This document shows, piece by piece, positions 1 through 61,844 of a stretch of DNA of 61,844 nt (position 1 is its first letter; the number at the start of each line of letters is the position of its first letter). The DNA comes from Alphaproteobacteria bacterium. Its GTDB lineage: Bacteria > Pseudomonadota > Alphaproteobacteria > CAISOG01. The stretch covers positions 1 through 61,844 of the forward strand of contig JBILMH010000004.1 in NCBI GenBank assembly GCA_044375625.1, read 5' to 3'. The position numbers and the translations under genes were made by a program. Under the pieces are notes generated by a model. The model made no database searches. It was not told the DNA's origin and saw nothing but the letters and a program-made list of their open reading frames with translations.

Positions 1-242
1 TCCGTAATGCCGCGGTGCCCGACCTCAATATCATACAAAAATTGCGGGATGATGCCGATAACTTCGGCGCCCGCCGCCATCGCCGCATCGGCGCTCATGC
101 CCATCAGACCCGTGTTGCCGCCGCCATAGATCATTTTCAGGCCAAGCTGGCCAATCGCCTTGCCCGTTTCCTCAGCCACCCGCCCATGGCTGGGCTTGTT
201 GGGGCCCTTAGAGCCACAGTAAACGCAAATGGATTTGATCAT
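1..242 (-). CDS. LOG family (TIGR00730-type) nucleotide-binding protein, N-terminal part; C-terminus lies beyond the window edge
   Basis: Hand translation of the minus strand from the ATG at 242-240 gives MIKSICVYCGSKGPNKPSHGRVAEETGKAIGQLGLKMIYGGGNTGLMGMSADAAMAAGAEVIGIIPQF... The VYCGS start and GGGxxGLMG motif are typical of LOG/lysine-decarboxylase-like proteins. The listed + ORF 15..263 is its antisense shadow. Confidence 0.7.
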   Translation of the reverse strand, partial: MIKSICVYCGSKGPNKPSHGRVAEETGKAIGQLGLKMIYGGGNTGLMGMSADAAMAAGAEVIGIIPQFLYDIEVGHRGIT

Positions 243-337
243 GGAGTTTTCCCAACGGCCTAAAGCTTAAAATCGCCAAGCTAGCCTGATTTGGGCAAAA
301 AGCACAAGCAAAAGCTGGGCGGCAGCAGACGAAAAGA

Positions 338-1216
338 TTAAGATTGGTTACGATTAAGCGGGGTTTTGGGGCGGCGCAACATCTTGCGCGTTATCGGGAA
401 CAACAGCGGATAGGGCAACAGGCGCAGCAGCTTCATGATCCAAGTCAGGCGGCGTGGCATGGTGATTTCAAAGCGGTTGCTGCCCATCGCGGCCACAATT
501 CGCCTTGCCGCCTCATCCGCGGGAATCCGAAACGGCATCGGGAAATCGTTGCGATCGGTCATCGGCGTGGCGATAAAGCCAGGGCATATCAGCTGCATCT
601 TAATCGCCATCAACTCCAACTCTGGCTTCAACGATTCGGCCAGGTTAATCAGCGCGGCCTTAGTCGCGCCATAGGCGGCGGCGTTGGGCATGCCGACATA
701 GCCCGCGACGGAGGAAACGATGGCAATATGGCCAGAGCCTTGCGCCTGCAACTGGGGCAACAGAGCGCTAAGGCCATGCACCACCCCCATCAGATTGACT
801 TCGACGGTGTAACGAAACTTGTGGGCATCCCAATCGGGCGCGCCAAAGGCGGCGTAGTCCCCCGCGTTCAGCATGGCATAGTCGATACGGCCAAAACGCT
901 TCACCACCTCCGCCACCACCGCCTGGTTGGCGGCATCGTCGGTGACATCCAGGGCAATAGGGTGCAACCGATTGGCCAGCTGGGCATTCGCCCCCGCCAC
1001 CGCCTGCAACTTCTCCAAGCTGCGGCCGCTGATGACCACCTGCCAGCCTTGGCGCGCCAACTCGGTGGCCACGGCGGCGCCAATACCACTGCCGCCCCCT
1101 GTTATCCAGGCAATTTTGTCGGCGTTACTGGGCACGGCTGGACTCCTTGGTTGGGCGGATAAAATACAACGCGCCGCCATAATAGACTTGGGCGCTGTTG
1201 GTGGGCGCGCCGACAA
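338..1216 (-). CDS. Short-chain dehydrogenase/reductase (SDR) family oxidoreductase
   Basis: TGGGSGIG Rossmann motif and YGATKAAL (YxxxK) active-site motif. The full ORF overlaps the upstream gene by 92 nt, so the true start is probably internal (ATG at 1180 or GTG at 1135). Confidence 0.85.
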   Translation of the reverse strand: MSARPPTAPKSIMAARCILSAQPRSPAVPSNADKIAWITGGGSGIGAAVATELARQGWQVVISGRSLEKLQAVAGANAQLANRLHPIALDVTDDAANQAVVAEVVKRFGRIDYAMLNAGDYAAFGAPDWDAHKFRYTVEVNLMGVVHGLSALLPQLQAQGSGHIAIVSSVAGYVGMPNAAAYGATKAALINLAESLKPELELMAIKMQLICPGFIATPMTDRNDFPMPFRIPADEAARRIVAAMGSNRFEITMPRRLTWIMKLLRLLPYPLLFPITRKMLRRPKTPLNRNQS

Positions 1217-2612
1217 TCACTTGGTCGCCCGCAAAGGCCAGAGCGCGGCCAAAGCGCAAATCCTTGGCCACGTCATTGGCAATAAAGCTGGCCTTTTGCT
1301 GCCATTTGCCTGTGCTTTCAACCCGATCAAACAGATAGACCGCGCCAATATCGCTTTGCGCCATGCCAATGCCCTTTTTGAAGGGGGCACTGACCAGGAT
1401 GCGGTTGTTATCCAGGCGAATTTTGCTGCCAAACCCCTCATCCGCCTCACCCTTTTCGGGGGTCAACCGCCCCGTTATCGACCATGAGCCGTCGGCGGCC
1501 TGGCTGTAGAGATAGACCGCACCGGTCGCCTGCCCCTGCACGCTGTCACGGGTCGCACCGATGGCCAACAAGGTTCCCTTGGCGTTGGACAACACATCAA
1601 TGCTGCGGGCAAAGCCACTTTGGCCGCGTCCTTCGGGGGGATCAATCCGACTTATCAGCGGGCGATTCGGCTTAGACAAATCGTAGATCAGTACCGCCCC
1701 CGCTGGCTCCTTGTCACTAAAGCCGCCGCCAACCGCGATGAACAGCTTGTTGCCCGCCAAGGCCAGCTGTTGGCCAAAGGCACTAGCATCAACCCCTGCT
1801 GGTGGGGCAATCACCCCATCCTCTGTCCACAGTTGTTTGCCGGCATCCAGTTTGAACAGGGTTACCCCACTGCTGCTGCTTTGTTTTTGATCGCGTGGGC
1901 TGGAACTGACCGCCAGCCATTGGTCGCTAAGGGCAAGAGCGGCGCCAAAGCCGATCTGATTCACGCGGCCAGGGGGGGTCAGCACCTGACTCTCCTCCCA
2001 CTTGGGGGATGACAGCAAATCTAGGCTGGCGCGTTGCCGCTTAAACACATACACCCGCCCCTGCATATCCTCAGGCTTGTTGTCAGCGGTCACCCCCTGA
2101 CTATGGGCGGCGCCCGATACGATAAACTGGTCGGTTACCGCCATCGCCCCGCCGAAAAAGTCCAAATGGGTGCGGTCTTTCGGCACCACCCGCGCTACCT
2201 GGCTCCAGCTGCCATCGCTGTTGGCGTGGTAAACCCCCAGGGAGGGATCGCTGTTGGCCTTAGGGTCGGCGTAGGTCATCACCACCATCAGATCCCGCAA
2301 CATCTGCACCTCCACCCCAAACTGGCCGCCACTGACGGGAACAGCGGGCAGCATGCGGCGCATCACAAAGGCACCATCATGGTTGCAGACATGATCGGGC
2401 TGATCCTTCAACAAAAAACTGGCGGGGCAGGGTTGACCATTGCTGTCCAGCTTGCTCACCAAATCGGGCAGGCGGGGCAAATCCTTACGCTCCTCAGCCT
2501 TATATTGGGCAAAGGCAGGGCTATGGACGCCGCCAAGCATCAGCAGGCTAAGGCCGAGTAACAGGAATTTGAATCGGGCAGACTGGCGGGGCAGGGCAAG
2601 ATTGGTCAGCAT
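1125..2612 (-). CDS. Secreted FG-GAP-like repeat (beta-propeller) protein
   Basis: Signal-like N-terminus (FLLLGLSLLMLGGVHSPAFAQ). It is followed by repeated FG..A(L/V)......(I/V)(G/S)A units: FGGAMAVTDQFIVSGA, FGAALALSDQWLAVSS, FGQQLALAGNKLFIAV, FGSKIRLDNNRILVSAP, FGRALAFAGDQVIVGAP. Confidence 0.65.
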   Translation of the reverse strand: MLTNLALPRQSARFKFLLLGLSLLMLGGVHSPAFAQYKAEERKDLPRLPDLVSKLDSNGQPCPASFLLKDQPDHVCNHDGAFVMRRMLPAVPVSGGQFGVEVQMLRDLMVVMTYADPKANSDPSLGVYHANSDGSWSQVARVVPKDRTHLDFFGGAMAVTDQFIVSGAAHSQGVTADNKPEDMQGRVYVFKRQRASLDLLSSPKWEESQVLTPPGRVNQIGFGAALALSDQWLAVSSSPRDQKQSSSSGVTLFKLDAGKQLWTEDGVIAPPAGVDASAFGQQLALAGNKLFIAVGGGFSDKEPAGAVLIYDLSKPNRPLISRIDPPEGRGQSGFARSIDVLSNAKGTLLAIGATRDSVQGQATGAVYLYSQAADGSWSITGRLTPEKGEADEGFGSKIRLDNNRILVSAPFKKGIGMAQSDIGAVYLFDRVESTGKWQQKASFIANDVAKDLRFGRALAFAGDQVIVGAPTNSAQVYYGGALYFIRPTKESSRAQ

Positions 2613-2873
2613 CGGGCAACCTTCTTAGGCAGGGAAAATTGGCATAACACCCTTCTTGGTTTAGGCTACCACGCGGCCAATCGCAAGCGGGGATAACAAC
2701 ATGGGCGCGGCACAACAACGCCAGCATGATAACGACGGCATGGTAACGACGGCATGCTCTAGCCCCACGGCAGCGCGACTGATAAAACAGCTGAGGCCTT
2801 GCCCGCGTACCCACCCCTATTGCCCTCGCTATTATGCCATACTGCACCATGACCCAACCAACTCTATCCGCCC

Positions 2874-3965
2874 ATGCCTAAGCTGTTCATCATCGGTTTT
2901 GGCTACAGCGCTGGCTTTTTGGCTAAGGAACTGGTGCCGCAGGGCTGGCAGGTGGTTGGCACCCGCCGCAGCCCGTCCACCCCAAGTCACCACCTGTTGG
3001 GGTCGGATGATTCGGATGATAGCGTGCCTATTCTGGCCTATCCGGCGGGCAATCAGGCCATACCACCAGCGCTGCTGGATGAATTGCCGACGGCCAGCCA
3101 CCTGTTGATTACGGTGCCGCCCACCGCCGATGGGTGCCCCGTCGCGCATGATTTTGCCAGCCTATCCCTATCCCTGCCCGCCTTGCGCTGGATCGGCTAT
3201 TGCTCCGCCACCAATGTTTATGGCGATCATGGCGGCGATTGGGTTGATGAAGACAGCCCTTGCAAGGCTAAGCCTGGCAGTCGGGGGGGCAATCGCCTGC
3301 TGGCGGAGCAACAGTGGCGGCAGTTGGCGGCCGATAAAGGCTGGCCAGCCCCTATTATCTTTCGCCTGGCGGGCATCTATGGCCCAGGTCGCAGCGCGCT
3401 GGATCGGGTGGCGCGGGCTATTGCCCTGCAGGATGATAGCCAGTTGGTGCAGGATGAGCCGCTGGATAGTCAGTTGGTTTCAGTGCCAGCAGGTGGCCTT
3501 CCCCCCGCATCCGACAATCTGCCGCCGATTGGCTCAGGCGCCATGGTATCGCGGATTCATGTGGTGGATATAGCGCGCCTGATAGCCGCCAGCATGATGC
3601 AGCAATCCTGCAACCCACCCCCGCACACCAGCCAAAAGGCGGCCTATAAAATCTATAATGTGGCCGACAGCCTGCCCGCCCCAACCGATACAGTGCTGGC
3701 CTATGCCGCCAGCCTGTTGGGGCATTCGGTGCCGGCCAGCCTGTTAGGGCATGGGTTGGATAATCGCCCGCCGACAGCCTCCGCCAGTATCGAATCCAAA
3801 AAAGTCGATGGTCAGCGTATCTTGCAAGAGCTGAACGCTACGCTATGCTATCCCAGTTATCGTGAAGGATTGCAGGCTATTTCCGCCCAAAACACTTGTG
3901 CCCAAGCTGTTGCCGACAAACCCACCTTAATCCCAACAATCCCTTTCCCACCCTCTTTCTCTTAA
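2874..3965 (+). CDS. NAD(P)-binding epimerase/dehydratase-like (extended SDR) protein with Pro/Ser-rich inserts
   Basis: Rossmann-like start MPKLFIIGFGYSAGFLAKEL, then NVYGDHGGDWVDEDSP and LAGIYGPGR as in NAD-dependent epimerase-like proteins. Confidence 0.6.
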   Translation: MPKLFIIGFGYSAGFLAKELVPQGWQVVGTRRSPSTPSHHLLGSDDSDDSVPILAYPAGNQAIPPALLDELPTASHLLITVPPTADGCPVAHDFASLSLSLPALRWIGYCSATNVYGDHGGDWVDEDSPCKAKPGSRGGNRLLAEQQWRQLAADKGWPAPIIFRLAGIYGPGRSALDRVARAIALQDDSQLVQDEPLDSQLVSVPAGGLPPASDNLPPIGSGAMVSRIHVVDIARLIAASMMQQSCNPPPHTSQKAAYKIYNVADSLPAPTDTVLAYAASLLGHSVPASLLGHGLDNRPPTASASIESKKVDGQRILQELNATLCYPSYREGLQAISAQNTCAQAVADKPTLIPTIPFPPSFS

Positions 3966-3975
3966 GGGCTAAACG

Positions 3976-5136
3976 ATGACCTATCGGATATTGCAAGTTC
4001 TGCCCCAACTGGATAGCCGTGGGGGTGGCGTTCAGCGCGGTACGCTGGATCTGGCGGGCGCCCTGGTTAAGGCAGGTTGGCAATCGATGGTAGCCTCAGC
4101 GGGGGGTGATCATGTGCCAGGCCTGGTACGGGCGGGCAGCTTGCACTTTACCCTGCCGCTGGCCAGCAAGAATCCCTGGCGGATGTGGCGCAACGCCGCC
4201 GCCCTGGCACGCCTAATCCGCCAACACGATATCGCCCTGGTGCATGCGCGCAGCCGTGCCCCCGCCTGGAGCGCCTATTGGGCTTGTCGCCGCACGGGCG
4301 TGCCACTGGTCACCACCTTTCATGGCTCCTATAGCCACCAAAATCGGCTAAAGCGTCGCTATAACGCGGTGATGACCTTTGGCCAACGGGTGATTGCGAT
4401 ATCCGGCTATATCCGCGACCATATTCAGCAGATTTACGGCACCCATCCCGCCAAAATTCGGGTGATTCAGCGTGGGGTCAATCTGGATCAATTCGATCCG
4501 GCTAAGGTGACGGCGAGACGGATGGTGCAGCTGACCAAGGATTGGCGATTGCCCGACGGGGCACCCGTCATCATGTTGCCAGGCCGATTGACGCGGTGGA
4601 AGGGGCAGCTGTTGTTGTTAGAGGCTTTGGCGCAACTGAACCGCCCCGACCTGTGTTGTGTGTTGGTGGGCGATGATGAGGGGCGATCGGCCTATCGCCA
4701 AGAAGTGATAAGTCGGATTCAGGAATTGGGTCTGTCGGAACAGGTGAAACTGGTTGGCCGCTGCCAGGATATGCCTGCCGCCTATCGCCTGGCCGATGTG
4801 GTGGTGGTGCCATCGCTGGATCCCGAAGCCTTTGGCCGCACGATGGCTGAGGGGATGGCGATGGGGTGCATGGTGGTTGCCGCAGATCACGGTGCCGCGC
4901 CAGAGGTTTTGGGGCATGGGCAATATGGATGGTTGTTTCCCCCAGGTGATGCCCCGGCGATGGCGGAGGCAATGGCCAAAGCGTTGAGTCTTAGCACCGC
5001 TGATCGTGTCAAAATGGCTGGGGCAAATCAGGCTTTTGTTGCCAAGCATTTTGGCCTGACCCAAATGGCGGCGCAAACCATGGCGGTGTATGAGGAGTTG
5101 ATCAACCCGTTGGCCAGCCTACAGAAGGCTGCATAA
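3976..5136 (+). CDS. Glycosyltransferase family 4 (GT-B fold)
   Basis: C-terminal EAFGRTMAEGMAMGCMVVAADHGAAPEV (E-x7-E type motif) and N-terminal GGGVQRGTLDLA, as in GT4 enzymes. Confidence 0.8.
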   Translation: MTYRILQVLPQLDSRGGGVQRGTLDLAGALVKAGWQSMVASAGGDHVPGLVRAGSLHFTLPLASKNPWRMWRNAAALARLIRQHDIALVHARSRAPAWSAYWACRRTGVPLVTTFHGSYSHQNRLKRRYNAVMTFGQRVIAISGYIRDHIQQIYGTHPAKIRVIQRGVNLDQFDPAKVTARRMVQLTKDWRLPDGAPVIMLPGRLTRWKGQLLLLEALAQLNRPDLCCVLVGDDEGRSAYRQEVISRIQELGLSEQVKLVGRCQDMPAAYRLADVVVVPSLDPEAFGRTMAEGMAMGCMVVAADHGAAPEVLGHGQYGWLFPPGDAPAMAEAMAKALSLSTADRVKMAGANQAFVAKHFGLTQMAAQTMAVYEELINPLASLQKAA

Positions 5137-5146
5137 CAGGGAGCTG

Positions 5147-5165
5147 GAGGCGCCTTAGCGTGATT
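5147..5165 (+). repeat. Left copy of an imperfect 19-bp direct repeat (gaggcgccttagcgtgatt) bounding the kinase-like island
   Basis: Matches 9050-9068 (gaagcgcctaagcgtgata) at 16 of 19 positions. It lies directly after the GT4 stop codon and overlaps the stop of ORF 5155..5766. Confidence 0.45.
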
Positions 5166-5766
5166 GGCGGGCAGATACCGCCCTTTTGCTGGCCAATTTT
5201 ACAATTTTGTTGGCCGCGTTATTGGCCGCATTCGCCTCTCCACCATTTTCGGATGCAACCACCGCCGACACAACTTCAGGAGCGGGCAATAAATCATTAG
5301 CAAAGTCACTGGGCAGTTCGGGTAAGGAGGGAAGATCCTGAGCCAAGACATCACTGTTATAAAATTCCTGGGCATTTGCCATATTTTGGTTGGCCGCGCC
5401 CTCATTCCCCTTGGTTCCCCGCTCACCAAACAGCCCCAAAGTCCATTCTGGCAATACGCTGAACAACAGGCGTTTAGCAACCTTGCGCAACCCCTGCATA
5501 TCTTTCAGATAACCGCGCAGTTCGGGGTGATCCGCCACCCCATGACCGCGCCGCATCACCTCACATTGCAACAACACCAGATAGGCGTTCAGCCGCATGG
5601 AATCGATTTGCGCATGATAATCGGAACGGCCATTGGAAAAGGGCAAGGCGGCCGATTGATTCGTTACATCCAGAATAAATTGCCACAAGGTCTCATTGGA
5701 ATGGGCACGCATGTCCACCTCAATCGCATGCATCCAAAGTCTAGAAGTGGTAAATGGAGTACCCAT
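5155..5766 (-). CDS. Hypothetical protein with acidic/Asn-Ala-rich C-terminal tail
   Basis: 203-aa ORF with no competing frame and no motif I recognise. It is divergent from the kinase-like gene across an AT-rich 315-bp spacer. Confidence 0.55.
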   Translation of the reverse strand: MGTPFTTSRLWMHAIEVDMRAHSNETLWQFILDVTNQSAALPFSNGRSDYHAQIDSMRLNAYLVLLQCEVMRRGHGVADHPELRGYLKDMQGLRKVAKRLLFSVLPEWTLGLFGERGTKGNEGAANQNMANAQEFYNSDVLAQDLPSLPELPSDFANDLLPAPEVVSAVVASENGGEANAANNAANKIVKLASKRAVSARQSR

Positions 5767-5945
5767 GAAGCGGACGAAGGCTCCCTATGTGGTTAAGCAA
5801 TAAACCTAAAGTATTCTATATTAGTTAGAGGGGGCATGGTTCTGTCAACAAGATTTTAACATTTCCTTAAGATTTTCTGATGGTTTGAGGGTATAAAGCC
5901 CAGTGCACCCCCATAAACCAGGGGTTTGCACAGATTCAATAGCCA

Positions 5946-5975
5946 ATGCCCCTGTAAGAAATGCCCCCATAAGAA
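5946..5975 (+). repeat. Two tandem 15-bp direct repeats (atgcccctgtaagaa / atgcccccataagaa) in the divergent intergenic region
   Basis: Read directly from the sequence; 13/15 identical. Candidate operator for the flanking divergent genes. Confidence 0.5.
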
Positions 5976-6081
5976 ATGGTGGTCTGCCTGGCCATCGAAG
6001 GCCTCTTTAAGGATCTTTTCATGTTAACGCGCTATTCTGACCAAAGTCGGGGTGTATGTAGCAGCCTGTGTTGAGGTTAGG

Positions 6082-8418
6082 ATGAACCAGCGTATCGATA
6101 ACAACCAAAGTCCAGGATCGGCGCCAGAGAGGTGGACTGCTGGTGGTATGTCCGCTGGTCAACTGCCGCCCACGGCCTTAGGTAGTCCCGCAACCATCGA
6201 CAATCAAGGCAACAGCTTATCCAACACTGGGGGTGAACAGACGGGTGGGGCAATGGCGACTGATTCGGAACGTTCCTACACCCTTTCTGCTGGCGATCAC
6301 GATGCGGATTGGTTGGCTGAGGAGGCTGCCCTATTAGCGCAAAATGATGCGCAAGCCATTGAAGCCATCGATGCTCCAGAGATCCGCAATCCGATTGATT
6401 TTGTCATGGCGTCTTCCCGGCCAGTTGTCATCAATCTCAAGAAAAATTTTCGGGTGCTGGCACACCGCCCCTTACCTTTGTTTGATTCACCCTCCGCAAA
6501 AGCTTTTGAAGCATTGCATGTGCGGGATCGGGAACGAAAATATTACGCGTTGGTCAGCGACACACAAATTCCGCCAAGGGTGAATATGGTGTTGGGATTA
6601 ATGAACAGTGGAGTTCATGGATTGGTTTGCCCGAAGGATTGGGGGGTGATTGAATGGATCGGAGGCAAGCTGTGCTATGCGATTATTATGGAACAGCCAG
6701 GCACCAAAAGACTTGTGCGGGATTTGGCCGACACCTTTGTGCCCATCAGTGATAAGATGGTCAGCCGGTCGTTGTTGGCACCAGCCTATACGATGTTGTC
6801 AGAACTGGCATCGCGTGGGTATACCCATCGCGCGCTGCGCCTGACCAACATGTTTCTGAACGATGGCGCGGAAGCCTCTGTTGTTTTTGGAGAATGTTAC
6901 AGCAAGGTGCCAGGCTTTGATCAGCCCGCCGTTTTCGAACCAATCGAAAGCGCCCTGTGTCATCCAATTGCACGGGGTGAGGGGGGGATAAGTGATGATA
7001 TTTATGCCTTAGGGGTGTGTTTAGGAATTCTACTATGCGGCTACAACCCCTTTAATGGGCTGAGCGCGCAACAAATCATCGATCGCAAAATGACCATGGG
7101 CAGCTTTAATGCCTTAATGGGGCACGCCCGCGTTTCCCCGATGATGATGGAACCTCTTAGGGGTATGCTGGCCGATTCCCATAAGAATCGTTGGGGCCTG
7201 CGAGAGCTGGATAACTGGTTGAATGGACGCCCATCCTCACCGCATACCGCTGTATCGCGTCCAAAAGCGGCGCGGGCATTTAAGTTTTTGGGTGAGCCGT
7301 ATTACAGTTTGCCACATTTGGCGATCGCCCTTGGAAGATATTGGACACAAGGAGTTGAAGAAGTTCTTAAAAAGCCCATGGGCATATGGTTAAAAAGAAG
7401 CGCTAATGACGAAGAAAAAGCAGAATCTTTTGAAAAACTTATCGCTCAAGCCCCCATGGAAGATTCTGTTTCGCACGATGTTGTATTAAGTCGTACCTGT
7501 AACATTATGTATCCAGACGGACCAATATTTTTCCGTGGCGTGAACTTTTTGCCAGACGGATTTAAAAACATTTTGTTTCTTTGCCTACAAGACAGCAACT
7601 TTTACCCAATTGTTCATGATGTTATCGAAAGGCGGTTGCTAAGTTATTGGCTTAATCGCCAATCTAGCTTGCCTCTACAATATATCAACACCATGGAAAG
7701 TGTGGCGACATGGAAGAAATTTCTGAACACCCATGGCTTGGGGTTTGGGCTTGAGCGGTGTTTGTATGAAGCCAATCCTGGCATGCTGTGTTTAAGCCCG
7801 CTTGTTTTTCAACACACCGTCACGGATCTTGTAAGCTTATTGCAAACAATGGATGAGCTTGCTGTATCACAGCCCGATTTCTCAAAAGTGATCTTGGATA
7901 CACATTTGGCGGGTTTTATTCTGGCTGGTCTTCGCAATACAGGGCTTGGCTTTGCCAAAATGATTAATTTTGAGGATGATGCCCAAAAGCGGTTGGGATG
8001 GCTGGGGCTGCTGTCGTTGATTCAGCAAAAAAGACGTATGGGCCCATTACCAAATCTGGCCGCCGCAATTTACCCATGGCTCGCTCCAATACTACAGCTT
8101 TTTCACAGTCATAGCCGGCAGAATAGAATTAAGGAAGAGTTAGAAAAAGCCGTAAAAAACGGCTCTTTGACTGGCATGATGGCAATTTTGCAGAACTATG
8201 TGGATATTTTGAATGACAAAAACGGATTTTACAGAGCTCGCTATGAGTACCATGCTCTAAAAATAAAGAATGAAGAAATTAATTTGAGCAATAAAAAAAA
8301 GTTAGAATCAAATATTCCTATTGGTCAGCAAATCGTAGCTTTTGTTGCAGGGGCTACCGCAGCAGTTTTTATGTTGGTAGTTATGTACAGGGAATATGGT
8401 TGGGAATTTTTTCTATAA
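6082..8418 (+). CDS. Protein-kinase-like protein (probably catalytically degenerate) with a long C-terminal extension and C-terminal TM anchor
   Basis: Kinase-like core: YTHRALRLTNMFL in place of HRDLKPxN, then VVFGECYS where DFG is expected, then DDIYALGVCLGILLCGYNPF (subdomain IX-like). C-terminal hydrophobic segment IVAFVAGATAAVFMLVVMY. The ATG at 6082 is preceded by GAGG; the ORF track start at 6052 is a GTG. Confidence 0.65.
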   Translation: MNQRIDNNQSPGSAPERWTAGGMSAGQLPPTALGSPATIDNQGNSLSNTGGEQTGGAMATDSERSYTLSAGDHDADWLAEEAALLAQNDAQAIEAIDAPEIRNPIDFVMASSRPVVINLKKNFRVLAHRPLPLFDSPSAKAFEALHVRDRERKYYALVSDTQIPPRVNMVLGLMNSGVHGLVCPKDWGVIEWIGGKLCYAIIMEQPGTKRLVRDLADTFVPISDKMVSRSLLAPAYTMLSELASRGYTHRALRLTNMFLNDGAEASVVFGECYSKVPGFDQPAVFEPIESALCHPIARGEGGISDDIYALGVCLGILLCGYNPFNGLSAQQIIDRKMTMGSFNALMGHARVSPMMMEPLRGMLADSHKNRWGLRELDNWLNGRPSSPHTAVSRPKAARAFKFLGEPYYSLPHLAIALGRYWTQGVEEVLKKPMGIWLKRSANDEEKAESFEKLIAQAPMEDSVSHDVVLSRTCNIMYPDGPIFFRGVNFLPDGFKNILFLCLQDSNFYPIVHDVIERRLLSYWLNRQSSLPLQYINTMESVATWKKFLNTHGLGFGLERCLYEANPGMLCLSPLVFQHTVTDLVSLLQTMDELAVSQPDFSKVILDTHLAGFILAGLRNTGLGFAKMINFEDDAQKRLGWLGLLSLIQQKRRMGPLPNLAAAIYPWLAPILQLFHSHSRQNRIKEELEKAVKNGSLTGMMAILQNYVDILNDKNGFYRARYEYHALKIKNEEINLSNKKKLESNIPIGQQIVAFVAGATAAVFMLVVMYREYGWEFFL

Positions 8419-8436
8419 ATAGATTAGGATAAAATT

Positions 8437-8949
8437 ATGTCAAAATCTGACAAAGCATCTAAAAATCAAAATTCTGTCAGGAAAAGAAATTCCTATTTAT
8501 GGCTAAGCTGGGCAATGATTTTGTCTTTAGTAATATTTTCGCCGGCTTCCTTACCGCTACTTGGTATCGGCATGTTGCCCAGCATCATCACGGCTATTTT
8601 TGATCGCAAACCACGCAAAACCGCGTTGCAAACCATTGCTTGCGCCAATTTTTGTGGCGTTATAATTTTCGCGGCAGATCTTTGGAAAAATGACAACAAT
8701 TTGGAATATTTGGAAACCATCTTGCAAAATCACCTGAATTGGCTGATTATGTACGGATCAGCGCTGATGGGGCTGATGGCCTATATTGTGATCCCCCTCA
8801 TTATTGCCCTGCTGTTGGATGCCAAAAGCAGCATCGAATCATCCGATCTTAAAAGACAGATGCAGGCGTTGCGCGATGAGTGGGGGCCCGAGGTGGCGGA
8901 GGAGAATCCAGAGGTCAAATTTATGCCCCTAATCGGCGTTGAAAAGTAA
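8437..8949 (+). CDS. Small integral membrane protein (about 4 TM segments), partner of the kinase-like gene
   Basis: Hydrophobic stretches LWLSWAMILSLVIFSPASLPLLGIGMLPSIITAIF, ALQTIACANFCGVIIFAADL and LNWLIMYGSALMGLMAYIVIPLIIALLL. It starts 18 nt after the kinase-like stop and has the same low G+C. Confidence 0.6.
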   Translation: MSKSDKASKNQNSVRKRNSYLWLSWAMILSLVIFSPASLPLLGIGMLPSIITAIFDRKPRKTALQTIACANFCGVIIFAADLWKNDNNLEYLETILQNHLNWLIMYGSALMGLMAYIVIPLIIALLLDAKSSIESSDLKRQMQALRDEWGPEVAEENPEVKFMPLIGVEK

Positions 8950-9049
8950 CAACGGCAGGACGGCTTGCGGCATTGATTTGCCTGTTCCAATTCTGTCTGC
9001 ACCACGACCAGTTTTTTTTGGATTGGCTGCCGCCAAGATAAACTTGCCT

Positions 9050-9068
9050 GAAGCGCCTAAGCGTGATA
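9050..9068 (+). repeat. Right copy of the imperfect 19-bp direct repeat bounding the kinase-like island
   Basis: gaagcgcctaagcgtgata, 16/19 identical to 5147-5165. Lies 35 nt upstream of the atpH start. Confidence 0.45.
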
Positions 9069-9103
9069 GCAAAGCGCAAAGATTTGGGAATGGTTAGGCC
9101 AAA

Positions 9104-9667
9104 ATGTTACAACGCTCTGAAAAACAGTTGGTTACACGCTATGCCGCGGCATGGGTGTCTGCCCTTGGCAACCGTCCAGCTGTTTGCCGCGACGATCTGC
9201 ATCGGTTGCAGGGGATTCAGCGTGACGTTCCCCCGTTTAAGCGCTTGATTGACGATCGCCTGATTGCCCCCGCTGATCGTATTCGTCTGTTGCAGCTGCT
9301 GTTCCCGAAATTGGGCTTGGACACTGTAACCCAGGCTTGGTTGCTGCAACTGGCCAGGCGGCGGCGGTTGTCGTTGCTGACTCCCTGTTTGGAGGAGGCG
9401 GGAGCCAGATTGTCGCTGGCCGATGGGCGGGAGCGCGCCCGCGTTATTTCCGCGCATCCTATTGAGGATGGCAATCGGACAAAAATTGCTGAGGCGTTGG
9501 CACGCTGGTTAAAATTGGCGCAGACGCCCGAGATTGCCTGGTCAGTCGATCCGCATCTGTTGACCGGATTCCGCTGTCTGATTGGTTCCTACCTACTTGA
9601 TTTCACGGGGGATACCAAGCTAAAGACCATTGCGCGAACGTTGGATGACGGGGTAAGCAGGTTATAG
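9104..9667 (+). CDS. atpH: F0F1 ATP synthase subunit delta (OSCP)
   Basis: 187 aa, immediately upstream of atpA. N-terminal LVTRYAAAWVSAL resembles the conserved RYA.AL segment. The call rests mainly on position and size. Confidence 0.75.
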   Translation: MLQRSEKQLVTRYAAAWVSALGNRPAVCRDDLHRLQGIQRDVPPFKRLIDDRLIAPADRIRLLQLLFPKLGLDTVTQAWLLQLARRRRLSLLTPCLEEAGARLSLADGRERARVISAHPIEDGNRTKIAEALARWLKLAQTPEIAWSVDPHLLTGFRCLIGSYLLDFTGDTKLKTIARTLDDGVSRL

Positions 9668-9709
9668 GTTTTGCAAACAATCGTATCTTAAGTTTTTAGG
9701 GGAAACGTT

Positions 9710-11251
9710 ATGGAAATTCGGGCATCAGAAATTACCCGCCTGTTGGAACAGGAAATTGCGCAGCTGGATCTGCCGCCACAATTGGCCGAGGTTGGTCAGG
9801 TTATCAGCGTTGGTGATGGTATCGCCCGCATCTACGGCCTAACCGGGGTGCAGGCTGGGGAAATGGTGGCCTTTGACAATGGGTTGCAGGGGATGGCGCT
9901 GAACCTGGAGCAGGACAATGTTGGGGTGGTCGTTTTTGGCGATGACAGCGGCATTAAAGAGGGCGATTTGGTGCGTCGGACTGGCAACATCGTTGATGTG
10001 CCAGTGGGCAAGGCCTTGTTGGGTCGGGTGGTTGATGGCCTGGGCAAGCCCATTGATGGCAAGGGCGCCATTAAGACCGATTTGCGCGCCCGGGTTGAGG
10101 TTAAGGCGCCTGGCATCATGCCGCGCCAATCGGTGCATGAGCCGGTTCAAACGGGGATTAAGGCGATTGACGCCCTGATTCCGATTGGTCGGGGGCAGCG
10201 GGAATTGATCATTGGTGACCGCCAGACCGGTAAGACTGCGGTGGCGATTGACACCATTTTGAACCAAAAAGCCGCCAATGATTTGTGCGATGCTGAGGGG
10301 CGGCCGCAGGACAAAATGTACTGCATTTACGTGGCCATCGGCCAAAAACGTTCCAGCGTTGCCCAGATCGTTAAGATCCTGGCGGAGCATGATGCGCTGG
10401 ACTACACCATTGTGGTGGCGGCGACCGCTTCTGACCCTGCACCGCTGCAATTTTTGGCACCCTATTCGGGTTGCAGCATGGGGGAATATTTCCGCGACAA
10501 CGGCATGCACGCCCTGATCGTCTATGATGACTTGTCGAAGCACGCGGTGGCCTATCGCCAAATGTCGCTGTTGCTGCGTCGTCCACCAGGGCGTGAGGCC
10601 TATCCGGGCGATGTGTTCTACCTGCACTCCCGCTTGCTTGAGCGTGCCGCTAAGCTGAACGCGGATCAGGGCAGCGGTTCGTTAACCGCCCTGCCGATCA
10701 TTGAAACCCAGGCGGGCGATGTGTCGGCCTATATCCCGACCAACGTCATTTCGATTACCGATGGCCAGATCTTTTTGGAGACGGAGCTGTTCTATAAGGG
10801 GATCCGCCCCGCGATTAACGTCGGTATCTCGGTCAGCCGGGTTGGATCCGCCGCGCAAATTAAGGCGATGAAGCAGGTGGCCGGCAAAATTAAGCTGGAA
10901 TTGGCGCAATACCGTGAAATGGCCGCCTTTGCCCAGTTTGCCAGCGATTTGGACGCTACCACCCAACGGCTGCTGCTGCGTGGGGAAAAGCTGACCGAAC
11001 TGCTAAAGCAACCGCAATATGCGCCGATGGTGGTGGAGATGCAGGTGGTGATGATCTACGCGGGTACCCGTGGCTATTTGGACACCATCAAAAGCAGTGA
11101 GGTGACGCGCTTTGAGACCGAGTTGGCGCATGAGTTGACCAGCAGGCATGCCGATTTGTTGGCCGCGATTCGCAACGAAAAGCAGCTTTCCAGCAGCTCT
11201 GAAGCCCAGCTGAAGACGGCCTTGGAAAAATTTGTCAGCGTGTTTGCGTAA
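9710..11251 (+). CDS. atpA: F0F1 ATP synthase subunit alpha
   Basis: Walker [16 protein letters not shown], plus [31 protein letters not shown] and other hallmark atpA segments. Confidence 0.97.
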
Positions 11252-11292
11252 TCGTGCACGCAGGTTAAGAACAAGGGGTTAGACAAAAGGCT

Positions 11293-12156
11293 ATGGCATC
11301 TCTTCAGGATCTCCGCACCCGTTTGCGCGGGGTGAAAGCGACCCAAAAGATTACGCAAGCCATGAAAATGGTGGCAGCGGCCAAGCTGAAGCGTGCGACC
11401 GATCGCGTGCATGGCAGCCAACCTTATGCCGCCGCCCTGGCCGGCTTGGTGCATCAATGCCTGGCCGAGGTTAATGCCGCCGATTGGCCAATCCTGCGCT
11501 CGGCTGGCGCGGATGAATACCCGCTGTATGTGATCGTTGGGGGTGAGCGCGGTTTGTGTGGCGCCTTTAACAACAACCTGCTGCGGGAGGTTCGGCGCAC
11601 CTTTCGCCGTCACCGCGCCCTGAACCAGCGCTGGCAAACCCTGTGCCTGGGCAAAAAACCGTTTGACGGCCTGGTGCGGGAATTTGCCAACAGCTTTTTG
11701 ATTCGTGAACCCCGTCCCAGCAGCCTTAGCCCCGTTGAGGCGGCCGAATTGGCGCAAAAGCTGGTCGATGGTTTTGTTAGCGGCCGCTACAGCTCGATCA
11801 ACCTGATATACAACCACATGGCCTCTGCCATTAAGCAGGATCCGACCCATAAGGCCTTATTGCCCCTGCATATGCCCGAACCCACCCCCACCAACGATCG
11901 CTTTGAATACAGCGATCCAAAGCCTGAATTGCTTGAAAAATTGCTGACCAGCCATTTGGCGGCGCAACTGTACAGCATCTCGTTGGAAAATGCCGCGGGG
12001 GAACAGGCGGCGCGGATGGTTGCCATGGATAACGCCACCCGTAATGCGGGCAAGATGATCAGCCGCCTTAGCCTGCAATACAACCGTCAGCGCCAGGCCA
12101 ATATTACCCGCGAAATCATCGAAATTGTGTCGGGGGCTGGTGCCCAGGCGGGCTAA
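11293..12156 (+). CDS. atpG: F0F1 ATP synthase subunit gamma
   Basis: MASLQDLRTRLRGVKATQKITQAMKMVAAAKLKRA N-terminus and C-terminal NRQRQANITREIIEIVSGA, both typical of gamma subunits. Confidence 0.95.
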   Translation: MASLQDLRTRLRGVKATQKITQAMKMVAAAKLKRATDRVHGSQPYAAALAGLVHQCLAEVNAADWPILRSAGADEYPLYVIVGGERGLCGAFNNNLLREVRRTFRRHRALNQRWQTLCLGKKPFDGLVREFANSFLIREPRPSSLSPVEAAELAQKLVDGFVSGRYSSINLIYNHMASAIKQDPTHKALLPLHMPEPTPTNDRFEYSDPKPELLEKLLTSHLAAQLYSISLENAAGEQAARMVAMDNATRNAGKMISRLSLQYNRQRQANITREIIEIVSGAGAQAG

Positions 12157-12216
12157 TCCAAGCCAGCCCATCCTGACACTCGCCGCCGCCACCCCATCCA
12201 GTTTAAGGAGCCTGCC

Positions 12217-12570
12217 ATGCCCCACGCCGTTATCGAATTTTCCGCCAACCTGACTGAGGTGATGCAGACCACCCACGCCACGGCGGCGGTGCATCAGGCC
12301 ATGATGGCCAGCGGTCTGTTTGCGGTGCCGGCCGACATCAAAACCCGCGCCTACGCCGCCCAGGACTTTTTGGTGGGAGAATTGGGGCAGCAGGGCAGCT
12401 TTGTTCACGTCACCGTCAGCCTGCTGGAGGGGCGCACCATCGCCCAGAAACAAGCCCTGACCGAACGGGTGCGCGACGCCCTGCAACAGCTGTTGCCCAC
12501 GGTGGAACAGCTTAGCGTTGATATCCGCGACATGACCAAAGATACCTATCGCAAGGCCGTGATCTCTTAA
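12217..12570 (+). CDS. 5-carboxymethyl-2-hydroxymuconate isomerase-like (tautomerase superfamily) protein
   Basis: MPHAVIEFSANL start (Pro2 after Met) and ~117-aa size are typical of CHMI family proteins. AAGGAG RBS upstream. Confidence 0.7.
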   Translation: MPHAVIEFSANLTEVMQTTHATAAVHQAMMASGLFAVPADIKTRAYAAQDFLVGELGQQGSFVHVTVSLLEGRTIAQKQALTERVRDALQQLLPTVEQLSVDIRDMTKDTYRKAVIS

Positions 12571-12621
12571 CAGCCGCTTGCCTGGGATTGCGCCCAGGCC
12601 TCAAACAGGCTATAGCCGCCC

Positions 12622-14484
12622 ATGGCCAAACGACAACTTCTTAGTCTCGAAGACATCCAGCTGAGCATTGGCAACACGCCGCTGTTTCAGGGGGTGAATT
12701 TGCATGTGCATGAGGGCGACAAAATCTGCCTGATTGGCCGTAACGGTGCGGGCAAAACCACCCTGATGCGGCTGATTATGGGGCAGATTAAGGCCGATGG
12801 CGGTGCCAGCTTTCGCTATCCCGGCTGCACCATCGGCTATTTGGCGCAACAGGTTGATTTTTCCAACAATGAAACGGTGCGCGACTTTGTCATGCACGGC
12901 CTGGCGCATAAGCCAGAGGATGACCAGCTGTCCTATCGCGCCGACATCGTGTTGGCGCCTTTAGGCCTGGATCCCGACGCGCTGATGGGGCATTTGTCGG
13001 GTGGGCAGTTGCGGCGGGCAGCCCTGGCACAGGCGTTGGTGGATGAACCCGACATCCTGCTGCTGGATGAGCCGACCAACCATTTGGATCTTGAGGCAAT
13101 TCAGTGGCTGGAACAGTTTTTGGCCGCCAGCCGCAGCGCGATCATCTGCGTCAGCCACGATCGCACCTTTCTGAGCAATTTTACCAGCACCGTTTTTTGG
13201 TTGGAACAGGGGGTGGTGCGCATTTGCCCCAGTGGCTATGCGGGGTTTGAGGAGTGGGCGGACGGCCTGTTGGAGCTGGAGGCGCGCACCCTGCACAACA
13301 TGAACAAAAAGCTGCAGGTGGAGTTGGATTGGACACAGGGCGGGGTGACGGCACGGCGCAAACGCAACCAACGCCGCCTGAATGAGCTGCATCGTCTGCG
13401 TGAAAAGATTCGGGCGGATAAAGCCGCCCTGGCCAGCAAAAAGGCGACGATTGAGCTGGATCCGCTGGCCGCCACCGCCAGCTCAAAAATCGCCGTGGAG
13501 TTTAAGAATGTCACCAAGTCCTTTGAGCGCGATGGCAAAAACATCCCGATTTTGCAGGATTTTTCCCTGCGAATTCTGCGCGGCGACCGCATCGGCATTC
13601 TGGGACCCAACGGATCGGGCAAATCCACCTTTCTAAAGCTGTTGATTGGTGAGTTGGAGCCCGACAGCGGCTTTATTTTCCGCAACAAAAAGATGGAGTT
13701 GGCCTATTTTGACCAGCACCGCACCGCCCTGGATCCCAACAAAAGCCTGTGGAACACCCTGGCACCCGATGGCGATTATGTGTTCATGGGCGGCGATCCG
13801 AAACGACCCCGCCATGTGGCGGCCTATCTGAAGAATTTTATGTTTGATCCCAAACGGGTGCGGGACGATGTTGGCACCCTGTCGGGCGGCATGCAAAACC
13901 GATTGATGCTGGCGCGCACCCTGATCAACCCAGGCAATCTGATGATCCTGGATGAGCCGACCAACGATTTGGACATGGACACCTTGGACATGTTGCAGGA
14001 TATTTTGGCCGACTACGCGGGGACGCTGATGATCGTCAGCCACGACCGCGACTTTTTGGATCGCACCGTGACGGAGGTGATGGCGTTTGAAGGCAATGCC
14101 CATATTACCAGCACCATGGGCGGCTACAGCGACTATTTGGCCAGCAAGGGGGGCGGGCGATCTTCGGCTGCGGGCAAGGCCAAGGCTGCGGGTGCGGGTG
14201 CCCCTGCTGCCAAAACCTTGTCCACCGCCACCACTGCCCCCCCTGCCCCGCGCCGCAAGCTGGATGGGAAGGAGCAGCGGGAGTTGCAACAGCTGCCCGA
14301 CCGCATCGCAAAATTAGAGGCTAAGCTGGCGGATCTGCATCAACAGCTGGCCGACCCCCAGCTGTATGTCCGCGATCCCGCCCGTTTTGACGCGGTGGCC
14401 GCCGAAATTACCGCTACCCAGGCCGCCACCGATACCGCGATGGCACGCTGGATGGAGCTGGAGGAGAAGGCGGCGGCTATATAG
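12622..14484 (+). CDS. uup: ABC-F family ATPase (Uup-like), two ABC domains plus C-terminal coiled coil
   Basis: Two Walker A sites (GRNGAGKTTL, GPNGSGKSTF), two signature motifs (LSGGQLRR, LSGGMQNR), and LLLDEPTNHLD / ILDEPTNDLD. The stop TAG (14482-14484) lies inside the terminus of the MITE-like element. Confidence 0.9.
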   Translation: MAKRQLLSLEDIQLSIGNTPLFQGVNLHVHEGDKICLIGRNGAGKTTLMRLIMGQIKADGGASFRYPGCTIGYLAQQVDFSNNETVRDFVMHGLAHKPEDDQLSYRADIVLAPLGLDPDALMGHLSGGQLRRAALAQALVDEPDILLLDEPTNHLDLEAIQWLEQFLAASRSAIICVSHDRTFLSNFTSTVFWLEQGVVRICPSGYAGFEEWADGLLELEARTLHNMNKKLQVELDWTQGGVTARRKRNQRRLNELHRLREKIRADKAALASKKATIELDPLAATASSKIAVEFKNVTKSFERDGKNIPILQDFSLRILRGDRIGILGPNGSGKSTFLKLLIGELEPDSGFIFRNKKMELAYFDQHRTALDPNKSLWNTLAPDGDYVFMGGDPKRPRHVAAYLKNFMFDPKRVRDDVGTLSGGMQNRLMLARTLINPGNLMILDEPTNDLDMDTLDMLQDILADYAGTLMIVSHDRDFLDRTVTEVMAFEGNAHITSTMGGYSDYLASKGGGRSSAAGKAKAAGAGAPAAKTLSTATTAPPAPRRKLDGKEQRELQQLPDRIAKLEAKLADLHQQLADPQLYVRDPARFDAVAAEITATQAATDTAMARWMELEEKAAAI

Positions 14485-14628
14485 TCATTCCACTTTAGAA
14501 ATCCACAGTGCTGCAAATGTCACGATCTCTGTGATACGGTGCTCATGTACGTCCATGTACACTCCGCTCCGTTTCTCGACCTCGTAACATTTTCGCAGGC
14601 TGTATATTTCTAAATTGGAACGACTATA
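14480..14628 (+). mobile_element. MITE-like element, copy A (~149 bp, ~23-bp terminal inverted repeats, TA-flanked)
   Basis: The left end tatagtcattccactttagaaat matches the reverse complement of the right end, tatagtcgttccaatttagaaat, at 21/23. The whole element matches the reverse complement of 52432-52581, with about 9 substitutions and 1 indel by manual alignment. Confidence 0.85.
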
Positions 14629-14656
14629 GTTCCAGCGACTAGAGCGAAAATGGGCA

Positions 14657-14962
14657 TCAGTTGCCGCCGCCCTTTTCCATCACCACCGATTCATCGGCAG
14701 CGGTAAAGCCCAGCATGGCGCGGGCGCGTTCATCCAACAGATCGGGATCAATCCGTTGTGGCCGCAACAGCTGCACCCGATTTTCCAGGGCGGCAATGGC
14801 AGCCTTTTTGCTGGTCACCTGTTCGGTCAGCTGTTCCAACCGATGATGCACCTGGTACCAGGCCAACAGGCCGCGGTTGCCATAAATGGCGTGAAAGCCA
14901 AAATAGCCCGTCGATAAGACGATCAGCAGCAACAGCAGGGTACGACGATTACGCATGGGCAC
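14657..14962 (-). CDS. ftsB: Septum formation initiator (FtsB/DivIC family)
   Basis: 101 aa. N-terminal TM segment (TLLLLLIVLSTGYFGFHAIYG), then a coiled coil with RIDPDLLDERARAMLGF, as in alphaproteobacterial FtsB-like proteins. Confidence 0.8.
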   Translation of the reverse strand: MPMRNRRTLLLLLIVLSTGYFGFHAIYGNRGLLAWYQVHHRLEQLTEQVTSKKAAIAALENRVQLLRPQRIDPDLLDERARAMLGFTAADESVVMEKGGGN

Positions 14963-15137
14963 TTCTGATGGCAGCCATCCCGCTTATAAACAGGGCGGGC
15001 AGGCCAACGGGGAGGGTGAGGGGTGGAGGAGGGGTTAATAGGGTGTATTTAGCCATACAACTTGTTGATTTGTCTATCGGTGCGTGACGCAGAAGAAAAC
15101 AGGTTGCATTTCATTTTAGAATCTAGCCCTGTGGCGT

Positions 15138-15178
15138 TACCAAAAGCGTTTTGATGCAAAGGCTTTGCCAGATCCTGT
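15138..15178 (+). repeat. 41-bp direct repeat, copy 1 (taccaaaagcgttttgatgcaaaggctttgccagatcctgt)
   Basis: 39/41 identical to 16229-16269. The two copies bracket the AT-rich zinc-ribbon/DUF4145-like gene. Confidence 0.9.
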
Positions 15179-15265
15179 GAAGATAGAAGATTACTTATTT
15201 TAGAGGTGGATATGTAGCACAGGATGATGATGTATGTCAGATATTCAACTTAAGATAATTAGCGC

Positions 15266-16168
15266 TTATTCCGCTTGTTTTTTCTTGGACTTAATCTTCA
15301 GCAAATTTGAAACAGCAGTGTTTAGTTGCGCATCATCTTTCATGGCTTGAGCCATTTTTTCCACTAATTCTGTTAGAACAACACGAATGTCTCTTGCTAA
15401 AAACAAGCATTCATCATCTGTTTTTGCATGTAATCCTTCGCTCAAGGCACTATGAAGAAGTACTAGTGGATTATGTCCGCTAATACGTAATGCTTGAGGA
15501 ATAGCGTGCTTAATTTTTTCTATTGCCTTACTAAATTGAGTTTCTTGTTTTGCAGATTTTAGATCTTCGATTAGTTTTTGATCAGCATTCAGCGTTTCTG
15601 AAACTCTAATTATTTGGTCAAAAATGTTATTTCGTCTTTCTTCGATTATTCGCCTGTAATAGCCAAAAGCACCTATACCAAGTCCTTGTGTTTCGCATCG
15701 CCTTCCTTTGAAGAAATAATCTTTTTCCGATCCAAGTAAACTAACTAATCTTGCGGGGGTTGGCGATCCAAAAGCAGGTCTTTCACCATATTTTACGATG
15801 GACGCTAACGCTGTCTGCTTATCAAGGGTGGCCTCAATAGAAAATGTTTTTCTAACACTTTCACAGTTCTTGCATATATATATTAAAAATTCATGCGAAT
15901 TACCTGATGATCCCAAGTAAATATGATCGTCTTTTGTAGCAAAGAACCGTGGGCCATTACATTGGCCGTCGCTACAATGCAAATTGATTTCAGGTAGGCT
16001 GATTCCTTGAGATGCATTTGATGCATTATAACGATAACAAGATTCAGTCTCTACATGAACGATTTTATCGGGGGGCGTTTCTTCTAGAAATGATTTCATA
16101 GTGATGGGAGTTGCCTCATGAGTAGGCTTTTCTACACTTTTTGCAGACAGCAAATTCTCGTTGTTCAT
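15266..16168 (-). CDS. Hypothetical protein: N-terminal Cys-rich (zinc-ribbon-like) region plus C-terminal DUF4145-like helical domain
   Basis: CSDGQCNGPRFF...CKNCESVRKTF gives two CxxC-type pairs. FFKGRRCETQGLGIGAFGYYRRIIEERR resembles the DUF4145 core. The ATG at 16168 is preceded by GAGGG, while the longer ORF to 16234 runs into the repeat. 20/60 G+C in 15541-15600. Confidence 0.6.
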   Translation of the reverse strand: MNNENLLSAKSVEKPTHEATPITMKSFLEETPPDKIVHVETESCYRYNASNASQGISLPEINLHCSDGQCNGPRFFATKDDHIYLGSSGNSHEFLIYICKNCESVRKTFSIEATLDKQTALASIVKYGERPAFGSPTPARLVSLLGSEKDYFFKGRRCETQGLGIGAFGYYRRIIEERRNNIFDQIIRVSETLNADQKLIEDLKSAKQETQFSKAIEKIKHAIPQALRISGHNPLVLLHSALSEGLHAKTDDECLFLARDIRVVLTELVEKMAQAMKDDAQLNTAVSNLLKIKSKKKQAE

Positions 16169-16228
16169 TTTACCCTCACAGGATTTGAACCTAAAAACAC
16201 TAGGTGAAACATACACGGCCTTTCGGGC

Positions 16229-16269
16229 TACCAAAAGCGTTTTGATGCAAAGGCTTTGCCGGAACCTGT
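16229..16269 (+). repeat. 41-bp direct repeat, copy 2
   Basis: taccaaaagcgttttgatgcaaaggctttgccggaacctgt. It abuts the stop codon of the GIY-YIG gene (16270). Confidence 0.9.
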
Positions 16270-16521
16270 TTAGGGCGCCCTAAAACGCAGTTTTTGAAAT
16301 CTTCGACCCGCTTGTGTTTTCAAATAAGCTTCAAAATCCTGCGCTGTCTTTTTATCACTAAACGCGAAATAGGCATGAAGTTTCCATGGTTGATACTTTG
16401 TGGTGTGCCCAGAATTCCCTTCGGCATTATGTTCTATCAGCCTACGTTTTAAATCCTCGGTAAAACCTGTGTAGAATTTTTCAGGGTGGCTGGCACTTTC
16501 AAGGATGTAGACGTACCACAT
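16270..16521 (-). CDS. GIY-YIG nuclease family protein (small stand-alone URI domain)
   Basis: WYVYILESASHPEKFYTGFTEDLKRRLIEHN is the GIY...YxG...R..EH pattern of GIY-YIG domains. 83 aa. Confidence 0.8.
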   Translation of the reverse strand: MWYVYILESASHPEKFYTGFTEDLKRRLIEHNAEGNSGHTTKYQPWKLHAYFAFSDKKTAQDFEAYLKTQAGRRFQKLRFRAP

Positions 16522-16587
16522 CTGTATTCCTTATCTATTCCGTCACAATCCAATCCTCGCTTTGCTCGGGTTTGTGACGAGAACCTC

Positions 16588-16622
16588 GTCAATCCCAAGA
16601 AAGCGTCGCTTTCTGGATTGAC
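16588..16622 (-). terminator. Long imperfect hairpin immediately 3' of tRNA-Pro (possible terminator/processing structure)
   Basis: On the minus strand, gtcaatccagaaagcg / cgctttcttgggattgac form a ~14-bp stem with a 2-nt bulge, 3 nt after the tRNA 3' end. There is no clear U-tract. Confidence 0.35.
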
Positions 16623-16625
16623 GGG

Positions 16626-16702
16626 TGGTCGGAGTGGCGGGATTCGAACCCACGACCCCTAGCACCCCATGCTAGTGCGCTACCAGACTGCGCTACACTC
16701 CG
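16626..16702 (-). tRNA. tRNA-Pro (anticodon GGG), CCA encoded
   Basis: The reverse complement folds by hand as CGGAGTG TA GCGC AGTCTGGTA GCGC A CTAGC ATGGGGT GCTAG GGGTC GTGGG TTCGAAT CCCGC CACTCCG A CCA. The anticodon loop AT-GGG-GT carries G37. Confidence 0.9.
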
Positions 16703-16922
16703 AACGCCCAAGCTAACCGTTCCTGCGTTGATGCACAAGAGCAGAACAAAAGGTCATCATTTCCGCGCCGGCAGCAAGGGTGGATACCAATCAGACAGAA
16801 CGACGAAACAACCCCCCACCCCACCCCCGCCAGAATGACGCAGATTTTTCAGCTGTGCGAGTCGTCATCTTGGCCTAAGATGGGGGCAGTTTTTTCCATT
16901 TTTTCGTTTTGCAAAGCTGCCC

Positions 16923-17720
16923 ATGCCCCGCCGTTCCTTTTCCTCCGCCTCCCGCAACCCTGCTGCCGCTGGCCGCAACACCCCCGCGGGCGGCGATTGG
17001 CTGTACGGACGGCACACAGTCTTGGCGGCGCTTAGCAACCCTGCACGGCGCCTGGCGCGGCTGTATCTGACCGACAGCAGTGCCAGCGACAGCGTGCTGT
17101 TGGCGGCCGCCGCCGCGCGGCAATTGCCCCCTGCCCAGGTGACAGCGGCGGAGTTGACCCGCTGGCTGCCCCCCGGCGCGGTGCATCAGGGGGTGGCGTT
17201 GCAGGCCGCCGCTCTCGCCCAACCGCATCTGGCCGATTTTCTGGATGAGTTGCCGACGGATCAGGGCGGCACCCTGTTGCTGTTGGATCAGGTGGTTGAC
17301 CCGCAAAATTTGGGCAGCCTGTTGCGTTCTGCCGCCGCCTTTGGCGCGTTGGCGGTGGTGATGCCGCATGACCGCAGCCCGCCGCTGACAGGTTCGGTGG
17401 CCAAGGCGGCCAGCGGCGCGTTGGAGCTGGTGCCCATCATCACCGTCGCCAATTTGGTGCAGGCGATGACGCGCGCGAAGGAGGCGGGCTTTTGGTGCGT
17501 CGGGTTGGATGAGGGCGGCGAGAAAACCCTGGATCAGGTTGATTTGGGCAACCGCATCGCCCTGGTACTGGGGGCTGAGGGGGCAGGGCTGCGGCGGCTG
17601 ACCCGCGATCATTGCGACCTGATTGCCCAGCTGCCCACCAACCCCGCCTTTCCCACCCTGAACGCGGCGGTGGCGGGGGCGATTGCCCTGTACCAACTGC
17701 ACCTCAACCAGCCGACTTAG
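16923..17720 (+). CDS. rlmB: 23S rRNA (guanosine-2'-O)-methyltransferase RlmB (SpoU/TrmH family)
   Basis: GRHTVLAALSNPARRLARLYL (SpoU substrate-binding-like N-domain), NLGSLLRSAAAFG, LVLGAEGAGLRRLTRDHCDLIAQLP and LNAAVAGAIALY. Confidence 0.85.
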   Translation: MPRRSFSSASRNPAAAGRNTPAGGDWLYGRHTVLAALSNPARRLARLYLTDSSASDSVLLAAAAARQLPPAQVTAAELTRWLPPGAVHQGVALQAAALAQPHLADFLDELPTDQGGTLLLLDQVVDPQNLGSLLRSAAAFGALAVVMPHDRSPPLTGSVAKAASGALELVPIITVANLVQAMTRAKEAGFWCVGLDEGGEKTLDQVDLGNRIALVLGAEGAGLRRLTRDHCDLIAQLPTNPAFPTLNAAVAGAIALYQLHLNQPT

Positions 17721-17774
17721 ATGACTTGGTTGACGACTTGGCAGACGACTTGGCCGCCAACTTGGCCGCGCTTG
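17716..17774 (+). repeat. Phased ~12-bp imperfect tandem repeat (cttggNNgacga-like units, about 5 copies)
   Basis: cttagatga cttggttgacga cttggcagacga cttggccgccaa cttggccgcg cttg. It starts at the rlmB stop codon and ends 49 nt upstream of tRNA-Thr. Confidence 0.6.
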
Positions 17775-17822
17775 TCATCACCCGCTAACATCGGCTAGGA
17801 TAGCCCTTCATCTGCCAGATTC

Positions 17823-17898
17823 GCCCGCATAGCTCAGCTGGTAGAGCAACCGCCTTGTAAGCGGTAGGTCGTCAGTTCGATTCTGGCTGCGGGCACCA
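17823..17898 (+). tRNA. tRNA-Thr (anticodon UGU), CCA encoded
   Basis: GCCCGCA TA GCTC AGCTGGTA GAGC A ACCGC CTTGTAA GCGGT AGGTC GTCAG TTCGATT CTGGC TGCGGGC A CCA. Confidence 0.92.
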
Positions 17899-18052
17899 GT
17901 CTTCCACCCTATCCCACCCGTTTGATGGTGGCGTGGCAGCTTTGCAGTTTTTCGAATTTGGATTGAACATTTTCTAAGCAGGGTCGGTGAGAACGCACCC
18001 ATAGCCAACAAATGAATTGAAAACCGTTACGTCATACTTTATACTTTATTTT

Positions 18053-19033
18053 ATGAATTACGACAAGCTTACACAAAAGAAACAGCAGCTGGATGGCTTC
18101 AGGCCATTGCCCCCCGAACTCGCCCGCAATCTGGACGATTGGTTCAAGGTTGAGCTTACCTACACCAGCAACGCTATTGAGGGGAACACCCTGACCCGCC
18201 GTGAAACAGCGGTGGTGATTGAAAAAGGGTTGACCGTTGGGGGCAAAAGTCTCAGGGAGCATTTGGAGGCCACCAACCACGCGCATGCGCTGGATTTTGT
18301 GCGATCCCTTATCGAAAAGAAACCGTCACAATTGACGGCCAAGGATGTGCTGGGAATTCACAACCTTATCTTAAAGGGGTTGGATAACGAAAACGCTGGT
18401 CATTATCGCAGCGTGCCGGTTCGCATTTCGGGGGCAGCGGTGGTTTTGCCCAACCCGCGCAAAGTGCCAGACCTGATGGACGATTTTTTGCGCTGGCTTA
18501 CAGCCGAACACGATTTGCATCCCGTCGCCTTTGCGGGGGAAGCGCATTACCGTCTGGTAAGCATTCACCCATTTGTGGACGGCAACGGACGCACGGCGCG
18601 ATTGCTGATGAACCTGCTGCTCATGATGGTTGGCTATCCGCCCGCCATTATCCGCAAGCGTGACCGACTGGCTTATATCGCTTCACTTGAAAAGGCGCAG
18701 CTTGGTGGATCGAAAGAACCTTATGAGAAAATCATCGCCAAGGCGACGGAACGATCGCTTGATATTTACCTTACAGCGGCGCGTGGAGAGTCTGCCGCAG
18801 GGGACGATGGGGATAGCGACGACTTGCTGAAAATCGGCGAACTGGCAAAAGCCGCAGGGGAAACCGTGCCGACCATCCGCTACTGGACAAAAGAAGGGTT
18901 GCTGGAGGTGGCGGAGGTCACCGGGTCAGGCTATCAGCTTTACGCCGCCGACATGGTGAACCGTTGCCAGCAAATTAAAAAGCTGAAGGGCGATCGATTC
19001 ACCCTTCAAGAAATTAAGCAGCGGCTTTCGTAA
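18053..19033 (+). CDS. Fic family protein with N-terminal inhibitory motif and C-terminal MerR-type HTH
   Basis: Fic motif HPFVDGNGRTARLLMN. Upstream SNAIEG matches (S/T)xxxE(G/N). The C-terminal LLKIGELAKAAGETVPTIRYWTKEGLL is MerR-like. ATG 18053 (MNYDKL) is preferred over the upstream alternative start at 18017. Confidence 0.85.
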   Translation: MNYDKLTQKKQQLDGFRPLPPELARNLDDWFKVELTYTSNAIEGNTLTRRETAVVIEKGLTVGGKSLREHLEATNHAHALDFVRSLIEKKPSQLTAKDVLGIHNLILKGLDNENAGHYRSVPVRISGAAVVLPNPRKVPDLMDDFLRWLTAEHDLHPVAFAGEAHYRLVSIHPFVDGNGRTARLLMNLLLMMVGYPPAIIRKRDRLAYIASLEKAQLGGSKEPYEKIIAKATERSLDIYLTAARGESAAGDDGDSDDLLKIGELAKAAGETVPTIRYWTKEGLLEVAEVTGSGYQLYAADMVNRCQQIKKLKGDRFTLQEIKQRLS

Positions 19034-19089
19034 GAAACTTGGTTTAAGTTGCCGCGAACTTGGATATTGCAACACTTTTATCGAGGCAA

Positions 19090-20334
19090 TCAGCCCCAGA
19101 GGGTTGAGATGGGAACAGCAAAAAGCCTGTCACCAAACGGTACGATGTCATGTCCACTGTAAAGCACCACACCGCCGACAAAATCATCTTTTGCTATTTC
19201 TTGCAGCACGCGCATCCCTTTGAAGTCACCACCATCCACTCGATCTGCGGTCTTGACCTCGATGCCCGCCATCGTGCCATCAGGACGCTCCAGCACAAAA
19301 TCCACCTCTTTGTTGTCACTCGTGCGGAAGTGCAGCAACTTTGCACGCACATTGCTGAATGACAGCAGCTTGGTGAGTTCGGTTGCCACAAAGTTTTCCA
19401 GCACATGGCCATAAAGTTCTGGCTTACGCTCACGCATGTCTTCAAGGCGTAAATCAAGCAGATGGCAGAGCAACAACGTATCCACCAAAAATCCTTTAGG
19501 AGATTTGACAAGGCGTTTGCCGATGTTGCGATACCACGGTTCCACATCAAACTGCAGGAACATGGCTTGCAATATGCCGCGATAGGCTTTGCTGGTGACA
19601 GGATTTAACCCTAAGTCCCGGGCAATCTCGGCATCATTCATCAGCTTGCCAGCACGCGATGCCAGCACGCGCAGCAGGTTGGGCAGCATGGCAATCTTTT
19701 CAATTTCGGAAAGCAAGCGCACATCGCGCTGTAAAATGGTGGTAAGATAACTGTCAAACCATTCGGTGCGCTCCACCACGCCTGCACCAGAAATTTCTGG
19801 AAAGGTTGCGCGTGCAATCACCGCATCCAACGACGCTTTCTTGGCAGAAGACTCAAAATCCATCGCAAACAACCGTTGCAGAAAATCGCCTTTCCCACCC
19901 AAGATTTCTGAAGCACTGAATGGGTAGAGCGTTTTGATACTCATACGCCCCACCAACGGGTCAGAGAGTTTAGGCAACGCCATGATGTTGGCAGATCCCG
20001 TAAGCAGGAATCGTCCGTTACTGTGTTTTTTGTCCTTTAACCTGATTTCATCTACCACCAGTTTCAAGGCACGAAATATCTCTGGCACGATTTGCACTTC
20101 GTCGATTATCATCGCGCCTTTACGGCTTTTAAGAAAACTCTCAGGCGAACTCGCCGCCGCCGCCATTTGCGTTGCATTATCAAAGCTGACATAGCCAGCC
20201 GGAAAGTCTTTTTTGTTTAAGTGCTGCACCAGCGTGCTTTTGCCAGCCTGGCGTGGGCCGTTTAAAAAGACCACAGGATGGTTCTTAAGCGCAAACAGCA
20301 GGTTATCTGTTAATTTACGAGGCGTGGTTTTCAT
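19090..20334 (-). CDS. AAA-type ATPase with DUF4143-like C-terminal domain
   Basis: Walker A GPRQAGKSTL and Walker B-like MIIDEVQ. The C-terminal half (VDFVLERPDGTMAGIEVK) resembles the restriction-endonuclease-like DUF4143 region common to this family. Confidence 0.8.
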   Translation of the reverse strand: MKTTPRKLTDNLLFALKNHPVVFLNGPRQAGKSTLVQHLNKKDFPAGYVSFDNATQMAAAASSPESFLKSRKGAMIIDEVQIVPEIFRALKLVVDEIRLKDKKHSNGRFLLTGSANIMALPKLSDPLVGRMSIKTLYPFSASEILGGKGDFLQRLFAMDFESSAKKASLDAVIARATFPEISGAGVVERTEWFDSYLTTILQRDVRLLSEIEKIAMLPNLLRVLASRAGKLMNDAEIARDLGLNPVTSKAYRGILQAMFLQFDVEPWYRNIGKRLVKSPKGFLVDTLLLCHLLDLRLEDMRERKPELYGHVLENFVATELTKLLSFSNVRAKLLHFRTSDNKEVDFVLERPDGTMAGIEVKTADRVDGGDFKGMRVLQEIAKDDFVGGVVLYSGHDIVPFGDRLFAVPISTLWG

Positions 20335-20479
20335 GGCAGCTCCCTATTTGCAATTATAAAGATAGCATTTATAAAAACAAAAGGCAAAGTTTGGTTTTGC
20401 AATATCAGCCTAAGCTGGAACGCGACAATATCGGGGGGCGTTGGGCTATCGGTCAAGGGCTGAATTCATTCGGACGCCT

Positions 20480-20498
20480 TAACATCAGGAGCTGGAGG
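20480..20498 (+). repeat. Exact 19-bp direct repeat, copy 1 (taacatcaggagctggagg)
   Basis: Identical to 21924-21942. Together they bracket the 2-gene AT-rich cassette. Confidence 0.9.
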
Positions 20499-20568
20499 TG
20501 TGCGTTACGCCAGCCTCTTGAAGTTTCTCTCGCAGAAGCCTTGAAGTAGCCAGAAGAAGTTTGATATT

Positions 20569-21246
20569 TCACATCACCACTTTAGCTATATCGCTCAGGC
20601 CACCTAAAATGAGTTTCTTTGGCACTCCTGGTGCGGCGTTAATCTCCAGCGTGTCAGTAAGTGTGTGATTGACATTATTTACGGCAAACGCATCAGCATC
20701 TTTAGCAAAAGCGATCCTATGTTCTTTCTCATCTGAGAAACGTTTGTTTTTGGACATTATAATTTTGTCAGGACAAACGTATCTTACCCCAGGCTCTTCA
20801 TCAAAGTCGTAGTATTCAACATTATCAGATAAAATTTTTCTATTTTTGATATTGTGCGCGGATTTTCTTAAATGTCGTGAAATACGGTTACTAAATTCTT
20901 GTACATCTGATATTTCAATGCAGCCGTCAGCACCAAACTTTTGGAACAAGGTTTTGCTGAGCTCAAGGCTTGTGCAAAAAACAAATACACGGTCTGGTCG
21001 CCTTACTCGTGATATTAGCCCGCGATGGCCTTTAAGTTTTTGGTTATTTGCTGAGATTGTAATTTCTAAACCATTCGACGGCATGTAAACATTAGCATCT
21101 TCAGTAATATCAATTCTTGCCAAATCTTCGCATGATAGAAAATAGGACAGCGTGTTGAAGAAAACTTCTCCATTATGCAAAAATTTTTCCAAATGTGACT
21201 TGTCACAAAAATACTTAAAAACAGAATATTTTCTATGATTCAGCAT
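20569..21246 (-). CDS. Hypothetical protein, DUF2971-like by motif order
   Basis: VFKYFCDKSHLEKFLHNGEVFFNTLSYF, VFVFCTSLELSKTLFQKFGADGCIEI and KNKRFSDEKEHRIAF follow the order of conserved blocks I associate with DUF2971. Its start overlaps the upstream stop (TAATG). Low G+C. Confidence 0.55.
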   Translation of the reverse strand: MLNHRKYSVFKYFCDKSHLEKFLHNGEVFFNTLSYFLSCEDLARIDITEDANVYMPSNGLEITISANNQKLKGHRGLISRVRRPDRVFVFCTSLELSKTLFQKFGADGCIEISDVQEFSNRISRHLRKSAHNIKNRKILSDNVEYYDFDEEPGVRYVCPDKIIMSKNKRFSDEKEHRIAFAKDADAFAVNNVNHTLTDTLEINAAPGVPKKLILGGLSDIAKVVM

Positions 21247-21728
21247 TATTCGCTGCGCTCCTTATCGGCAGCTTCCCAATATATATCTTCTATTGCCCTT
21301 GAGGAAATTAATCCGCAATTCATAAAATCTAGGAAATTGCCACAATCCCTCAAAGTTTGAATGCTGTACCGTGTTGATACGGCAAATGCTTTAGGATCAG
21401 ATGCGGCATGACTAGAGATGGCATTGTCATCGTCATAGAATGATTGAAACTCATTCCACTCATCGGCTGTTTTTAGCGGAAGCTTTCTCAATTTCTTTTT
21501 CTGCTCACCAACTAATTGTTTATGCATCATATATGAGCTTAATAAATGAGCAGGAATGTTTTTAATACGTTCAAGCCAAACTACTAGGGGGAGGCCTATA
21601 GCCAAGGCCAAAAATGCGACAAGAAAATTCGCGTCAGCGGTTTCTGAAATTATCCATGCTAGCAAAGCACTAGTAATTAGTGAGAATACCCACCTTAAAG
21701 TTTTGAATTTTAGCTGTACGAATTCCAT
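21246..21728 (-). CDS. Hypothetical membrane protein (2 N-terminal TM helices plus a soluble C-terminal domain)
   Basis: WVFSLITSALLAWIISE and FLVAFLALAIGLPLVVWL are hydrophobic helices. 21/60 G+C in 21301-21360. First gene of the 2-gene cassette. Confidence 0.6.
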   Translation of the reverse strand: MEFVQLKFKTLRWVFSLITSALLAWIISETADANFLVAFLALAIGLPLVVWLERIKNIPAHLLSSYMMHKQLVGEQKKKLRKLPLKTADEWNEFQSFYDDDNAISSHAASDPKAFAVSTRYSIQTLRDCGNFLDFMNCGLISSRAIEDIYWEAADKERSE

Positions 21729-21923
21729 AATGTTTACCCAATATGTTTTCCTAAAATTTTCTCTGGAGATAGCTGTGCACTTGTTTTCTCACGAGTGCAC
21801 GGCCTCGGTAGAGAGAACGCCATGCAAAAGAATTAAGATACGCACAAAAAGACCAGAATTTCTATGCAGGCTACTCATATTTCAGCAGGATTACAAGAAA
21901 TGATTAACCTGCTGATTACTTTC

Positions 21924-21942
21924 TAACATCAGGAGCTGGAGG
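21924..21942 (+). repeat. Exact 19-bp direct repeat, copy 2, overlapping the last ~6 nt of tRNA-Ser
   Basis: taacatcaggagctggagg. Positions 21937-21942 belong to the tRNA-Ser 3' end. Confidence 0.9.
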
Positions 21943-22028
21943 AGACGGAGGGATTCGAACCCTCGATACGGTATAACCCGTATAACGGTTTAGCAAACCG
22001 TCGCCTTCAGCCGCTCGGCCACGTCTCC
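21937..22028 (-). tRNA. tRNA-Ser (anticodon GCU), long variable arm
   Basis: The reverse complement is GGAGACG TG GCCGAGCGGCTGAAGGCG ACGGT TTGCTAA ACCGT TATACGGGTTATACCGTATC GAGGG TTCGAAT CCCTC CGTCTCC T CCA. Confidence 0.9.
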
Positions 22029-22378
22029 TTACCCCAGCTGTGATGGTGGGGGTGGCGGCATGATGCCCGTACCCCCCGACGGTTGCCCCCTATAGGGGGA
22101 TCGTCTCTGTCACAAGGGGGGTAGTAAACCATGCTTACGCCGTTTTTGAAAGACCCTTTTCACAAGGATATCGGCAAAGGATGATTTTGGGCGGCGATTG
22201 CCCAGGGGAAGGGGTAAATTTTTGCCAAGGCTTAGCGGCGTTGAACCGTCATCCTGGCACGGTTATTGCGAACAAAGCTTAGGGGGCAAGGCCAGCTTAG
22301 CACCCATCCCAACAACCCTTATCCACCCCGCCAAAAACCACCACCGCCCCATCACCCTCTTTTGCACACGGTAAAGTC

Positions 22379-23221
22379 ATGAACATCCCCGGCGCCATCC
22401 CCGACCCCCTGTATCACAATGATTGCCTATTTGGTGGGCAAGAATTGACCCTTAGCGGTCGGGTAATCTTTTGGCCCAGCCAGCGCGCCATCATCCTGGC
22501 CAACCTGTTAAACCCGCCCATGACCCTGCAACCGCATCACCATCTGCACGGGCAACAGGCCATGGATCAACGCCGCCTGGATAGCCATTGGGCGTTGACG
22601 TTGGATCTGTTGCAGGATCGCTTGCTGCGTTTTGCGCCGACCACGGTCTATTGCCTTGAGGATGATATGACGGCAATCGGCGGTATTTTGGCGCAACGCC
22701 TGCAACGGGCGCAACCAACCTTGCGCCGCCTGGTTCAGCCGTATCATTGGGTGTGGCTGAGCAATGACAGCACTGGCCAGCTTAGCCAGCTGTTGGGCGG
22801 GCAACAAGCCACCGAGGCGTGCGTGGGCGGCCTAACCCTGCGCCCGCAAGCCAAACCGGATGAAACCAAGCCAGAAATCAGCGGTCATTATCAACCGACC
22901 GCCTGGATGGGGGCGGGTCATCTGCGCCTGCGTCATCGTTGCTATGTCGAAACCGATTCCCGCCTGATTATGCCCGCCTTTGGTGCCAACAGCCGCGGCG
23001 CCGATGTGTTTGGCCAGGGGTTATCGCCGCTGATTGGGGATCGCTTTGTTGCCCATATGCTGGCAGAGCCGGATATTTACAGCGCGCCCAGCCATATGCT
23101 GCTGCTGCCCCAAAATCTGACCGACGATAACCCCAGCACGCCCAGCAGCTTTGGCCGCCTATCCCCCAACACCATGGCGACACAGGATAACCATGCGCTT
23201 CATGGCGTCGGGTTGGCTTAG
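22379..23221 (+). CDS. PdeM-like (ligase-associated DNA damage response metallophosphoesterase fold) protein with degenerate metal-binding motifs
   Basis: Block order follows PdeM as I recall it. LTLSGRVIFWPSQRAIILANLLN stands in for ..LLVADLHLGK, YCLEDDM for LGDL.H, WLSNDS for GNHD, and ISGHYQPT for GHLHP. IMPAFGANSRGADVF matches LPAFG.FTGG. Confidence 0.45.
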   Translation: MNIPGAIPDPLYHNDCLFGGQELTLSGRVIFWPSQRAIILANLLNPPMTLQPHHHLHGQQAMDQRRLDSHWALTLDLLQDRLLRFAPTTVYCLEDDMTAIGGILAQRLQRAQPTLRRLVQPYHWVWLSNDSTGQLSQLLGGQQATEACVGGLTLRPQAKPDETKPEISGHYQPTAWMGAGHLRLRHRCYVETDSRLIMPAFGANSRGADVFGQGLSPLIGDRFVAHMLAEPDIYSAPSHMLLLPQNLTDDNPSTPSSFGRLSPNTMATQDNHALHGVGLA

Positions 23222-23268
23222 ATTTGGCCTTAAGAATTTGGGGAATTTGGCTTAAGGGGGGGCGCCCG

Positions 23269-23913
23269 CTAATCCGATTCCCTGCGCAGCCGCCTTAGCA
23301 ATGGCGCGCTCCAGCGGGGGGTCATCCGCAACAACACCTCATCACGGCGCCAAAAATGATGCATCAGCGCCGCCCCAACATGCAACGCCAGCAACAGCCA
23401 AAGGGCATTGGCCAATAGCTCATGCAGCTCATAAAACTGCTTGGCCAGCGCCTTCTGCTCCTCCACCCCTCCGCCATCCAATCCAGGCAGGCTTGGCCAG
23501 GGTATAAGCCCGTACAGCAACATCGGCTTGCCGCCCGAAAAGGCTGAGGACATCGCCCAGCCCGATAAAGGCATGGCAATCATCAACAGGTAAAACCCCG
23601 CATGGGTCAGGCGCGCCGCCATTTTTTCCCACAGCTGGCTACCCTGCGGCAAAGGGGGTGGCCGATGCGCCAGCCGCCATCCCAGCCGCAACAAACTAAG
23701 CAGCAAAATGGTAATGCCAATCGATTTGTGCAGCGGGTACAAAATCGCCTTCCAGGCGGGATCCTGCAAATCATCCATAACAATTCCCATCAGCAACATG
23801 CCAACAATCGCCGCCGCCATAACCCAGTGCAGCAGGATGGCAACGCTGTTGTAGCGTGCTGAGGGTTCATCATGGGCAGCGGCATCCAGTTGGATCTTAA
23901 TCAGGTCGGTCAT
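23269..23913 (-). CDS. Cytochrome b561 family protein
   Basis: YNSVAILLHWVMAAAIVGML and four predicted TM helices with conserved His (LHKSIG, THAGFY, HVGAALMHHF), typical of CybB-like proteins. Confidence 0.8.
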   Translation of the reverse strand: MTDLIKIQLDAAAHDEPSARYNSVAILLHWVMAAAIVGMLLMGIVMDDLQDPAWKAILYPLHKSIGITILLLSLLRLGWRLAHRPPPLPQGSQLWEKMAARLTHAGFYLLMIAMPLSGWAMSSAFSGGKPMLLYGLIPWPSLPGLDGGGVEEQKALAKQFYELHELLANALWLLLALHVGAALMHHFWRRDEVLLRMTPRWSAPLLRRLRRESD

Positions 23914-24095
23914 GGCAGGCCTTTTAGGGTACGAACAGGGGGCTCTATCCCCTTTTTAAAAAGGAGAGGAAGATAAAGTGGAAGCGGCATCATTCCAAAC
24001 CCTTTGTAGCCGATGCTAGGACAAAAAGCCACCACCACCTGTGTTGACAAAAATGATGACAATACCCGATGATAATTTTTTTTAAGGAGAGTCTT

Positions 24096-24962
24096 ATGCA
24101 ACCAATCCAGGATCGACCTGCACCATTTTTTAATGGATTTCTAGCTATTGGATTCGTGGTATTCTTGCTTTTAATCTTTTATGTCAGCTTTCCAGTTTAC
24201 AATCAAATTAAACAGAATGCACCTGTTACAATTTTGTTGCTACCAATTATCGTTGCGGTAATAGCAATAATTTCAACAGGTTTTACCATTATTCAACCCA
24301 ACGAATCCAAAGTGTTAACATTTTTTGGAAAATATGTTGGTACGCTTAAGCAAAGTGGATTTCTGTTTACTTTTCCGCTTTCGGATAAGAAAAGCGTGCC
24401 ACTTAAACTTGTTAACTTTGTTACCGATCATCTTAAGGTCAATGATCGAAACGGCAATCCCATTGAAATCGGCGCCGTTGTTGTTTGGCGCGTCATGGAT
24501 GCCGCTCAATCCTCCCTAAATATTGATGATTACAAGACTTTTGTTGCCAATCAAAGCGACATTGCTGTTCGCGCTTTGGCCGCACATTATCCCTATGATT
24601 CCGAGAAAGAAGTTTCCCTAAGGGGTAATCTTGATGAAATAGCCTCAAAACTTAAAGATGTTTTACAAGAAAAATTGGCGATAGCGGGCATTGTTGTTGA
24701 AGAAACCAAGCTTAGCCATCTTGCCTATGCTTCAGAAGTCGCTGCTGCTATGCTCAAACGACAACAGGCTGTGGCAATTTTCGATGCACGTCAATATATG
24801 GTCGAAAATGCTTTGGCGATTATTGATGATGTAATGAAGCATTTTGAAAAAAATAATAATGTTAAATTCTCAGATGATAAAAAAGCAGAACTTATCAACA
24901 GCTTATTGATCGTCATGACATCTGACAAAGAAGCTAATCCAGTTTTGTCAATAGGAAAATAG
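24096..24962 (+). CDS. SPFH/band-7 domain protein
   Basis: N-terminal TM region, then IIQPNESKVLTFFGKYVGTLKQSGFLFTFPL and a C-terminal helical region (AAMLKRQQAVAI). AAGGAGA RBS 5 nt before the ATG at 24096. 20/60 G+C in 24181-24240. Confidence 0.8.
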   Translation: MQPIQDRPAPFFNGFLAIGFVVFLLLIFYVSFPVYNQIKQNAPVTILLLPIIVAVIAIISTGFTIIQPNESKVLTFFGKYVGTLKQSGFLFTFPLSDKKSVPLKLVNFVTDHLKVNDRNGNPIEIGAVVVWRVMDAAQSSLNIDDYKTFVANQSDIAVRALAAHYPYDSEKEVSLRGNLDEIASKLKDVLQEKLAIAGIVVEETKLSHLAYASEVAAAMLKRQQAVAIFDARQYMVENALAIIDDVMKHFEKNNNVKFSDDKKAELINSLLIVMTSDKEANPVLSIGK

Positions 24963-24966
24963 AGAA

Positions 24967-25386
24967 ATGAATGAAATATTAAATGACAGCGCAAAAATTA
25001 CTTTCTTCGTAATGCTATTCATCATATATTCTGAAATAGCCACGGCGATAATATTTTTGATTAAGGCAAAAAACTTTGTTTATAATGCCAAAACTGTAAA
25101 AGCAGAGGTTATTAAAATCACTAAATTTAGAAAAGAATCGCAGGTTCTTATTCAATTTAAAGATCCGCTGGGAAAGCTACATGAGAAAACAATAGGGGTT
25201 CCTATTTGTACGCTTGAAGAAAAAGACATTATAGAAATTCTTCATGACAACAAATCGGATAAGGTTAAATACAAATCATTTCTTTCTTTATGGACAATTC
25301 CTTGCTTGTTTATCTTTTCCGCATTTACAACATCACTGATTTTAATATTTTTAACTTATGCGGGCATTGCAAATTCACCTTTTTAG
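24967..25386 (+). CDS. Small membrane protein, TM / beta-rich domain / TM topology (DUF3592-like)
   Basis: ITFFVMLFIIYSEIATAIIFLI, a ~70-aa soluble segment, then LWTIPCLFIFSAFTTSLILIFLTYAG. It starts 5 nt after the SPFH stop. Confidence 0.55.
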   Translation: MNEILNDSAKITFFVMLFIIYSEIATAIIFLIKAKNFVYNAKTVKAEVIKITKFRKESQVLIQFKDPLGKLHEKTIGVPICTLEEKDIIEILHDNKSDKVKYKSFLSLWTIPCLFIFSAFTTSLILIFLTYAGIANSPF

Positions 25387-25478
25387 CTGCCCTTATCGCA
25401 TCCTTTTACCACAACTGGCCGCCAAATACCACCCGCAGCCTGCAGCCTGAAGACATGTAAGGCTAAAGGGGAAATGCT

Positions 25479-27797
25479 CTAACCCTGCATATAGGTGGGC
25501 AGCCAGGCTTCATGAGCGGTTTGCAGGGCGGCGCGGGTAATAGATTGGCCATCGGGCAGCGTCAATTTGCCCGCCGTCTTGCCAGATGTATCCCCAGCCG
25601 CAGCACCAGCCGCCACCGCCGTAGTCTGACCCAGCAGCAGGGCTGGCACACCCGCCTCTGCCGCCGCCGCCAAGACCTGATCGGGATGCAGGGTGGCAAT
25701 CAGATAGCGTGCCTGATCCTCCCCAAACCAGAAACCCGCATCGCTGGCAGGCAAATCGGGGTTCAGCTGGATACCGAGAGGCTGATCCGTGCCCACATCC
25801 CTGCCCGCCCCTGTCAGCCACATTTCGGCCAGCGCCACCAACAGCCCCCCATCGCTGATGTCATGACAGGCGGCCAGCAATTGTTGCTGATTCAAGGCCA
25901 ACACCAATTCCCCGACCCGCCGTTCGGTGGCGAAATCGACGGGGGGCGGCGCCCCAGCCTCCTGCCCCTCAACAGTCATCAGATATTGACTACGCCCCAA
26001 CCAGCCCTCGCCGCCGCCGCTGCCCAATTGTACCAGGCTTAGCCCCGATTGGGTCAGCGCCATGCTTAACCGTTGGCTGTAGTCGGCCAGCAACCCAACC
26101 CCGCCAATCACGGGGGTTGGGTAAATCCCCACCCCATCGGTGTCGTTGTAGAGCGAAACATTGCCTGACACGACGGGAAAGTCCAGGGCGCGGGCGGCAT
26201 CGCCAATCCCCGTCACCGCCGCCTTTAGCTGCGCCATGATTTCGGGCTTCTCCGGATTGCCGAAGTTCAGGTTGTTGGTCAGGGCTAACGGCTTAGCACC
26301 ACTGGCCACCAGGTTGCGCCAGCTTTCCACCACCGCCTGCGCGCCGCCGATATAGGGGTCGGCCGCACCGTAAAAGGGGTTGCAGTCGGTGGCCATTGCC
26401 AAAGCCTTATGCGTGCCCGCCACCCGCACCACCGCCGCATCGCTGGCCGTTGCCGCCCCCGAATCGGACAGGCTGTTGACCCCGACATGGCGATCATATT
26501 GCTGCCAAATCCATCGCTTGCTGGCCAAATTGGGGCTGGCCAGCAGTTGTTGCAGCGCGGGCAGGATCGCCACAGGCTTGGTCAGCGTCACGGGCTGCTG
26601 GCTGGGCGATGCCAGCGCCGCCACAGGGCGATCATATTGCGGCGCCTCATCGACCAGGGCGGCAATCGGAATCACCCCCGCCGATTCGCCATGCCATTGC
26701 ATTTCCAACACGGGTTCGGCGATCAGGCTGCCTACCACCACCGCGTCCAGATCCCATTTGGCAAAAATCGCCTGCGCCTTAGCCGTCGCCTCAGGTTTCA
26801 GCACCATCAGCATCCGTTCCTGGCTTTCCGACAGCATAATCTCATAGGGCTGCAAATCGGCCTCCCGCAGCGGCACCGCGCTGAGATCCAGGCGGATACC
26901 GATGCCACCCTTGCTGGCCATTTCGCAGGCGCTGCTGGTCAACCCCGCCGCCCCCATATCCTGAATCGCGATAATCGCATCCTCATTCATCAGCTCCAAA
27001 CAGGCCTCGATTAACAGCTTTTCCTTAAAGGGATCGCCGACCTGCACGGTTGGCCGACTGGCCTGCTCACTGGCGCTAAAAGCCGCGCTGGCCATGGTGG
27101 CGCCATGCACGCCATCCCGCCCCGTCTTAGCACCCACATAGACCACGGGGTTGCCGATGCCTGCCGCCTTAGCATAGAAAATCTTATCCGCCTGGGCTAT
27201 GCCCACCGCCATCGCGTTGACCAGGTTGTTGCCGTTGTAGCAGGCGTGAAACTGGCACTCCCCCCCCACCGTCGGCACGCCAACGCAATTGCCATAGCCG
27301 CCAATGCCCGCCACCACGCCCGCCACCAGCGAACGGGTTTTGGCATGGCTGGGATCGCCAAAGCGCAGGGCGTTTAGCAGCGCGATTGGCCGCGCCCCCA
27401 TGGTGAAGACATCGCGCAAAATGCCGCCCACGCCTGTCGCCGATCCCTGATACGGCTCAATAAAGCTGGGGTGGTTGTGACTTTCGATCTTAAACACCGC
27501 CGCCAGGCCATCGCCAATATCGATGACGCCCGCGTTTTCGCCAGGCCCCTGAATCACCCAGGGCGCGCTGGTGGGCAGGGTTTTCAGATACTTCTTGCTG
27601 GATTTATAACTGCAATGCTCACTCCACAGCGCGCCAAACACCGCCAATTCGGTAAAATTGGGCGCCCGACCCAACAATTCCAAAATTCGTTCATACTCAT
27701 CAACCTTCAGCCCCAGTCCGCGCAACACTTGCGGGCTATAGGTTGGCGCCTCATCGGTTGTTGCAATCGCGGCTTGGGTGGCAACTGGCTTGCTCAT
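25479..27797 (-). CDS. purL: Phosphoribosylformylglycinamidine synthase subunit PurL
   Basis: [44 protein letters not shown] and [12 protein letters not shown] are hallmark segments. Confidence 0.97.
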
Positions 27798-27800
27798 CGC

Positions 27801-28466
27801 TTAGGCTCCTATCGTTGTCTGTAAACTTAAAAACATCTCGCGCCCATCGGTATTGCCGACCGCCTGGTCAACCGCCCGCTCAGGATGCGGCATTAAGCCC
27901 AACACCCGCTTATTGGCACTCAAAACCCCCGCGATATTGGCCACCGACCCGTTGACGGGGGTGGCATAGGTCAGGGCGATTTGATCGTTATCCTGCAGGC
28001 GTTTTAGGCCGTCATCGTCGATTTGATAATTGCCATCGTGATGGGCAATGGGCAGGGTGAGGTCAGCGTTGGGCAGGGCGCAGGTAAAGGGGCTGTTGCG
28101 ATTGACCACCTGCAACGCCACCTCCCGACAGATAAATTGCAACCCCGCATTGCCGCGCAGCCCGCCAGGCAGCAAGCCTGCCTCCGTCAAAATCTGAAAA
28201 CCGTTGCAAATGCCTAGCAGATAGCCGCCGCGCTCCGCATGCCGCTTCACCTCTGTCATAATCGGGCTGTGCGCGGCAATCGCTCCACAACGCAGATAGT
28301 CGCCATAGGAAAAGCCGCCGGGCAGCACTATCAGGTCATAGTTGGCCTCAACATCGGTCTGTTTGTGCCACAGGCGATCCACGGGGATGCCCAACACGGT
28401 TTGCAACCCTGTCACCACATCGGTATCGCAATTTGACCCTGGAAAAACCACCACCGCTGCCCGCAT
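27801..28466 (-). CDS. purQ: Phosphoribosylformylglycinamidine synthase subunit PurQ (glutaminase)
   Basis: MRAAVVVFPGSNCDTD, GICNGFQIL (catalytic Cys) and GLMPHPER. Confidence 0.95.
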   Translation of the reverse strand: MRAAVVVFPGSNCDTDVVTGLQTVLGIPVDRLWHKQTDVEANYDLIVLPGGFSYGDYLRCGAIAAHSPIMTEVKRHAERGGYLLGICNGFQILTEAGLLPGGLRGNAGLQFICREVALQVVNRNSPFTCALPNADLTLPIAHHDGNYQIDDDGLKRLQDNDQIALTYATPVNGSVANIAGVLSANKRVLGLMPHPERAVDQAVGNTDGREMFLSLQTTIGA

Positions 28467-28673
28467 ATTGCACCCCCCGCTTAAGAAATGTTGGCCTGTA
28501 TCGGCCTGATTGTTGTTTCCCCTTTGATAAAGTCTTTTGTCGGGTTAGAAAACAACTATTCTGTTTTTTCTCGGCAACAATTGTTTTTCCTCAAAAACCG
28601 CCGGCAACCATGCTGGCCAGCGTTCATTCAACCTTCTGCCCTATCCCCCACCCCTTACCTTGGCTAACTGACC

Positions 28674-29294
28674 ATGGAAAACCATACGGAAAACCTCATG
28701 GAAAACCTTAGCGCCAGCACACCTAAGGGCTATGTACTGCCCGCTGCCCAACTGGTGTGGCTGTTGTTGGATGGCTGGCCAGCACGCGATAACCAGCTGT
28801 GGGCGGTGGCCGAATCGCTGGCACAGCGGCAAGCCATCAGCGTGATACCCAAAAAACTGCGGTTCAATTGGTTGGGGGAACTGCCGACGGGCGGCCTGTT
28901 TCGCCCGCTGCTGAACGGGGTAACCGACCGCCTATTTGGCGCCAGCCTGGCCAATTTAACCAGTGACGGCGCCATGGCGATTACCCGCCCCTGGCCCGAT
29001 TTGGTGTTATCGTCGGGATCCGCCTCAATCCCCATTGCCCGCTGGATAAAGCGGCGGATGCGAACCGACCGCCTGCGCCCCCAACTGGTGCATTTGGGAT
29101 CGGTTCAAGCTGGCCGTCGTGACTTTGACCTGATTGTTCCCATGGCCAACAACCCTGGTCAGCCAGCATCGGGGGTGGATCAGCCAGGCGACCTTGCCCC
29201 CATTGCGGATCAGATTGCCGCGCTGCTAAACCGTAACACCGCCCCAGGAAGTGACAACCCAGGGGATAGTAAACAAAGAGATGGCAAGGCATAA
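28674..29294 (+). CDS. ELM1/GtrOC1-like (DUF1022) protein, apparently only the N-terminal half
   Basis: VWLLLDGWPARDNQLWAVAESLA, PWPDLVLSSGSASIPIARWIKRR and FDLIVPMANNP follow the N-terminal block order of ELM1-family proteins. At 206 aa it is shorter than I expect for the family, and the HD of P.HD is NN here. Confidence 0.45.
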   Translation: MENHTENLMENLSASTPKGYVLPAAQLVWLLLDGWPARDNQLWAVAESLAQRQAISVIPKKLRFNWLGELPTGGLFRPLLNGVTDRLFGASLANLTSDGAMAITRPWPDLVLSSGSASIPIARWIKRRMRTDRLRPQLVHLGSVQAGRRDFDLIVPMANNPGQPASGVDQPGDLAPIADQIAALLNRNTAPGSDNPGDSKQRDGKA

Positions 29295-29296
29295 CC

Positions 29297-29971
29297 ATGA
29301 CCACGGCCAGCCGCCAATCTGCCCACCCAGATTCAGCCCGCCTGTATCTGGCCACCAAAAATCCCGGCAAGGTTGCCGCCTTTCAGGCTGCCTTGCGACA
29401 CAGCCCGTGGCAATTGTTGCCCTGCCCGCCCGACATAACCCTGCCGCCAGAAATTCACCCCGACTATGTCGGCAATGCCGTGGATAAGGCCACAACCGTG
29501 GCGCGCCTGACGGGGGTGCCCGCGATTGGCGACGATTCAGGGCTTGAGCTGTTGGCCTGCAACCGCTGGCCGGGGGTGCATACCGCGCCGCAGGTGGCCG
29601 CGGTGGGGGGCTGGCCAAGCTTTATGGCCGATTTGGCCAAGGATCCCGCCTTTCAGGCCGATAGGCGGGCTGAGGCGGTGTGCGTGTTGGCGCTGGCGCT
29701 GCCTGACCAGCGGGATGCCCCCGCCCCCCCATCTGCCCCAATCCCAGCGCCCGCGTTCGTGCTGGAGGAGCGGGTAGCAGGGCGGCTGATTAACCAACCG
29801 CGCGGCCAGCATGGCTTTGGCTTTGACCCCTATTTCCTGGCCGATGGCCAACAGCTGACCAATGCCGAAATAGCCCCCGACTTAGCGGTACCGCTGACCG
29901 CCCGTGGCCGTGCCTTTACCGCGCTGGCGCAGGCGATCATGGCTGGCCAGTTGCCCATAACCCTGCCCTAA
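29297..29971 (+). CDS. rdgB: Non-canonical purine NTP pyrophosphatase (RdgB/HAM1 family), with an Ala/Pro-rich insert
   Basis: LYLATKNPGKVAAFQAAL, GDDSGLEL, FGFDPYF, and its position directly upstream of hemW. Confidence 0.8.
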   Translation: MTTASRQSAHPDSARLYLATKNPGKVAAFQAALRHSPWQLLPCPPDITLPPEIHPDYVGNAVDKATTVARLTGVPAIGDDSGLELLACNRWPGVHTAPQVAAVGGWPSFMADLAKDPAFQADRRAEAVCVLALALPDQRDAPAPPSAPIPAPAFVLEERVAGRLINQPRGQHGFGFDPYFLADGQQLTNAEIAPDLAVPLTARGRAFTALAQAIMAGQLPITLP

Positions 29972-31384
29972 ATGCCCCCATCCCCTTTCAGCCCGCCGCC
30001 CCATACGCCCCCGCCGCCAGGCTATACGCCCAAACTTGGGCTGTATCTGCATTGGCCGTATTGCCAGCAAATCTGCCCCTTTTGCGACTTTAACGTCTAT
30101 CGGGCTGGCCATGGCAGCCAGAGCCTTAGGGAGGGGGAGTGGCTAGCCGCCCTGACCATGGAGCTGGACTATTACCATCAGCTGACCCCCAACCGCCCCC
30201 TGCACAGCATTTATTTTGGCGGTGGCACCCCATCGCTGATGTCGCCCGCCTTGGTTGGCCAGCTATTGGAAGCCATTGCCCAGCGTTGGGGGCTGGTGCA
30301 GGACGCCGAAATCACCCTGGAGGCCAATCCGACCACGGTTGAGGTCAATCGCTTTGCCGATTTTCGGCTGGCAGGCATCAACCGCCTGTCGTTGGGGCTA
30401 CAATCCTTAACCAACAGCGGCCTTATCGCGCTGGGGCGGCAGCATGATCGCGCCCAAACCCTGCAAGCCCTGACGGTGGCGCAACGGCTTTTTGCCAAGC
30501 TATCGACCGATTTGATTTATGGCCGCCCCGATCAAAGCCTGGCCAGCTGGCGGCAAGAGCTAGAAGAATGGTTGTCTTTTGGGGTTGGCCATGCCTCGCT
30601 GTATCAACTGACCATCGAATCGGCCACCCCCTTTGGTCAACAGGCGCGGCGCGGCGCCCTTATCATGCCTGATGAGCAGGCGTTGGGCGATTTTTACGAC
30701 GCCACCAACCAACTGATGGGGGATGCGGGCTATCAGCACTACGAAGTCTCCTCCTACGCCCGCGATAGCAGCCAGCGTAGCCGTCACAACATGCTGACCT
30801 GGCAGGGGCACGACTATTTGGGCATTGGCGCGGGTGCCCATGGGCGTTTAAGCCTAAGCGGCGGACGACGGCTGGCCACCATTAACCGCAAACAACCCAA
30901 GGCCTGGCAGCAAGCCGTTCAACAACAGGGGCATGGCCAAAGTGATGCAGAGGGGGAGGTGGAGTGGTTAAGCCGACAGCAGCAGGCCGAGGAGTTTGTG
31001 ATGCTGGGACTGCGGCAGATTGGCCAGATGGACTCGGCAACCCAATCCCCCGCAGCAACCACCACATCCCCCGCCGCCGCTGTTGCCAACACAGACTGGC
31101 TTAGCGCGCTGGGCGGGGTTGACCGCGCCGCCTTTCACTCCCGCTTTGGCCTTGACCTGCTGGACTGGTTGAATGGGGGGGAGGTGGAATTTTTGCGCCA
31201 GCATGGCTTAATTCAGCTCAGCCCGCATCATTTGGCGGTTCCCCCCGATGCCATTGGTCGCCTGGACGCCATTATCCGCCAATTGTTGCTTAAAACTGCG
31301 ACTCTTGAAAACTGGTCGGGGATGGTTGAAGCGTGCGGGGGGATGGCGATGCCACCTGCACAATCGCATAGCCCCGCTGGCTAA
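29972..31384 (+). CDS. hemW: Radical SAM heme chaperone HemW (coproporphyrinogen-III-oxidase-like)
   Basis: LYLHWPYCQQICPFCDFN (CxxxCxxC) and SIYFGGGTPSL. The ATG follows the rdgB stop directly. The 3' end overlaps the convergent gene by 95 nt. Confidence 0.85.
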   Translation: MPPSPFSPPPHTPPPPGYTPKLGLYLHWPYCQQICPFCDFNVYRAGHGSQSLREGEWLAALTMELDYYHQLTPNRPLHSIYFGGGTPSLMSPALVGQLLEAIAQRWGLVQDAEITLEANPTTVEVNRFADFRLAGINRLSLGLQSLTNSGLIALGRQHDRAQTLQALTVAQRLFAKLSTDLIYGRPDQSLASWRQELEEWLSFGVGHASLYQLTIESATPFGQQARRGALIMPDEQALGDFYDATNQLMGDAGYQHYEVSSYARDSSQRSRHNMLTWQGHDYLGIGAGAHGRLSLSGGRRLATINRKQPKAWQQAVQQQGHGQSDAEGEVEWLSRQQQAEEFVMLGLRQIGQMDSATQSPAATTTSPAAAVANTDWLSALGGVDRAAFHSRFGLDLLDWLNGGEVEFLRQHGLIQLSPHHLAVPPDAIGRLDAIIRQLLLKTATLENWSGMVEACGGMAMPPAQSHSPAG

Positions 31385-32570
31385 GGCCATTGTTTTCCAG
31401 GCGGAACAGACCGCTTAGACCCAAATAGCCCGCTGGTTCAGTCAAAATTGTCCCAATCGCTTTGCCATTTTTGGGGCGCGCCTCAGCCAATTTGCTGGCC
31501 AGGGCTACCGCGTCATAGGCCAGGCTGGCCAAGGTTGGCGGCGGGGCGCCATAAACCCCCTGATAGCGCTGCTCAAAGGCCTGCCGCTGGGCAATGTTGG
31601 GGGCAGGGTACCAGGCACCACGCAACACCGGGTTGGCGGTTAAATCGTCCAACGCCCAATCCTGCGTGCCCAACAGCTGAAAGGATGGGGCTGGCCAATC
31701 GGATCGCAACTGAATCTGACGGCTTAGGGCTTGCAAATCGGCGCCGCTGTCAAACAACAACACCCCGCTGCGTCCCCCTGATGCGGATGGCTTAAGCTTT
31801 GACACCGCCTCAGCCAAACTGACCCCATTGCCGCCATACAGCTCAATTTGACTGACCGATCCGCCAACCTTAGCGGCCTCTGCGCGCAACAGTTCCGACA
31901 ATTTGGCGCCATAGGCTCCACCCCGCCCTAACCCCTTGAAATCACGAATACCCTGCGCCGCGGCGTAGCGCACAATGCTGGCCATCATGGCATCGGGGCC
32001 AAAGCCCAGCACAAAAGTGTTGCTGTCGGCCACCGCCGGGTTGTTGGAAAAGCTGACCATCGGCACATCGGCCGCGCGCGCCATTTCCTTAACCGCGCTG
32101 ACGCTGCCCCCATAGAGTGGGCCAAACACCACCATCGGCTGGGGCGATTCCCTCAACGCCCGCGCCATGGCCTGACTGGCAGAAGTGGTGGTTTCGCCCG
32201 CATCGTAAAACGCCACCTGCAGATTGCGGGATCGCCCATCAAACAGGGCAAATTCGGCCGCCTGCTGCATGGCCAGCCCTAAGGCCGCATCCTTGCCAGA
32301 AAGGGGCAACAGCATGGCCACCGCCGCCGATCCATCGGCTGATAGCGCCCCAGTAGCATCCTTAGTGGTATCCCTGGCCGTATCCCTGGCAGAATCTTTA
32401 GCCGCAGCAGCAGGGGGCAAAGGCTTGCTAGATGGCTTGCTAGACGGCTTGCTTTTCGATGCGCTGCTGGTGCTTGGCTTATTGCCCTCAAACCAGGAGG
32501 ATCCCTTTGTGCTGTTGGTGCTGCATGCCGCCAACAGGGGCAGCCATAGCGCCAGAATGATCAACCGCAT
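31290..32570 (-). CDS. LpoA/LppC-like periplasmic-binding-fold lipoprotein (penicillin-binding protein activator family)
   Basis: Lipobox LLAACS just after the internal start MRLIILALWLP (ATG 32570; the ORF extends to 32780). The type-I periplasmic binding fold body has LPLSGKDAALG. Position next to yraN and a BON protein is as in the lpoA-yraN-dolP neighbourhood. Confidence 0.65.
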   Translation of the reverse strand: MRLIILALWLPLLAACSTNSTKGSSWFEGNKPSTSSASKSKPSSKPSSKPLPPAAAAKDSARDTARDTTKDATGALSADGSAAVAMLLPLSGKDAALGLAMQQAAEFALFDGRSRNLQVAFYDAGETTTSASQAMARALRESPQPMVVFGPLYGGSVSAVKEMARAADVPMVSFSNNPAVADSNTFVLGFGPDAMMASIVRYAAAQGIRDFKGLGRGGAYGAKLSELLRAEAAKVGGSVSQIELYGGNGVSLAEAVSKLKPSASGGRSGVLLFDSGADLQALSRQIQLRSDWPAPSFQLLGTQDWALDDLTANPVLRGAWYPAPNIAQRQAFEQRYQGVYGAPPPTLASLAYDAVALASKLAEARPKNGKAIGTILTEPAGYLGLSGLFRLENNGLSQRGYAIVQVASPSPRTLQPSPTSFQESQF

Positions 32571-32856
32571 CCACCGCGCAACAACCTGTTGGCGCTGACT
32601 TTGCCACCCCGCTGGCCTTTGGGGCAGCCCCAGCCGCCGCCCCGCCCGCACAGAACCCACAGAACCCATTGCAGGCTTATTGCCCATGATTTCCCCCGCC
32701 GCCATGGCTGTTACCGATTCTGATACCATTGCTTTTGCCCAACATTTCTTGCCCAATATTTTGTCTTGCGTCACAATCATCGTTGCAACTGCAACCTATC
32801 GCCCGCAAACCCTATCATTTCTATTGGCTGCATAAGCCAGCCTATATCGACCGCCG

Positions 32857-33252
32857 ATGCCAACCAACAACCCGCCTAACCATACCGACCTACGCGGCAA
32901 TCAGCAAGCGCGCCAACGCGCCTGGCGACGGGGCTGGTGGGCGGAGCAGGTGGCATTGCTATGGCTGTACAGCCGTGGCTATCGGCTGGTTGCCCGCCGT
33001 TACCGAACCCCCGTGGGTGAGATTGATTTAATCCTACGCAAACGGGGATGCTGGCATTTTGTCGAAGTCAAATATCGGCAACAGATGAATGCCGCCCTGG
33101 CCGCCCTGTCACCCCGCCAAGGACAGCGGGTCAGGCGCGCCGCCAGCTGGTATCTAACCCATAAACGCCTCAGCCCCTCCACCCCCTGCTGTTTCAGCCT
33201 GCTGGCGCTGTCGCCTTGGCATTGGCCGCGGTTGGTGTATAGTGCCTGGTAG
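32857..33252 (+). CDS. yraN: YraN family (UPF0102) endonuclease-like protein
   Basis: GWWAEQVALLWLYSRGYRLVARRYRTPVGEIDLILRK....FVEVKYR. Confidence 0.85.
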   Translation: MPTNNPPNHTDLRGNQQARQRAWRRGWWAEQVALLWLYSRGYRLVARRYRTPVGEIDLILRKRGCWHFVEVKYRQQMNAALAALSPRQGQRVRRAASWYLTHKRLSPSTPCCFSLLALSPWHWPRLVYSAW

Positions 33253-33289
33253 AGGTTGACCCTGTTGGTCATCGGTTAGGAGTGGGGCA

Positions 33290-33898
33290 ATGATAAGCGT
33301 TAAACATATGTCTCAATGGCTGTTGCGGGCGGGCTTAGTGATGGGCTTGGTCGCAGGGCTTGGCCTGATGACGGGCTGCATCCCGGTGGTTGCTGCGGGC
33401 GGCACGTCAGCGGGCATGGGCTTAGCCTCCAACCGCGGCCTGGGCGCCAAGATTGATGATAACGCGTTGCAGGCGGAGATCAGCAGCAAGCTGTATCAGC
33501 ACAATGTTAACCTGTTCAATGATGTCGACCTGACGGTTTACAAGGGGCAGGTGCTGATGGTTGGTACCGTCCCAACGGAGGAGGCGCGGGCGAAGGCTGA
33601 GGAGTTGTCCTGGGCTGCGGTCGGCACCCAAAATGTTTTTAATGTGTTGGAGGTTGGGTCAGGGCAAAAAATCGGCGCCTATGCCAACGACCGCTGGATA
33701 TCCACCAAAATTGACACCGAAATGACCATCAGCAAGGGCATCAACAACCTGAACTACTTCGTCAAAAGCTATCAGGGGGTGGTCTATCTGTTGGGCACCG
33801 CCGAATCGCAACAGGAGCTGGATAAGGTGCTGACCATCGCCCGTGGCACCAAGGGCGTGTCAAAGGTGGTGCAATATATTCAGGTTCGGCCAGATTGA
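33290..33898 (+). CDS. BON domain lipoprotein (DolP/YraP-like)
   Basis: Lipobox LMTGC and two BON-like units (VYKGQVLMVGTV, YQGVVYLLGTA). Confidence 0.8.
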   Translation: MISVKHMSQWLLRAGLVMGLVAGLGLMTGCIPVVAAGGTSAGMGLASNRGLGAKIDDNALQAEISSKLYQHNVNLFNDVDLTVYKGQVLMVGTVPTEEARAKAEELSWAAVGTQNVFNVLEVGSGQKIGAYANDRWISTKIDTEMTISKGINNLNYFVKSYQGVVYLLGTAESQQELDKVLTIARGTKGVSKVVQYIQVRPD

Positions 33899-33908
33899 TG
33901 GCGGCCTA

Positions 33909-35462
33909 ATGGTTGTTTGCGTTGCCACCGTCGCCCTGAAAGGGATTGAGGTCATTGAGGTTGAGGTGCAGGTGCAGTTGCAAGAAGGCCTGCCCGCCTT
34001 TACCATTGTTGGTTTGCCCGATAAGGCGGTGGCCGAATCGCGCGAACGGGTGCGCGGCGCCCTGTTATCCCTGGGCATGGCGTTGCCGCCCAAACGCATC
34101 TCCGTCAATTTGGCGCCCGCCGATGTCGCGAAGGAGGGGAGCCATTTTGATCTGCCGATCGCCCTTGGCGTGCTGGGCGCCATCGGGGCGATTCCGAAAG
34201 AGGAGTTGAGCAAATGGCTAGCCCTGGGCGAATTGGGGTTGGATAGCGCGCTGTTGGCGGTGGGCGGCGTGTTGCCCGCAGCCCTAAATGCGGCGGGACG
34301 CGGACTGGGGCTGATTTGCCCACAGGAAAATGGCCGTGAGGGGATGTGGGCGCGGGATCTGCCCGTGGCGGCGGCGGCAAACCTGCTAAGCCTGCTGGGT
34401 CATTTGCAGGGCAAACAGCTGTTGCCCCAACCCCCTGAACCTGTGGCCGACATGGCGCAGGAAGCCGGCAACAGCAGCCGTCGTTACCCCGATTTGCGCG
34501 ATGTTAAGGGGCAGGTGATGGCCAAGCGGGTGTTGGAGATTGCGGCGGCGGGCGGCCATCATCTGCTGATGGTGGGGCCACCGGGGGCTGGCAAATCGAT
34601 GTTGGCCAGCCGTCTGCCCGGACTGCTGCCCCCCCTCAGCGCGGCCGAAGCGCTAGAGCTCAGCATGATTTACAGCGTTAGCGGCATGCTTAAGGGGGGA
34701 CGGCTGTTGACCAACCGCCCCTATCGCGATCCGCACCATTCCGCCTCTCTCCCCGCGCTGGTCGGCGGCGGCCTAAAGGCTAAGCCAGGCGAACTGTCGT
34801 TGGCGCATAGTGGCGTGCTGTTTATGGATGAGCTGCCCGAATTTGGCCGCAACTCGCTAGAGGCTTTGCGGCAACCGCTGGAAACGGGGCAGGTCAGCGT
34901 GGCGCGGGTGAACGCCCATGTCACCTATCCCGCCCGCGTCCAGCTGGTGGCGGCGATGAACCCGTGCCGCTGTGGCCATTTGGGCGATGCCGCCCAGGCG
35001 TGCAGCCGTGCGCCGAAATGTGGAGAGGATTATACCGGCCGCTTATCGGGCCCGCTGTTGGATCGCTTTGACCTGTTTATCCAGGTGCCCGCCGTGCCCG
35101 CGATCGAGCTAAGCAAGCCGAGTGACAGCGAATCCACCGCAACGGTGGCGGCCAGGGTGGCGGCGGCACGGGGGCGGGCTGCCCAACGATTTGCCGCGCT
35201 GGGTGCCACCAAAATTGCCTGCAACGCCCATGCCGATGGCGAATTGTTGGGGCAGGCGATGGCGTTGGAACCGACAGCCCAAGACCTGCTGAGCCAGGCG
35301 GTCAGCAAATTTCACCTGTCGGGGCGCGGCTATCACCGCCTGGTGCGGGTGGCGGCCACCATTGCCGATCTGGCGAGCTGCGACAGCATCACCCATGCCC
35401 ATGTTGCCGAAGCCCTACAATACCGCCGCCCCCTGATGACCAAGGCAACAGCGGCGGCTTAA
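33909..35462 (+). CDS. YifB/ComM family Mg-chelatase-like AAA+ ATPase
   Basis: Lon-like N-domain (FTIVGLPDKAVAESRERV), Walker A GPPGAGKSM, GVLFMDELPEF, and C-terminal RGYHRLVRVAATIADL. ATG 33909 avoids overlap with the BON gene. Confidence 0.9.
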   Translation: MVVCVATVALKGIEVIEVEVQVQLQEGLPAFTIVGLPDKAVAESRERVRGALLSLGMALPPKRISVNLAPADVAKEGSHFDLPIALGVLGAIGAIPKEELSKWLALGELGLDSALLAVGGVLPAALNAAGRGLGLICPQENGREGMWARDLPVAAAANLLSLLGHLQGKQLLPQPPEPVADMAQEAGNSSRRYPDLRDVKGQVMAKRVLEIAAAGGHHLLMVGPPGAGKSMLASRLPGLLPPLSAAEALELSMIYSVSGMLKGGRLLTNRPYRDPHHSASLPALVGGGLKAKPGELSLAHSGVLFMDELPEFGRNSLEALRQPLETGQVSVARVNAHVTYPARVQLVAAMNPCRCGHLGDAAQACSRAPKCGEDYTGRLSGPLLDRFDLFIQVPAVPAIELSKPSDSESTATVAARVAAARGRAAQRFAALGATKIACNAHADGELLGQAMALEPTAQDLLSQAVSKFHLSGRGYHRLVRVAATIADLASCDSITHAHVAEALQYRRPLMTKATAAA

Positions 35463-35466
35463 AAAC

Positions 35467-36201
35467 CTAAACGCCGTTTTCCAACACTTGCCGCGCTAGG
35501 GGCAGGGTGATGGGTCGCTGATGCAACAGCGAATAGGCGTCTAAGGCCGCCACCAATTGCCCCAGGCTGGCAAAGCTGCGTTCGGTGCGCGCCAACAAAT
35601 AGTCCTGCAGGGCGGGATCGGGCAACAGCTGGCGGTCGTTAAACAGCTTGCTTAACACCTGCCGCAAATCCTGATCGCTGGGTTGACCAACCGCCACCAC
35701 CGCCATCGCCCGCACCCGCGATGCCCAATCGGCCAAGCCTAAGCCCCATCGCGCCGCCCCCTTATCCACCACCTGCGCGGGCGCGCTGCGGGCAGTCAGC
35801 AGCAGATAGCCGCCGCGCCGCTGCACCGCGTGATACAGATGCAACGCCCCCTCCTGCGCGCTAAGGCTGGCCAGCTGATCGGCATCATCCACCACCACCA
35901 GCGGACATACCGCCGCCAGTTGGTCTAAGGTGGCCGCCAGCCGTTCGGGTGCCAAGTCCGCCGCCCGCAACAGCTGGCCTTGTGGCTGTTGTTGCGCCAA
36001 TTCCAACCAAGCCTGCGCCAGATGGGTTTTGCCGCTAGCCTGCTCCCCCATCAGCACCAGCCCATGGTTCGGCCAATCCCGCCAGTTGTTTAGCCAGGTG
36101 CGGGCGTACGCCTGACAGCCGAGCGGGTAAAGGCTGGTCAGGCTGTAATCCACCGTGGTGGGCAGGGCAAAGGTCAGTTGGCGGCTCATGGCATACAGCA
36201 A
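35467..36201 (-). CDS. hdaA: DnaA regulatory inactivator Hda-like protein (HdaA)
   Basis: QLTFALP N-terminus, degenerate Walker A GEQASGKTHLAQAW, VVVDDAD, and ~240-aa size. Confidence 0.75.
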   Translation of the reverse strand: MLYAMSRQLTFALPTTVDYSLTSLYPLGCQAYARTWLNNWRDWPNHGLVLMGEQASGKTHLAQAWLELAQQQPQGQLLRAADLAPERLAATLDQLAAVCPLVVVDDADQLASLSAQEGALHLYHAVQRRGGYLLLTARSAPAQVVDKGAARWGLGLADWASRVRAMAVVAVGQPSDQDLRQVLSKLFNDRQLLPDPALQDYLLARTERSFASLGQLVAALDAYSLLHQRPITLPLARQVLENGV

Positions 36202-36216
36202 AAAGAAAGGGGGGGA

Positions 36217-37314
36217 TTAAGCCTGCGGGGAAACCTCTATCGTCCCGTCGGGCTTATAAGCCAACAGACGCCGCGCCAACAGATAGCGGATGGTAACGCC
36301 AATCACCGCCGCCACCGGCACCGCCATCAACACCCCGACAAAACCTGCCAGCGCACCACCCGCCATCAACGCAAAGATAATCCACACCGGATGCAACCCA
36401 ACCCGACCGCCAACCAGCTTGGGGGTCAGCACATAACCCTCCACCATCTGGCCAACCCCAAAAATGGCCAGCATCAGGGCGGGCAAATGCCAATCGCCAC
36501 TTTGCATCCAGGCCAGCGATACCGCGAAAAACCCACCGGTAAGCGCCCCGACATAGGGCATAAAGGCCAACACCCCCGTCAACAGCCCCACCACCAAACT
36601 GCTCTGCAGCCCGCCCAGGCTAAGCGCAATCATGTAGTACAGCGATAGCGCCAGGCAGACGCTGCTTTGCCCACGCAAAAAGCCTGCCAGGGTGTTATCC
36701 ACCTCATGCAACAGCGTGCGAATCGCCGGCGCCTGCACCGACGGCAACAGGCGGTTGACATGGGTCAACAGCAACGGCCAATCCCGCAACAGGTAAAAGG
36801 CCACCACCGGGGTAATGACCAGCAGGCTTAGCAGATTCAGCACCGCCAAACCGCCGCTTAGCAACCTGCCCGCCAGCCCGCCCGCCATTTGGCCAATATA
36901 GCCAAACGCCTCAGCCGCCTGCGCCTGCGCCCCCGCCTGCAACTTGGCGAACAGCGCGGGGGGAAGCTCCCGCCCCAATTGCTTGCTTAGTGGCGACAGC
37001 ACACCCTGCACCCGCGACCAATAGTCGGGCAGCTGGCTTAGCAGCGCGCTGATTTGCAGTTGCAACAGCGGCAGCAGCAGCAGCAGCAATCCCGCCACCA
37101 TGCCCACCACCAACACCAGCCCCAACACGCATCCCAGGGATCGGGCAATGCCCAGCTTTTCCATCCGCCCAACCAAAGGGTTCAGCAGATAGGCCAAAAT
37201 AAAGCTGAGCACAAAGGGCGCCAACATCGCGCTTAACCGATACAACAACACGGCCAACAAGGCGGCGATTAACCATCCGCCCCATTCACGCCACAGCTGA
37301 CTTGGTGTTACCAT
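36217..37314 (-). CDS. AI-2E family transporter (UPF0118/PerM-like)
   Basis: Multi-TM protein with the C-terminal PKLVGGRVGLHPVWIIFALMAGGALAGFVGVLMAVPVAA signature region. Confidence 0.85.
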   Translation of the reverse strand: MVTPSQLWREWGGWLIAALLAVLLYRLSAMLAPFVLSFILAYLLNPLVGRMEKLGIARSLGCVLGLVLVVGMVAGLLLLLLPLLQLQISALLSQLPDYWSRVQGVLSPLSKQLGRELPPALFAKLQAGAQAQAAEAFGYIGQMAGGLAGRLLSGGLAVLNLLSLLVITPVVAFYLLRDWPLLLTHVNRLLPSVQAPAIRTLLHEVDNTLAGFLRGQSSVCLALSLYYMIALSLGGLQSSLVVGLLTGVLAFMPYVGALTGGFFAVSLAWMQSGDWHLPALMLAIFGVGQMVEGYVLTPKLVGGRVGLHPVWIIFALMAGGALAGFVGVLMAVPVAAVIGVTIRYLLARRLLAYKPDGTIEVSPQA

Positions 37315-37329
37315 TTTACAGTCCCTTGC

Positions 37330-38268
37330 TTAAGGTCGATAGCGCAGGTTCAGGCCACCCGCGGCAGGGGTTACATCAAATCGAAAATTGCTTAGCTGAT
37401 CGGCGGGGTTGGTGCCGCCATTCCAATAAGCGGTCAATTCCGCCTGCGTCTGACTTAATTTGGCCACCCGCAAGCCATAAAGCCCTGGCACCCGCTGCAA
37501 CTGCTGCTTAGCCCGCAACCAATCGACAAAATTGGCAATTTGCAGGGTCATGGCCAGCGGTTTTCCGCCCGCCGCCCCCGCCGCGCCAGCTGCTGCACCC
37601 CCAGCTGTACCCCCAAAGCCCAGATCACCTGTGGGCGCCGATGCCCGCGCCCTGGTCTGGTCATCACCCAAAGATCCGCCCGCCGCCATTGATGAAGAAG
37701 GCGATGCAGCATGCATGGCATGACCGCCCCCGTCATCCTTGCCCGCCGCCGCCGATGGTTTGCCGTCATCCCCACCGCCGCCCGCAACACCGCCTGCGCC
37801 ATCGTCCCCACCGCCATCCTGATGGGCAACCGAATCGCTTATCGACAAATTGGCCTGACGCATAAATCCGCGCACCCGCCCCTCACGAAAACTAACGGTC
37901 AGCTTGGCGCGATAGCGATTGGCCGAAATTTTTTCGTTGGCAATCTCCAACCCCTGCACCATCCGCATCAGATCGTTATCGCTAACCTTAACCCCATCGA
38001 CCGATCCATCCGCAACCCCCAGATTGCGCAAAAGCTGTTGAAACGCCTGATGCTGCCCCTCATTCAACGCTTTTTCTTTGGCAACCTCGGCGCTGTCGCT
38101 GGTCACATCGACCGGCACATCCGACACCGTGAAACGGGCATCAGCGGCATAGGCAACGCCAGTGCCCATGCCCATGCCCATGCCACCGCCACCAACCCCC
38201 ATCAGCCCAACAGCCATCAAGGAAATCAACAAAAGTGTTCTTACGGCGTGTAATCGTCGTTGCATCAT
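37330..38268 (-). CDS. DUF2066 domain protein with Gly/Ala/Asp-rich insert
   Basis: FTVSDVPVDVTSDSAEVAKEKALNEGQHQAFQQLLRNL after a signal-like segment. Divergent from purM, as commonly seen. The upstream extension of the ORF to 38430 would overlap purM, so the internal MMQRR start is preferred. Confidence 0.65.
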   Translation of the reverse strand: MMQRRLHAVRTLLLISLMAVGLMGVGGGGMGMGMGTGVAYAADARFTVSDVPVDVTSDSAEVAKEKALNEGQHQAFQQLLRNLGVADGSVDGVKVSDNDLMRMVQGLEIANEKISANRYRAKLTVSFREGRVRGFMRQANLSISDSVAHQDGGGDDGAGGVAGGGGDDGKPSAAAGKDDGGGHAMHAASPSSSMAAGGSLGDDQTRARASAPTGDLGFGGTAGGAAAGAAGAAGGKPLAMTLQIANFVDWLRAKQQLQRVPGLYGLRVAKLSQTQAELTAYWNGGTNPADQLSNFRFDVTPAAGGLNLRYRP

Positions 38269-38325
38269 CGGCCTAACTTGCGTACCAAGGAACTGTCGCA
38301 TTCTTTTATCACATTGGAGGCCAGG

Positions 38326-39417
38326 ATGACCAGTCAGAGCAACGCCGTAACCTACCGTGAAGCCGGCGTCAATGTTGATGCCGCGGAACATTTGGTAGAA
38401 TTGATTAAACCCATCGTTCAACGCACCCATCGCCCCGGGGTTATGGGCGGCATTGGTGGCTTTGCCGGCCTATTTGATCTCAAGGCCTTGTCCTATCAAG
38501 ATCCCCTGTTGGCCAGCACCTGTGACGGCGTCGGCACCAAGGTCAAAATTGCCGCCGCGGTCAATCAAATGCACGAAATCGGGCTGGATCTGGTAGCCCT
38601 GAACGTTAACGACCTGCTGTGCGTTGGGGCAGAGCCCTTGTTTATGCTGGATTACTACGCCACCGGTCATTTGCGGCCACAACTGGGCGCTGCCCTGATT
38701 GCGGGCATTGCGGAGGGGTGTCGCCAGGTCAATTGTGCCCTGCTGGGCGGCGAAAGCAGTGAGATGCCCGGCATTTATGATGAGGATGATTTTGATGTGG
38801 CGGCTTTTGTGGTGGGCGCGGTTGAGCGTGACCATTGCCTGCCCAAACCCACGGTAAGCGCGGGCGATGTGCTGTTGGGCGTGCCCGCCAGCGGTCTGCA
38901 CAGCAACGGCTTTTCCCTGGTGCGGCGGGTAATGGCCGATCATCACCTTAGCTATGATCAGCCCGCGCATTTTATGGACAGCGTTGGCGGTTCCAAACCA
39001 ACCCTGGGTCAGGTGTTGTTAACCCCCACCCAAAACTATGCCCCCACCCTGTTGCCCTGGATTCAGGCAGGACGGATTAAGGCGTTGGCCAACATTACCG
39101 GCGGCGGGATTGAGGGCAATTTGCCACGCGTGCTGCCCGCTGGGGTTGAGGCGGTGGTGCAGGTGGGCAGCTGGCCACAACTGCCCATTCTGCGCTGGTT
39201 GCTACAAACCAGTGGAATTGAGGATGCCGAAGCCGCCCGCACCTTTAACCTGGGGCTGGGCATGATCATGGTGGTATCGCCCGACCAGGCCGAAAGCTTG
39301 CTGGCGGAACAACCCGCCGATGGGTCAGCCCCACTGTATCGGGTTGGCCATCTGCAGGCGGCGTCTGGCGGAAAAACCGTTCAACTGCAAGGCCTTGACC
39401 AGCTATCCATGCTTTAG
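38326..39417 (+). CDS. purM: Phosphoribosylformylglycinamidine cyclo-ligase (AIR synthetase)
   Basis: YREAGVNVDAAE, GGFAGLF, DGVGTKVKIA, and GGAG RBS before ATG 38326. Confidence 0.95.
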   Translation: MTSQSNAVTYREAGVNVDAAEHLVELIKPIVQRTHRPGVMGGIGGFAGLFDLKALSYQDPLLASTCDGVGTKVKIAAAVNQMHEIGLDLVALNVNDLLCVGAEPLFMLDYYATGHLRPQLGAALIAGIAEGCRQVNCALLGGESSEMPGIYDEDDFDVAAFVVGAVERDHCLPKPTVSAGDVLLGVPASGLHSNGFSLVRRVMADHHLSYDQPAHFMDSVGGSKPTLGQVLLTPTQNYAPTLLPWIQAGRIKALANITGGGIEGNLPRVLPAGVEAVVQVGSWPQLPILRWLLQTSGIEDAEAARTFNLGLGMIMVVSPDQAESLLAEQPADGSAPLYRVGHLQAASGGKTVQLQGLDQLSML

Positions 39418-39581
39418 CTGTGCATACAAGCTTGCATGCAATGGTGGTCAGGATGCCTGCCTGGCTGGTTGGCGGCCTTGCGGAAAGCCATGGGATGCTG
39501 TAGGATGCAACTCTATTTTTTGGCGTGGGCGGCCAAATACTGCCCCGCCCTTTTGGTGGAAAACTTGCTGTTGATTTTTTC

Positions 39582-40583
39582 ATGACCGCTTCCCATACCA
39601 ACCGCAAAGCACCCCCCACCGCGGCCACGGCCGATGCGGTGGCTTTTCGTCGACGGGCGGCAGCCCAGCTGGTAGCGCTGCATCGCGGGGGGCGCTCTGC
39701 CCAGGATGCAGTGGGTGATGCGGCGGGTCAGGGTGCCGTATCCCCGTCTGCCACCACGCCAAAGCTTCATCCCGCAGGCCAACCTGCAACCCAGCCCGTC
39801 CCCCAGCCCGCACCCATCCCCGTTCCTTTGGCGGCCATCCCACAGGGTGCCTCGGCCAACAGCAATGATATTCCCCATTTGTTGCCGCACCGTTCCTATG
39901 GTTGGGGCGGGTCATTGTCTGGCAAGGTTGATGACAGCAAAGGCTTAGGCAGTTGGTGGCATCGCACCCGCCCCTATCGCCTAGTGCTGCTGCTGGTTTT
40001 GTTGATCAGCGCGGCCTGGACCAGCTATGGTTTTCAATGGATTGGCGGTGCCTGCAACACGTTGGGCGACAGCGCCACTCTGGGGCGGCTGTGTCATGGC
40101 GGGTTTGGCCAACAGGCGGCCTTTCGCAAAACCTTGGACTACCTGATTGGTCAGCATCAACAGCTGGTCAGCGGTGGGCAACGTTCCACCCGCCTAACCC
40201 TGATTACCGATCCGCAAAACCCTGGTTATAGCCAGCCGACCAACATGGCCGTGCCCCTTAATGGTCAGAATGCCCCCGATCTAACCGATTGGGGCTATAA
40301 GGTTGATGTGCTGCTGCCCAGTGGTCAGGGGCGCTTGCCCAGCCTGGTGCTGTACCGTTCCATCGATGACCCGCTGCTGTGTCAACGTTTGAACAGCGCG
40401 GCTGGCCTACCCGCCGCCCCCACCAAATTGCCGACCGCCATCACCGCCTGGCAGGATGGCAGCCAGCAACCGATTGATTGGTCAAAAGTCACCCATCCCA
40501 ATGGTAAGCCGTTGGCGAATCAAGGCTGTGTGGAATTGGCCGACAGCAAGCTGCTGTTTTTCCACGCTCTGCCGATACGTTAG
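39582..40583 (+). CDS. Hypothetical single-pass membrane protein, Pro/Ala-rich N-terminal region
   Basis: Long ORF with a TM segment (YRLVLLLVLLISAAWTSYGF). No recognised motif; the start is uncertain (39525 or 39582). Confidence 0.45.
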   Translation: MTASHTNRKAPPTAATADAVAFRRRAAAQLVALHRGGRSAQDAVGDAAGQGAVSPSATTPKLHPAGQPATQPVPQPAPIPVPLAAIPQGASANSNDIPHLLPHRSYGWGGSLSGKVDDSKGLGSWWHRTRPYRLVLLLVLLISAAWTSYGFQWIGGACNTLGDSATLGRLCHGGFGQQAAFRKTLDYLIGQHQQLVSGGQRSTRLTLITDPQNPGYSQPTNMAVPLNGQNAPDLTDWGYKVDVLLPSGQGRLPSLVLYRSIDDPLLCQRLNSAAGLPAAPTKLPTAITAWQDGSQQPIDWSKVTHPNGKPLANQGCVELADSKLLFFHALPIR

Positions 40584-40641
40584 AGCATTTCCTAGAGAGT
40601 ATTGGCCTGAAGTTTGACCATCATCTCTTGGCCAAGAACTG

Positions 40642-42042
40642 CTAAATATGAATCGCCCGCCCCTCGGCTGACAGCACCGATTCGTGCATCATTTCGGACA
40701 AGGTGGGGTGGGGGAAGATGGTGTGGATCAAATCAGCCTCAGTGGTTTCCAACTGTTTGGCAATCACATAGCCCTGAATCATTTCGGTCACCTCAGCCCC
40801 AATCATATGGGCGCCCAGCAATTCGCCGGTTTTGGCATCAAAAATGGTCTTCACCAACCCTTCGGGTTCGCCCAGGGCGATTGCCTTGCCATTGCCCATA
40901 TAGGGGAAACGGCCAACCTTAATCGCGTGCCCCAATTCCTTGGCCTTCGCCTCAGTCAGGCCGACGCTGGCCACCTGTGGATAGGCATAGGTGCAGCCAG
41001 GGATATTTTCGGCACGCAGTGGGTGAACATCCTTCACCCCCGCAATTTTTTCCACGCACACCACCCCCTCATGGCTGGCCTTATGCGCCAACCAGGGGGC
41101 GCCCGTCACATCGCCAATCGCGTAAACCCCTGGCTCCGCCGTGCGGCCATAGCCATCGGTGACGATATGGCCACGCTCCACCACCACCTTGGTGCCTTCC
41201 AGGCCAATTTTTTCGGTGTTGCCGATGATACCAACCGCGCTGATAACCCGATCCACCTCCAACGTGCTGGTTTTGCCATCTTGGGTAATGGTGGCCACCA
41301 CGCTGTCGGTTTTTTTATCCAGCTTGGTAACGCTGGCATTGGTCAGGATTTTCATCCCCTGTTTTTCAAAGGCCTTGCGCGCCAATTCAGAAATTTCGGC
41401 ATCCTCAACGGGCAGAATGCGGGGTTGCAGCTCCACCACCGTCACCTCAGCCCCCATCAGGCGGTAAAAGCTGGCAAATTCGATGCCGATAGCGCCACTA
41501 CCAACCACCAGCAAGCTTTTCGGCATGGCGGGCGGCACCATCGCCTCCTTATACGTCCAGACCAGACGACCATCAGGATCTAAGCCAGGCAGCACCCGCG
41601 CCCGTGCGCCCGTGGCCAGGATGATGTGGGGCGCCGTCAACAGCTCCTCCCCCCCCTTGCTCAGGGCAACTTTAAGCCGTGACTTGCCGGCCAGGCTACC
41701 GATGCCATCAAACACCGTGACCTTGTTTTTCTTCAGCAAATGCTTGATACCGCCCGACAGTTGGCCGGCCACCCCGCGGGATCGTGCCACCACCTTTTCC
41801 AGATCAAAGCTGATCGCACCCGCGCTGAAGCCATATTGATCCAGATGGTGCAGCAGGTGGTGAATTTCAGAGCTGCGCAACAAGGCCTTGGTAGGAATAC
41901 AACCCCAGTTCAGGCAAATGCCGCCCAGATGTTCCCGCTCCACCAGGGCGGTTTTCATCCCCAATTGGCTGGCGCGAATCGCCGCGACATAGCCGCCAGG
42001 GCCACCACCAACCACCACCAAATCAAACGCTTGCTCAGCCAT
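40642..42042 (-). CDS. lpdA: Dihydrolipoyl dehydrogenase (E3)
   Basis: FDLVVVGGGPGGYVAA, redox-active GGICLNWGCIPTK, and C-terminal HPHPTLSE. Confidence 0.97.
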   Translation of the reverse strand: MAEQAFDLVVVGGGPGGYVAAIRASQLGMKTALVEREHLGGICLNWGCIPTKALLRSSEIHHLLHHLDQYGFSAGAISFDLEKVVARSRGVAGQLSGGIKHLLKKNKVTVFDGIGSLAGKSRLKVALSKGGEELLTAPHIILATGARARVLPGLDPDGRLVWTYKEAMVPPAMPKSLLVVGSGAIGIEFASFYRLMGAEVTVVELQPRILPVEDAEISELARKAFEKQGMKILTNASVTKLDKKTDSVVATITQDGKTSTLEVDRVISAVGIIGNTEKIGLEGTKVVVERGHIVTDGYGRTAEPGVYAIGDVTGAPWLAHKASHEGVVCVEKIAGVKDVHPLRAENIPGCTYAYPQVASVGLTEAKAKELGHAIKVGRFPYMGNGKAIALGEPEGLVKTIFDAKTGELLGAHMIGAEVTEMIQGYVIAKQLETTEADLIHTIFPHPTLSEMMHESVLSAEGRAIHI

Positions 42043-42055
42043 CGACCCGTACCCC

Positions 42056-43384
42056 TTATACCAACATTGCGATGGGGTCTTCGATCAACCCCTTAAAGAC
42101 TTTCAGAAACTCGGCGCCGACCGCCCCATCAACCACGCGGTGATCCACCGACAGAGTACAGCTCATCACCGTTGCAATCGCCAGCGCGTCATTCTTCACC
42201 ACGGGCCGCTTTTCGCCCGCCCCAACCGCCAGGATGCAACCCTGCGGCGGGTTAACAATCGCCGCAAAGTCCTTAATCCCGAACATGCCCAGGTTGGATA
42301 GGCTAAAGGTGCCGCCGGTAAATTCCTCAGGCTTCAGCTTGTTATCGCGGGCACGCGCCGCCAAATCCTTCATCTCACGGGAAATGGCCGCCAAGCCCTT
42401 ATCCTGCGCGGCGCGGACAATCGGGGTAATCAGACCGCCGTCAATGGCGACCGCCACCGACACATCGGCCTGGTTGTAATAGCGCACCCCCTCCTCCGTC
42501 CAACTGGCGTTGGCGGCGGGCACCTTGGTCAGGGCTATCGCACAAGCCTTGAGAATAAAGTCGTTGACCGAGATTTTGGCGTCCAGGCTGGCGTTAATCT
42601 CATGACGCAGCGCCATCAGGCGATCCAGCTGGCAATCGACGGTCAAATAGAAATGCGGCACGGTTTGTTTGGATTCGCTTAAGCGACGGGCAATCACCTT
42701 ACGCATGGTGGTGTGCGGTTCCAGGCGGAACTCTGGCAGGCCGAACAGATCGGCCGCGCTGCTGCCGCTGGCTGAAGAAGCGGGAGATGGCGCCGCCTTA
42801 GCCGCAGCGGGCTTGGTCTGCAACGCCTGCACGACATCCTCACGGACAATGCGGCCATGGGGGCCACTGCCCAGCAGGCCAACCAGGCTTAATCCACCCT
42901 CAGCGGCCAGGCGACGCGCCAGCGGGCTAGCGAACACGCGCCCGGCATCGTTGCTGACCGTCACCCCCTGATGCATCGGAATGGCGGCCGCCCCTGCAGC
43001 GGACGCACCCGTACCAGCAGCAGCCTGCGCCACGGCTGGCGCCGCTACGGCGGCTTCATGGGTTACCGATTCTGCCGCGGGGTTAGCGGTGGCGGCATTG
43101 CCACCAATCACCGCCACCTTATCCAGGCTGGCGGCATCCTCACCGTCTTCCAACAGCAGGGCGATAATCTCGTTGACCTTCACCCCCTCGGTTCCTTCGG
43201 CGACCAGGATTTTGCCCAACACGCCTTCATCAACCGCTTCAACCTCCATCACCGCCTTATCGGTTTCGATTTCGGCCAGCACGTCGCCAGATTTGACCTT
43301 ATCACCAGCTTTTTTGTGCCATTTGGCCAAATTGCCTTCGGTCATGGTGGGTGACAGCGCGGGCATCAGAATTTTAATCGGCAT
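42056..43384 (-). CDS. pdhC: Pyruvate dehydrogenase complex E2, dihydrolipoyllysine-residue acetyltransferase
   Basis: Lipoyl domain ([16 protein letters not shown]...[11 protein letters not shown]), E3-binding segment (ASPLARRLA), and catalytic DHRVVDG. Start taken at MPIKILMP. Confidence 0.95.
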
Positions 43385-43439
43385 GGTTTTGAACTTCTTA
43401 ACGTGAACTTGAAACAAACATCAACAAAAGGGGATGACC

Positions 43440-44825
43440 TTAAGATTTTTTGGCCAGGGACGACCGAATCGCCGCCACGATCCCCTCAACCTGGGGCAGT
43501 GCCAATTTTTCCAAATTGGCTGCATAGGGCAGGGGCACATCCTCAGCCGCCACCCGAATCACGGGGGCATCCAACCAGTCAAAGGCATGTTCCATGGCAA
43601 TCGCCGCCAGTTCTGAACCAATGCCGCACACCGGCCAACTTTCCTCAACACTGACCAGACGGTTGGTTTTTTTGATCGAGGCAACGATGGTGTCAACGTC
43701 CAGCGGCCGTATGGTGCGCAGGTCAATTACCTCAACGCTAATCCCCTCCGCCGCCAATTGCTCGGCCGCCTCCAACGCCTTGCCCACCATGATGGAATAG
43801 GCGGTCACGGTCACATCGGTACCAGCCCGCGCCACCCTGGCCTTACCAATCGGCACAATATGGTCGGGATCGGTCGGCACATCGTCAAAGCTTTGGCCGT
43901 AGAGAATCTCATTTTCCAAAAAGATAATCGGATTGGGGTCACGAATGGCCGCCTTCAACAAGCCCTTGGCATCGGCCGCGCTGTAGGGCGCCACCACCTT
44001 TAGGCCTGGGCAGTGGGCGTACCAGCTGGCGTAGCATTGACTGTGTTGCGCCGCCACGCGAGAGGCCGCGCCGTTGGGCCCCCGAAACACGATGGGGCAA
44101 CCCATCTGCCCACCCGACATGTACAGGGTCTTGGCGGCCGAATTGATAATCTGGTCAATTGCCTGCATCGCAAAGTTAAAGGTCATGAATTCGATAATCG
44201 GCTTCAGGCCGCCAAAGGCCGCGCCCACCCCCAAGCCGGCAAAGCCATGCTCGGTAATCGGGCTGTCAATCACCCGCTGCGCCCCAAATTCCTGCAACAA
44301 GCCCTGGCTGATTTTGTAGGCGCCCTGATATTCCGCCACCTCCTCCCCCATCAAAAAGACGGTGGAATCGGCGCGCATTTCCTCAGCCATCGCATCGCGC
44401 AGGGCATCGCGCACGGTTTGCTTGGTGGTGACCCCCGTAAAGGGAGTTTCCTCAACCGCGACAGCGGTTAGATTGTTGCGCAAAGCGGCACTGTTGCTGG
44501 CCATCGGGGACTCCTCAGTTTGATTAGATGCGGTTGATGCTGGTGACGATGCCGCACCAGTAGAGGGGAGCACAACCGCCACCTCCCCTTCTGCCAAAAT
44601 CATGGCAATCGGGGTGTTGACTGCCACCCCCTCAACACCTTCTTGGATTAAAATCTGGGTCAGGCGACCTTCGTCGACCGCCTCAATCTCCATCACCGCC
44701 TTGTCGGTTTCGACTTCGGCCAGCAAATCGCCGGCACGCACCGCATCTCCCTCAGTTTTCAACCAGCGCACCAATTTTCCTTCGGTCATGGTGGGCGACA
44801 GGGCGGGCATCAATAGGGCGGGCAT
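43440..44825 (-). CDS. pdhB: Pyruvate dehydrogenase E1 beta subunit with N-terminal lipoyl domain
   Basis: N-terminal [17 protein letters not shown]...[11 protein letters not shown], then a transketolase-like body ([25 protein letters not shown]). Confidence 0.95.
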
Positions 44826-44828
44826 CGG

Positions 44829-45875
44829 CTAGGCTACCTTTAGAACATCGGTGTACAGCTCGCTGGCGTCCGGTTCGGGACTTTCCTGAGCAAAAGTGGC
44901 GGAATCGGTCACCACCACTTTAACCTCGTCATCAATTTGTTTTAAGGCCGCCTCAGTCACGCCAGCCTTTATCAAATGCGGCTTAAGGTTTTCGATAGGA
45001 TCCCGATTCTCCCGCATTTCCTGCACCTCTTCCTTGCTGCGGTATTTGGCAGGGTCGGACATGGAGTGGCCACGATAGCGGTAGGTATCCATTTCCAGCA
45101 GATAGGGGCCCTTGCCTGCGCGAATATGGGCAACAGCGCGCGCGCCAGCCTCCCGCACCGCCAACACGTCCATGCCATCAACCCGCTCCCCCGGAATGCC
45201 CCAGGGCTCGCCGCGACGGAACAGCTCTGGGCTAGCACAGCCACGGTTGACGGAGGTGCCCATGCTGTAGTGGTTGTTCTCAATCACATACAGGACAGGC
45301 AATTTCCACAGGGCGGCCATGTTAAAGCTTTCATAGACCTGCCCCTGATTGACCGCGCCATCCCCCAGATAGGTAAAGCTGACCGCACCAGTCTCCTGAT
45401 ATTTGGCGGCAAAGGCCAAACCCGTCCCAATCGGCACCTGCGCACCGACGATTCCATGACCGCCATAAAAATGTTTTTCGCGGCTGAACATATGCATGGA
45501 GCCACCCTTACCTTTGGAATAGCCACCAATCCGCCCCGTCAGCTCCGCCATCACCCCCCGCGCCTGCATCCCGCAGGCCAGCATATGGCCATGGTCGCGA
45601 TAGCTGGTAATCACCGCATCGCCCTCCTCCGCCACGTCTTGCAGGCCGACCACCACCGCCTCTTGCCCGATATACAAATGACAGAATCCGCCGATAAGCC
45701 CCATGCCATACAGCTGCCCCGCCCGCTCCTCAAAGCGCCGAATCAACAGCATGTCTTTGTACAGTTTTAGCAGGTGATCCAGTTGCAACTTGGTACCCTG
45801 ACCATCGGCCGTGCCCGCCCCCGCTTTTTTGCCTGCTGTTTTGCCCGCTACATTATTGGATTGCTCATTGGCCAT
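44829..45875 (-). CDS. pdhA: Pyruvate dehydrogenase E1 alpha subunit
   Basis: GFCHLYIGQEAVVVG, GGSMHMF, GDGAVNQGQVYES and YRYRGHSMSDP. Confidence 0.97.
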   Translation of the reverse strand: MANEQSNNVAGKTAGKKAGAGTADGQGTKLQLDHLLKLYKDMLLIRRFEERAGQLYGMGLIGGFCHLYIGQEAVVVGLQDVAEEGDAVITSYRDHGHMLACGMQARGVMAELTGRIGGYSKGKGGSMHMFSREKHFYGGHGIVGAQVPIGTGLAFAAKYQETGAVSFTYLGDGAVNQGQVYESFNMAALWKLPVLYVIENNHYSMGTSVNRGCASPELFRRGEPWGIPGERVDGMDVLAVREAGARAVAHIRAGKGPYLLEMDTYRYRGHSMSDPAKYRSKEEVQEMRENRDPIENLKPHLIKAGVTEAALKQIDDEVKVVVTDSATFAQESPEPDASELYTDVLKVA

Positions 45876-46200
45876 CAGGGATCTCCGTACTTGTCCTGAA
45901 ATTGTGTTTGAATTCTGCTTAACCGCACCCCCAAATCAACAGATTGGTTCGGGCAATTGGTAAGTTAATTCAGCCCTAAAATAATAGATTTCATGCCGTT
46001 GGCCAGCTTAAAATGATGTTCCCGCCTTGTTTTCTTTCGCACATGCGAAGGCTAAGGGGCGCCACGGGGCAAGATGGGGCTTTAAGGGCGGTTGCATCAT
46101 GGGTTGGTTTGCACAAAGCCGCTAGCCAAAGGCGCTTACAGCCTTTAATCTTAGGGACGTAAGTTTTATGATTCATGTTGCTGTAGGGTGGAATGGTGGG

Positions 46201-47262
46201 ATGAGACACTGGATTATCGGTTGCCTGCTGCTGACCTTAACCGCCTGTGCTGAGGGGCAGTTGGGGGCGCAGCTTTCCAAACGCCTGTATGGCAGTACGG
46301 AGGGTAGTAAGCCAACCTATAAGGTGGGCGAACCCTATACCATCAACGGCGTGACCTATTATCCTGAAGAAAATTTTGACTACAGCGCCAACGGCACGGC
46401 CTCATGGTATGGTAAGGCCTTTCATGGGCGCACAACGGCCAATGGCGAAGTGTTTGACCGCGAACAGCTAACGGCGGCGCACCCAACCCTGCAATTGCCC
46501 AGCATTGCCCGCATTACCAATTTGGAAAACAATCGATCGGTGGTGGTGCGGATTAACGATCGCGGCCCTTTCCGCAAAAATCGCCTGATTGATTTGTCGG
46601 AGCGTACCGCCGATGTGTTGGGCTTTCGGGAAAAGGGTGAGGCCTATGTCAACGTCACCGTCCTTAGTGAACCGAGCATGGAGCTGAAAAACGCACTGTT
46701 AAACAACGGCAAGCAAGATCTCAACGCTATTGATGCCCCGTCGCAGCGGGTGGACAATGTTCGCACCAGCAATATTAAGGCGGCCACGCTGGATAAAAAT
46801 TTGGACAAGGGTATTGCCACCGACAGCCCGCCCCCCCTTAACATTGCCAGCAGCAATAGTCGCCCCCCCCTGCTGGCGCCGCTGCCCCCCCCATCCAGCC
46901 TAATCCCGCTGAATACGGCCAGCCCCAAAAACGCCAGCCACCAAGCCAAGACAGCCGCCAAGACACCGGCCAAAACAAGCGCCAGCCCAACTCTTGCCAC
47001 TAAGGGCGCGGCCGCCACAGCGGCGATTGGCCAAAAAACAGGCTTTGTGCAGGTCGGCAGCTTTAAGAGCGCCAGCGTCGCCGCCCGCGTTTCCGACAGC
47101 GTTAAACCTGCCGCGCCCGCCAACGCAAAAGTTCGGGTGCGCACCGTCGCGGGATCCTCTAAGGTGCAGGTTGGCCCCCTTAAGCCAACCCAATTGGCAG
47201 AGCTGTTGACGAAGGTTAAGGCTTTGGGGTTTAAACAAGCAACCGTGGTTTATGTAGAATGA
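46201..47262 (+). CDS. rlpA: Septal ring lytic transglycosylase RlpA family lipoprotein (DPBB plus SPOR domains)
   Basis: Lipobox LTLTAC, GTASWYGKAFHGRTTANGEVFD...AAHPTLQLPSIARITNLENNRSVVVRINDRGPF, and a C-terminal SPOR-like GFVQVGSFKS. Confidence 0.9.
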   Translation: MRHWIIGCLLLTLTACAEGQLGAQLSKRLYGSTEGSKPTYKVGEPYTINGVTYYPEENFDYSANGTASWYGKAFHGRTTANGEVFDREQLTAAHPTLQLPSIARITNLENNRSVVVRINDRGPFRKNRLIDLSERTADVLGFREKGEAYVNVTVLSEPSMELKNALLNNGKQDLNAIDAPSQRVDNVRTSNIKAATLDKNLDKGIATDSPPPLNIASSNSRPPLLAPLPPPSSLIPLNTASPKNASHQAKTAAKTPAKTSASPTLATKGAAATAAIGQKTGFVQVGSFKSASVAARVSDSVKPAAPANAKVRVRTVAGSSKVQVGPLKPTQLAELLTKVKALGFKQATVVYVE

Positions 47263-48548
47263 CACCGACAAAAAAACTTTTCCTTTCTGGCCTTCTGACC
47301 TTCAGCCTGACCCTTTTCCTGGCCTGGCCAACCAACCCTGCCCAGGCGGCCACGATGGAAACGCGCGCGCAGCAGGCGGTGTTAATCGATCTGTCCACCA
47401 ACACCGTGCTGTTGGAAAAAAACGCCGACCAAGCCATGTACCCATCATCGATGAGCAAGCTGATGACCGCCTATGTCGCCTTTAAGCAGCTGCACGATGG
47501 GGGGCTGCAGTGGGAGAATAAACTGACCGTTAGTGAGCGAGCCTGGCGCACCGGCGGATCCAAAATGTTTGTTGGCCTGAATGAACAAATAAGCGTGCGC
47601 GACCTGTTGCAGGGTATCATCACCCAGTCTGGCAATGATGCCTGTATCACCCTGGCTGAGGGGATTGCCGGCAGTGAGGAGGGGTATGTCGCCATGATGA
47701 ATGAGGCCGCCAACGATATCGGCCTGCGCCACAGCCATTTCAACAACACCACCGGCTTGCCCGATCCGCGCCATTACACCACCGCCCGCGACCTTTCGAT
47801 CATCGCCAGCCGCATTCTTAAGGATTTTCCCGATTTCTATCCGATGTACAGCGTGCGCAGCTTTACCTACAACAACATCACCCAACCGAACCGCAACCCA
47901 CTGTTGGGCAATTTTACGGGTGCGGACGGCTTGAAAACTGGCCATACCGATGCGGCGGGCTATGGGCTGGTAGGATCGGCGATCCGCGATGGCCGCCGCC
48001 TGTTGCTGGTGGTTAATGGCCTGCCCAGCCTGACGGCGCGGGCGGAGGATTCTGCCCGCCTGCTGGATTGGGGATTCCGTGAGTTTGTCAGCACCGCCGT
48101 GGTGAAAAAAGATGCGGTGGTGGTGGAGGCGGATGTCTGGTTAGGCAATCCCGCGCGGGTTAAGTTGGTGGCGGGCGCCGACTTGCAACTGACCATTCCG
48201 CGTGCGCAGGCGCGATCGATTAAGGCCAAAGCGGTGTTTAATTCCCCTATCCCCTCGGATCTTAAGGCCGGCACCCAGGTTGGCACGATTGTGGTCACCA
48301 GTGGCGTTGGTGGGGGCGTTGGTGGTGGCGGCGACGGTACCAGCAAGCCATTAGAAGTGCCGCTGGTGGTGGCCAATGATACCGCCAGCCTAAGTGGCCC
48401 CGCCCGTGTGGTTGAGGCCTTTCGCTATTTGATGTGGGGATCTAAGCCCGCAACCGCGCCTGGATCACCGTCCGCATCACCGTCCGCACCATCCTCCGCA
48501 TCCCCAGCCTCTGCCCCTGCTGCGGCAACCAGCCCCAGCCCCCGTTAG
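47259..48548 (+). CDS. D-alanyl-D-alanine carboxypeptidase (peptidase S11, PBP5-like) with Gly-rich insert and Ser/Pro/Ala-rich tail
   Basis: SMSKLMT (SxxK), SGNDA (SxN) and KTGHT (KTG). Confidence 0.92.
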   Translation: MTPTKKLFLSGLLTFSLTLFLAWPTNPAQAATMETRAQQAVLIDLSTNTVLLEKNADQAMYPSSMSKLMTAYVAFKQLHDGGLQWENKLTVSERAWRTGGSKMFVGLNEQISVRDLLQGIITQSGNDACITLAEGIAGSEEGYVAMMNEAANDIGLRHSHFNNTTGLPDPRHYTTARDLSIIASRILKDFPDFYPMYSVRSFTYNNITQPNRNPLLGNFTGADGLKTGHTDAAGYGLVGSAIRDGRRLLLVVNGLPSLTARAEDSARLLDWGFREFVSTAVVKKDAVVVEADVWLGNPARVKLVAGADLQLTIPRAQARSIKAKAVFNSPIPSDLKAGTQVGTIVVTSGVGGGVGGGGDGTSKPLEVPLVVANDTASLSGPARVVEAFRYLMWGSKPATAPGSPSASPSAPSSASPASAPAAATSPSPR

Positions 48549-48551
48549 GTT

Positions 48552-49226
48552 GTGACGCACCCATCCGCCACGGTTGGCCGATTCATCACCTTGGAGGGGG
48601 GGGAGGCCTGCGGCAAATCGACCCAGGCTGGCTTGCTGGCTGAACAGTTGCAACAGCGCGGCATTGCCGTTTACCTGACCCGTGAACCGGGCGGCACGGC
48701 GGAGGGGGAAGCCCTGCGACAGCTGTTTTTCGACCCACAGGCGGATTGGCAACCGTTGAGCGAGCTGTTCCTGATTCTGGCGGCGCGTCACCAACATGTG
48801 ACCAAGGTGCTTAAGCCGAAATTGGCGGCGGGTGTTTGGGTGATTTGCGATCGCTTTACCGATTCGACCCTGGTCTATCAGGGGTTGTTGGGCGGCCTGC
48901 CCTTGGAGCTGCTGACCCAACAAAACCAGCTGGCCTGTGATGGGTTAAGCCCCGACATCACCTTTCTGCTCGATTTACCCCTGGCCGAGGTGCAACGGCG
49001 GTTGCAGGCCGATAGCAGTAAGGGGACGCGCCAGGATACGGGGCTGGATCACGCCGCCTGTATCGCAGGCTTTCACCAGCTGGCCGCCAGCGAACCGGAT
49101 CGGATCGTGACGGTGGATGCCAACCAGCCGCCCGCAGCGGTGACCAGCCAGCTGCTGACCCTGCTGACCCAACGCTGGCCGTTGCCGCAGCAGGTGCAGG
49201 TGCAGACACAGACGCAGGCGGGGTAG
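48552..49226 (+). CDS. tmk: Thymidylate kinase (GTG start)
   Basis: FITLEGGEACGKSTQ P-loop, and DRFTDSTLVYQG. Confidence 0.92.
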   Translation: MTHPSATVGRFITLEGGEACGKSTQAGLLAEQLQQRGIAVYLTREPGGTAEGEALRQLFFDPQADWQPLSELFLILAARHQHVTKVLKPKLAAGVWVICDRFTDSTLVYQGLLGGLPLELLTQQNQLACDGLSPDITFLLDLPLAEVQRRLQADSSKGTRQDTGLDHAACIAGFHQLAASEPDRIVTVDANQPPAAVTSQLLTLLTQRWPLPQQVQVQTQTQAG

Positions 49227-49236
49227 CGGCATTATC

Positions 49237-50556
49237 ATGAACCCTGCTGCCAGCTCTATCCCCGCCTCCGCCAACCCTGGTGCATCGCCCGCGCTGTCGC
49301 CGCTGACCAATCCCCATTTGATTGGGTTGGAGGCGCCTGTTCACCAGCTGCAACAGGCCTTGACGGCGGGGCGGTTGGCGGGATCCTGGTTGCTGACGGG
49401 GGAAGCGGGGGTGGGTAAGGCGACGTTGGCATTGCGGCTGGCTCGCTATCTGTTGGCGGGATCACTGGGTGCACCCCAACCTGGTCAGGATGTTTTTGCC
49501 AACCACAGCCCCGCCGCCGATTCGGTACAGGACTTGGGCTTGTTTGGGGATCTGTTGGCCAGCCCCGCGCCCGAACTTTTCCCTGCTTCAACCCCTGATC
49601 CAGCCCCTCAGGCCGTCTCTCAGCAAGCCGCCGTTCCCGACCTAAAGACAGAAACCGCCTTTGCCCTGGCCGCTGACCACCCGGTTTTTCAGCAGGTCGC
49701 CAATTTGTCGCATCCCGATTGCTGCGTGGTGATGCCCGAAGCCACTGGCCAAAGCGGCAGGTTGACCATCACCATTGAGCAAATTCGCCGCTTGACCGAT
49801 TTTCTGCGGCTGGCGGCGGGGCATGACGGCTGGCGCGTCGCCCTGGTCGATCAGGCGCACAGCATGACCCGTCAGGCGCAAAACGCCCTGCTGAAATCTC
49901 TTGAGGAGCCGCCCGCCCAAACCCTAATCCTGCTGACCACCCCGCTGCCCAGCGCGCTGTTGCCGACCATTCGTTCGCGCTGCCGCCGCCTGAGTATTCC
50001 TGCCCTTAGCGGGGATCAGGTGCGGCAGGGGTTGGCGTTGCTGTACCCCGATTATCCGCCCTTGCCCACGGATCTGCAGGCCAGCTTTCGCCTGACCACC
50101 ATTGGCCAGGCCGCCCGCTTTTTGGTGACGTTATGGCCTGGCTATCAATCGCTGTTAGAGCTATTGGGGCGCAGCGGCGAACCCAATTTTCATTTGTTGC
50201 AGCAATGGCGCAAAAGCCTTAGCCCGCTGACCAGTGGCAGCACCCTGCCGCTGGAGTCAGAACTGATGAACCTGTTGATGCAGCGGTGGTTGCGCAGCTT
50301 TGCCCTAAGCGCCGACCAAAGCGCTGCCGCAACGCCCACCGCTCCCCTGTTGGCGCAGGAGGCGGCGTTGTTCTCACGGCTTAGCCTAGGCAATGGTGGA
50401 CAAGCCTCCATCAGCGGCCACGCCCTTGGCCAGCGCCAGGCCGCCGTGACCCGCTGGTTGCAGGAGGGGGCGGCCAGCAACCTTGATCCCGCTGCCATCA
50501 GCTGGCAAGCCCTAACCCTGATTTACGGCCTCAACCCCGCCAACCAAGCCGCCTAG
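49237..50556 (+). CDS. holB: DNA polymerase III subunit delta' (with long insert)
   Basis: GRLAGSWLLTGEAGVGKATLALRLARYLL, NALLKSLEEPP and TIRSRC. Confidence 0.88.
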   Translation: MNPAASSIPASANPGASPALSPLTNPHLIGLEAPVHQLQQALTAGRLAGSWLLTGEAGVGKATLALRLARYLLAGSLGAPQPGQDVFANHSPAADSVQDLGLFGDLLASPAPELFPASTPDPAPQAVSQQAAVPDLKTETAFALAADHPVFQQVANLSHPDCCVVMPEATGQSGRLTITIEQIRRLTDFLRLAAGHDGWRVALVDQAHSMTRQAQNALLKSLEEPPAQTLILLTTPLPSALLPTIRSRCRRLSIPALSGDQVRQGLALLYPDYPPLPTDLQASFRLTTIGQAARFLVTLWPGYQSLLELLGRSGEPNFHLLQQWRKSLSPLTSGSTLPLESELMNLLMQRWLRSFALSADQSAAATPTAPLLAQEAALFSRLSLGNGGQASISGHALGQRQAAVTRWLQEGAASNLDPAAISWQALTLIYGLNPANQAA

Positions 50557-50561
50557 GCCGC
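50538..50561 (+). repeat. 24-bp direct repeat, left copy (last holB codons plus stop: cgccaaccaagccgcctaggccgc)
   Basis: 21/24 identical to 52337-52360. It ends one nucleotide before the stop codon of the first cassette gene (50562). Confidence 0.8.
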
Positions 50562-50960
50562 CTATTTTTTTACAAAATGCGCTTTTTCTGCAAGTTCTGT
50601 CGCTACCACCCTCATTAGTGATTTTTCAGATGGCACAGCTTTGATATTCGCATGTTTTGGATGCCCAACACCGTCTACCAGCACTTGCAAGAAACCTCCC
50701 ATGCCGTTAGCAATTTTTTGAACCTCAGCTACCTTCAGATCCGCACGAGCCAACACCTCTTTATCCGTTCTAATTCTAGAACCAATATCCCAGATACTTT
50801 CCTCAGAACACTCTGTTACTAAAAATACAGAAATCTCATTAGGATATTTAGAGTTAGGCATAAAGACATTGTGCTTAATGGGATTGCTCCTAAGCCAATC
50901 CCGTTCAAAAATGTAGCGGGCAATTTTGTCAGCATCAGAAGCGGGGTAATCTAGAGTCAA
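50562..50960 (-). CDS. Hypothetical protein, third gene of the AT-rich three-gene operon
   Basis: 132-aa ORF. Its TTG start overlaps the upstream TGA (TTGA). No motif recognised. Very low G+C. Confidence 0.6.
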   Translation of the reverse strand: MTLDYPASDADKIARYIFERDWLRSNPIKHNVFMPNSKYPNEISVFLVTECSEESIWDIGSRIRTDKEVLARADLKVAEVQKIANGMGGFLQVLVDGVGHPKHANIKAVPSEKSLMRVVATELAEKAHFVKK

Positions 50961-51520
50961 CTGGCAAAACCCTCTATTAAATTCAGCAAATTCAATACTT
51001 CTTCAGGCAATTTGTTGCCGAACTGAACATCGCCAAATAAGCGACCATGTGGGCTAACACCCCCCCATTCTATCCGATCATTTTCATTAACACCAATCAC
51101 GACATGATAGCCACGTTTTTTCCAGACCATTGACAGAGCGCCATCTGGTTCAGCACAAATTTCTGGGCAAGAAATATGTTCTGGCAAAAAACTCAAAAAC
51201 AAAAGAGTTTTTTCAAAAAAAATCTCTTTAACTGGTTCGGCATCATAGCCATCCCAATCTCGAGCAGAATAATTTTCTCTTATAAAATTCAATTCACCAA
51301 ATATATCTCTTTTCCTAAATGAAATTGATTGATCTTTTTCTTTATCAATTTTCTCTAAAGATTTTGATATGAACTTAGATGATGGGTTGTATACATCACG
51401 CACATCATGGCCTGTACGTGACAATCTATAACGACCTCTATTAATAGAAAAATTTGTCTGAGCAGAAAAATTTCTGCTAAATTCCATTGGTATTTCATAT
51501 GTTGCACAATTTACTCTCAT
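50957..51520 (-). CDS. Hypothetical protein with DWDGYDAEP motif, second gene of the operon
   Basis: 187-aa ORF. Its ATG overlaps the upstream TGA (ATGA). The C-terminal half has ARDWDGYDAEPV...AEPDGALSMVW, a pattern I have seen in uncharacterised small bacterial and phage proteins. Confidence 0.65.
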   Translation of the reverse strand: MRVNCATYEIPMEFSRNFSAQTNFSINRGRYRLSRTGHDVRDVYNPSSKFISKSLEKIDKEKDQSISFRKRDIFGELNFIRENYSARDWDGYDAEPVKEIFFEKTLLFLSFLPEHISCPEICAEPDGALSMVWKKRGYHVVIGVNENDRIEWGGVSPHGRLFGDVQFGNKLPEEVLNLLNLIEGFAS

Positions 51521-52284
51521 GAAAATAAATCCTGCGCATTTGGTAAATTAGAGAAAAATATATGGTTTTTAAAAAGACGCAATCTTTCTAAGGTGTCATA
51601 TATATTGCTATAATTTTCATATTCGAAATAATCTTGGTCGTTTTTTACGTCAATATCCATAATAATTTTTAATTTTTCTTCTTCTGGCTTTATTGTCAAT
51701 AAAACAACCGCTTGCGCTGTGTATTTTAATGAATTTAAAACGTACCTTGAAAAAATTTCTGAAACACCTATTTCAGAACTATCATAATCTGATCTGCCAC
51801 GAAAAAACGATCCCATTAGAAGATTTTTATGCCAATCTTCCTTATTCAAATAAAAACTGTTTATATATCTTAATGATAAATCGTTTATTTTTGATACAAT
51901 AATATTATTAGAAAAAATTTCCCAATATTTCTTATACTCATCAGAAAAATTTTCCCAGGAAATATAAGGTTTCAACTTGTTAAAAATGAGTTTATTTTTG
52001 CTGCAATGCAAATAATTCTGAATATCATCAGAAAACAAAAAACCTATCTTTTCGTTTGTGCTATTATGTGAAAAATTTGTTCCATCTTCACCAAAGTTAA
52101 TGGCGGAATGAAATTGTCGCCATTCTTTTTTGTTTGGATAAAAACCTTCGAAAGCCTTAAAAATTTTTTCAAGGCTTTCTGTTGATACATCTTTATTATG
52201 CTCAACGCCTACACTGATAACCGCCTCCTCAATCGGAGGAGATTTAAGCTTCGGATACTTTCTTCTTAACGCAAGTTCGGACAT
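51517..52284 (-). CDS. Hypothetical protein, TIGR04255-like N-terminus, first gene of the operon
   Basis: 255-aa ORF. YPKLKSPPIEEAVISVGV resembles the start of the uncharacterised TIGR04255 family (recognised from memory, not searched). 16/60 G+C in 51541-51600. Confidence 0.65.
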   Translation of the reverse strand: MSELALRRKYPKLKSPPIEEAVISVGVEHNKDVSTESLEKIFKAFEGFYPNKKEWRQFHSAINFGEDGTNFSHNSTNEKIGFLFSDDIQNYLHCSKNKLIFNKLKPYISWENFSDEYKKYWEIFSNNIIVSKINDLSLRYINSFYLNKEDWHKNLLMGSFFRGRSDYDSSEIGVSEIFSRYVLNSLKYTAQAVVLLTIKPEEEKLKIIMDIDVKNDQDYFEYENYSNIYDTLERLRLFKNHIFFSNLPNAQDLFS

Positions 52285-52336
52285 GATAACTCCCTATGCC
52301 TACAATAGCACAAAGAAAATGAAATTCCATGGGAAT

Positions 52337-52360
52337 CGCCAGCCAGGCGGCCTAGGCCGC
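52337..52360 (+). repeat. 24-bp direct repeat, right copy (cgccagccaggcggcctaggccgc)
   Basis: A relic-like copy of the holB 3' end including TAG. It lies 52 nt beyond the start codon of the cassette's first gene. Confidence 0.8.
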
Positions 52361-52431
52361 TGCACACACCCCCTAAGCCAACCGCAAAACTGCTTGCAAA
52401 ATGACTGGGCAAAGGCAATCGCTTTGGCCTA

Positions 52432-52581
52432 TATAGTTGTTCCAATTTAGAAATATACGGCCTGCGAAAATATTACGAGGTCGAGAAACGGAGCGGGAGT
52501 GTACACGGACGTACATGAGCACCGTATCGCAGAGATCGTAATATTTGCAGCACTGTAGATTTCTAAAGGGGAATGACTATA
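52432..52581 (-). mobile_element. MITE-like element, copy B (inverted relative to copy A)
   Basis: The reverse complement aligns end to end with 14480-14628, with the same terminal inverted repeats and TA flanks. It lies 48 nt upstream of the preferred metG start. Confidence 0.85.
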
Positions 52582-52629
52582 GTTATCGACAACCTTAATG
52601 ATTTTATAGCCCAACAAAAGTTCACAACC

Positions 52630-54231
52630 ATGACCACGCCCCCCGCCAAATCCGCCGCCACTGTGCAAAAAGGCTGTTTGATTACCACCCCGATCTACTA
52701 CCCCAACGCCGCCCCCCACCTGGGGCATGCCTATTGCGACGTCGCCGCCGATGTGCTGGCGCGCTATTACCGCTCAACGGGGCAGACGGTGTTGTTGCTA
52801 ACCGGCACCGATGAGCATGGCCAAAAGATTGCCCGCGCCGCCGCCGATAAGGGCATCAGCCCGCAGGCGCATGTGGATGAGCAATCGGCGCATTTTCGTG
52901 ACCTGGCCGCCACCCTGACCATGTCCAACGACGATTTTATTCGCACGACAGAGCCGCGTCATCATCACGCTGCCCAAGCTTTCTGGCGGGAATTGGCGGC
53001 CAGCCATGCCCCCGATGGCCAGCTCAATGTCTATTTGGGTCACTACGCCGGCTGGTATTCCGCCCGCGATGAGACCTTTTTCCAAGAGGCCGAACTGGTC
53101 GATGGCAAGGCGCCCACCGGCGCGCCCGTGGAGTGGACGGAGGAGGCAACCTATTATTTCCGCCTATCCGCCTGGCAAGACCGCCTGCTGGCCTATTTTC
53201 GCCAATATCCCGACGCCATTCAGCCCGCCAGCCGCCGCAACGAAGTCTTGGCCTTTATTGAGCGCGGCCTTACCGATTTGTCCATCTCCCGCACGGGGGT
53301 CAGCTGGGGGATTCCCGTGCCCGACGCCCCCGGCCATGTCATGTATGTGTGGACAGACGCGCTGGTCAACTATTTGACCGCCATTGATTTTCCAAACAGG
53401 GATAGCCAACTGTTTCAGCAGTTTTGGCCAGCCAAGCTGCATCTGGTCGGCAAGGATATCATCCGTTTTCACTGCATCATTTGGCCTGCCATGTTGATGG
53501 CGGTTGGCCTGGAACCGCCCCAACAAGTGTTCGCCCACGGCTTTTTCATCAGCGGCGGCCAAAAAATGTCGAAATCGATCGGCAATGTGGTGGATCCGTT
53601 TGAGCTGGTGCGCCACTATGGCGCCGACAGCTTTCGTTTTTATGTGATGAGCGAGTTTGCCTTTGGCCAGGATGGCGATTTTCAGGAGGCGAATTTGGCG
53701 CAGCGCCACAACAGCATGTTGGCCAATGATTTGGGCAATCTAAGCCAACGCAGCCTGTCGATGCTGCAGCGCTATCTGGGCGGTGTCGTGCCAGCCTGGC
53801 CTGATGCGGCGCGGTTGGAGGCGGCCGATAACGCCCTGCTGACCCTGGCCAGCCAAAATCTGGCGCTGTATCATCAGGCCATGACGGAGCTGGCCTATCA
53901 TCGCGCGCTTGAGCTGATTTGGCAGGTTATCACCGCCGCCAACCAATATGTCGATACCCAGGCACCGTGGAGCCTGCATAAACAGGGCTCTGCCCGCCTG
54001 CCCATCGTGCTGCGCGTGCTGACGGAGGTGTTGGCGTGGCTATCGGTGCTGCTGACCCCCTTTATGCCGGGGTCGATGGCCGCCTTGCAAGCCAACCTGC
54101 AATTGCCAAGCGATCGCGCCAACCTGGTCGCGTTGACCAGCCATCGGCCGCTGTTGCCGGATGGCGCAACGCTGACGCCGCCTACCCCGCTGTTCCCACG
54201 GTTGGATCTTGCCGCGCTGACGGAGGCTTAG
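52630..54231 (+). CDS. metG: Methionine--tRNA ligase
   Basis: ITTPIYYPNAAPHLGHAY (HIGH-type motif), GQKMSKSIGN (KMSKS) and WPAKLHLVGKDIIRFH. The ORF-track start at 52573 lies inside the MITE, so ATG 52630 is preferred. Confidence 0.95.
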   Translation: MTTPPAKSAATVQKGCLITTPIYYPNAAPHLGHAYCDVAADVLARYYRSTGQTVLLLTGTDEHGQKIARAAADKGISPQAHVDEQSAHFRDLAATLTMSNDDFIRTTEPRHHHAAQAFWRELAASHAPDGQLNVYLGHYAGWYSARDETFFQEAELVDGKAPTGAPVEWTEEATYYFRLSAWQDRLLAYFRQYPDAIQPASRRNEVLAFIERGLTDLSISRTGVSWGIPVPDAPGHVMYVWTDALVNYLTAIDFPNRDSQLFQQFWPAKLHLVGKDIIRFHCIIWPAMLMAVGLEPPQQVFAHGFFISGGQKMSKSIGNVVDPFELVRHYGADSFRFYVMSEFAFGQDGDFQEANLAQRHNSMLANDLGNLSQRSLSMLQRYLGGVVPAWPDAARLEAADNALLTLASQNLALYHQAMTELAYHRALELIWQVITAANQYVDTQAPWSLHKQGSARLPIVLRVLTEVLAWLSVLLTPFMPGSMAALQANLQLPSDRANLVALTSHRPLLPDGATLTPPTPLFPRLDLAALTEA

Positions 54232-54235
54232 GGGC

Positions 54236-54940
54236 ATGCGTGAATTGGTGTTGGATACCGAAACAACAGGGCTGGATCCCCATAGTGGCCACCGCCTGGT
54301 GGAAATTGGGGTGGTTGAGATGATGCACGGGGTTTGCACCGGCGGGCATTTTCACAAATATCTGAATCCTGAGCGTTCGGTACCGGCTGAGGTGGTGGCG
54401 GTGCACGGATTGGACGATGCCTTTTTGGCCGACAAACCTTTGTTTGCAACGGTGGTTGAGGAGTTTTTGCAGTTTTTGGGCAGCGATCGCCTGGTCATCC
54501 ACAACGCCGAATTTGACCTGAAATTCCTGAACGCCGAACTGGCGCTGTTGGGTCATCCGCCGCTGAACAATCCGGTGGTGGACACCGTGCGGCTGGCGCG
54601 GGCGCAATTTGGCAGTGCCCCCGCCAATCTGGATGCGCTGTGCCGTCGGTTCGGCGTCGACAACCGCAACCGTGATAAACATGGCGCGCTGTTGGATGCC
54701 CAATTGCTGACCGAGGTTTATGGCCACCTGCTGGGCGGGCCGCAAGTCACCCTGGACTTTGTTGGCGGCACCACAACGGGTGCGGGCGGCGGCCAGGGCT
54801 ATATTTCCTTAGCCGAGCAAGCCAATAAGCCGTTGCGGCAAACCCTGAACCGTCCCGCTAATGATCAGGAGCTGGCAGCGCACCAACAGCTGCTGACCAG
54901 GCTAAAAAACCCGCTATGGAATTCCGCCGCACAGAGTTAG
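54236..54940 (+). CDS. dnaQ: DNA polymerase III subunit epsilon (3'-5' exonuclease)
   Basis: LVLDTETTGLDP (ExoI), IHNAEFDLKFL (ExoII) and HGALLDAQLLTEVY (ExoIII). Confidence 0.93.
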   Translation: MRELVLDTETTGLDPHSGHRLVEIGVVEMMHGVCTGGHFHKYLNPERSVPAEVVAVHGLDDAFLADKPLFATVVEEFLQFLGSDRLVIHNAEFDLKFLNAELALLGHPPLNNPVVDTVRLARAQFGSAPANLDALCRRFGVDNRNRDKHGALLDAQLLTEVYGHLLGGPQVTLDFVGGTTTGAGGGQGYISLAEQANKPLRQTLNRPANDQELAAHQQLLTRLKNPLWNSAAQS

Positions 54941-54954
54941 GCCAGATCCCCGCG

Positions 54955-55962
54955 TTAAAATTTCACAGGTGCAGCCCGATTCTTGTGCGTTCTCAAAAGA
55001 GAGAAGACAATACCTGAAGCCAATATCCCAACCGTAATCGAAAGGGAAATTACCGAATCCACTTTACCGATAAGATGGCTCCAGAAGATTTTCCCACCAA
55101 TGAAGATCAGAACAGCAGAAAGGGCATATTTGAGGTAAACAAAACGGTGCATCATAGCCGCAAGCGCAAAATACAGCGCCCGCAGTCCCAGAATAGCAAA
55201 AATATTGCTGGTATAAACTATATAAGGATCGGTAGTAATGGCAAAAATAGCCGGTATGGAATCCACCGCAAAAACAAGATCAACCAATTCAACCATAACG
55301 AGGGCGAGGAACAGGGGCGTTGCAAACCTTACCAATTTCCCCGTTTTGGGATCAATTTGTTTAACAAAAAAACGTTTCCCATGAAATTCTTCTGTAACAC
55401 GGAGTTTTGAGCGCAAAAACTTAATGACCTTATTCTCACCCATATCCTTTTCATGACCACTGACAATCAGCATCTTAATGCCCGTAACGACAAGAAAAGC
55501 GCCGAATATATAAAGAATCCAACTGAATTGGCTGACAAGAGATGCCCCAACGCCAATCAATATCCCGCGCAAGACGATAACACCCAAAATGCCCCAGAAC
55601 AAAACGCGATGCTGATACAGCTTTGGAACCGCAAAATATGAGAATATCAATGAGATAACAAAAATGTTATCAAGAGCCAGTGTCTTTTCAACAAAGAATC
55701 CCGTCATGTAATTGATGCCAGACTCTGCCCCCATTTGCCACCATACCCAACCTCCAAATAACAGGGCGATGACGATATACCCCGCACTCATCCACAGGCT
55801 TTCTTTAACGCCAATCTCATGATCATCTTTATGAAGAACGCCCAGATCAAGGGCAAGAAGCGTAATGACGACCCCCGCGAATATCAACCAAACCCACGCA
55901 TCTTTTCCAAGAAAATCAGCCTGCAAAATATTCATTAAAAAGTCAAACATGACTAAGTCCAA
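54955..55962 (-). CDS. TerC family integral membrane protein
   Basis: Multi-TM protein with EKTLALDNIFVISLIF and VELVDLVFAVDSIPAIFAIT, the two TerC repeat motifs. Low G+C. Confidence 0.85.
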   Translation of the reverse strand: MDLVMFDFLMNILQADFLGKDAWVWLIFAGVVITLLALDLGVLHKDDHEIGVKESLWMSAGYIVIALLFGGWVWWQMGAESGINYMTGFFVEKTLALDNIFVISLIFSYFAVPKLYQHRVLFWGILGVIVLRGILIGVGASLVSQFSWILYIFGAFLVVTGIKMLIVSGHEKDMGENKVIKFLRSKLRVTEEFHGKRFFVKQIDPKTGKLVRFATPLFLALVMVELVDLVFAVDSIPAIFAITTDPYIVYTSNIFAILGLRALYFALAAMMHRFVYLKYALSAVLIFIGGKIFWSHLIGKVDSVISLSITVGILASGIVFSLLRTHKNRAAPVKF

Positions 55963-56029
55963 AATTCTTTTAAGTTGTTGATTTTTTCAATATTGCTTTA
56001 CTTGGGCGGCACGCCAAAATAAATCAGGA

Positions 56030-56419
56030 TTAGAAGTCAAAAATATCCATTATTCTGGACATTTTGCCATGTTTCTTGCGATCATGGTCATGGCTGCTAC
56101 GACCATAACGATCATCATCGTCATCATACCCTCTATCGCGGGATCGAGTATGGCGATCATCCTCTCTATGGCCAGCAGAATAGGCTTGGTCATGCGCTGG
56201 CTCTTCCTTCAAAATGGCCATAAGCTTCTCAAGCTCACCTTTATCAAGCCATATACCCCCCGAAGTTGGGCACACGTCGATTTCAATCCCAAAACGATGA
56301 ATCTGCTTCATCGGCGATCCATCAATGGGGGATATTAATAAGGGCATTTCTGTAAACCCTGCGGGCAAGTTTTTGTGATTTACCAGGTTATCCAGCTGTT
56401 TTGAAATGACTTTCTCCAC
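56030..56419 (-). CDS. zf-TFIIB-type zinc-ribbon domain protein with Asp/His/Arg-rich tail
   Basis: IDVCPTSGGIWLDKGELEKL is the characteristic core of this small zinc-ribbon family. The tail HDHDRKKHGKMSRIMDIFDF is typical of its C-terminus. Confidence 0.7.
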   Translation of the reverse strand: MEKVISKQLDNLVNHKNLPAGFTEMPLLISPIDGSPMKQIHRFGIEIDVCPTSGGIWLDKGELEKLMAILKEEPAHDQAYSAGHREDDRHTRSRDRGYDDDDDRYGRSSHDHDRKKHGKMSRIMDIFDF

Positions 56420-56440
56420 AGCTGGAATCCTGATGGTGTT

Positions 56441-56935
56441 TTAGGCGGTGCCAGGCTCATGCCCGCTTTCCATCCCCTCAATCTTGGCTTGGTCGCCTTT
56501 TTGGGCATACAGGCCATCAAAATCGATGGGGTGAATCAACAGCGGGGGATAGCCAGCATCGCGGGTCGCGTTGGCGATAATCGAACGGGCAAAGGGGAAC
56601 AGCAGGCGGGGACAATCCACGAACAGGGTCGGGTGAATTTCTGCCGCAGGCAGACCATCCAGCTGAAAGGTGCCGCCATAGGAAAGTTCGCAGTTAAAGG
56701 CATCTTCATCACCCAATTTGGCCTTAGCCTTCAGGAACAACACCACCTCATACTGGCCAGGGCCCAACAGGCGGGCGGCCACATCAACGCTGACATCCAA
56801 CTGGGGATTTTCGCGCAGGCTGTTCAGCAGGATAAGAGGCGCATTGGGGTTGTCCAGAGCAACACCACGAATATATTGCGCTACAACCGCGACGGAACCG
56901 CCGCCAGCAGGACTGTTGCCTGAAACTGAAGTCAT
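56441..56935 (-). CDS. secB: Protein-export chaperone SecB
   Basis: 164 aa; YIRGVALDNPNAP, VDVSVDVAAR, YEVVLFLKA and LLFPFARSIIANATRDAGYPPLLI. Confidence 0.92.
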   Translation of the reverse strand: MTSVSGNSPAGGGSVAVVAQYIRGVALDNPNAPLILLNSLRENPQLDVSVDVAARLLGPGQYEVVLFLKAKAKLGDEDAFNCELSYGGTFQLDGLPAAEIHPTLFVDCPRLLFPFARSIIANATRDAGYPPLLIHPIDFDGLYAQKGDQAKIEGMESGHEPGTA

Positions 56936-57056
56936 GATAAAGCCTCTTTAGCTAAAAAATACGTTAGAATATGCCCCGTTTGTTAGAGCATTAACCACAA
57001 TCTAAGGATTGAAGGGACTGGTCGCAACCCTTTTGTGCAAAAAAAGCCGCGCCAAT

Positions 57057-57095
57057 AGCCAACACCCACAGCCAACACCCACAGCCAACACCCAC
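57057..57095 (+). repeat. 13-bp tandem repeat (agccaacacccac x3, followed by degenerate copies to ~57121)
   Basis: Read directly. Lies in the divergent secB / tim44-like intergenic region. Confidence 0.8.
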
Positions 57096-57328
57096 CGCCA
57101 ACATCAATAGCCAACAGGTGATTGCCCCGATTATTGGCCGATTATGCCGCACAAAGGTTAACGCTTTCCTGTTGTGGTGCAAGGCAACCCTTGCGTTTTG
57201 ACCCGCTTTGGGTGCAAGCTGTTGGACAGGGGAAAGCAGACAGGAATAGGGATAAGCCCTTAGCATTCCTAACCTCTTGCCCGAACCCGACAGCCCCCAC
57301 CCCAAACAAAAGGCGAACAACCCTTATC

Positions 57329-58060
57329 ATGCTGCTGCTGGAACTGATTATCTATGCCGCGATTGCCGTGTTTATGCTGTGGCGCCTGTACACCCTGTTG
57401 GGCAGCCGCGATGGATTTGATCGGCCGTCGGGCGGCTGGTTTGGCCAGAAATCGCCGGATGGCCAATCGCAAAAAGCTGAGGGCAATGGCAAGGAGGATT
57501 CCACAGGCGATGTCGGTGATGTCATTGATACCACCGCCGAAATTTTACCCAGTGGCACCACCCCCGATGGCAAGTCGCAGGTGTTTCGATCCAGCAGCCT
57601 TAGCGGCACCAAACTGCTGAAAAAATTGGATCCCACCTTTGACCAGGAACGGTTTTTGGCGGGGGCACAGGGGGCTTTTCGCCTGATTGTTGAGGCGTTT
57701 GCTAAGTCGGATTGGCCGGCGTTGCAACCCTATGTCACCCCCACCATGGCGCAGGATTTTCAGGAGGCGCAGCAGGCCTTAATCACCGCCGGCCACCATC
57801 AGGAACAAAAATTGCTGGATATTCGCCAGGCCACCTTAGATCAGGTGTGGATTCAGGGCACCGATGCCTTTATCCGCGTGCGGTTTGTTTCCGAACAAAC
57901 CCTGGTGGTTTACGATGCGCACCAACAGGTTGTTGAGGGGCATCCGACCAACCCGATCGTGCTTGAGGATTTGTGGACCTTCACCCGCCCGCTGGCCAGC
58001 CGTGATTCGCAATGGTGGCTGTCAGCGGTTGATGAACCCGAGGAGGCCGGCGGGGAGTAG
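57329..58060 (+). CDS. Tim44-like domain protein
   Basis: N-terminal TM segment (LLLELIIYAAIAVFMLWRLY), then FDQERFLAGAQGAFRLIVEAFAKSDWPALQPYVTPTMAQDF and WTFTRPLASRDSQWWL. Its position divergent from secB is common in Alphaproteobacteria. The ORF-track start at 57122 is rejected. Confidence 0.8.
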   Translation: MLLLELIIYAAIAVFMLWRLYTLLGSRDGFDRPSGGWFGQKSPDGQSQKAEGNGKEDSTGDVGDVIDTTAEILPSGTTPDGKSQVFRSSSLSGTKLLKKLDPTFDQERFLAGAQGAFRLIVEAFAKSDWPALQPYVTPTMAQDFQEAQQALITAGHHQEQKLLDIRQATLDQVWIQGTDAFIRVRFVSEQTLVVYDAHQQVVEGHPTNPIVLEDLWTFTRPLASRDSQWWLSAVDEPEEAGGE

Positions 58061-58102
58061 GCGGGGGGGCTTTTTTTCTTTATACATGCTACGGTTATAG
58101 AA

Positions 58103-59155
58103 ATGCAGAAACTTATTAAACCACACAAACTAAGTCAGGGAGATAAAGTTGCCGCGATCACTTTATCTTGGGGAGGGCCTGGAGTCTTCCCAGATCGTTT
58201 TGAGGTCGGAAAGCAGCGTCTAGAAGAAATTTTTGGTTTACAGGTTATTCCGACAAAACATGCTCTTAAAGACGCCGAATGGGTTTATCAAAATCCCAAA
58301 GCACGAGCAGACGACTTGACAGAAGCGTTTCTTGACCCCAGCATCAAAGCAATTATTTCAACAATTGGGGGCGATGAATCGATTCGTCTTATCCCTTTCG
58401 TTGATCTTAACATTATCAGGAATAATCCCAAAATATTTATGGGCTATTCTGACACGACCGTGACGCACTTCATGTGCCTTAAAGCTGGCCTAAGTTCTTT
58501 TTATGGTCCAGCCATCATGACTGGTTTTGCCGAAAACACCGCCATGCACAACTATGCAATAAATGGAATCCGTCAAAATTTATTTTCGAATAACTTGATT
58601 GATGAAATTCCTAGAAACACGGATGGCTGGACAACCGAGAATTTGGATTGGTCTGATAAAAAAAATCAAAATACCAAGCGTATTTTAAATGTACCAAATG
58701 AATGGAATTTTATTGGTGACAGAAAAAATATTTCTAAAGGCAGACTTATCGGTGGCTGCGTTGAAGTTATACAGTTTTTAAATAATACTGAGCTTTGGCC
58801 TGATTTGTCTACATGGGATGAAACCATCCTATTCCTTGAAACGTCAGAGGAAGGCATTGAACCTTCTGCTGTTACAAGATTTATGCGTAATTTAGCTGCC
58901 CAAGGTATACTAGAACGCTTAAGCGGTATTTTGTTTAGTAAGCCTGGCGGGCGGAACATGACAGCAGCATGCTTCCCTGAATACGATCAAGCATTATTGA
59001 GTGTGTTTGAGGAATATAAAATGCCTCTAATCCCGATAGTTACAGGCATGGATTTTGGCCACTCCGATCCAATGTGGGTCTTACCCTATGGAGCCATGAC
59101 AGAGATTAATCCAGACAAGAAGACAGTACGAATTTTAGAAAATGCTGTGGAGTAA
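58103..59155 (+). CDS. Peptidase S66 family (LD-carboxypeptidase / MccF-like)
   Basis: LSQGDKVAAITLSWGGP, IFMGYSDTT (nucleophile Ser), ILFLETSEE and MDFGHSDP (catalytic His). Low G+C relative to its flanks. Confidence 0.85.
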   Translation: MQKLIKPHKLSQGDKVAAITLSWGGPGVFPDRFEVGKQRLEEIFGLQVIPTKHALKDAEWVYQNPKARADDLTEAFLDPSIKAIISTIGGDESIRLIPFVDLNIIRNNPKIFMGYSDTTVTHFMCLKAGLSSFYGPAIMTGFAENTAMHNYAINGIRQNLFSNNLIDEIPRNTDGWTTENLDWSDKKNQNTKRILNVPNEWNFIGDRKNISKGRLIGGCVEVIQFLNNTELWPDLSTWDETILFLETSEEGIEPSAVTRFMRNLAAQGILERLSGILFSKPGGRNMTAACFPEYDQALLSVFEEYKMPLIPIVTGMDFGHSDPMWVLPYGAMTEINPDKKTVRILENAVE

Positions 59156-59329
59156 AGTTCCTGGCTCGGATTCAAACCAACACACGCAATTGCATCACTT
59201 CTTGTTGACGGGTGGCGGGTTGGCTGGCTATGGTAGGGGGCATCTGGCGAGGGGGCGGGACGTTCTCTACCCCCCTGCCTGCCTCCATCGCTTTTCACCC
59301 TTTCTATTTTGCTACAAAGGATTTTGACC

Positions 59330-60058
59330 ATGACCCCCAATTCCACCGCTGTCAGCGCTATTGCCAACGCCCTGGACGCCGCCATTCGGCCGCTGAACAT
59401 CCTGGATCACCACCTATACCAATTGTGGAACCATGGTGAACTGCCACGTGAGGTGATCAGCCTGTACGCCCGTCAATACCACCACCATGTTGACGCCTTT
59501 CCCCGTTACATCAGCGCGATTCACAGCAATTGCGCCGACACGGCCGCCCGCCAAATGCTGTTGGAGCATTTGATTGAGGAAGAATCCGAAACCGCCACCA
59601 AATCGAGCCACCCAACCCTGTGGCGTCAATTTGCGACCGGACTGGGCGACAGCCTGGAAGCGGTTGAGGCCGAACGCCCCCTGGCCAACACCAGCGCGCT
59701 GGTACAGCTGTTTTTTGACAAATGCCGCCAATCCTATGCGGCCGGCCTGGGCATTCTGTACGCCTATGAATCCCAAGTGCCCGAAGTCGCCGACTTTAAA
59801 ATTAAGGCGCTGCAAAACTTCTACAACGTGCAAGATGCCCGCACCCTGAGCTTTTTTGAGGTGCACCGTGAGGCCGATGTGCATCACCGCCACGAAATTG
59901 CCAGCCTGATTGCCGCCCTGTCGCCCGCTGAACAGGCGGAGGCTGAGGCCGCCGCGGTGGAGGGCGCCCGCGCCCTGTGGCAATTCCTGGATGGTGTGGC
60001 CGAAGCCGCCAACCTGGATCTGGCCAACATGGATATGAACTGCGCGGTTATGCAATAA
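59330..60058 (+). CDS. CADD / PqqC-like heme-oxygenase-like di-iron oxidase family protein
   Basis: LYARQYHHHVDAFPRYISAI, LLEHLIEEE...HPTLWRQFATGLG, YAYESQVPE and FFEVHREADVHHRHE follow the carboxylate/His ligand pattern of CADD-like proteins. RBS AAAGGA before ATG 59330. Confidence 0.7.
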   Translation: MTPNSTAVSAIANALDAAIRPLNILDHHLYQLWNHGELPREVISLYARQYHHHVDAFPRYISAIHSNCADTAARQMLLEHLIEEESETATKSSHPTLWRQFATGLGDSLEAVEAERPLANTSALVQLFFDKCRQSYAAGLGILYAYESQVPEVADFKIKALQNFYNVQDARTLSFFEVHREADVHHRHEIASLIAALSPAEQAEAEAAAVEGARALWQFLDGVAEAANLDLANMDMNCAVMQ

Positions 60059-60081
60059 CCACCTGACCTAGGCACAAAAAA

Positions 60082-60112
60082 AGGGGCATGAGTCTGAACG
60101 ATTCATGCCCCT
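60082..60112. terminator. Bidirectional rho-independent terminator between convergent genes
   Basis: aggggcatga (60082-60091) pairs with tcatgcccct (60103-60112) around an 11-nt loop. An A-run lies upstream and a T-run downstream. Confidence 0.8.
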
Positions 60113-60153
60113 TTTTGTTAAGAACCCCGTAGCAGATACCGCAGGGAACCTAC

Positions 60154-61844
60154 CTAAACCGCGTATTCCAGCAGGGCGGCGCCGTCGGCTTGTTCCCCTT
60201 CCGCCACCGCGGCATCAAAGCTGGCAATCGCCGCCAGGTTCATGATACCCCGCACCGTCACCGACGCGCTGGCCAGATGGATTGGCTTGGCCGCGCCCAG
60301 CAGGATGGGGCCAATCGGCAACCCCTCCCCCACCACCTTGGTCATGTTATAGGCGATGTTGGCGGCATCCAAATTGGGGAAGATAAACAAATTGGCGCTG
60401 CCCTGCAGGGTGTTTTCGGGATACAGCTGTTGCCGAATCCCCTCCTGCACCGCGGCATCGGCATGCATTTCCCCCTCAATTTCCAGGGTGGGATCCAACA
60501 CCCGCACCCGTTGCAACACCTCACGCATTTTCATCGCGCTGGGGCTATCATCCGTCCCAAAGTTGGAGTGCGACAACAGGGCAACCTTTGGCACAATGCC
60601 AAAATCGCGCACCCGTTGCGCCGCCATCAGGGTAATTTCGGCCAGCTCAGCCGCGCTGGGATCCTGATTGACATAGGTATCGCACCAGAACCAAAAACCT
60701 TTCGGCAACACCAACACATTCAACGCCGCAAACACATTGGCCTTTGGCATCAGGCCAATCACGTTGCGCACCGCCAACAAATGATCGGGATAGCGTCCAT
60801 TAACGCCACAAACCGCGGCGTCCGATTGCCCCGTTTTGACCAGCAGGCAGGCCAACAGGGTCGGATCGCTGCGTACCGCCTGTTTGGCAATCGCGGGCGA
60901 AATGCCGCGCCGTGCCATCAGGTGGTGATACAGCTGTACCAAATGATCCAACCCCTCATTGTCTTCGGGATTGACCAGTTGGCAATCTTGGCCGGGAACA
61001 AAACGCAGCCCCAGGCTGGCCACCATCCGCGCCAAAACAGCGGGACGGCCAATCAGGATTGGCACCGCCAACCCCTCATCCAAAATGCCCTGCACCGCGC
61101 GCAGCACCCGTTCATTCTCCCCCTCGGCAAACACCACCCGTTTTGGCTTTTGACGTGCCTTATCCATCACGGGGCGCATCACCAGGCCGGATCGGAACAC
61201 AAAAGTGCTAAGGCGCTGTTTATAGGCGTCAAAATTCTCAATCGGGCGGGTGGCAACCCCGCTTTCCATCGCTGCCTTGGCAACGGCGGGCGCCAATTCG
61301 GTAATCAACCGCGGATCAAACGGCTTGGGAATGATGTAGTCGGTGCCAAAGGTCAGGGTTTGACCGCTATAGGCATTGGCCACCAGCTCCGACGGCTCCG
61401 CCAGCGCCAAATCGGCCAAGGCCTTTACGCAGGCAATTTTCATGGCATCGTTAATCTGGGTTGCCCCCACATCCAACGCCCCACGGAAAATATAGGGGAA
61501 ACACAGCACGTTGTTAACCTGGTTGGGATAATCGCTGCGCCCCGTCGCAATAATCGCATCGTCCCGCACCGATCGCACGGCATCGGGACGAATCTCCGGA
61601 TCTGGATTGGCCAGCGCCATCACCACCGGCCTGGCGGCCATGGAGGCGACCATATCAGGCTTTACCACCCCCGCCGCCGATAGTCCCAAAAAGACGTCGG
61701 CGCCGATCATCGCCTCACCCAGCGTCCGCATGTCGGTTGGGCGGGCGTAGCGCCCCTTAAACTCATCCATATGCTCCTCACGCCCTTCATGCACCACGCC
61801 GTTCAAATCGGTCAGGACAATGTTGTCGGGGCGCAACCCCATGG
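60154..61844 (-). CDS. maeB: NADP-dependent malic enzyme (MaeB type, with C-terminal phosphate-acetyltransferase-like domain); N-terminus beyond the window
   Basis: ALANPDPEI and NNVLCFPYIFRGALD (malic enzyme NAD-binding domain), followed by a PTA-like domain (VVFAEGENERVL, ALLSHSNFG). The open frame continues to the window edge. Confidence 0.9.
   Translation of the reverse strand, partial: MGLRPDNIVLTDLNGVVHEGREEHMDEFKGRYARPTDMRTLGEAMIGADVFLGLSAAGVVKPDMVASMAARPVVMALANPDPEIRPDAVRSVRDDAIIATGRSDYPNQVNNVLCFPYIFRGALDVGATQINDAMKIACVKALADLALAEPSELVANAYSGQTLTFGTDYIIPKPFDPRLITELAPAVAKAAMESGVATRPIENFDAYKQRLSTFVFRSGLVMRPVMDKARQKPKRVVFAEGENERVLRAVQGILDEGLAVPILIGRPAVLARMVASLGLRFVPGQDCQLVNPEDNEGLDHLVQLYHHLMARRGISPAIAKQAVRSDPTLLACLLVKTGQSDAAVCGVNGRYPDHLLAVRNVIGLMPKANVFAALNVLVLPKGFWFWCDTYVNQDPSAAELAEITLMAAQRVRDFGIVPKVALLSHSNFGTDDSPSAMKMREVLQRVRVLDPTLEIEGEMHADAAVQEGIRQQLYPENTLQGSANLFIFPNLDAANIAYNMTKVVGEGLPIGPILLGAAKPIHLASASVTVRGIMNLAAIASFDAAVAEGEQADGAALLEYAV

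Follow-up and report, generated by a model that had tools for sequence, protein, structure and literature searches.

Repeat pairs and AT-rich gene blocks in the window

The window, i.e., the whole stretch of 61,844 nucleotides analyzed here, harbors four gene blocks lying between short direct repeats: a kinase-like block (cassette 1), a single gene for a Zn-ribbon protein downstream of a small GIY-YIG gene (cassette 2), a two-gene unit at a tRNA-Ser gene (cassette 3) and a three-gene operon behind holB (cassette 4). Positions of the corresponding features are summarized in Table 1. The host is an uncultured freshwater alphaproteobacterium possessing a small genome. In the original prediction, all four blocks were described as compositionally foreign cassettes of one recurrent architecture, each bracketed by short direct repeats that looked like att-type duplications. 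Recomputation exactly reproduced the coordinates and identities reported there for the four repeat pairs, namely 16/19 (pair 1), 39/41 (pair 2), 19/19 (pair 3) and 21/24 (pair 4). Likewise, all four blocks are AT-rich compared to their flanks (GC contents of 0.473, 0.373, 0.387 and 0.341 for cassettes 1 to 4 vs. 0.58–0.60), one copy of every pair was located at a gene 3' end, and the four repeats proved to be unrelated to each other, as had been claimed, and also not attC-like.

Table 1. Location of resident genes, repeats and cargo regions within the window.
Feature	Position	Strand	Details
Kinase-like block with the 16/19 repeat pair	5147..9068		Rejected as att-flanked cassette
Distal repeat R of cassette 2	15128..15178	-	Upstream of ftsB; 39/41 core, 88% over 51 nt
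Cassette 2 cargo	15179..16218	-	GC 0.373; 300-aa Zn-ribbon + helical protein (15266-16168)
Proximal repeat R	16219..16269	-	Displaced last 13 codons + stop (TGSGKAFASKRFW*) of the 80-aa GIY-YIG allele
83-aa GIY-YIG gene	16270..16521	-	Pfam GIY-YIG, 7.5e-17; GC 0.425
tRNA-Pro(GGG)	16626..16702	-	Borders the variable GIY-YIG/cassette 2 region on its proximal side
attR-type repeat of cassette 3	20480..20498	-	Perfect copy
Cassette 3 cargo	20499..21923	-	GC 0.387; 160-aa TM protein (21246-21728) and 225-aa protein (20569-21246)
attL-type repeat at tRNA-Ser	21924..21942	-	CCTCCA, the final 6 tRNA nt, + 13 nt downstream; 19/19 to 20480-20498
tRNA-Ser(GCT), target of cassette 3	21937..22028	-	ARAGORN; Rfam tRNA 60.1 bits
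holB (DNA polymerase III delta'), target of cassette 4	49237..50556	+	Pfam DNA_pol3_delta2, 1.4e-34
attL-type repeat at holB	50538..50561	+	Last 19 nt of holB (ANQAA*) + 5 nt
Cassette 4 cargo	50562..52336	-	GC 0.341; three-gene operon: 255 aa (TIGR04255 family), 187 aa, 132 aa
attR-type repeat of cassette 4	52337..52360	+	21/24 to the proximal copy; 3 foreign mismatches

Each repeat occurs in only two copies within the window, at a chance expectation of 0.00–0.02 for the given pattern. An all-against-all comparison of the window, limited to spacings of 500–5000 nt, yielded 103 pairs at 16/19 or better, six at 21/24 or better, two at 19/19 and one at 39/41 or better. Furthermore, in a boundary-window test, a score as high as that of pair 1 was reached by 0.75% of the random window pairs. 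Based on these pair counts and the boundary-window test, pair 1 is at chance level, and pairs 2 to 4 are not.

One copy of pair 1 is located 10 nt past the stop codon of the GT4 gene and falls within the 3' end of an open reading frame on the minus strand. The genes of the kinase-like block are retained in a sister species (L038) and in a further strain (L002), and the left repeat copy is missing from L038 despite the same gene content. Since the left copy is not conserved and the pair belongs to a set of 103 that score equally well, it was rejected as an att repeat, as the original prediction had itself anticipated by naming chance as a realistic explanation for this pair. Cassette 1 is a conserved, faster-evolving gene block accompanied by a chance repeat, and one quarter of the four-cassette claim falls away with it. 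The claim of att-type duplication holds for cassettes 2, 3 and 4, for which empty sites and exact insertions are described below.

The window also contains at least four further low-GC or variable islets, and no flanking repeats were found at the Band7 gene with its 139-aa neighbor, the gene between atpA and atpG, the S66 peptidase gene or the tRNA-Thr insertion. The term "recurrent architecture" was therefore an overstatement, and the four blocks do not represent the whole set of variable islets.

Empty, occupied and alternatively occupied sites at three gene 3' ends

Homology comparisons covered conspecific metagenome contigs and a sister species; synteny is lost beyond the genus. Exact-protein look-ups with tmk and atpH returned window-like strains only. 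At all three remaining sites, the relatives include precise empty sites with a single repeat copy, and different cargo was observed at two of them, tRNA-Ser and GIY-YIG. The three sites are integration hotspots in the natural population, the position being empty or differently filled depending on the strain.

At the tRNA-Ser gene, two conspecific contigs (L140 and L143) carry the 19-mer once and lack the cargo. Compared to these, the window contains an exact insertion of 1444 bp with 19/19 repeats on either side, and behind the attR-type copy lies the same sequence as immediately behind the single copy of the empty sites. In other contigs, the site is occupied by restriction-modification (R-M) systems of the HinfI or Eco47II type or by an island of more than 10 kb, adding up to at least six occupancy states. 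The HinfI variant features the proximal repeat only. As expected for a site targeted by tRNA-specific islands, insertion at the 3' end, a duplicated tRNA segment and a hotspot of variable cargo coincide here. The attP sequence reconstructed for this site reads ...GGCGTAACGCACACCTCCAGCTCCTGATGTTAGAAAGTAATCAGC.... Two contigs of 1.55 kb containing cassette 3 were considered as circular forms and rejected, since their terminal open reading frame matches the chromosomal context and not a circle junction. A screen of viral contigs for the 19-mer gave one match, which lies within a coding region without a tRNA and is regarded as chance.

At the GIY-YIG site, the proximal repeat copy directly follows the stop codon of the gene. 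The pair extends to 51 nt at 88% identity, and to approximately 75 nt in contigs L004, L162 and L163. The distal copy of the window is identical to the native copy of empty type I sites, and repeat R forms the in-frame end of the GIY-YIG gene in the empty sites of five contigs (L010, L012, L013, L015 and L037). The cassette 2 cargo is missing in these five and in L017. Three contigs (L004, L006 and L014) possess alternative cargo, consisting of a DUF6988 gene and a 127-aa gene, between the same repeats. Both cargos have their first 26 nt in common, including a 9-bp inverted repeat of the R start; this shared end (GGTTCRAATCC...) was also considered as a tRNA fragment and dismissed, as Rfam/Infernal at E<=5 found nothing there. 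In contigs L162 and L163 of the sister species, the insertion is clean, its repeats measure about 75 nt and the 80-aa gene is intact. Of the two cargos, cargo A occupies the same site in the sister species at 89% identity; its divergence is similar to or above that of the flanks and therefore indicates an old insertion. The reconstructed attP is ...CTATCTTCACAGGATCTGGC...R+34...TTTTTAGGTTCAAATCC..., and the repeat had no match in viral contigs.

The 83-aa GIY-YIG gene of the window is itself a swapped allele starting right after tRNA-Pro. It shares no DNA homology with the 80-aa allele, whereas the flanks are 97–98% identical, and homology breaks off 3 nt from the 3' end of the tRNA gene. Moreover, the 83-aa gene carries a third, diverged copy of the tail ahead of R, and contig L016 is devoid of a GIY-YIG gene.

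Cassette 4, likewise an exact insertion, is missing, and a single repeat copy is present, in four conspecific contigs (L152, L155, L156 and L159) and in the sister species (L118). In the four conspecific empty sites, this copy is identical to the proximal copy of the window. The distal copy differs by three mismatches on its cassette side that do not occur in native empty sites, leaving an identical core of only 11 bp. Because the empty sites match the proximal copy, the three mismatches arrived with the cassette. The distal copy contains a 14-bp palindrome (GCGGCCTAGGCCGC), and joining the cassette ends gives a reconstructed attP (...GGGAATCGCCAGCCAGGCGGCCTAGGCCGCCTATTTTTTTAC...) with a perfect palindrome of 18 bp (AGGCGGCCTAGGCCGCCT). 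The 132-aa gene ends with its stop codon immediately next to the holB repeat. Judged from these sequences, the distal repeat is of the attP type, a simple target duplication being excluded, and the pattern fits the core sites of a recombinase, not target-site duplication or RecA-mediated recombination. To our knowledge, the 3' end of holB has no previous description as an att site.

These sites also bear on two explanations that dispense with a site-specific recombinase. Reading the repeats as target-site duplications of a transposase, or as chance or generic motifs unlinked to mobility, is in agreement with the chance level of pair 1 and with the presence of a genuine MITE featuring terminal inverted repeats, which occurs twice in the window. 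As an account of the cassettes it is highly improbable and holds for pair 1 only: the lengths of the repeats (19, 24 and 42 to about 75 nt) do not resemble those of transposon duplications, the distal copy at holB departs in sequence from the native target, neither a transposase nor terminal inverted repeats other than the palindromic holB core were found, pairs 2 to 4 are well beyond chance, and the empty sites tie the repeats to insertions.

The second explanation assumes RecA-dependent or homology-facilitated illegitimate recombination (Campbell-type) of circularized or linear foreign DNA that shares a short homologous stretch with the gene end, with the empty sites resulting from deletion between the repeats. 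At the GIY-YIG site, repeats of 42 to about 75 nt are long enough for this process, so that homologous recombination could act as a supporting route there, and some of the 'empty' sites may be secondary deletions. In addition, the neighboring islets without repeats indicate that whole-segment homologous replacement is common in the population. For the three cassettes as a group, such an origin is nevertheless clearly improbable, as the identical stretches of 11 bp at holB and 19 bp at tRNA-Ser are shorter than RecA-mediated exchange usually requires, the holB attP forms a perfect palindrome, a property expected for a recombinase site, and all three targets are intact gene 3' ends, the classic signature of an integrase.

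Cargo families and search for a recombinase

Neither a recombinase domain nor a transposase was detected among the genes of the window, in accordance with the original prediction. Pfam, NCBIfam and PADLOC revealed neither recombinase nor transfer domains in the cassette proteins. Among approximately 20 conspecific contigs, no integrase was found at the three sites, except for a truncated serine recombinase encoded by the large island at tRNA-Ser (L149). This island joins the tRNA gene at another position, and an element with the same att and its own integrase was not found.

Functional assignment of the cargo was limited. The 255-aa protein of cassette 4 belongs to NCBIfam TIGR04255 (7.1e-23), the sole cargo assignment obtained from PADLOC, Pfam and NCBIfam; the cassette 3 cargo received no significant Pfam or PADLOC assignment. 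Among the domain labels proposed earlier, Pkinase (E=0.014) and DUF2971 (E=0.12) reappeared as weak matches and DUF4145 was not detected. PDB sequence searches with the cargo were empty, and the AlphaFold2 (AF2) model of the 300-aa protein, although confident (pLDDT 86), had no significant PDB match.

The 300-aa family comprises 1889 homologues. One of them (53% identity) is a low-GC single gene located right after tRNA-Pro(GGG) in a distant metagenome-assembled genome (L164), another follows tRNA-His (L177), and a third adjoins a tyrosine integrase at the end of a provirus (L179). The family was further encountered in 17 viral loci, in most of which the GC content of the gene is below that of its surroundings, and as a phage moron, inserted on the opposite strand in a temperate Rhizobium phage. 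In another genus, a homologue of the cassette 3 protein of 225 aa (61% identity) follows a tRNA-Ser; this family has no relatives in viral contigs. Across distant genomes, the cargo families remain associated with a tRNA site of the same type even though no integrase is present.

Proposed origin and comparison with known systems

Based on these results, cassettes 2, 3 and 4 are probably islets resembling cis-mobilizable elements (CIMEs) that arose by site-specific insertion at gene 3' ends and whose recombinase was lost or acts in trans. They would represent small, horizontally acquired islets. They would have been placed at tRNA-Ser(GCT), at the small GIY-YIG gene within the tRNA-Pro(GGG)-linked variable region and at holB by conservative site-specific recombination, in which a chromosomal attB at the resident gene's 3' end recombined with an attP that is carried by the cassette and imitates this end. 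The event would have left attL and attR as direct repeats and the target gene intact. The inserting enzyme would be of the tyrosine type, both the agent and its present location being inferred, and the integrase may have been lost or may be supplied by another element.

Alternatively, the cassettes could be active minimal mobile units composed of cargo and an attP mimicking a host gene end, moved in trans by recombinases whose genes lie at other places in the genome or on co-resident elements. Such units would amount to a dispersed cassette economy similar to that of integron cassettes, albeit with several unrelated att sites. This alternative is unlikely, though less so than the two explanations discussed above. 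Three independent att-flanked, recombinase-free units of 1.0–1.8 kb within 37 kb speak for it, as do the att and the 26-nt end shared by the two cargos of the GIY-YIG site, the intactness of both att copies, the recurrence of cargo families beside tRNA genes of the same kind in distant genomes and the very compact layout of cassette 4, in which a stop codon touches the holB core. On the other hand, the recombinase partner and circular or attP junctions were not found in the contigs, cargo A is apparently old at its site, simple decay of larger elements predicts the same pattern, and the family member beside an integrase in a provirus fits decay. Accounting for the observations by CIME-like islets needs no novel exchange mechanism.

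The locus provides a nucleotide-level example from natural freshwater populations of accessory genes varying at fixed hotspots at gene 3' ends, where empty, occupied and alternatively occupied alleles coexist. Two aspects go slightly beyond routine, namely the use of the holB 3' end as a putative att site with an attP forming an 18-bp palindrome, and the association of cargo families with a matching kind of tRNA site across distant genomes. If a trans-acting recombinase existed, the units would offer a simple model for the mobility of cassettes lacking an integrase; if they were active, defence and accessory genes would be swapped in a dispersed, integron-like manner at unrelated sites.

Similarity to integron cassettes is restricted to general features: one to three genes, no recombinase of their own, site-specific insertion and varying cargo per site. 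Unlike integron cassettes, the units described here have no shared attC or GTTRRRY core, no intI/attI and no array, and their three repeats are unrelated, each copying a host gene end. GTTRRRY was not found at the cassette junctions, and the reconstructed attP sequences show only modest folding (z -1.7 to -2.3). The absence of a shared attC-like structure noted in the original prediction is thereby corroborated. Likewise, the borders bear no resemblance to a dif-like 28-bp XerC/XerD site, as judged by eye against the dif consensus only. Prophage morons and att-proximal genes share with cassette 2 the 300-aa family, given its occurrence in a temperate Rhizobium phage and at integrase/tRNA provirus ends, whereas the window retains only this gene between the att repeats and no phage genes.

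Islands built from att-flanked remnants were described as tycheposon islands of Prochlorococcus (bioRxiv 10.1101/2020.12.28.424599). Common features are a streamlined aquatic host, fixed tRNA hotspots, att or partial-tRNA repeats between cargo segments, rare or transient integrases and strain-variable content including defence genes. In contrast to tycheposons, the cassettes lack hallmark genes for a tyrosine recombinase, replication or an excisionase, only 6 nt of the repeat belong to the tRNA, and two sites out of three lie at the ends of protein-coding genes.

The closest correspondence is with CIMEs, decayed integrative elements (ICEs/IMEs) that keep attL and attR (PMC5704250). Cassettes 2, 3 and 4, and not cassette 1, are bounded by attL/attR consistent with integration into attB at the 3' end of a target gene; they contain no integrase, excisionase or transfer genes, and their sites are also used by other elements. 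No recombinase is left in any of the islets, in agreement with the CIME definition of an att-flanked element whose integrase was lost or comes from another element. The definition was established in Firmicutes for the remains of identified ICEs (PMC5704250), whereas the cassettes described here comprise only 1.0–1.8 kb, and neither a parent element nor a cognate integrase was found for them. Cassettes 2 to 4 probably belong to a kind of element already known, the new aspect being a well-documented population example, and the finding fits established biology, i.e., CIME-like remnants residing at integration hotspots.

Repeat pairs and the kinase-like block

Based on exact-protein look-ups and collection scans, the window originates from an uncultured freshwater alphaproteobacterium, whose closest species representatives are the metagenome-assembled genomes (MAGs) 'Holosporaceae bacterium Loclat_bin-11545' and 'Alphaproteobacteria bacterium ZLKRG11'. 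Comparators were plentiful among metagenome contigs, both conspecific and from sister species; since core DNA identity among the conspecific contigs amounts to 97-100%, insertions and deletions are readable to the single nucleotide.

All four direct-repeat pairs of the original prediction were recovered with the positions and identities listed in the table, the second extending to 51 nt at 88%, and each repeat has only two copies within the window. GC contents of the bracketed segments 1 to 4 are 0.473, 0.373, 0.387 and 0.341 versus 0.58-0.60 in the flanks. The description as four foreign cassettes holds in so far as all bracketed segments are AT-rich, but the composition profile contains at least seven low-GC patches. 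Domain labels assigned to the cargo turned out to have little or no support (Pkinase, E=0.014; DUF2971, E=0.12; DUF4145, undetected). In agreement with the predicted lack of integrase, transposase and relaxase, no recombinase, transposase or relaxase domains were found in window genes by direct Pfam scans or in precomputed Pfam tables of window-identical contigs.

The chance level was determined from all-against-all pairs in the window at a spacing of 500-5000 nt. This yielded 103 pairs of at least 16/19, versus two of 19/19, six of at least 21/24 and one of at least 39/41; hence, pair 1 is at chance level and pairs 2-4 are not. Furthermore, the three genes of cassette 1, the kinase-like block, are located at the same position in contig L002 (~95% DNA identity) and in the sister-species contig L038 (70-85% protein identity). 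In the latter, the atpH-proximal copy of pair 1 is kept within the atpH leader, and the left, GT4-proximal copy (3' coding end of a 203-aa ORF) is not. Because of this missing copy and the 103 equally good pairs, pair 1 was rejected as an att repeat and regarded as a coincidence; transposition or chance, as alternatives to att-type insertion, apply to this pair only. The block, predicted as an inserted cassette, is a conserved, faster-evolving region and no recent cassette. Next to it, atpH-atpA-atpG are followed by CHMI-family and ABC-F genes instead of atpD-atpC, and this lineage seems to have a split F1 operon.

Features of the window and of comparison contigs (L-numbers)
Feature	Position	Remarks
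Cassette 1, kinase-like block	5147-9068	repeat 16/19
atpH-atpA-atpG, CHMI-family, ABC-F	9104-12570	
atpA-atpG spacer gene	11252-11292; L002 15099-15578; L012 7526-8164; L013 7661-8128	gene absent in window
MITE-like element, ~143 nt	14503-14645 (-); 52434-52577 (+)	two copies, ~93% identity
Cassette 2, GIY-YIG site	15138-16269	repeat 39/41
300-aa cargo gene (family A1)	15266-16168	
GIY-YIG alleles	16270-16625	80 aa vs 83/85 aa
tRNA-Thr to tRNA-Ser	17899-20458	
Cassette 3, tRNA-Ser site	20480-21942	repeat 19/19
tRNA-Ser site, other contigs		HinfI-type R-M system; left junction same, distal repeat absent
tRNA-Ser site, further occupant		Eco47II-type R-M system
tRNA-Ser site, other occupants		283-aa gene; 145-aa gene
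tRNA-Ser site, island		>10 kb; two methylases, HNH protein, helicase, truncated serine recombinase
Band7/SPFH and 139-aa TM genes	23868-25465	strain-variable
Cassette 4, holB site	50538-52360	repeat 21/24
terC and zinc-ribbon gene	54955-56419	
Tandem 13-nt units	57052-57116	five units
LD-carboxypeptidase (S66) gene	58070-59190	low-GC
793-aa gene	L002 6189-8633	
Partial tRNA-Ser(GGA) copies	L165 3577-3736	two copies, 72-77 nt apart

Insertions at the holB, tRNA-Ser and GIY-YIG sites

Att-type insertion had been proposed for all four cassettes; it is abandoned for cassette 1 and supported for cassettes 2-4 by empty sites, by alternative cargo at two of the sites and by a foreign end at holB. The proximal repeat of cassette 4 covers the final 19 nt of holB and 5 nt beyond. 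In the conspecific contigs L152, L155, L156 and L159 as well as in two contigs without DNA sequence, holB is directly followed by metG, and the site is also empty in the sister species (L118), as anticipated for an insertion. The single repeat copy in the empty conspecific sites is identical to the proximal copy in the window. All three mismatches of the distal copy are on the cassette side and absent at the native site, so that this part of the repeat came with the cassette. Identity is complete over 11 bp (GCCTAGGCCGC), and joining the cassette ends creates an 18-bp perfect palindrome (AGGCGGCCTAGGCCGCCT), compared with only 8 bp in the native chromosomal site (attB). Target-site duplication was ruled out at holB based on the foreign distal mismatches, the 11-bp core and the palindromic reconstructed element-borne site (attP). 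As judged from these sequences, the pattern has the appearance of recombinase core sites, and RecA-mediated integration is unlikely. The cargo is a three-gene operon that starts with a member of TIGR04255, a family of sporadic distribution.

The repeat of cassette 3 combines the final 6 nt of tRNA-Ser(GCT) with the 13 nt that follow. In L140 and L143, this tRNA is followed by one 19-mer and then by the sequence found after the distal copy in the window, which therefore carries an exact 1444-bp insertion; these are the empty sites looked for in relatives. Different cargo was likewise found across contigs, namely R-M systems, other genes and an island joined exactly to the tRNA end. Moreover, an AAA_14/DUF4143 ATPase beside cassette 3 gives a strong PADLOC hit to the candidate system PDC-S01 (E 4e-138), and the tRNA-Ser stretch is a defence-type hotspot. 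The tRNA-Thr to tRNA-Ser stretch, encoding a Fic-MerR fusion and this ATPase, looks like a defence island. In L165, a MAG contig with a homologue of the 225-aa cargo, partial copies of the tRNA-Ser(GGA) 5' end (GTGGCCGAGTG...) are located just upstream of the intact tRNA.

At the GIY-YIG site, the direct repeat R represents the last 13 codons and the stop codon of an 80-aa GIY-YIG allele (TGSGKAFASKRFW, then stop). Six contigs are cassette-free, with the GIY-YIG gene directly followed by ftsB: five of them (L010, L012, L013, L015, L037) have the 80-aa allele and a single R in frame; L017 has no R, and its 85-aa allele is of the other type. Other cargo, DUF6988 plus a 127-aa gene, occupies the interval between the same repeats in L004, L006 and L014. 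The first 26 nt are common to both cargos and include a 9-bp inverted repeat of the R start. In the sister species (L162, L163), the order is intact 80-aa gene, R+34 nt, 300-aa cargo, R+34 nt and ftsB, and this cleanest state amounts to one plain insertion flanked by ~75-nt direct repeats. Recombinase-free integration through homology or short homology would be possible with repeats of this length, but is a poor fit to the 11-bp holB core and is considered quite improbable.

Compared with L162/L163, the window has been more heavily reworked, with an 83-aa GIY-YIG allele that lacks DNA homology to the 80-aa allele, between flanks of 97-98% identity; the homology break lies 3 nt after the tRNA-Pro(GGG) 3' end, and R is preceded by a third tail copy that has diverged. 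L016 has no GIY-YIG gene at all. Considering the empty, alternative-cargo, allele-swap and gene-less states, the tRNA-Pro to ftsB interval is a multi-event hotspot. The GIY-YIG gene (GC 0.425 in the window) itself behaves like a cassette, with interchanging alleles and markedly diverged protein sequences.

Cargo origin and further variable loci

The 300-aa cargo family is very large, with 1889 matches at ~50% identity across phyla, and lacks both annotation and a Pfam match. Four Cys residues are invariant in it, and the C-terminal domain is helical and conserved. Its AF2 model is confident (pLDDT 86), with no significant PDB match. Homologues were found as a low-GC single gene directly 3' of tRNA-Pro(GGG) in a distant MAG and, in IMG/VR proviruses, beside a tyrosine integrase at a contig end (L179) and directly after tRNA-His (L177); gene GC is below that of the surroundings in most of 17 viral loci. 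In a temperate Rhizobium phage, the homologue, a typical moron, is inserted on the opposite strand next to the capsid gene. Furthermore, a protein with 61% identity to the 225-aa protein is encoded after a tRNA-Ser in another genus. These tRNA, integrase and phage links suggest that the cargo consists of accessory genes riding att-proximal ends of integrative elements. Given the phage morons and prophage-end positions, the 300-aa family is a candidate anti-phage or exclusion protein.

Among the roughly eight spots that vary, three have the predicted recurrent architecture; repeat-less islets at other spots indicate that it is not universal in this genome. No (significant) flanking repeats were detected for the Band7, atpA-atpG, S66 peptidase and tRNA-Thr islets. 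The Band7 islet is a segment replacement, and its left boundary falls within the neighbouring cytochrome b561 gene, at the 5' end; the variant segment takes in the first ~15 codons, so that the N-terminus of this protein differs by strain (214 vs 209 aa). Between atpA and atpG, inside the ATP synthase operon, other strains carry a variable, low-GC gene of 133-212 aa with internal repeats and without a Pfam match, in exact stop-to-start replacement. The S66 peptidase islet stands in place of 13 nt, which several conspecific contigs have instead of the gene. In L002, the 793-aa gene without a Pfam match is inserted 5-9 nt past the tRNA-Thr 3' end. The terC and zinc-ribbon genes are missing in sister-species contigs.

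Both copies of the MITE-like element (terminal inverted repeats TATAGTYRTTCC..TTTAGAAAT) are inserted at a TATA site. The first is missing in the conspecific contigs L002, L003 and L012 and the second in the conspecific contigs L152 and L156, indicating recent mobility. Tandem 13-nt units (CCAACACCCACAG-like) are located upstream of a Tim44-like gene, inside a minus-strand ORF.

Proposed mechanism and relation to known elements

Elements with an attP imitating the 3' end of a target gene would insert via an integrase, and afterwards integrase-less, att-flanked islets would remain. Cassettes 2-4 probably originate from such integrase-mediated insertions and now represent islets resembling cis-mobilizable elements (CIMEs). 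That these units are still moved in trans by a recombinase encoded elsewhere is unlikely: no recombinase partner and, among the contigs, no circular junction was found, and the 300-aa cargo seems old at the GIY-YIG site. Overall, the original prediction is partly confirmed as an observation and partly supported in its interpretation.

Cassettes 2-4 add a well-resolved new case to an already known kind of element; they are no new mechanism. CIMEs are defined as integrase-less, att-flanked islets (PMC5704250), and cassettes 2-4 are alike in being att-flanked without an integrase. Moreover, they resemble the Prochlorococcus islands built from remnants (bioRxiv 10.1101/2020.12.28.424599).

Follow-up and report, generated by a model that had tools for sequence, protein, structure and literature searches.

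A predicted tail-anchored pseudokinase and its small membrane partner form a conserved operon that occupies a clade-specific position beside atpH

The window, a 61,844-nucleotide stretch of an alphaproteobacterial contig, contains three genes located between a glycosyltransferase (GT4) gene and atpH. A first-pass annotation made from the DNA letters described here a divergent gene pair separated by an AT-rich 315-bp spacer, a third gene 18 nt behind the rightward member, and an imperfect repeat at both edges, and all of these are present. The two plus-strand genes are referred to below as K and P. Elsewhere, the window also holds a genuine phage-related islet. The features of the locus are the following:

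5147..5165, plus strand: left imperfect direct repeat, overlapping the stop and last codons of the 203-aa protein gene
5155..5766, minus strand: gene of a 203-aa orphan protein, divergent from K; a real, clade-restricted gene
5767..6081, no strand: divergent spacer, 315 bp, GC 0.45
6082..8418, plus strand: K, predicted 778-aa tail-anchored Hanks-type pseudokinase (homologues, profile, Foldseek, AF2 model, RNA contigs)
6082..6417, plus strand: K aa 1-112, N-terminal extension, predicted disordered, clade-specific and indel-prone
6418..7251, plus strand: K aa 113-390, pseudokinase domain (column counts, n=90; alignment; HMMER alignments to kinases)
7252..8196, plus strand: K aa 391-705, all-alpha domain with two small beta hairpins, no relative matched
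8197..8415, plus strand: K aa 706-778, one long helix ending in a single transmembrane (TM) segment (DSSP, hydropathy)
8437..8949, plus strand: P, 170-aa small membrane protein with 3-4 TM segments (alignments, hydropathy)
9050..9068, plus strand: right imperfect direct repeat, inside the conserved atpH-upstream block at about 9030-9103

The K gene starts at ATG 6082 and ends with the stop codon at 8416-8418. The ATG and a GAGG motif are invariant in the five clade members compared, and RNA contigs from three runs start at 6058-6063; GTG 6052 was ruled out as the start on these same grounds. Contigs from lake metatranscriptomes, which can include DNA, are 90-99% identical to the window and cover 6058-8175 (K) and 8614-8939 (P), while the K-P junction between 8175 and 8614 is spanned by no RNA contig. 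Two blocks of the spacer are conserved in all five clade members, one at about 5838-5870 (GGTTCTGTCAACAAGATTTTAACATTT) and one at about 6005-6081, which includes the GAGG and ATG and is probably the K promoter and leader. The tandem 15-mers AATGCCCCTGTAAGA and AATGCCCCCATAAGA, found at 5945-5974 and thus at most one nucleotide from where they were first placed, are identical at 13 of 15 positions; among the strains compared, only L001 and L010, both near, keep them, and neither L090 nor L003 has them.

K belongs to a large family without a name of its own, labelled “serine/threonine protein kinase” in RefSeq. We found 33 full-length homologues and, at E<=1e-30, relatives in 1314 clusters at 50% identity. 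K scores no more than 15.2 bits with Pfam Pkinase, whose cut-off is 31.7. The predicted kinase fold has the support of solved kinases matched by the family profile (MAPKAPK3, E 1e-13, HMMER against PDB) and of PknB and WNK3 matched in Foldseek (E about 1e-8); the AF2 model of K has a pLDDT of 81 and a pTM of 0.74. A dN/dS of 0.11-0.125 indicates purifying selection. The N-terminal extension, modelled with pLDDT <50 at aa 1-74 and 88-112, is missing from distant homologues in the alignment, and related strains carry in it a 6-nt in-frame insertion after position 6137.

In the pseudokinase domain of K, HRD is changed to HRA and DFG to FGE, and neither the VAIK Lys nor a Gly-rich loop is present; Asn256 of the catalytic loop is retained. 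Column counts over 90 family members gave the same picture: the Gly-rich loop, the beta3 Lys and the HRD Asp were found in 0/90, HR being followed by A, N, S, G or C but in no member by D, and the DFG Asp is absent from the family as well. N256 and G270 do not vary, the residue after G270 is D or E in 86/90 members, and H249, R253, Q281 and E286 of K are also conserved. Motifs of the C-lobe are recognisable in the alignment, with DDIYALG resembling DIWSLG and the subdomain XI Arg present. As judged from its sequence, K is a Hanks-fold pseudokinase of a family whose canonical catalytic residues are absent in all 90 members. The membrane-anchored, kinase-like protein of the first-pass annotation is indeed anchored, but its membrane helix is C-terminal and not N-terminal, and the catalytic residues are missing.

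The all-alpha domain, when modelled on its own, gave a pLDDT of 87.5. No relative of it was detected with Foldseek in PDB (best E 0.63, TM <0.2) or among the BFVD viral structures (best E 1.1), nor in Pfam with 16 members searched, in agreement with the initial remark that this region and the 203-aa protein hold no placeable motif. DSSP applied to the AF2 model assigns a helix to aa 706-777, and the TM segment corresponds to aa 751-769 (nt 8332-8388, hydropathy peak 2.38). A hydrophobic C-terminus is found in 89/89 complete K proteins.

The P gene begins with ATG 8437 preceded by an AGGA Shine-Dalgarno sequence. Of the four TM segments first ascribed to P, three are seen as strong hydropathy peaks, and the fourth is only plausible, since the first peak is long enough for a hairpin. 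Conserved motifs of P are (G/A)MLP(T/S), DR, NF.G, LW, YGAA.GW and a C-terminal EWG, and its dN/dS is about 0.10-0.12. P has no Pfam or PDB match; the named entries listed are all “hypothetical protein”, except for two generic JGI automatic names. P lies immediately 3′ of K in 88/90 loci, the remaining two being truncated by contig ends; for most of the annotated cases the called gap is 0-21 nt, and the genes often abut or overlap. The co-occurrence and the anchored C-termini of K support K and P as a dedicated pair at the membrane. The proposal that all three products of the locus act together there, and that the trio travels as a unit, thus holds for K and P, but the 203-aa gene is confined to the clade of the window and is absent beside K-P elsewhere.

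A K relative was present at 189 genome loci, of which the best 80 were retained. All named isolates among these 80 belong to Rhodospirillales sensu lato, and carriers of the pair include Azospirillum, Magnetospirillum, Rhodospirillum, Acetobacteraceae and others. The usual context is hisZ-purA-K-P-rpoH-rluD; purA is found upstream in 53 loci, and rpoH and rluD downstream in 44 and 43, respectively. The pair is single-copy per locus. No phage copies of K-P were found, and full-length plasmid copies are limited to non-mobilisable Azospirillum chromids, with none on a mobilisable plasmid. We conclude that K-P is an ancient core two-gene operon of Rhodospirillales-type alphaproteobacteria, conserved in a housekeeping context, and not the horizontally acquired accessory module or mobile conflict module suggested at first.

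Only in the freshwater clade of the window (labelled Holosporaceae) does K-P lie between the GT4 gene and atpH. When this junction was compared in related contigs, the trio was found at the identical place in five of five independent contigs of the clade and no empty site was found; more distant GT4 orthologues do not adjoin atpH. Neither an integrase nor a tRNA is present at the trio. The G+C content of 5147-9068 is 0.474 versus 0.583 in the flanks, and it falls to 0.36-0.44 over 7250-8750, compared with about 0.58 outside, with 20/60 G+C at 8221-8280, as had been noted. The foreign-looking composition is real within the clade, where K-P is 10-15 G+C points below its flanks (-0.105 to -0.150), but not a property of the pair, for which the median difference at the 79 other loci is 0.000. 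GC3 in the low-GC stretch is 0.41-0.53 versus 0.62-0.78 in flanking genes; GC1 and GC2 are lowered too, GC2 being 0.35-0.36 for the C-terminal half of K and P, and the composition boundaries are sharp and coincide with gene edges. K-P is also the fastest-diverging stretch, and nucleotide identity dips over 5750-9250. K has a dS of 1.96 and P one of 1.13 versus 0.28-0.65 for flanking genes, at a dN/dS of 0.11-0.12, and in nucleotide identity K resembles the non-coding spacer. No donor lineage was found for the K-P of the clade, which sits on a long branch without a close sister.

Homologues of the 203-aa protein come from the same clade in 22 of 23 cases (at least 66% identity), the other one being a 44% match. 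Its gene shows a dN/dS of 0.13 relative to L003, and the protein has no family, PDB or PHROG match. Since it is found only in the clade of the window, we place it outside the conserved K-P unit; genes at the equivalent position beside distant K-P pairs are unrelated to it. The tail of this protein, initially called acidic, is mildly so (10 D+E versus 8 K+R), but its very end is basic. The edge repeat copies are identical at 16/19 positions (16/18 over 5147-5164), a level reached in 0/2000 shuffles of the right-hand intergenic region in what was a post hoc test. The block upstream of atpH that holds the right copy is conserved in L001 and L003. Contrary to what would be expected of island edges in other carriers, the left copy is absent in L003, a more distant carrier.

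Among known systems, PknB of M. tuberculosis (PDB 1MRU, 3ORI) shares with K the bilobal kinase fold (Foldseek TM about 0.7 on target, E about 1e-8, 20% identity). Unlike PknB-type Hanks kinases, K has no Gly-rich loop, VAIK Lys, HRD Asp or DFG Asp; it lacks an extracellular sensor domain, since its membrane helix is at the extreme C-terminus, and, besides an obligate 3-4-TM partner gene, it has a 315-aa alpha domain in the cytoplasm whose fold is unmatched. CP1, DYD, ActPs1-3, DLHK and GLW are among the pseudokinase families reported in the STK atlas (bioRxiv 10.1101/2025.01.12.632604); by their reported features, ActPs1, ActPs2 and GLW resemble K in having a Hanks fold without all three catalytic-triad residues. 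K shares with these pseudokinases and with MviN an association with the membrane and the expectation of a non-catalytic scaffolding role. MviN/MurJ of M. tuberculosis is a pseudokinase fused to a 14-TM flippase, whereas K is tail-anchored and the membrane part is the separate small P; moreover, the atlas and MviN systems are from Actinobacteria and K is from Rhodospirillales. In PADLOC, the C-lobe of K matched the kinases mad6 of methylation-associated defence (E 1e-5, aa 312-386) and PD-T4-6 (E 5e-4 to 5e-2), and the NCBIfam MADS6 match had an E of 0.032; these matches are far under family cut-offs (12.7 bits versus 460). In contrast to mad6 and PD-T4-6, K has no accompanying defence genes and no catalytic residues, and its chromosomal context is core and conserved. 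Proteins of the UbiB/ABC1 (ADCK) group are widely conserved, have a kinase-like fold and C-terminal membrane helices, and are of unclear catalytic status. K has no PF03109 match and resembles canonical ePK kinases instead, and its C-terminal domain and partner protein differ from those of UbiB/ABC1.

On balance, we consider it probable that the conserved K-P operon, which in this clade lies beside atpH, encodes a non-catalytic membrane complex; the region is not a three-gene mobile island. That the trio is an acquired accessory signalling or defence module, inserted between GT4 and atpH and bounded by the 19-bp direct repeat, appears very improbable. The low GC relative to the flanks, the repeat with its shuffle result, the weak PADLOC matches, the rapid divergence within the clade and the phage-related islet elsewhere in the window would fit such a module. 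Against it, K-P occurs across the order with one copy per locus, and elsewhere it is syntenic with purA and rpoH and has host composition; the 203-aa gene never accompanies it outside the clade, the occupancy of all five clade contigs leaves no presence/absence polymorphism, and integrase, tRNA and phage copies are lacking. The repeat fares no better, with its left copy missing in L003 and its right copy within the conserved atpH upstream block, and the PADLOC matches span 35-130 residues, mostly of the kinase C-lobe, so that positive evidence for a conflict system is lacking. We regard as unlikely, though less so, that K is an enzyme of an atypical kind whose catalytic residues have moved (a non-canonical kinase, an AMPylase/nucleotidyltransferase, or a small-molecule or lipid kinase) acting on P or an envelope substrate at the membrane. 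WNK, SelO and SidJ, in whose kinase folds the active site has migrated or been repurposed, are precedents. A pure scaffold would not usually conserve N256, D/E271, H249 and R253 so tightly, which leaves room for non-canonical catalysis; Q281 and E286 are likewise conserved. Some bacterial pseudokinase families may keep nucleotide binding, as reported in the STK atlas preprint (bioRxiv 10.1101/2025.01.12.632604). However, the Gly-rich loop, beta3 Lys and HRD Asp are missing throughout the family, and no candidate replacement Lys was found.

The origin of the clade's copy is a separate matter, for which an old horizontal event is possible. The chances are about even that, before the diversification of the clade, K-P was acquired from, or replaced by that of, a relative of lower GC, and likewise that it would still be drifting towards host composition. 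Somewhat below this, yet a serious contender, stands vertical inheritance with mere translocation, in which case the low GC3 and high dS could reflect weak codon-usage constraint or weak GC-biased conversion in two quickly evolving genes. Holosporales have been reported as nested within Rhodospirillales (PMC6447387, PMC11909080), in which case the presence of K-P by descent is expected; the failure to find a donor for a clade on a long unaffiliated branch, the low dN/dS and the spacer-like nucleotide identity of K also agree with descent. On the other hand, GC1 and GC2 are lowered besides GC3, with GC2 at 0.35-0.36 in the C-terminal half of K and in P, which points to long evolution under AT pressure; the 79 other lineages show no such GC offset, and the boundaries at gene edges are sharp.

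The role we consider most likely for the conserved K-P operon itself is that of a membrane complex serving as a non-catalytic scaffold or switch. K joins a predicted cytoplasmic pseudokinase to an all-alpha domain specific to its family, followed by a long helix with a single C-terminal anchor. Judging by co-occurrence and topology, this tail helix may pack against the TM bundle of P to give an inner-membrane complex. Neither the pseudokinase nor the alpha domain would transfer phosphate; together they would bind or switch, either as a scaffold or by allosterically regulating a process at the membrane, and the strongly conserved remnant of the catalytic cleft (H249, R253, N256, G270, D/E271, Q281) would be a putative ligand or partner pocket. 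A literature search for K-P function found neither experimental nor published evidence. The K-P pair is old and widely conserved, yet unstudied.

The low-GC stretch between a glycosyltransferase gene and the ATP synthase genes, as resolved by the ORF map, is laid out as follows (K stands for the kinase-like gene and P for the gene of the small membrane protein downstream of it).

Layout of the region (positions in the window; all genes from the ORF map, the outer two also from Pfam and NCBIfam)
3976-5136, plus strand: GT4 glycosyltransferase gene
5155-5766, minus strand: 203-aa ORF
between the 203-aa ORF and K: spacer of 315 bp, GC 0.45
6082-8418, plus strand: K, ORF of 778 aa, start ATG at 6082
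between K and P: gap of 18 nt
8437-8949, plus strand: P, ORF of 170 aa
9104-9667: atpH (ATP synthase delta subunit), then atpA and atpG

The GC content is 0.474 in 5147-9068 versus 0.583 in the flanks; it is lowest (0.36-0.44) across 7250-8750, and only 20 of the 60 nucleotides in 8221-8280 are G or C. Two tandem 15-mers at positions 5945-5974 agree at 13 of 15 positions. An imperfect direct repeat at the edges (GAAGCGCCTAAGCGTGAT, 5147-5165 and 9050-9068) agrees at 16 of 19 positions, or 16 of 18 when counted over 18. The ORF map, base composition and repeat comparison thus bear out the first-pass annotation as far as it described the sequence (ORF order, low GC, 15-mers and edge repeat).

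A word-indexed search retrieved 33 full-length relatives of K, and an exhaustive profile search yielded at least 1314 clusters at 50% identity (E ≤ 1e-30), the best 150 of which are all full-length and mostly 650-740 aa long. There are 189 confirmed K loci in species-representative genomes, and the best 80 of these were retained. The named isolates among the retained loci all belong to Rhodospirillales in the broad sense (genera Azospirillum, Magnetospirillum, Niveispirillum, Nitrospirillum, Rhodospirillum, Terasakiella, Oleisolibacter, Virgifigura and Curvivirga). K is also found in MAGs labelled Stellaceae, Azospirillaceae, Thalassobaculaceae, Kiloniellales and Acetobacteraceae; a few loci carry off-lineage labels, on MAGs. 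The window K matches the family profile with an E value of 2.6e-261, is collinear over its whole length with 21 relatives (in the pseudokinase, the alpha domain and the C-terminal TM segment) and carries 22 out of 22 invariant columns.

Searches with a P HMM placed P right after K, on the same strand, in 88 out of 90 loci, the other two stopping at a contig edge; the gap from K to P is 0-21 nt in most annotated cases. The C-terminus is hydrophobic in all 89 complete K proteins, and family alignments reveal conserved motifs in P. The proposal that the kinase-like protein has a dedicated membrane partner is therefore strongly supported, and across a whole bacterial order. P is a small polytopic membrane protein that always accompanies K and is encoded directly downstream of it. 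In two loci an insertion of 0.8-1.3 kb lies between K and P (L011, Terasakiella sp. PR1, 10049-10811, and L035, an alphaproteobacterial MAG, 9980-11266). In one MAG (L009, 5026-7860), K-P directly follows motA-motB and a motB-like gene, and P bears a 100-aa C-terminal extension.

P had no match in Pfam, NCBIfam, PDB profiles or PHROGs. It is called "hypothetical protein" throughout the named entries, save for two generic JGI automatic names, and RefSeq labels it likewise while labelling K "serine/threonine protein kinase". No paper on the K-P family was found in the literature. A preprint atlas of bacterial STKs (bioRxiv 10.1101/2025.01.12.632604) describes seven bacterial pseudokinase families, some of which lack all three triad residues, and the unnamed K-P family may coincide with one of them (e.g., GLW).

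Clustering of neighbouring ORFs, with Pfam tags, revealed a recurrent housekeeping context. Upstream of K-P lie a hisZ-like gene (45 loci) and purA (53 loci); downstream, on the opposite strand, lie rpoH (44 loci) and an RluD-type pseudouridine synthase gene (43 loci). No copy of K was found in phage records. On plasmids, full-length copies (93% of the query) are confined to Azospirillum replicons of 0.9-1.5 Mb that are not mobilisable; the matches on two Rhizobium plasmids (two records predicted mobilizable) were partial, with 40% coverage and 22-23% identity. Outside the window's clade, the GC content of K-P equals that of its flanks (median difference 0.000, range -0.053 to +0.057, 79 loci). 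Since the synteny is with housekeeping genes, no phage copy was found and GC elsewhere is host-like, K-P is a core operon of the Rhodospirillales-type radiation rather than an accessory module.

The window and its clade lack the purA-K-P-rpoH context; K-P is there surrounded by GT4, the 203-aa gene and atpH. GC windows confirmed that the low composition of the region is real, with K-P 0.105-0.150 below the flanks. This deviation from the host is limited to the window's clade. No integrase or recombinase ORF was found in 5147-9068, and the nearest tRNA gene is at 16626. PADLOC gave only partial matches, to the kinase lobe (E 1e-5 to 0.05), with no match for P or the 203-aa protein and no full-length defence model or companion genes, and a defence-system reading was rejected. 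K, P and the 203-aa protein had no match in PHROGs. The first-pass annotation had taken the three genes for a horizontally acquired module, plausibly a signalling or conflict system. The core synteny of K-P, the restriction of the 203-aa gene to one clade, the lack of an integrase and the merely partial PADLOC matches speak against that interpretation. Nor do the three genes travel together, since the 203-aa gene shows no relationship to the neighbours of K-P at distant loci.

An AlphaFold2 model of K (pLDDT 81, pTM 0.74) divides the protein into the following parts.

Predicted architecture of K (residues; AlphaFold2 model, last line model and hydropathy)
1-112: disordered
113-390: kinase fold
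about 400-705: all-alpha domain with two small hairpins
706-777: single long helix
751-769: sole hydrophobic segment of K, at the end of the long helix

A profile of 22 family members detected PDB kinases with a bilobal fold (MAPKAPK3, RSK, StkP) at an E value of 1e-13, and the Foldseek check on the model recovered the kinase fold that the first reading of the sequence had suggested, the model superposing on PknB, PknA and WNK3 (E ~1e-8, target TM ~0.7). As a single sequence, K scored 15.2 bits against Pfam PF00069, below the cut-off of 31.7 and over the C-lobe only. Kinship with UbiB/ABC1 (no PF03109 match) and with the lanthionine synthetase LanL (18.8 bits versus a cut-off of 650) was rejected.

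The catalytic positions were assessed by counting residues per alignment column in 90 family members. HMMER aligns HRairptN of the K family with HRDvKPeN of kinases. The residue after H-R/G is A in 61 members, N in 10, S in 10, G in 7, C in 2 and D in none, and Arg takes the place of the catalytic-loop Lys in 81 of the 90. A PLPxxDxPxAxAF motif stands where the Gly-rich loop would be, and the position of the VAIK Lys is occupied by I/V or C. DFG is replaced by [L/F]-G-[D/E], whose invariant G aligns with the G of DFG; the position of the canonical, metal-binding Asp is occupied by V, M, A or T. Because the catalytic Asp, the Lys, the Gly-rich loop and the DFG Asp are absent, K is a pseudokinase by the usual criteria; it is cytoplasmic and tail-anchored, and carries a new alpha domain. 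The catalytic-loop Asn (N256) is kept in all 90 members, and to judge by these columns the cleft remnant is strongly conserved despite the pseudokinase status. The main functional rival, that K performs non-canonical catalysis, is suggested by the same invariant N256 and by the acidic residue that follows the invariant Gly270.

The C-terminal domain of K, modelled alone, reached a pLDDT of 87.5. Foldseek searches found no match for it in the PDB (best E 0.63, TM <0.2) or among the viral structures of BFVD (best E 1.1), and none of 16 members had a Pfam match in this domain. The remark that the region beyond the kinase core holds no placeable motif thus stands.

The 203-aa ORF has a dN/dS of 0.13, and its product is 86-100% identical in most clade members and 66% identical in the most distant one (P0202). 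It follows that the ORF is a real gene. Its homologues were found only in the window's clade, apart from one 44-50% match; the 1.5-kb contig that bears it has no recognisable K. No match to the protein was found in Pfam, NCBIfam, PADLOC, PDB profiles or PHROGs, in agreement with its initial description as lacking a recognisable motif, and the gene is a clade-specific orphan.

The agreement between the two edge-repeat copies in the window exceeds chance, being reached in 0 of 2000 shuffles, in a test that was post hoc. In the near strain L001, 15 of 18 positions agree, and in the more divergent clade contig L003 the best pair has 12 of 18 and lies elsewhere. The left copy overlaps the stop and last codons of the 203-aa gene and is gone in L003, while the right copy lies inside a conserved block upstream of atpH. 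The flanking repeats are thus not conserved among carriers, and the edge repeat is no conserved island boundary.

Only near-identical strains retain the tandem 15-mers, and the idea that they form a conserved operator was therefore rejected. Two other blocks are invariant in five clade members: one in the spacer at about 5838-5870, containing TCTGTCAACAAGATTTTAA, and the K leader at about 6047-6081 (TCGGGGTGTATGTAGCAGCCTGTGTTGAGGTTAGG), which runs through GAGG to the ATG at 6082. Both contrast with the K coding sequence, which is only 61-78% identical. They are possible regulatory elements. An Rfam search (E ≤ 1) of spacer and leader revealed no RNA element, and no tRNA gene was found near the spacer.

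The window sequence is present in many lake-water metagenomes. Four lake metatranscriptomes yielded contigs that are 90-99% identical to the window and span K at 6058-8175 and P at 8614-8939; they are absent over the 203-aa gene, the end of GT4 and atpH. They show that K and P are both transcribed in lakes, DNA carry-over being possible. Positions 8175-8614 are uncovered, so the K-P junction is unbridged. In three runs the first contig begins at 6058-6063, inside the K leader (contig ends are approximate). These starts support ATG 6082 as the start of K and put the 5′ end of a transcript immediately past the promoter-like conserved block. In RNA contigs of related strains, six nucleotides (TGCTGG) are inserted in frame at 6137, in the disordered N-terminal extension of K, which fits an indel-tolerant, clade-specific addition.

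The order GT4, 203-aa gene, K, P, atpH is the same on five independent contigs (the window, L001/L002, L010, L090 and L003), with K identities to the window of between 97% and 66%. One of them, L010 (94% identity), is a MAG labelled "uncultured Holosporaceae bacterium" that represents the window's lineage; P0208 is labelled likewise. The C-terminal half of K has a GC3 of 0.41, P one of 0.53 and the 203-aa gene one of 0.55, against 0.62-0.78 in the neighbours, and GC2 of the region is also depressed. Between the window and L003, nucleotide identity is 0.61-0.78 across 5750-9250 and 0.82-0.97 outside it, making K-P the most divergent segment. K has an amino acid identity of 0.69 and a dS of 1.96, P has a dS of 1.13 and the flanking genes have a dS of 0.28-0.65. 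The dN/dS of K-P is 0.11-0.12, showing that both genes evolve, on this codon-based measure, under purifying selection. Over 5750-9250, compared with L001, L003, L010 and L090, synonymous divergence of K-P is 3-7 times that of the flanking genes. Even in the comparison with L001 (97% identical), identity falls to 85-88% in the 3′ half of P and downstream of it.

The fast divergence may reflect amelioration, weak codon constraint or the import of divergent alleles, and two accounts of the clade's copy are about equally probable. It may have been acquired long ago from a lower-GC relative and then ameliorated; or it may have descended vertically, with translocation and weak codon constraint. According to the titles and abstracts of PMC6447387 and PMC11909080, Holosporales are placed within or next to Rhodospirillales, which makes the presence of K-P by descent plausible. 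In a neighbour-joining tree the window's clade sits on a long stem with no close or informative sister. In an empty-site comparison all five clade contigs carried the three genes, among them L090, the one clade member added by a metagenome scan with GT4; in none of the other GT4 orthologues from that scan (44-60% identity) was atpH adjacent. Since the tree offers no sister and no relative at a useful distance has GT4 beside atpH, both accounts stand. The operon is core but uncharacterised, and the clade's copy of it is divergent, relocated and odd in composition.

Elsewhere in the window, a low-GC patch at 15000-16700 (GC 0.35-0.42) holds a 322-aa ORF (15266-16234, minus strand, GC3 0.28) that matches PHROG 25239, of unknown function (E 4.7e-67), and adjoins tRNA-Pro (16626-16702, minus strand). 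L001, 97% identical, has different genes there, downstream of a DivIC-like gene (GIY-YIG, SpoU methylase and Fic/MerR). This patch appears to be a genuine phage-related islet that varies between strains and lies at a tRNA gene. At 9104-14484, the genes after atpH-atpA-atpG are a CHMI-family gene (12217-12570) and an ABC-F gene (12622-14484), with neither atpD nor atpC behind atpG in the window; L001 and L003 have the same order. Between atpA and atpG, L001 has an extra 212-aa ORF (15208-15846; window about 11251-11293) with no Pfam match, which is missing from the window, where local identity dips at 11251-11500. More 1-kb bins of low GC (0.31-0.43; window mean 0.55) lie at about 20000-22000, 24000, 51000, 55000 and 58000, one of them adjoining tRNA-Ser (21937-22028), and the genome looks like a mosaic of low-GC islets.

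As to mechanism, K and P would probably assemble into an inner-membrane complex, K by its tail helix and P by its TM bundle. In this complex K would transfer no phosphate but act as a scaffold or as an allosteric switch of some process at the membrane, and its conserved cleft remnant would serve as a binding pocket. A wider joint reading makes K-P a hitherto unrecognised complex of the inner membrane, present throughout the order and built of a dead kinase, a new all-alpha fold and a dedicated 4-TM subunit. In this freshwater, Holosporaceae-labelled clade its copy would have been replaced from a low-GC lineage, and it would outpace its neighbours several-fold at synonymous sites because antagonists target it; the proteins might, for example, form an interaction surface for phages or predators, or a checkpoint that such agents manipulate. 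Taken with all its parts, we consider this reading improbable.

For genome scans, the region is a caution that a sharp GC trough with a short bounding repeat can enclose an ancient core operon instead of a mobile conflict island. The RefSeq label implies an active kinase, and this misleading annotation is here corrected. Few bacterial pseudokinases are understood, and the K family is large, with its clusters numbering at least 1314. K-P spans an entire major alphaproteobacterial radiation, model organisms included (Azospirillum, Magnetospirillum and Rhodospirillum), and as a two-gene system it is cleanly testable in organisms with genetic tools. Two of its features are unexplored, namely the membrane partner, which is obligate, and a domain that is predicted with confidence but has no structural relative. 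The main value of the finding lies not in a new mobile system but in a large, unstudied family of pseudokinases and their partners, with a domain of unknown fold.

Follow-up and report, generated by a model that had tools for sequence, protein, structure and literature searches.

A probable CIME-like mini-island carrying two uncharacterised genes at a strain-variable tRNA-Ser(GCT) site of an alphaproteobacterium

CIMEs are elements without integration and transfer genes in which attL and attR are kept (PMC6323972). Together with other integrase-less, att-flanked tRNA islets, they come closest to the insert described here, which lies at a tRNA-Ser(GCT) gene of an alphaproteobacterium (contig JBILMH010000004.1; the window, i.e., the whole stretch of DNA analysed, comprises 61,844 nucleotides). 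As in CIMEs, intact direct repeats include the tRNA 3' end, integration and transfer genes are missing, the base composition is foreign, and the slot is used by other elements as well (tandem accretion or replacement). Unlike CIMEs, the insert has only 1.4 kb and two AT-rich genes, A and B; no related ICE/IME was identified, and neither the window nor any related locus yielded a cognate integrase; and the repeat spans just 6 nt of the tRNA and 13 nt of flank. Furthermore, the relatives of the insert carry no clear repeats, and CIMEs have not been described as having an ultra-conserved leader and tail.

This locus resembles defence islands and hotspots in that cargo alternates among strains of one organism (A-B and two type II R-M systems among them) and in that PDC-S01 and Fic genes form the borders; unlike their cargo, A-B was matched by none of the known or candidate defence models. 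Kiwa (the membrane protein KwaA and the DUF4868 protein KwaB) and other pairs of a small TM protein with a cytoplasmic one show similar gene order and coupling. However, A has two TM helices instead of four and no KwaA match, A and B are not found together elsewhere, and KwaB was matched by one of 52 members of the B family, with E=0.0044 over 40 residues (PADLOC). The ART-fold Abi proteins of the DUF2971/Aristaios/AbiGi-DarT-like type (PMC12522546, PMC11381338) resemble B in size, in their single-gene stand-alone distribution on mobile DNA, in the motifs N-terminal LYKY and FxFCxS...CVEI, and in a Q/E-x-E-Y-R motif at the start of a strand (E173-x-E175 in B). Unlike these proteins, B has no significant PF11185 match and lacks the motif I His; Foldseek of its AF2 model found no ART structure. 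Fliodhais (a lipoprotein and a 255-aa protein) was rejected, Fliodhais-ii being a monotopic membrane protein.

Phage morons carry their own promoter-leader and a conserved 3' element around an AT-rich gene. With morons and integron cassettes, the insert shares the build of a compact AT-rich unit having its own 5' expression signal, a conserved 3' element and interchangeable cargo. Unlike morons, it does not lie inside a prophage; unlike integron cassettes, it has no intI, no attC-type imperfect inverted repeats and no terminal inverted repeats, the cassette ends having been searched for both kinds of repeat; and unlike either, it has no predicted intrinsic terminator. A transposon was ruled out, as neither terminal inverted repeats nor a transposase are present.

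The coordinates of the features are given in Table 1. The 19-mer TAACATCAGGAGCTGGAGG was found in exactly two copies in the window (exact search). Further copies at up to 2 mismatches were not found in the window, nor in 100 shuffles, and about 0.009 chance 19-mer direct pairs are expected in the whole window. According to the ARAGORN coordinates of the tRNA, the repeat spans its last 6 nt (CCTCCA, the encoded CCA included) and 13 nt of flank. This confirms the preliminary description, in which an exact 19-mer repeated 1.4 kb apart, with its last ~6 nt forming the tRNA-Ser 3' end, was considered to be beyond chance.

Table 1. Positions of the insert, its target and its neighbours in the window
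Feature	Position	Strand	Evidence or remark
Left 19-bp repeat, attL-like	21924-21942	.	Exact match; tRNA 3' end and 13 nt of native downstream flank
Right 19-bp repeat, attR-like	20480-20498	.	Exact match; duplicate of tRNA end and flank
tRNA-Ser(GCT), integration target	21937-22028	minus	ARAGORN; Rfam tRNA, 60 bits
Conserved noncoding leader (promoter/5'UTR platform), ~165 nt	21753-21917	minus	79-92% homology in other cassettes
Gene A, 160 aa, two N-terminal TM helices and all-helical cytoplasmic domain	21246-21728	minus	ORF
Gene B, 225 aa, soluble alpha/beta	20569-21246	minus	ORF; phrog_13198
Conserved noncoding tail of B module, ~55-70 nt	20499-20568	minus	Abuts right repeat
AAA_14/DUF4143 ATPase, PADLOC candidate PDC-S01	19090-20334	minus	Pfam and PADLOC, E=4e-138
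Fic-MerR fusion, SoFic/PDC-S04-like	18017-19033	plus	Pfam Fic 5e-24, MerR_1 7e-15; PADLOC SoFic 2e-28
tRNA-Thr(TGT)	17823-17898	plus	ARAGORN; GC profile

Comparison with other loci (numbered L001, L002 and so on) distinguishes the two copies. The sister strain L023, which has an R-M cassette and no A-B, carries a single 19-mer copy at the same place at the tRNA. The right repeat is confined to the A-B contigs (the window, L001-L004 and L021) and is absent in L022-L026 and L028; the A-B-type contig L027 stops inside the cassette and hence shows the tRNA-side copy only. In L022, L024, L025 and L026, the sequence diverges straight after CCA. With L005 and L018, homology begins at window position 21917, 6 nt inward of the left repeat; with L018, L020 and L033, it extends to about 20493-20499, up against the right repeat. 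The tRNA-side 19-mer is the native sequence, and the distal one is a duplicate made with the insertion. The single copy kept in L023 and the homology of related cassettes that stops beside each repeat bear out the earlier view of the repeats as attL/attR-like insertion scars; the possibility, raised beforehand, that the 19-mer is a mere conserved flank did not hold, since only the tRNA-side copy is such a flank. An empty site, with tRNA-Ser passing directly into the sequence right of 20480, was not recovered among the loci listed for the flanking protein by exact-protein look-ups. Its signature would be one 19-mer and then AGGCGTCCGAATG, with the predicted junction tRNA-Ser...CCTCCAGCTCCTGATGTTA followed directly by AGGCGTCCGAATGAATTC; the predicted junction of the excised circle is ...GGCGTAACGCACA-CCTCCAGCTCCTGATGTTA-GAAAGTAATCAGCAGG.

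Between the repeats, A and B are the only credible ORFs, and no ORF with recombinase features was detected (ORFs, Pfam, NCBIfam, PADLOC), in agreement with the cargo without recombinase described before. The two genes share one base in GAATAATGCTG (TAATG). Their AT-richness and this overlap had also been correctly described: G+C amounts to 21/60 in 21301-21360, to 39% in gene A and to 37% in gene B, as compared with 55% across the window and ~60% in the surrounding core genes. Four modules, each travelling separately, make up this mosaic insert: the leader, gene A, gene B and the tail.

The leader begins with a hairpin having a 7-bp stem (CAGCAGG...CCTGCTG) and ends in the Shine-Dalgarno sequence CAGAGAAAAnTTTnAGG. 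Its homologues precede A in L005 and a lipoprotein gene with B in L018 and L020. Its ultra-conserved core (21757-21808) retains 88-98% identity over 52-60 nt and includes a palindrome with 13-nt arms around GTGCAC (21772-21803, pair I13). The leader matches no Rfam family, the tRNA being the sole Rfam match, and its fold has a z-score of -1.9. In the R-M allele, the left 19-mer is followed by GAAA and then by the final ~27 nt of the leader, Shine-Dalgarno sequence included, directly before the REase gene. The core of the tail (20508-20561) is nearly invariant, with 95-98% identity over 53 nt in the window, L018/L019, L020 and L033, although the synonymous sites of B are saturated; its consensus hairpin is weak and contains one covarying pair. 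Taken together, the leader core and the tail keep 88-98% identity, against a divergence of 47-90% at synonymous sites. The travelling of an ultra-conserved leader and a 53-nt tail with these genes is a new observation.

The slot is a strain-variable hotspot. Besides A-B, its alleles among the strains of one organism comprise an RE_TdeIII-like REase with a C5 MTase and RE_Eco47II with an MTase (both type II R-M), a 145-aa gene, and a larger element with a Resolvase (serine recombinase), DUF2924 and a LexA-like repressor. The occupant of L022/L024 includes a small serine recombinase and has a different junction, directly after CCA. The right boundary of the R-M allele lies at window position 20458, 21 nt outside the right repeat. 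The PDC-S01 ATPase forms the conserved right-hand border of the slot beside both the A-B and R-M alleles, and the tRNA-Thr(TGT) is the far border of a ~4-kb non-core segment that ends at tRNA-Ser. Other AT-rich islets of the genome, such as the SPFH islet, show no flanking repeats.

Related leader, A or B cassettes in other alphaproteobacterial MAGs immediately follow tRNA-Ser genes, of which three anticodons are represented: CGA in L005, GCT in L009/L016 and GGA in L018 and L034. They have 33-41% GC vs 46-57% in their hosts, and a recombinase is never present in them. The cassettes of L005 and L009 contain no direct repeat of at least 10 nt; in L018, there is only a 12-nt tRNA fragment, located upstream of the leader and not at the far end. 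When all collected loci were searched with A and B by tblastn, A was found next to B solely in the organism of the window, where the pair is identical across several metagenomes. The adjacency is absent in four other A lineages (L005, L009, L013 and L017) and in six other B lineages (the P0004 contig, L018, L020, L033, L034 and L035). In the former, A is found alone or with a 1-TM protein of 159, 156 or 254 aa; these partners are mutually unrelated, and the partner gene follows A after 0-5 nt in L005, L009 and L013, only L017 being without one. In the latter, B is found alone or with a ~80-aa lipoprotein, a 275-aa protein or a 143-aa protein, and a Phd/PIN TA pair adjoins in L033. A-B is thus not a fixed pair across lineages.

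Gene A has hydrophobic helices at about residues 11-28 and 35-52, which agrees with the two N-terminal TM helices ascribed to it previously. No Pfam, PADLOC, NCBIfam or PHROG match was obtained for it, and its homologues form 17 clusters with 47-99% identity. The AF2 model is all-helical (pLDDT 70), and Foldseek found no PDB fold match for it. The dN/dS values are ~0.11 for A vs L005 and ~0.16 for B vs L033, which shows A and B to be real genes under purifying selection.

Judged by its sequence, gene B is a member of the large uncharacterised family phrog_13198, which it matches with E=2.9e-13 over residues 8-181; all 52 relatives match the same profile (best 6e-21). The family includes 745 representative clusters at E<=1e-3 (~750 at 50% identity). 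Residues G26, D46, K166, E175 and R177 of B are invariant. E173-x-E175 is invariant among close relatives, and in the 52 relatives E175 and R177 are invariant with a Q/E-x-E consensus; Y12 is near-invariant over the 52, Y35 is invariant among 16 close relatives, and a conserved His is absent from the family. The Y and ExE residues might represent ART motifs. The earlier DUF2971-like assignment of B could not be maintained, as profile searches with B, the 52 relatives and the family consensus, as well as fold searches, found no match. PF11185 gave nothing at E<=0.1 for B and nothing at E<=0.01 in the 52 relatives, and the consensus reached E=2.9 vs a 22-bit cutoff. Of the two results named in advance as adverse to this assignment, the failure of the DUF2971 profile was observed and a match to a housekeeping family was not. 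B and its 52 relatives have no Pfam match, and the sequence profile of the family gave only chance hits against PDB sequences, with no ART among them. In Foldseek, no PDB or BFVD structure reached E<0.7 with the AF2 model of B (pLDDT 74, pTM 0.73; one of five models confident). Kiwa, Cmr4 and CARF were rejected for B because the PADLOC matches were weak, each in a single family member. One B relative matches PDC-S31, which is absent from the literature searched, at 1.2e-5 over the N-terminal 70 residues. Remote relatives of B are stand-alone genes, on Rhizobium plasmids and in a prophage-like region that also encodes RusA and SLT.

The best explanation, to which a probability of roughly 55% can be assigned, is that 20499-21923 is an integrase-less, att-flanked, CIME-like mosaic mini-island at the tRNA-Ser(GCT) 3' end in a defence hotspot, its function probably being defence or exclusion. 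The insertion would have been carried out by a tyrosine-type integrase supplied in trans, with the crossover at the CCA end of tRNA-Ser; alternatively, the island may be the remnant of a larger element after integrase loss. Site-specific crossover classically yields what is seen here, namely an exact 19-bp duplicate with 13 nt of host-specific intergenic flank that sits precisely at the two borders of the foreign DNA. That such cassettes recur at tRNA-Ser genes of three anticodons, in unrelated neighbourhoods, points to targeting rather than homology-driven exchange. Both observations argue against the explanation that there is no site-specific element and that the tRNA and leader serve as an expression platform. 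Its cargo would then be swapped by homologous or illegitimate recombination in the leader, tail and flank, and the 19-bp repeat would be a by-product, e.g., of an imported donor fragment with its own tRNA end. This is unlikely, though it agrees with several facts. The boundaries of the R-M allele, which keeps the left 19-mer, GAAA and the end of the leader before its first gene, fit cassette replacement by recombination in shared sequence equally well as site-specific integration. The leader is common to cassettes with different first genes (A or the lipoprotein), L005 and L009 as well as the other islets of the genome are without repeats, and the L023 cassette contains a duplicated fragment of the Fic gene 3' end, a sign of recombinational patchwork. 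It is a speculative idea of low probability that the leader and tail act as functional ends in an undescribed class of recombinase-less cassettes, which (endo)symbiont-like freshwater Alphaproteobacteria would acquire by insertion and exchange specifically at the CCA end of tRNA-Ser. These cassettes would form a tRNA-anchored, integron-like platform for the expression of defence genes, with A and B as new stand-alone anti-phage genes and B as a divergent ExE-type (ART-like) enzyme.

As regards the cargo, no PADLOC model was matched by A or B at a meaningful level; judged by position, phage/MGE defence or exclusion is the most likely role, since R-M systems occupy the slot in other strains and PDC-S01 and Fic lie beside it. 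A and B would be co-transcribed as one operon from the leader, or via read-through from the tRNA, with A residing in the inner membrane and B acting in the cytoplasm. They are probably two independent single-gene modules joined here and not an obligate sensor-effector pair. The preliminary description had compared them with membrane-effector abortive-infection pairs. An obligate two-component Abi system delivered as a unit, in which the cytoplasmic sensor/enzyme B activates the small membrane effector A, is consistent with the purifying selection on both genes, their identity across metagenomes of the organism, the defence hotspot, the partner genes close behind A in other lineages, and the one-base TAATG overlap, which implies co-translation. 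It is very doubtful, however, given that A and B are adjacent in 0 of 4 other A lineages and 0 of 6 other B lineages, that distant B relatives are stand-alone genes, and that the partners of A are unrelated to each other. The comparison therefore falls: conserved A-B co-occurrence is not seen, and the non-linkage that had been named beforehand as evidence against a conserved two-gene layout is what was found. It is likewise improbable that A and B are non-defence, moron-like accessory genes involved in membrane or stress physiology, in superinfection exclusion from a decayed prophage, or in a TA-like addiction module stabilising the islet. A promoter-leader and conserved 3' tail around AT-rich genes resemble the moron layout, the B family has PHROG members and one relative in a prophage-like region, small lipoproteins, which also occur in some exclusion systems, are among the partners of B, a TA pair is found next door in L033, and defence models leave A and B unmatched. 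On the other hand, a pattern scan of IMG/VR did not find A, B or the leader, tblastn did not find B in GenBank phages, and both the allelic R-M systems and the PDC-S01 and Fic genes next to the slot speak for defence.

Should the defence role and the mobility mechanism, both deduced from position, be correct, the locus would be a natural experiment in which one slot of a single uncultured species alternates R-M systems with two uncharacterised proteins. Allelic evidence of this kind has led to new defence genes. The B family, which has no Pfam model, structure or annotation, would become a concrete target for testing. Recombinase-less cassettes at tRNA-Ser, with noncoding ends far better conserved than their genes, would suggest an undescribed mechanism of mobilisation or regulation. 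As a minor observation, a 17-nt copy of the 19-mer with 2 mismatches is present inside the Fic gene (18901-18917), where this third att-like copy is probably due to chance; the Fic 3' fragment duplicated in L023 starts near these positions.

The 19-mer TAACATCAGGAGCTGGAGG occurs exactly twice in the window, as a left repeat on the tRNA side and a right repeat on the far side of a small insert, and a search allowing up to 2 mismatches found no third copy in the window and none in shuffles; about 0.009 chance 19-mer direct pairs are expected across the window. The repeat takes in the final 6 nt of tRNA-Ser (CCTCCA), an overlap that the preliminary description of this DNA had right, and a further 13 nt of flank past the tRNA end. 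Genes A and B run in the same direction as the tRNA, overlap by one base within TAATG and have a G+C content of 39% and 37%, compared with ~60% in core genes of the genome, so that the reported coupling and AT-richness stand. No recombinase-like feature was detected between the repeats among the ORFs or by Pfam, PADLOC and NCBIfam, which agrees with the earlier view of the cargo. Terminal inverted repeats are absent at the insert, and no terminator is predicted between tRNA-Ser and A.

Coordinates of features in the window and in related loci
Feature	Locus	Position	Strand	Size
tRNA-Ser(GCT)	window	21937-22028	minus	
Left repeat	window	21924-21942		19 nt
Leader	window	21917-21753		
Leader core	window	21757-21808		
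Gene A	window	21246-21728	minus	160 aa
Gene B	window	20569-21246	minus	225 aa
Tail core	window	20561-20508		
Right repeat	window	20480-20498		19 nt
Module homologue	L018	5072-5124		
Module homologue	L020	6528-6571		
Module homologue	L033	1588-1639		
tRNA-Ser(GGA) fragment	L018	3933-3944		12 nt
Rhizobium B-family locus	L031	4543-7769		
Fic-MerR and ATPase genes	window	18017-20334		
Fic 3' end duplicated in L023	window	18908-19033		
ORF with that duplicate	L023	3189-3368		59 aa
tRNA-end copy	window	18901-18917		17 nt
Larger element	L022/L024	1-5560		
AT-rich islets	window	7251-8850; 15051-16550; 20201-22000; 23901-25500; 50651-52600; 54951-56150; 58051-59200		
SPFH islet genes	window	24069-24962; 24967-25386		
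tRNA-Pro-adjacent islet	window	15266-16521		
tRNA-Pro(GGG)	window	16626-16702		
Most AT-rich islet	window	50562-52284	minus (genes)	

Comparison of the region with related loci by blastn revealed two conserved noncoding modules. The leader begins 6 nt inside the left repeat and is shared with L005, a Holosporales MAG locus, where it lies 5' of A, and with L018 and L020, where it lies 5' of a lipoprotein gene and B. Its core, CCGAGGCyGTGCAC-N14-GTGCACAGCTATCTCCAGAGAAAAGTTTnAGG, shows 88-98% identity over 52-60 nt and holds a palindrome with 13-nt arms. The tail core, 3' of B, is 95-98% identical over 53 nt among the window, L018/L019, L020 and L033. In the window the tail runs precisely up to the right repeat, and beyond the tail each locus has a C-rich stretch closing with CCA before the sequences diverge. 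A direct repeat, ACTTCA(A)GGCT ... ACTTCAAGAGGCT, also lies within the tail. The leader core and tail show 88-98% identity while synonymous sites of A and B are saturated, differing by 47-90% between these lineages, and the noncoding ends are therefore under far stronger constraint than neutral sites. Neither module matched an Rfam family or gave a convincing fold; the tail could act in protein binding, as an sRNA or as a recombination site.

Gene A encodes two N-terminal hydrophobic helices followed by an all-helical C-terminal domain. It had no match in Pfam, NCBIfam, PHROGs or PADLOC, and its fold had none in the PDB; homologues form only 17 clusters (47-99% identity), all from alphaproteobacterial MAGs or metagenomes. 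Gene B is a soluble, mixed alpha/beta protein (AF2 pLDDT 74, pTM 0.73, one of five models confident) belonging to the PHROG family phrog_13198 (E=2.9e-13), which 52 of 52 relatives also match. An exhaustive HMM search placed 745 representative clusters in the B family at E<=1e-3 and 278 at E<=1e-10, nearly all of ~220 aa and none with a Pfam domain or an informative name. Residues G26, D46, K166, E175 and R177 are invariant in 52 diverse members, with the consensus Q/E-x-E-Y-R at 173-177. A compared with L005 has a dN/dS of ~0.11, and B compared with L033 one of ~0.16; these values demonstrate purifying selection on both, and both are therefore real genes.

The label "DUF2971-like" formerly given to B was not borne out by the PF11185 profile, which gave no match at E<=0.1 for B or at E<=0.01 for the 52 relatives and scored the family HMM consensus at only E=2.9. 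One proposal (PMC12522546) makes DUF2971 an ADP-ribosyltransferase-like family that has an ExE motif and a conserved Tyr, and a DUF2971 protein constitutes Aristaios, a single-gene lactococcal defence system (PMC11381338). The likeness of B to this pattern is a lead at the level of motifs only, comprising E173-x-E175, LYKY and FCxS. Foldseek comparison of the B model with the PDB and BFVD matched neither an ART nor any other fold, and the B profile found nothing relevant among PDB sequences.

The best-supported reading is that the insert is an integrase-less, att-flanked mini-island at the CCA end of tRNA-Ser, built up of modules that travel independently (leader, A, B and tail). As for the insertion proposed earlier, the repeats and boundaries are observed, and an integrase acting in trans would carry out the step itself; A and B would be expressed as an operon from the leader, and the cargo would serve defence or exclusion. 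The least supported reading extends the pair layout noted initially to an obligate membrane-effector abortive-infection pair of A and B, and it is contradicted by the lack of linkage in other genomes, a finding that the initial description itself took to refute it. A and B are not a conserved pair: they adjoin only in the window's own organism (L001-L004 and L021; its contig L027 stops just inside the gene following A). Four other lineages were compared for A and six for B, and the cassettes are mosaic. A is followed by unrelated 1-TM proteins of 159 aa in L005/L006 and 254 aa in L013, overlaps one of 156 aa as a 202-aa form in Alphaproteobacteria MAG WBA_2_308 (L009 and others), and stands by itself in L017. 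B is preceded by a ~80-aa lipoprotein in L018 and L020, by a 275-aa protein carrying a TM helix at its C-terminal end in L033 and by a 143-aa protein on the P0004 contig, and stands by itself in L034 and L035. The partners had no Pfam or PADLOC matches. The more remote B relatives include a gene standing alone in a prophage-like region of Nitrosomonas ureae, one placed behind a housekeeping gene, and others on Rhizobium conjugative plasmids beside a Schlafen/AlbA_2 ATPase and a DUF4238 gene. On Rhizobium beringeri pRlX1 (L031), the B-family gene directly follows the one for a 460-aa Schlafen/AlbA_2 ATP-binding protein, and a DUF4238 gene and a RelB antitoxin adjoin it; this locus is another defence-like neighbourhood of the family.

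A/B cassettes are found directly 3' of, and co-directional with, tRNA-Ser in five independent neighbourhoods with three anticodons (GCT in the window and L009/L016, CGA in L005, GGA in L018 and L034), all with 33-41% G+C in hosts of 46-57%. Among them, the long perfect repeat is confined to the window. In L018, a 12-nt piece of the tRNA-Ser(GGA) 3' arm, ATCTCATCCCTT, located 126 nt past the tRNA and 49 nt before the leader, may be a scar of earlier integration at that tRNA. The main rival to the mini-island is exchange of the cargo by ordinary recombination within the shared leader and flank, the repeat being a by-product. It is kept alive by L005 and L009, where no direct repeat of at least 10 nt was found, and by the structure of a restriction-modification (R-M) allele, L023, which has one 19-mer at the tRNA, then GAAA and the leader's last ~27 nt with the SD, then the REase gene, and whose right boundary corresponds to window position 20458, 21 nt beyond the right repeat.

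Contigs that encode an identical 280-aa protein across the tRNA from the insert led to sister strains whose flanks are ~98% identical but which differ in the cargo that separates tRNA-Ser from the PDC-S01 ATPase. This slot, a defence hotspot, holds A-B, an RE_TdeIII-like endonuclease with a MerR-fused C5 methyltransferase (L023), RE_Eco47II with a methyltransferase, a 145-aa gene, or a larger element starting right after the tRNA CCA (L022 and L024-L026) with a LexA-like repressor, DUF2924, a small serine recombinase and an HNH protein. In L022/L024, this element encodes unknown proteins of 369/308 aa and 404 aa, the LexA/S24-like repressor, DUF2924, a 246-aa Resolvase-family recombinase and HNH_2; its far end lies beyond the DNA compared, and L025/L026 are known at the junction. 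The slot has conserved neighbours in an AAA_14/DUF4143 ATPase (PADLOC PDC-S01, 4e-138) and a Fic-MerR fusion (SoFic 2e-28; PDC-S04-like). Their genes have ~50% G+C and take up what remains of the tRNA-Thr to tRNA-Ser interval, which is entirely non-core DNA; since A-B and R-M alleles alike have them alongside, they may represent an older accreted island. The sequence of the L023 R-M cassette suggests import from a locus beside another Fic-MerR gene; its 59-aa ORF is a 94% identical duplicate of the Fic gene 3' end (MerR part). A copy of the tRNA end with 2 mismatches is present in the window at the start of the duplicated piece.

Islets linked to tRNA genes, CIMEs and variable defence slots are all of known kinds. 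What stands out is a very small recombinase-less unit that recurs at tRNA-Ser in different genomes and has ultra-conserved noncoding ends, together with two cargo families without any annotation. The host is an uncultured freshwater alphaproteobacterium, in whose genome small foreign islets seem to be common throughout. The window has seven AT-rich islets of 1.1-2 kb (36-42% G+C versus ~58%), with 1-3 genes each, mostly without a family match. One encodes an SPFH/Band-7 protein and a 139-aa membrane protein; it is present in L021, L022 and L024 and absent in L023, L025, L027 and L028 of the same organism, has no direct repeat at its junctions and alters the N-terminus of the adjoining cytochrome b561-like gene (214 aa versus 209 aa). 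A second tRNA-adjacent islet, at tRNA-Pro(GGG), carries a gene for a stand-alone GIY-YIG nuclease domain of 83 aa together with one for a 300-322-aa protein that is Cys-rich in its N-terminal part and has no family match. The most AT-rich islet, at 29-41% G+C, carries three co-directional genes (99, 187 and 255 aa), a pair of which overlap.
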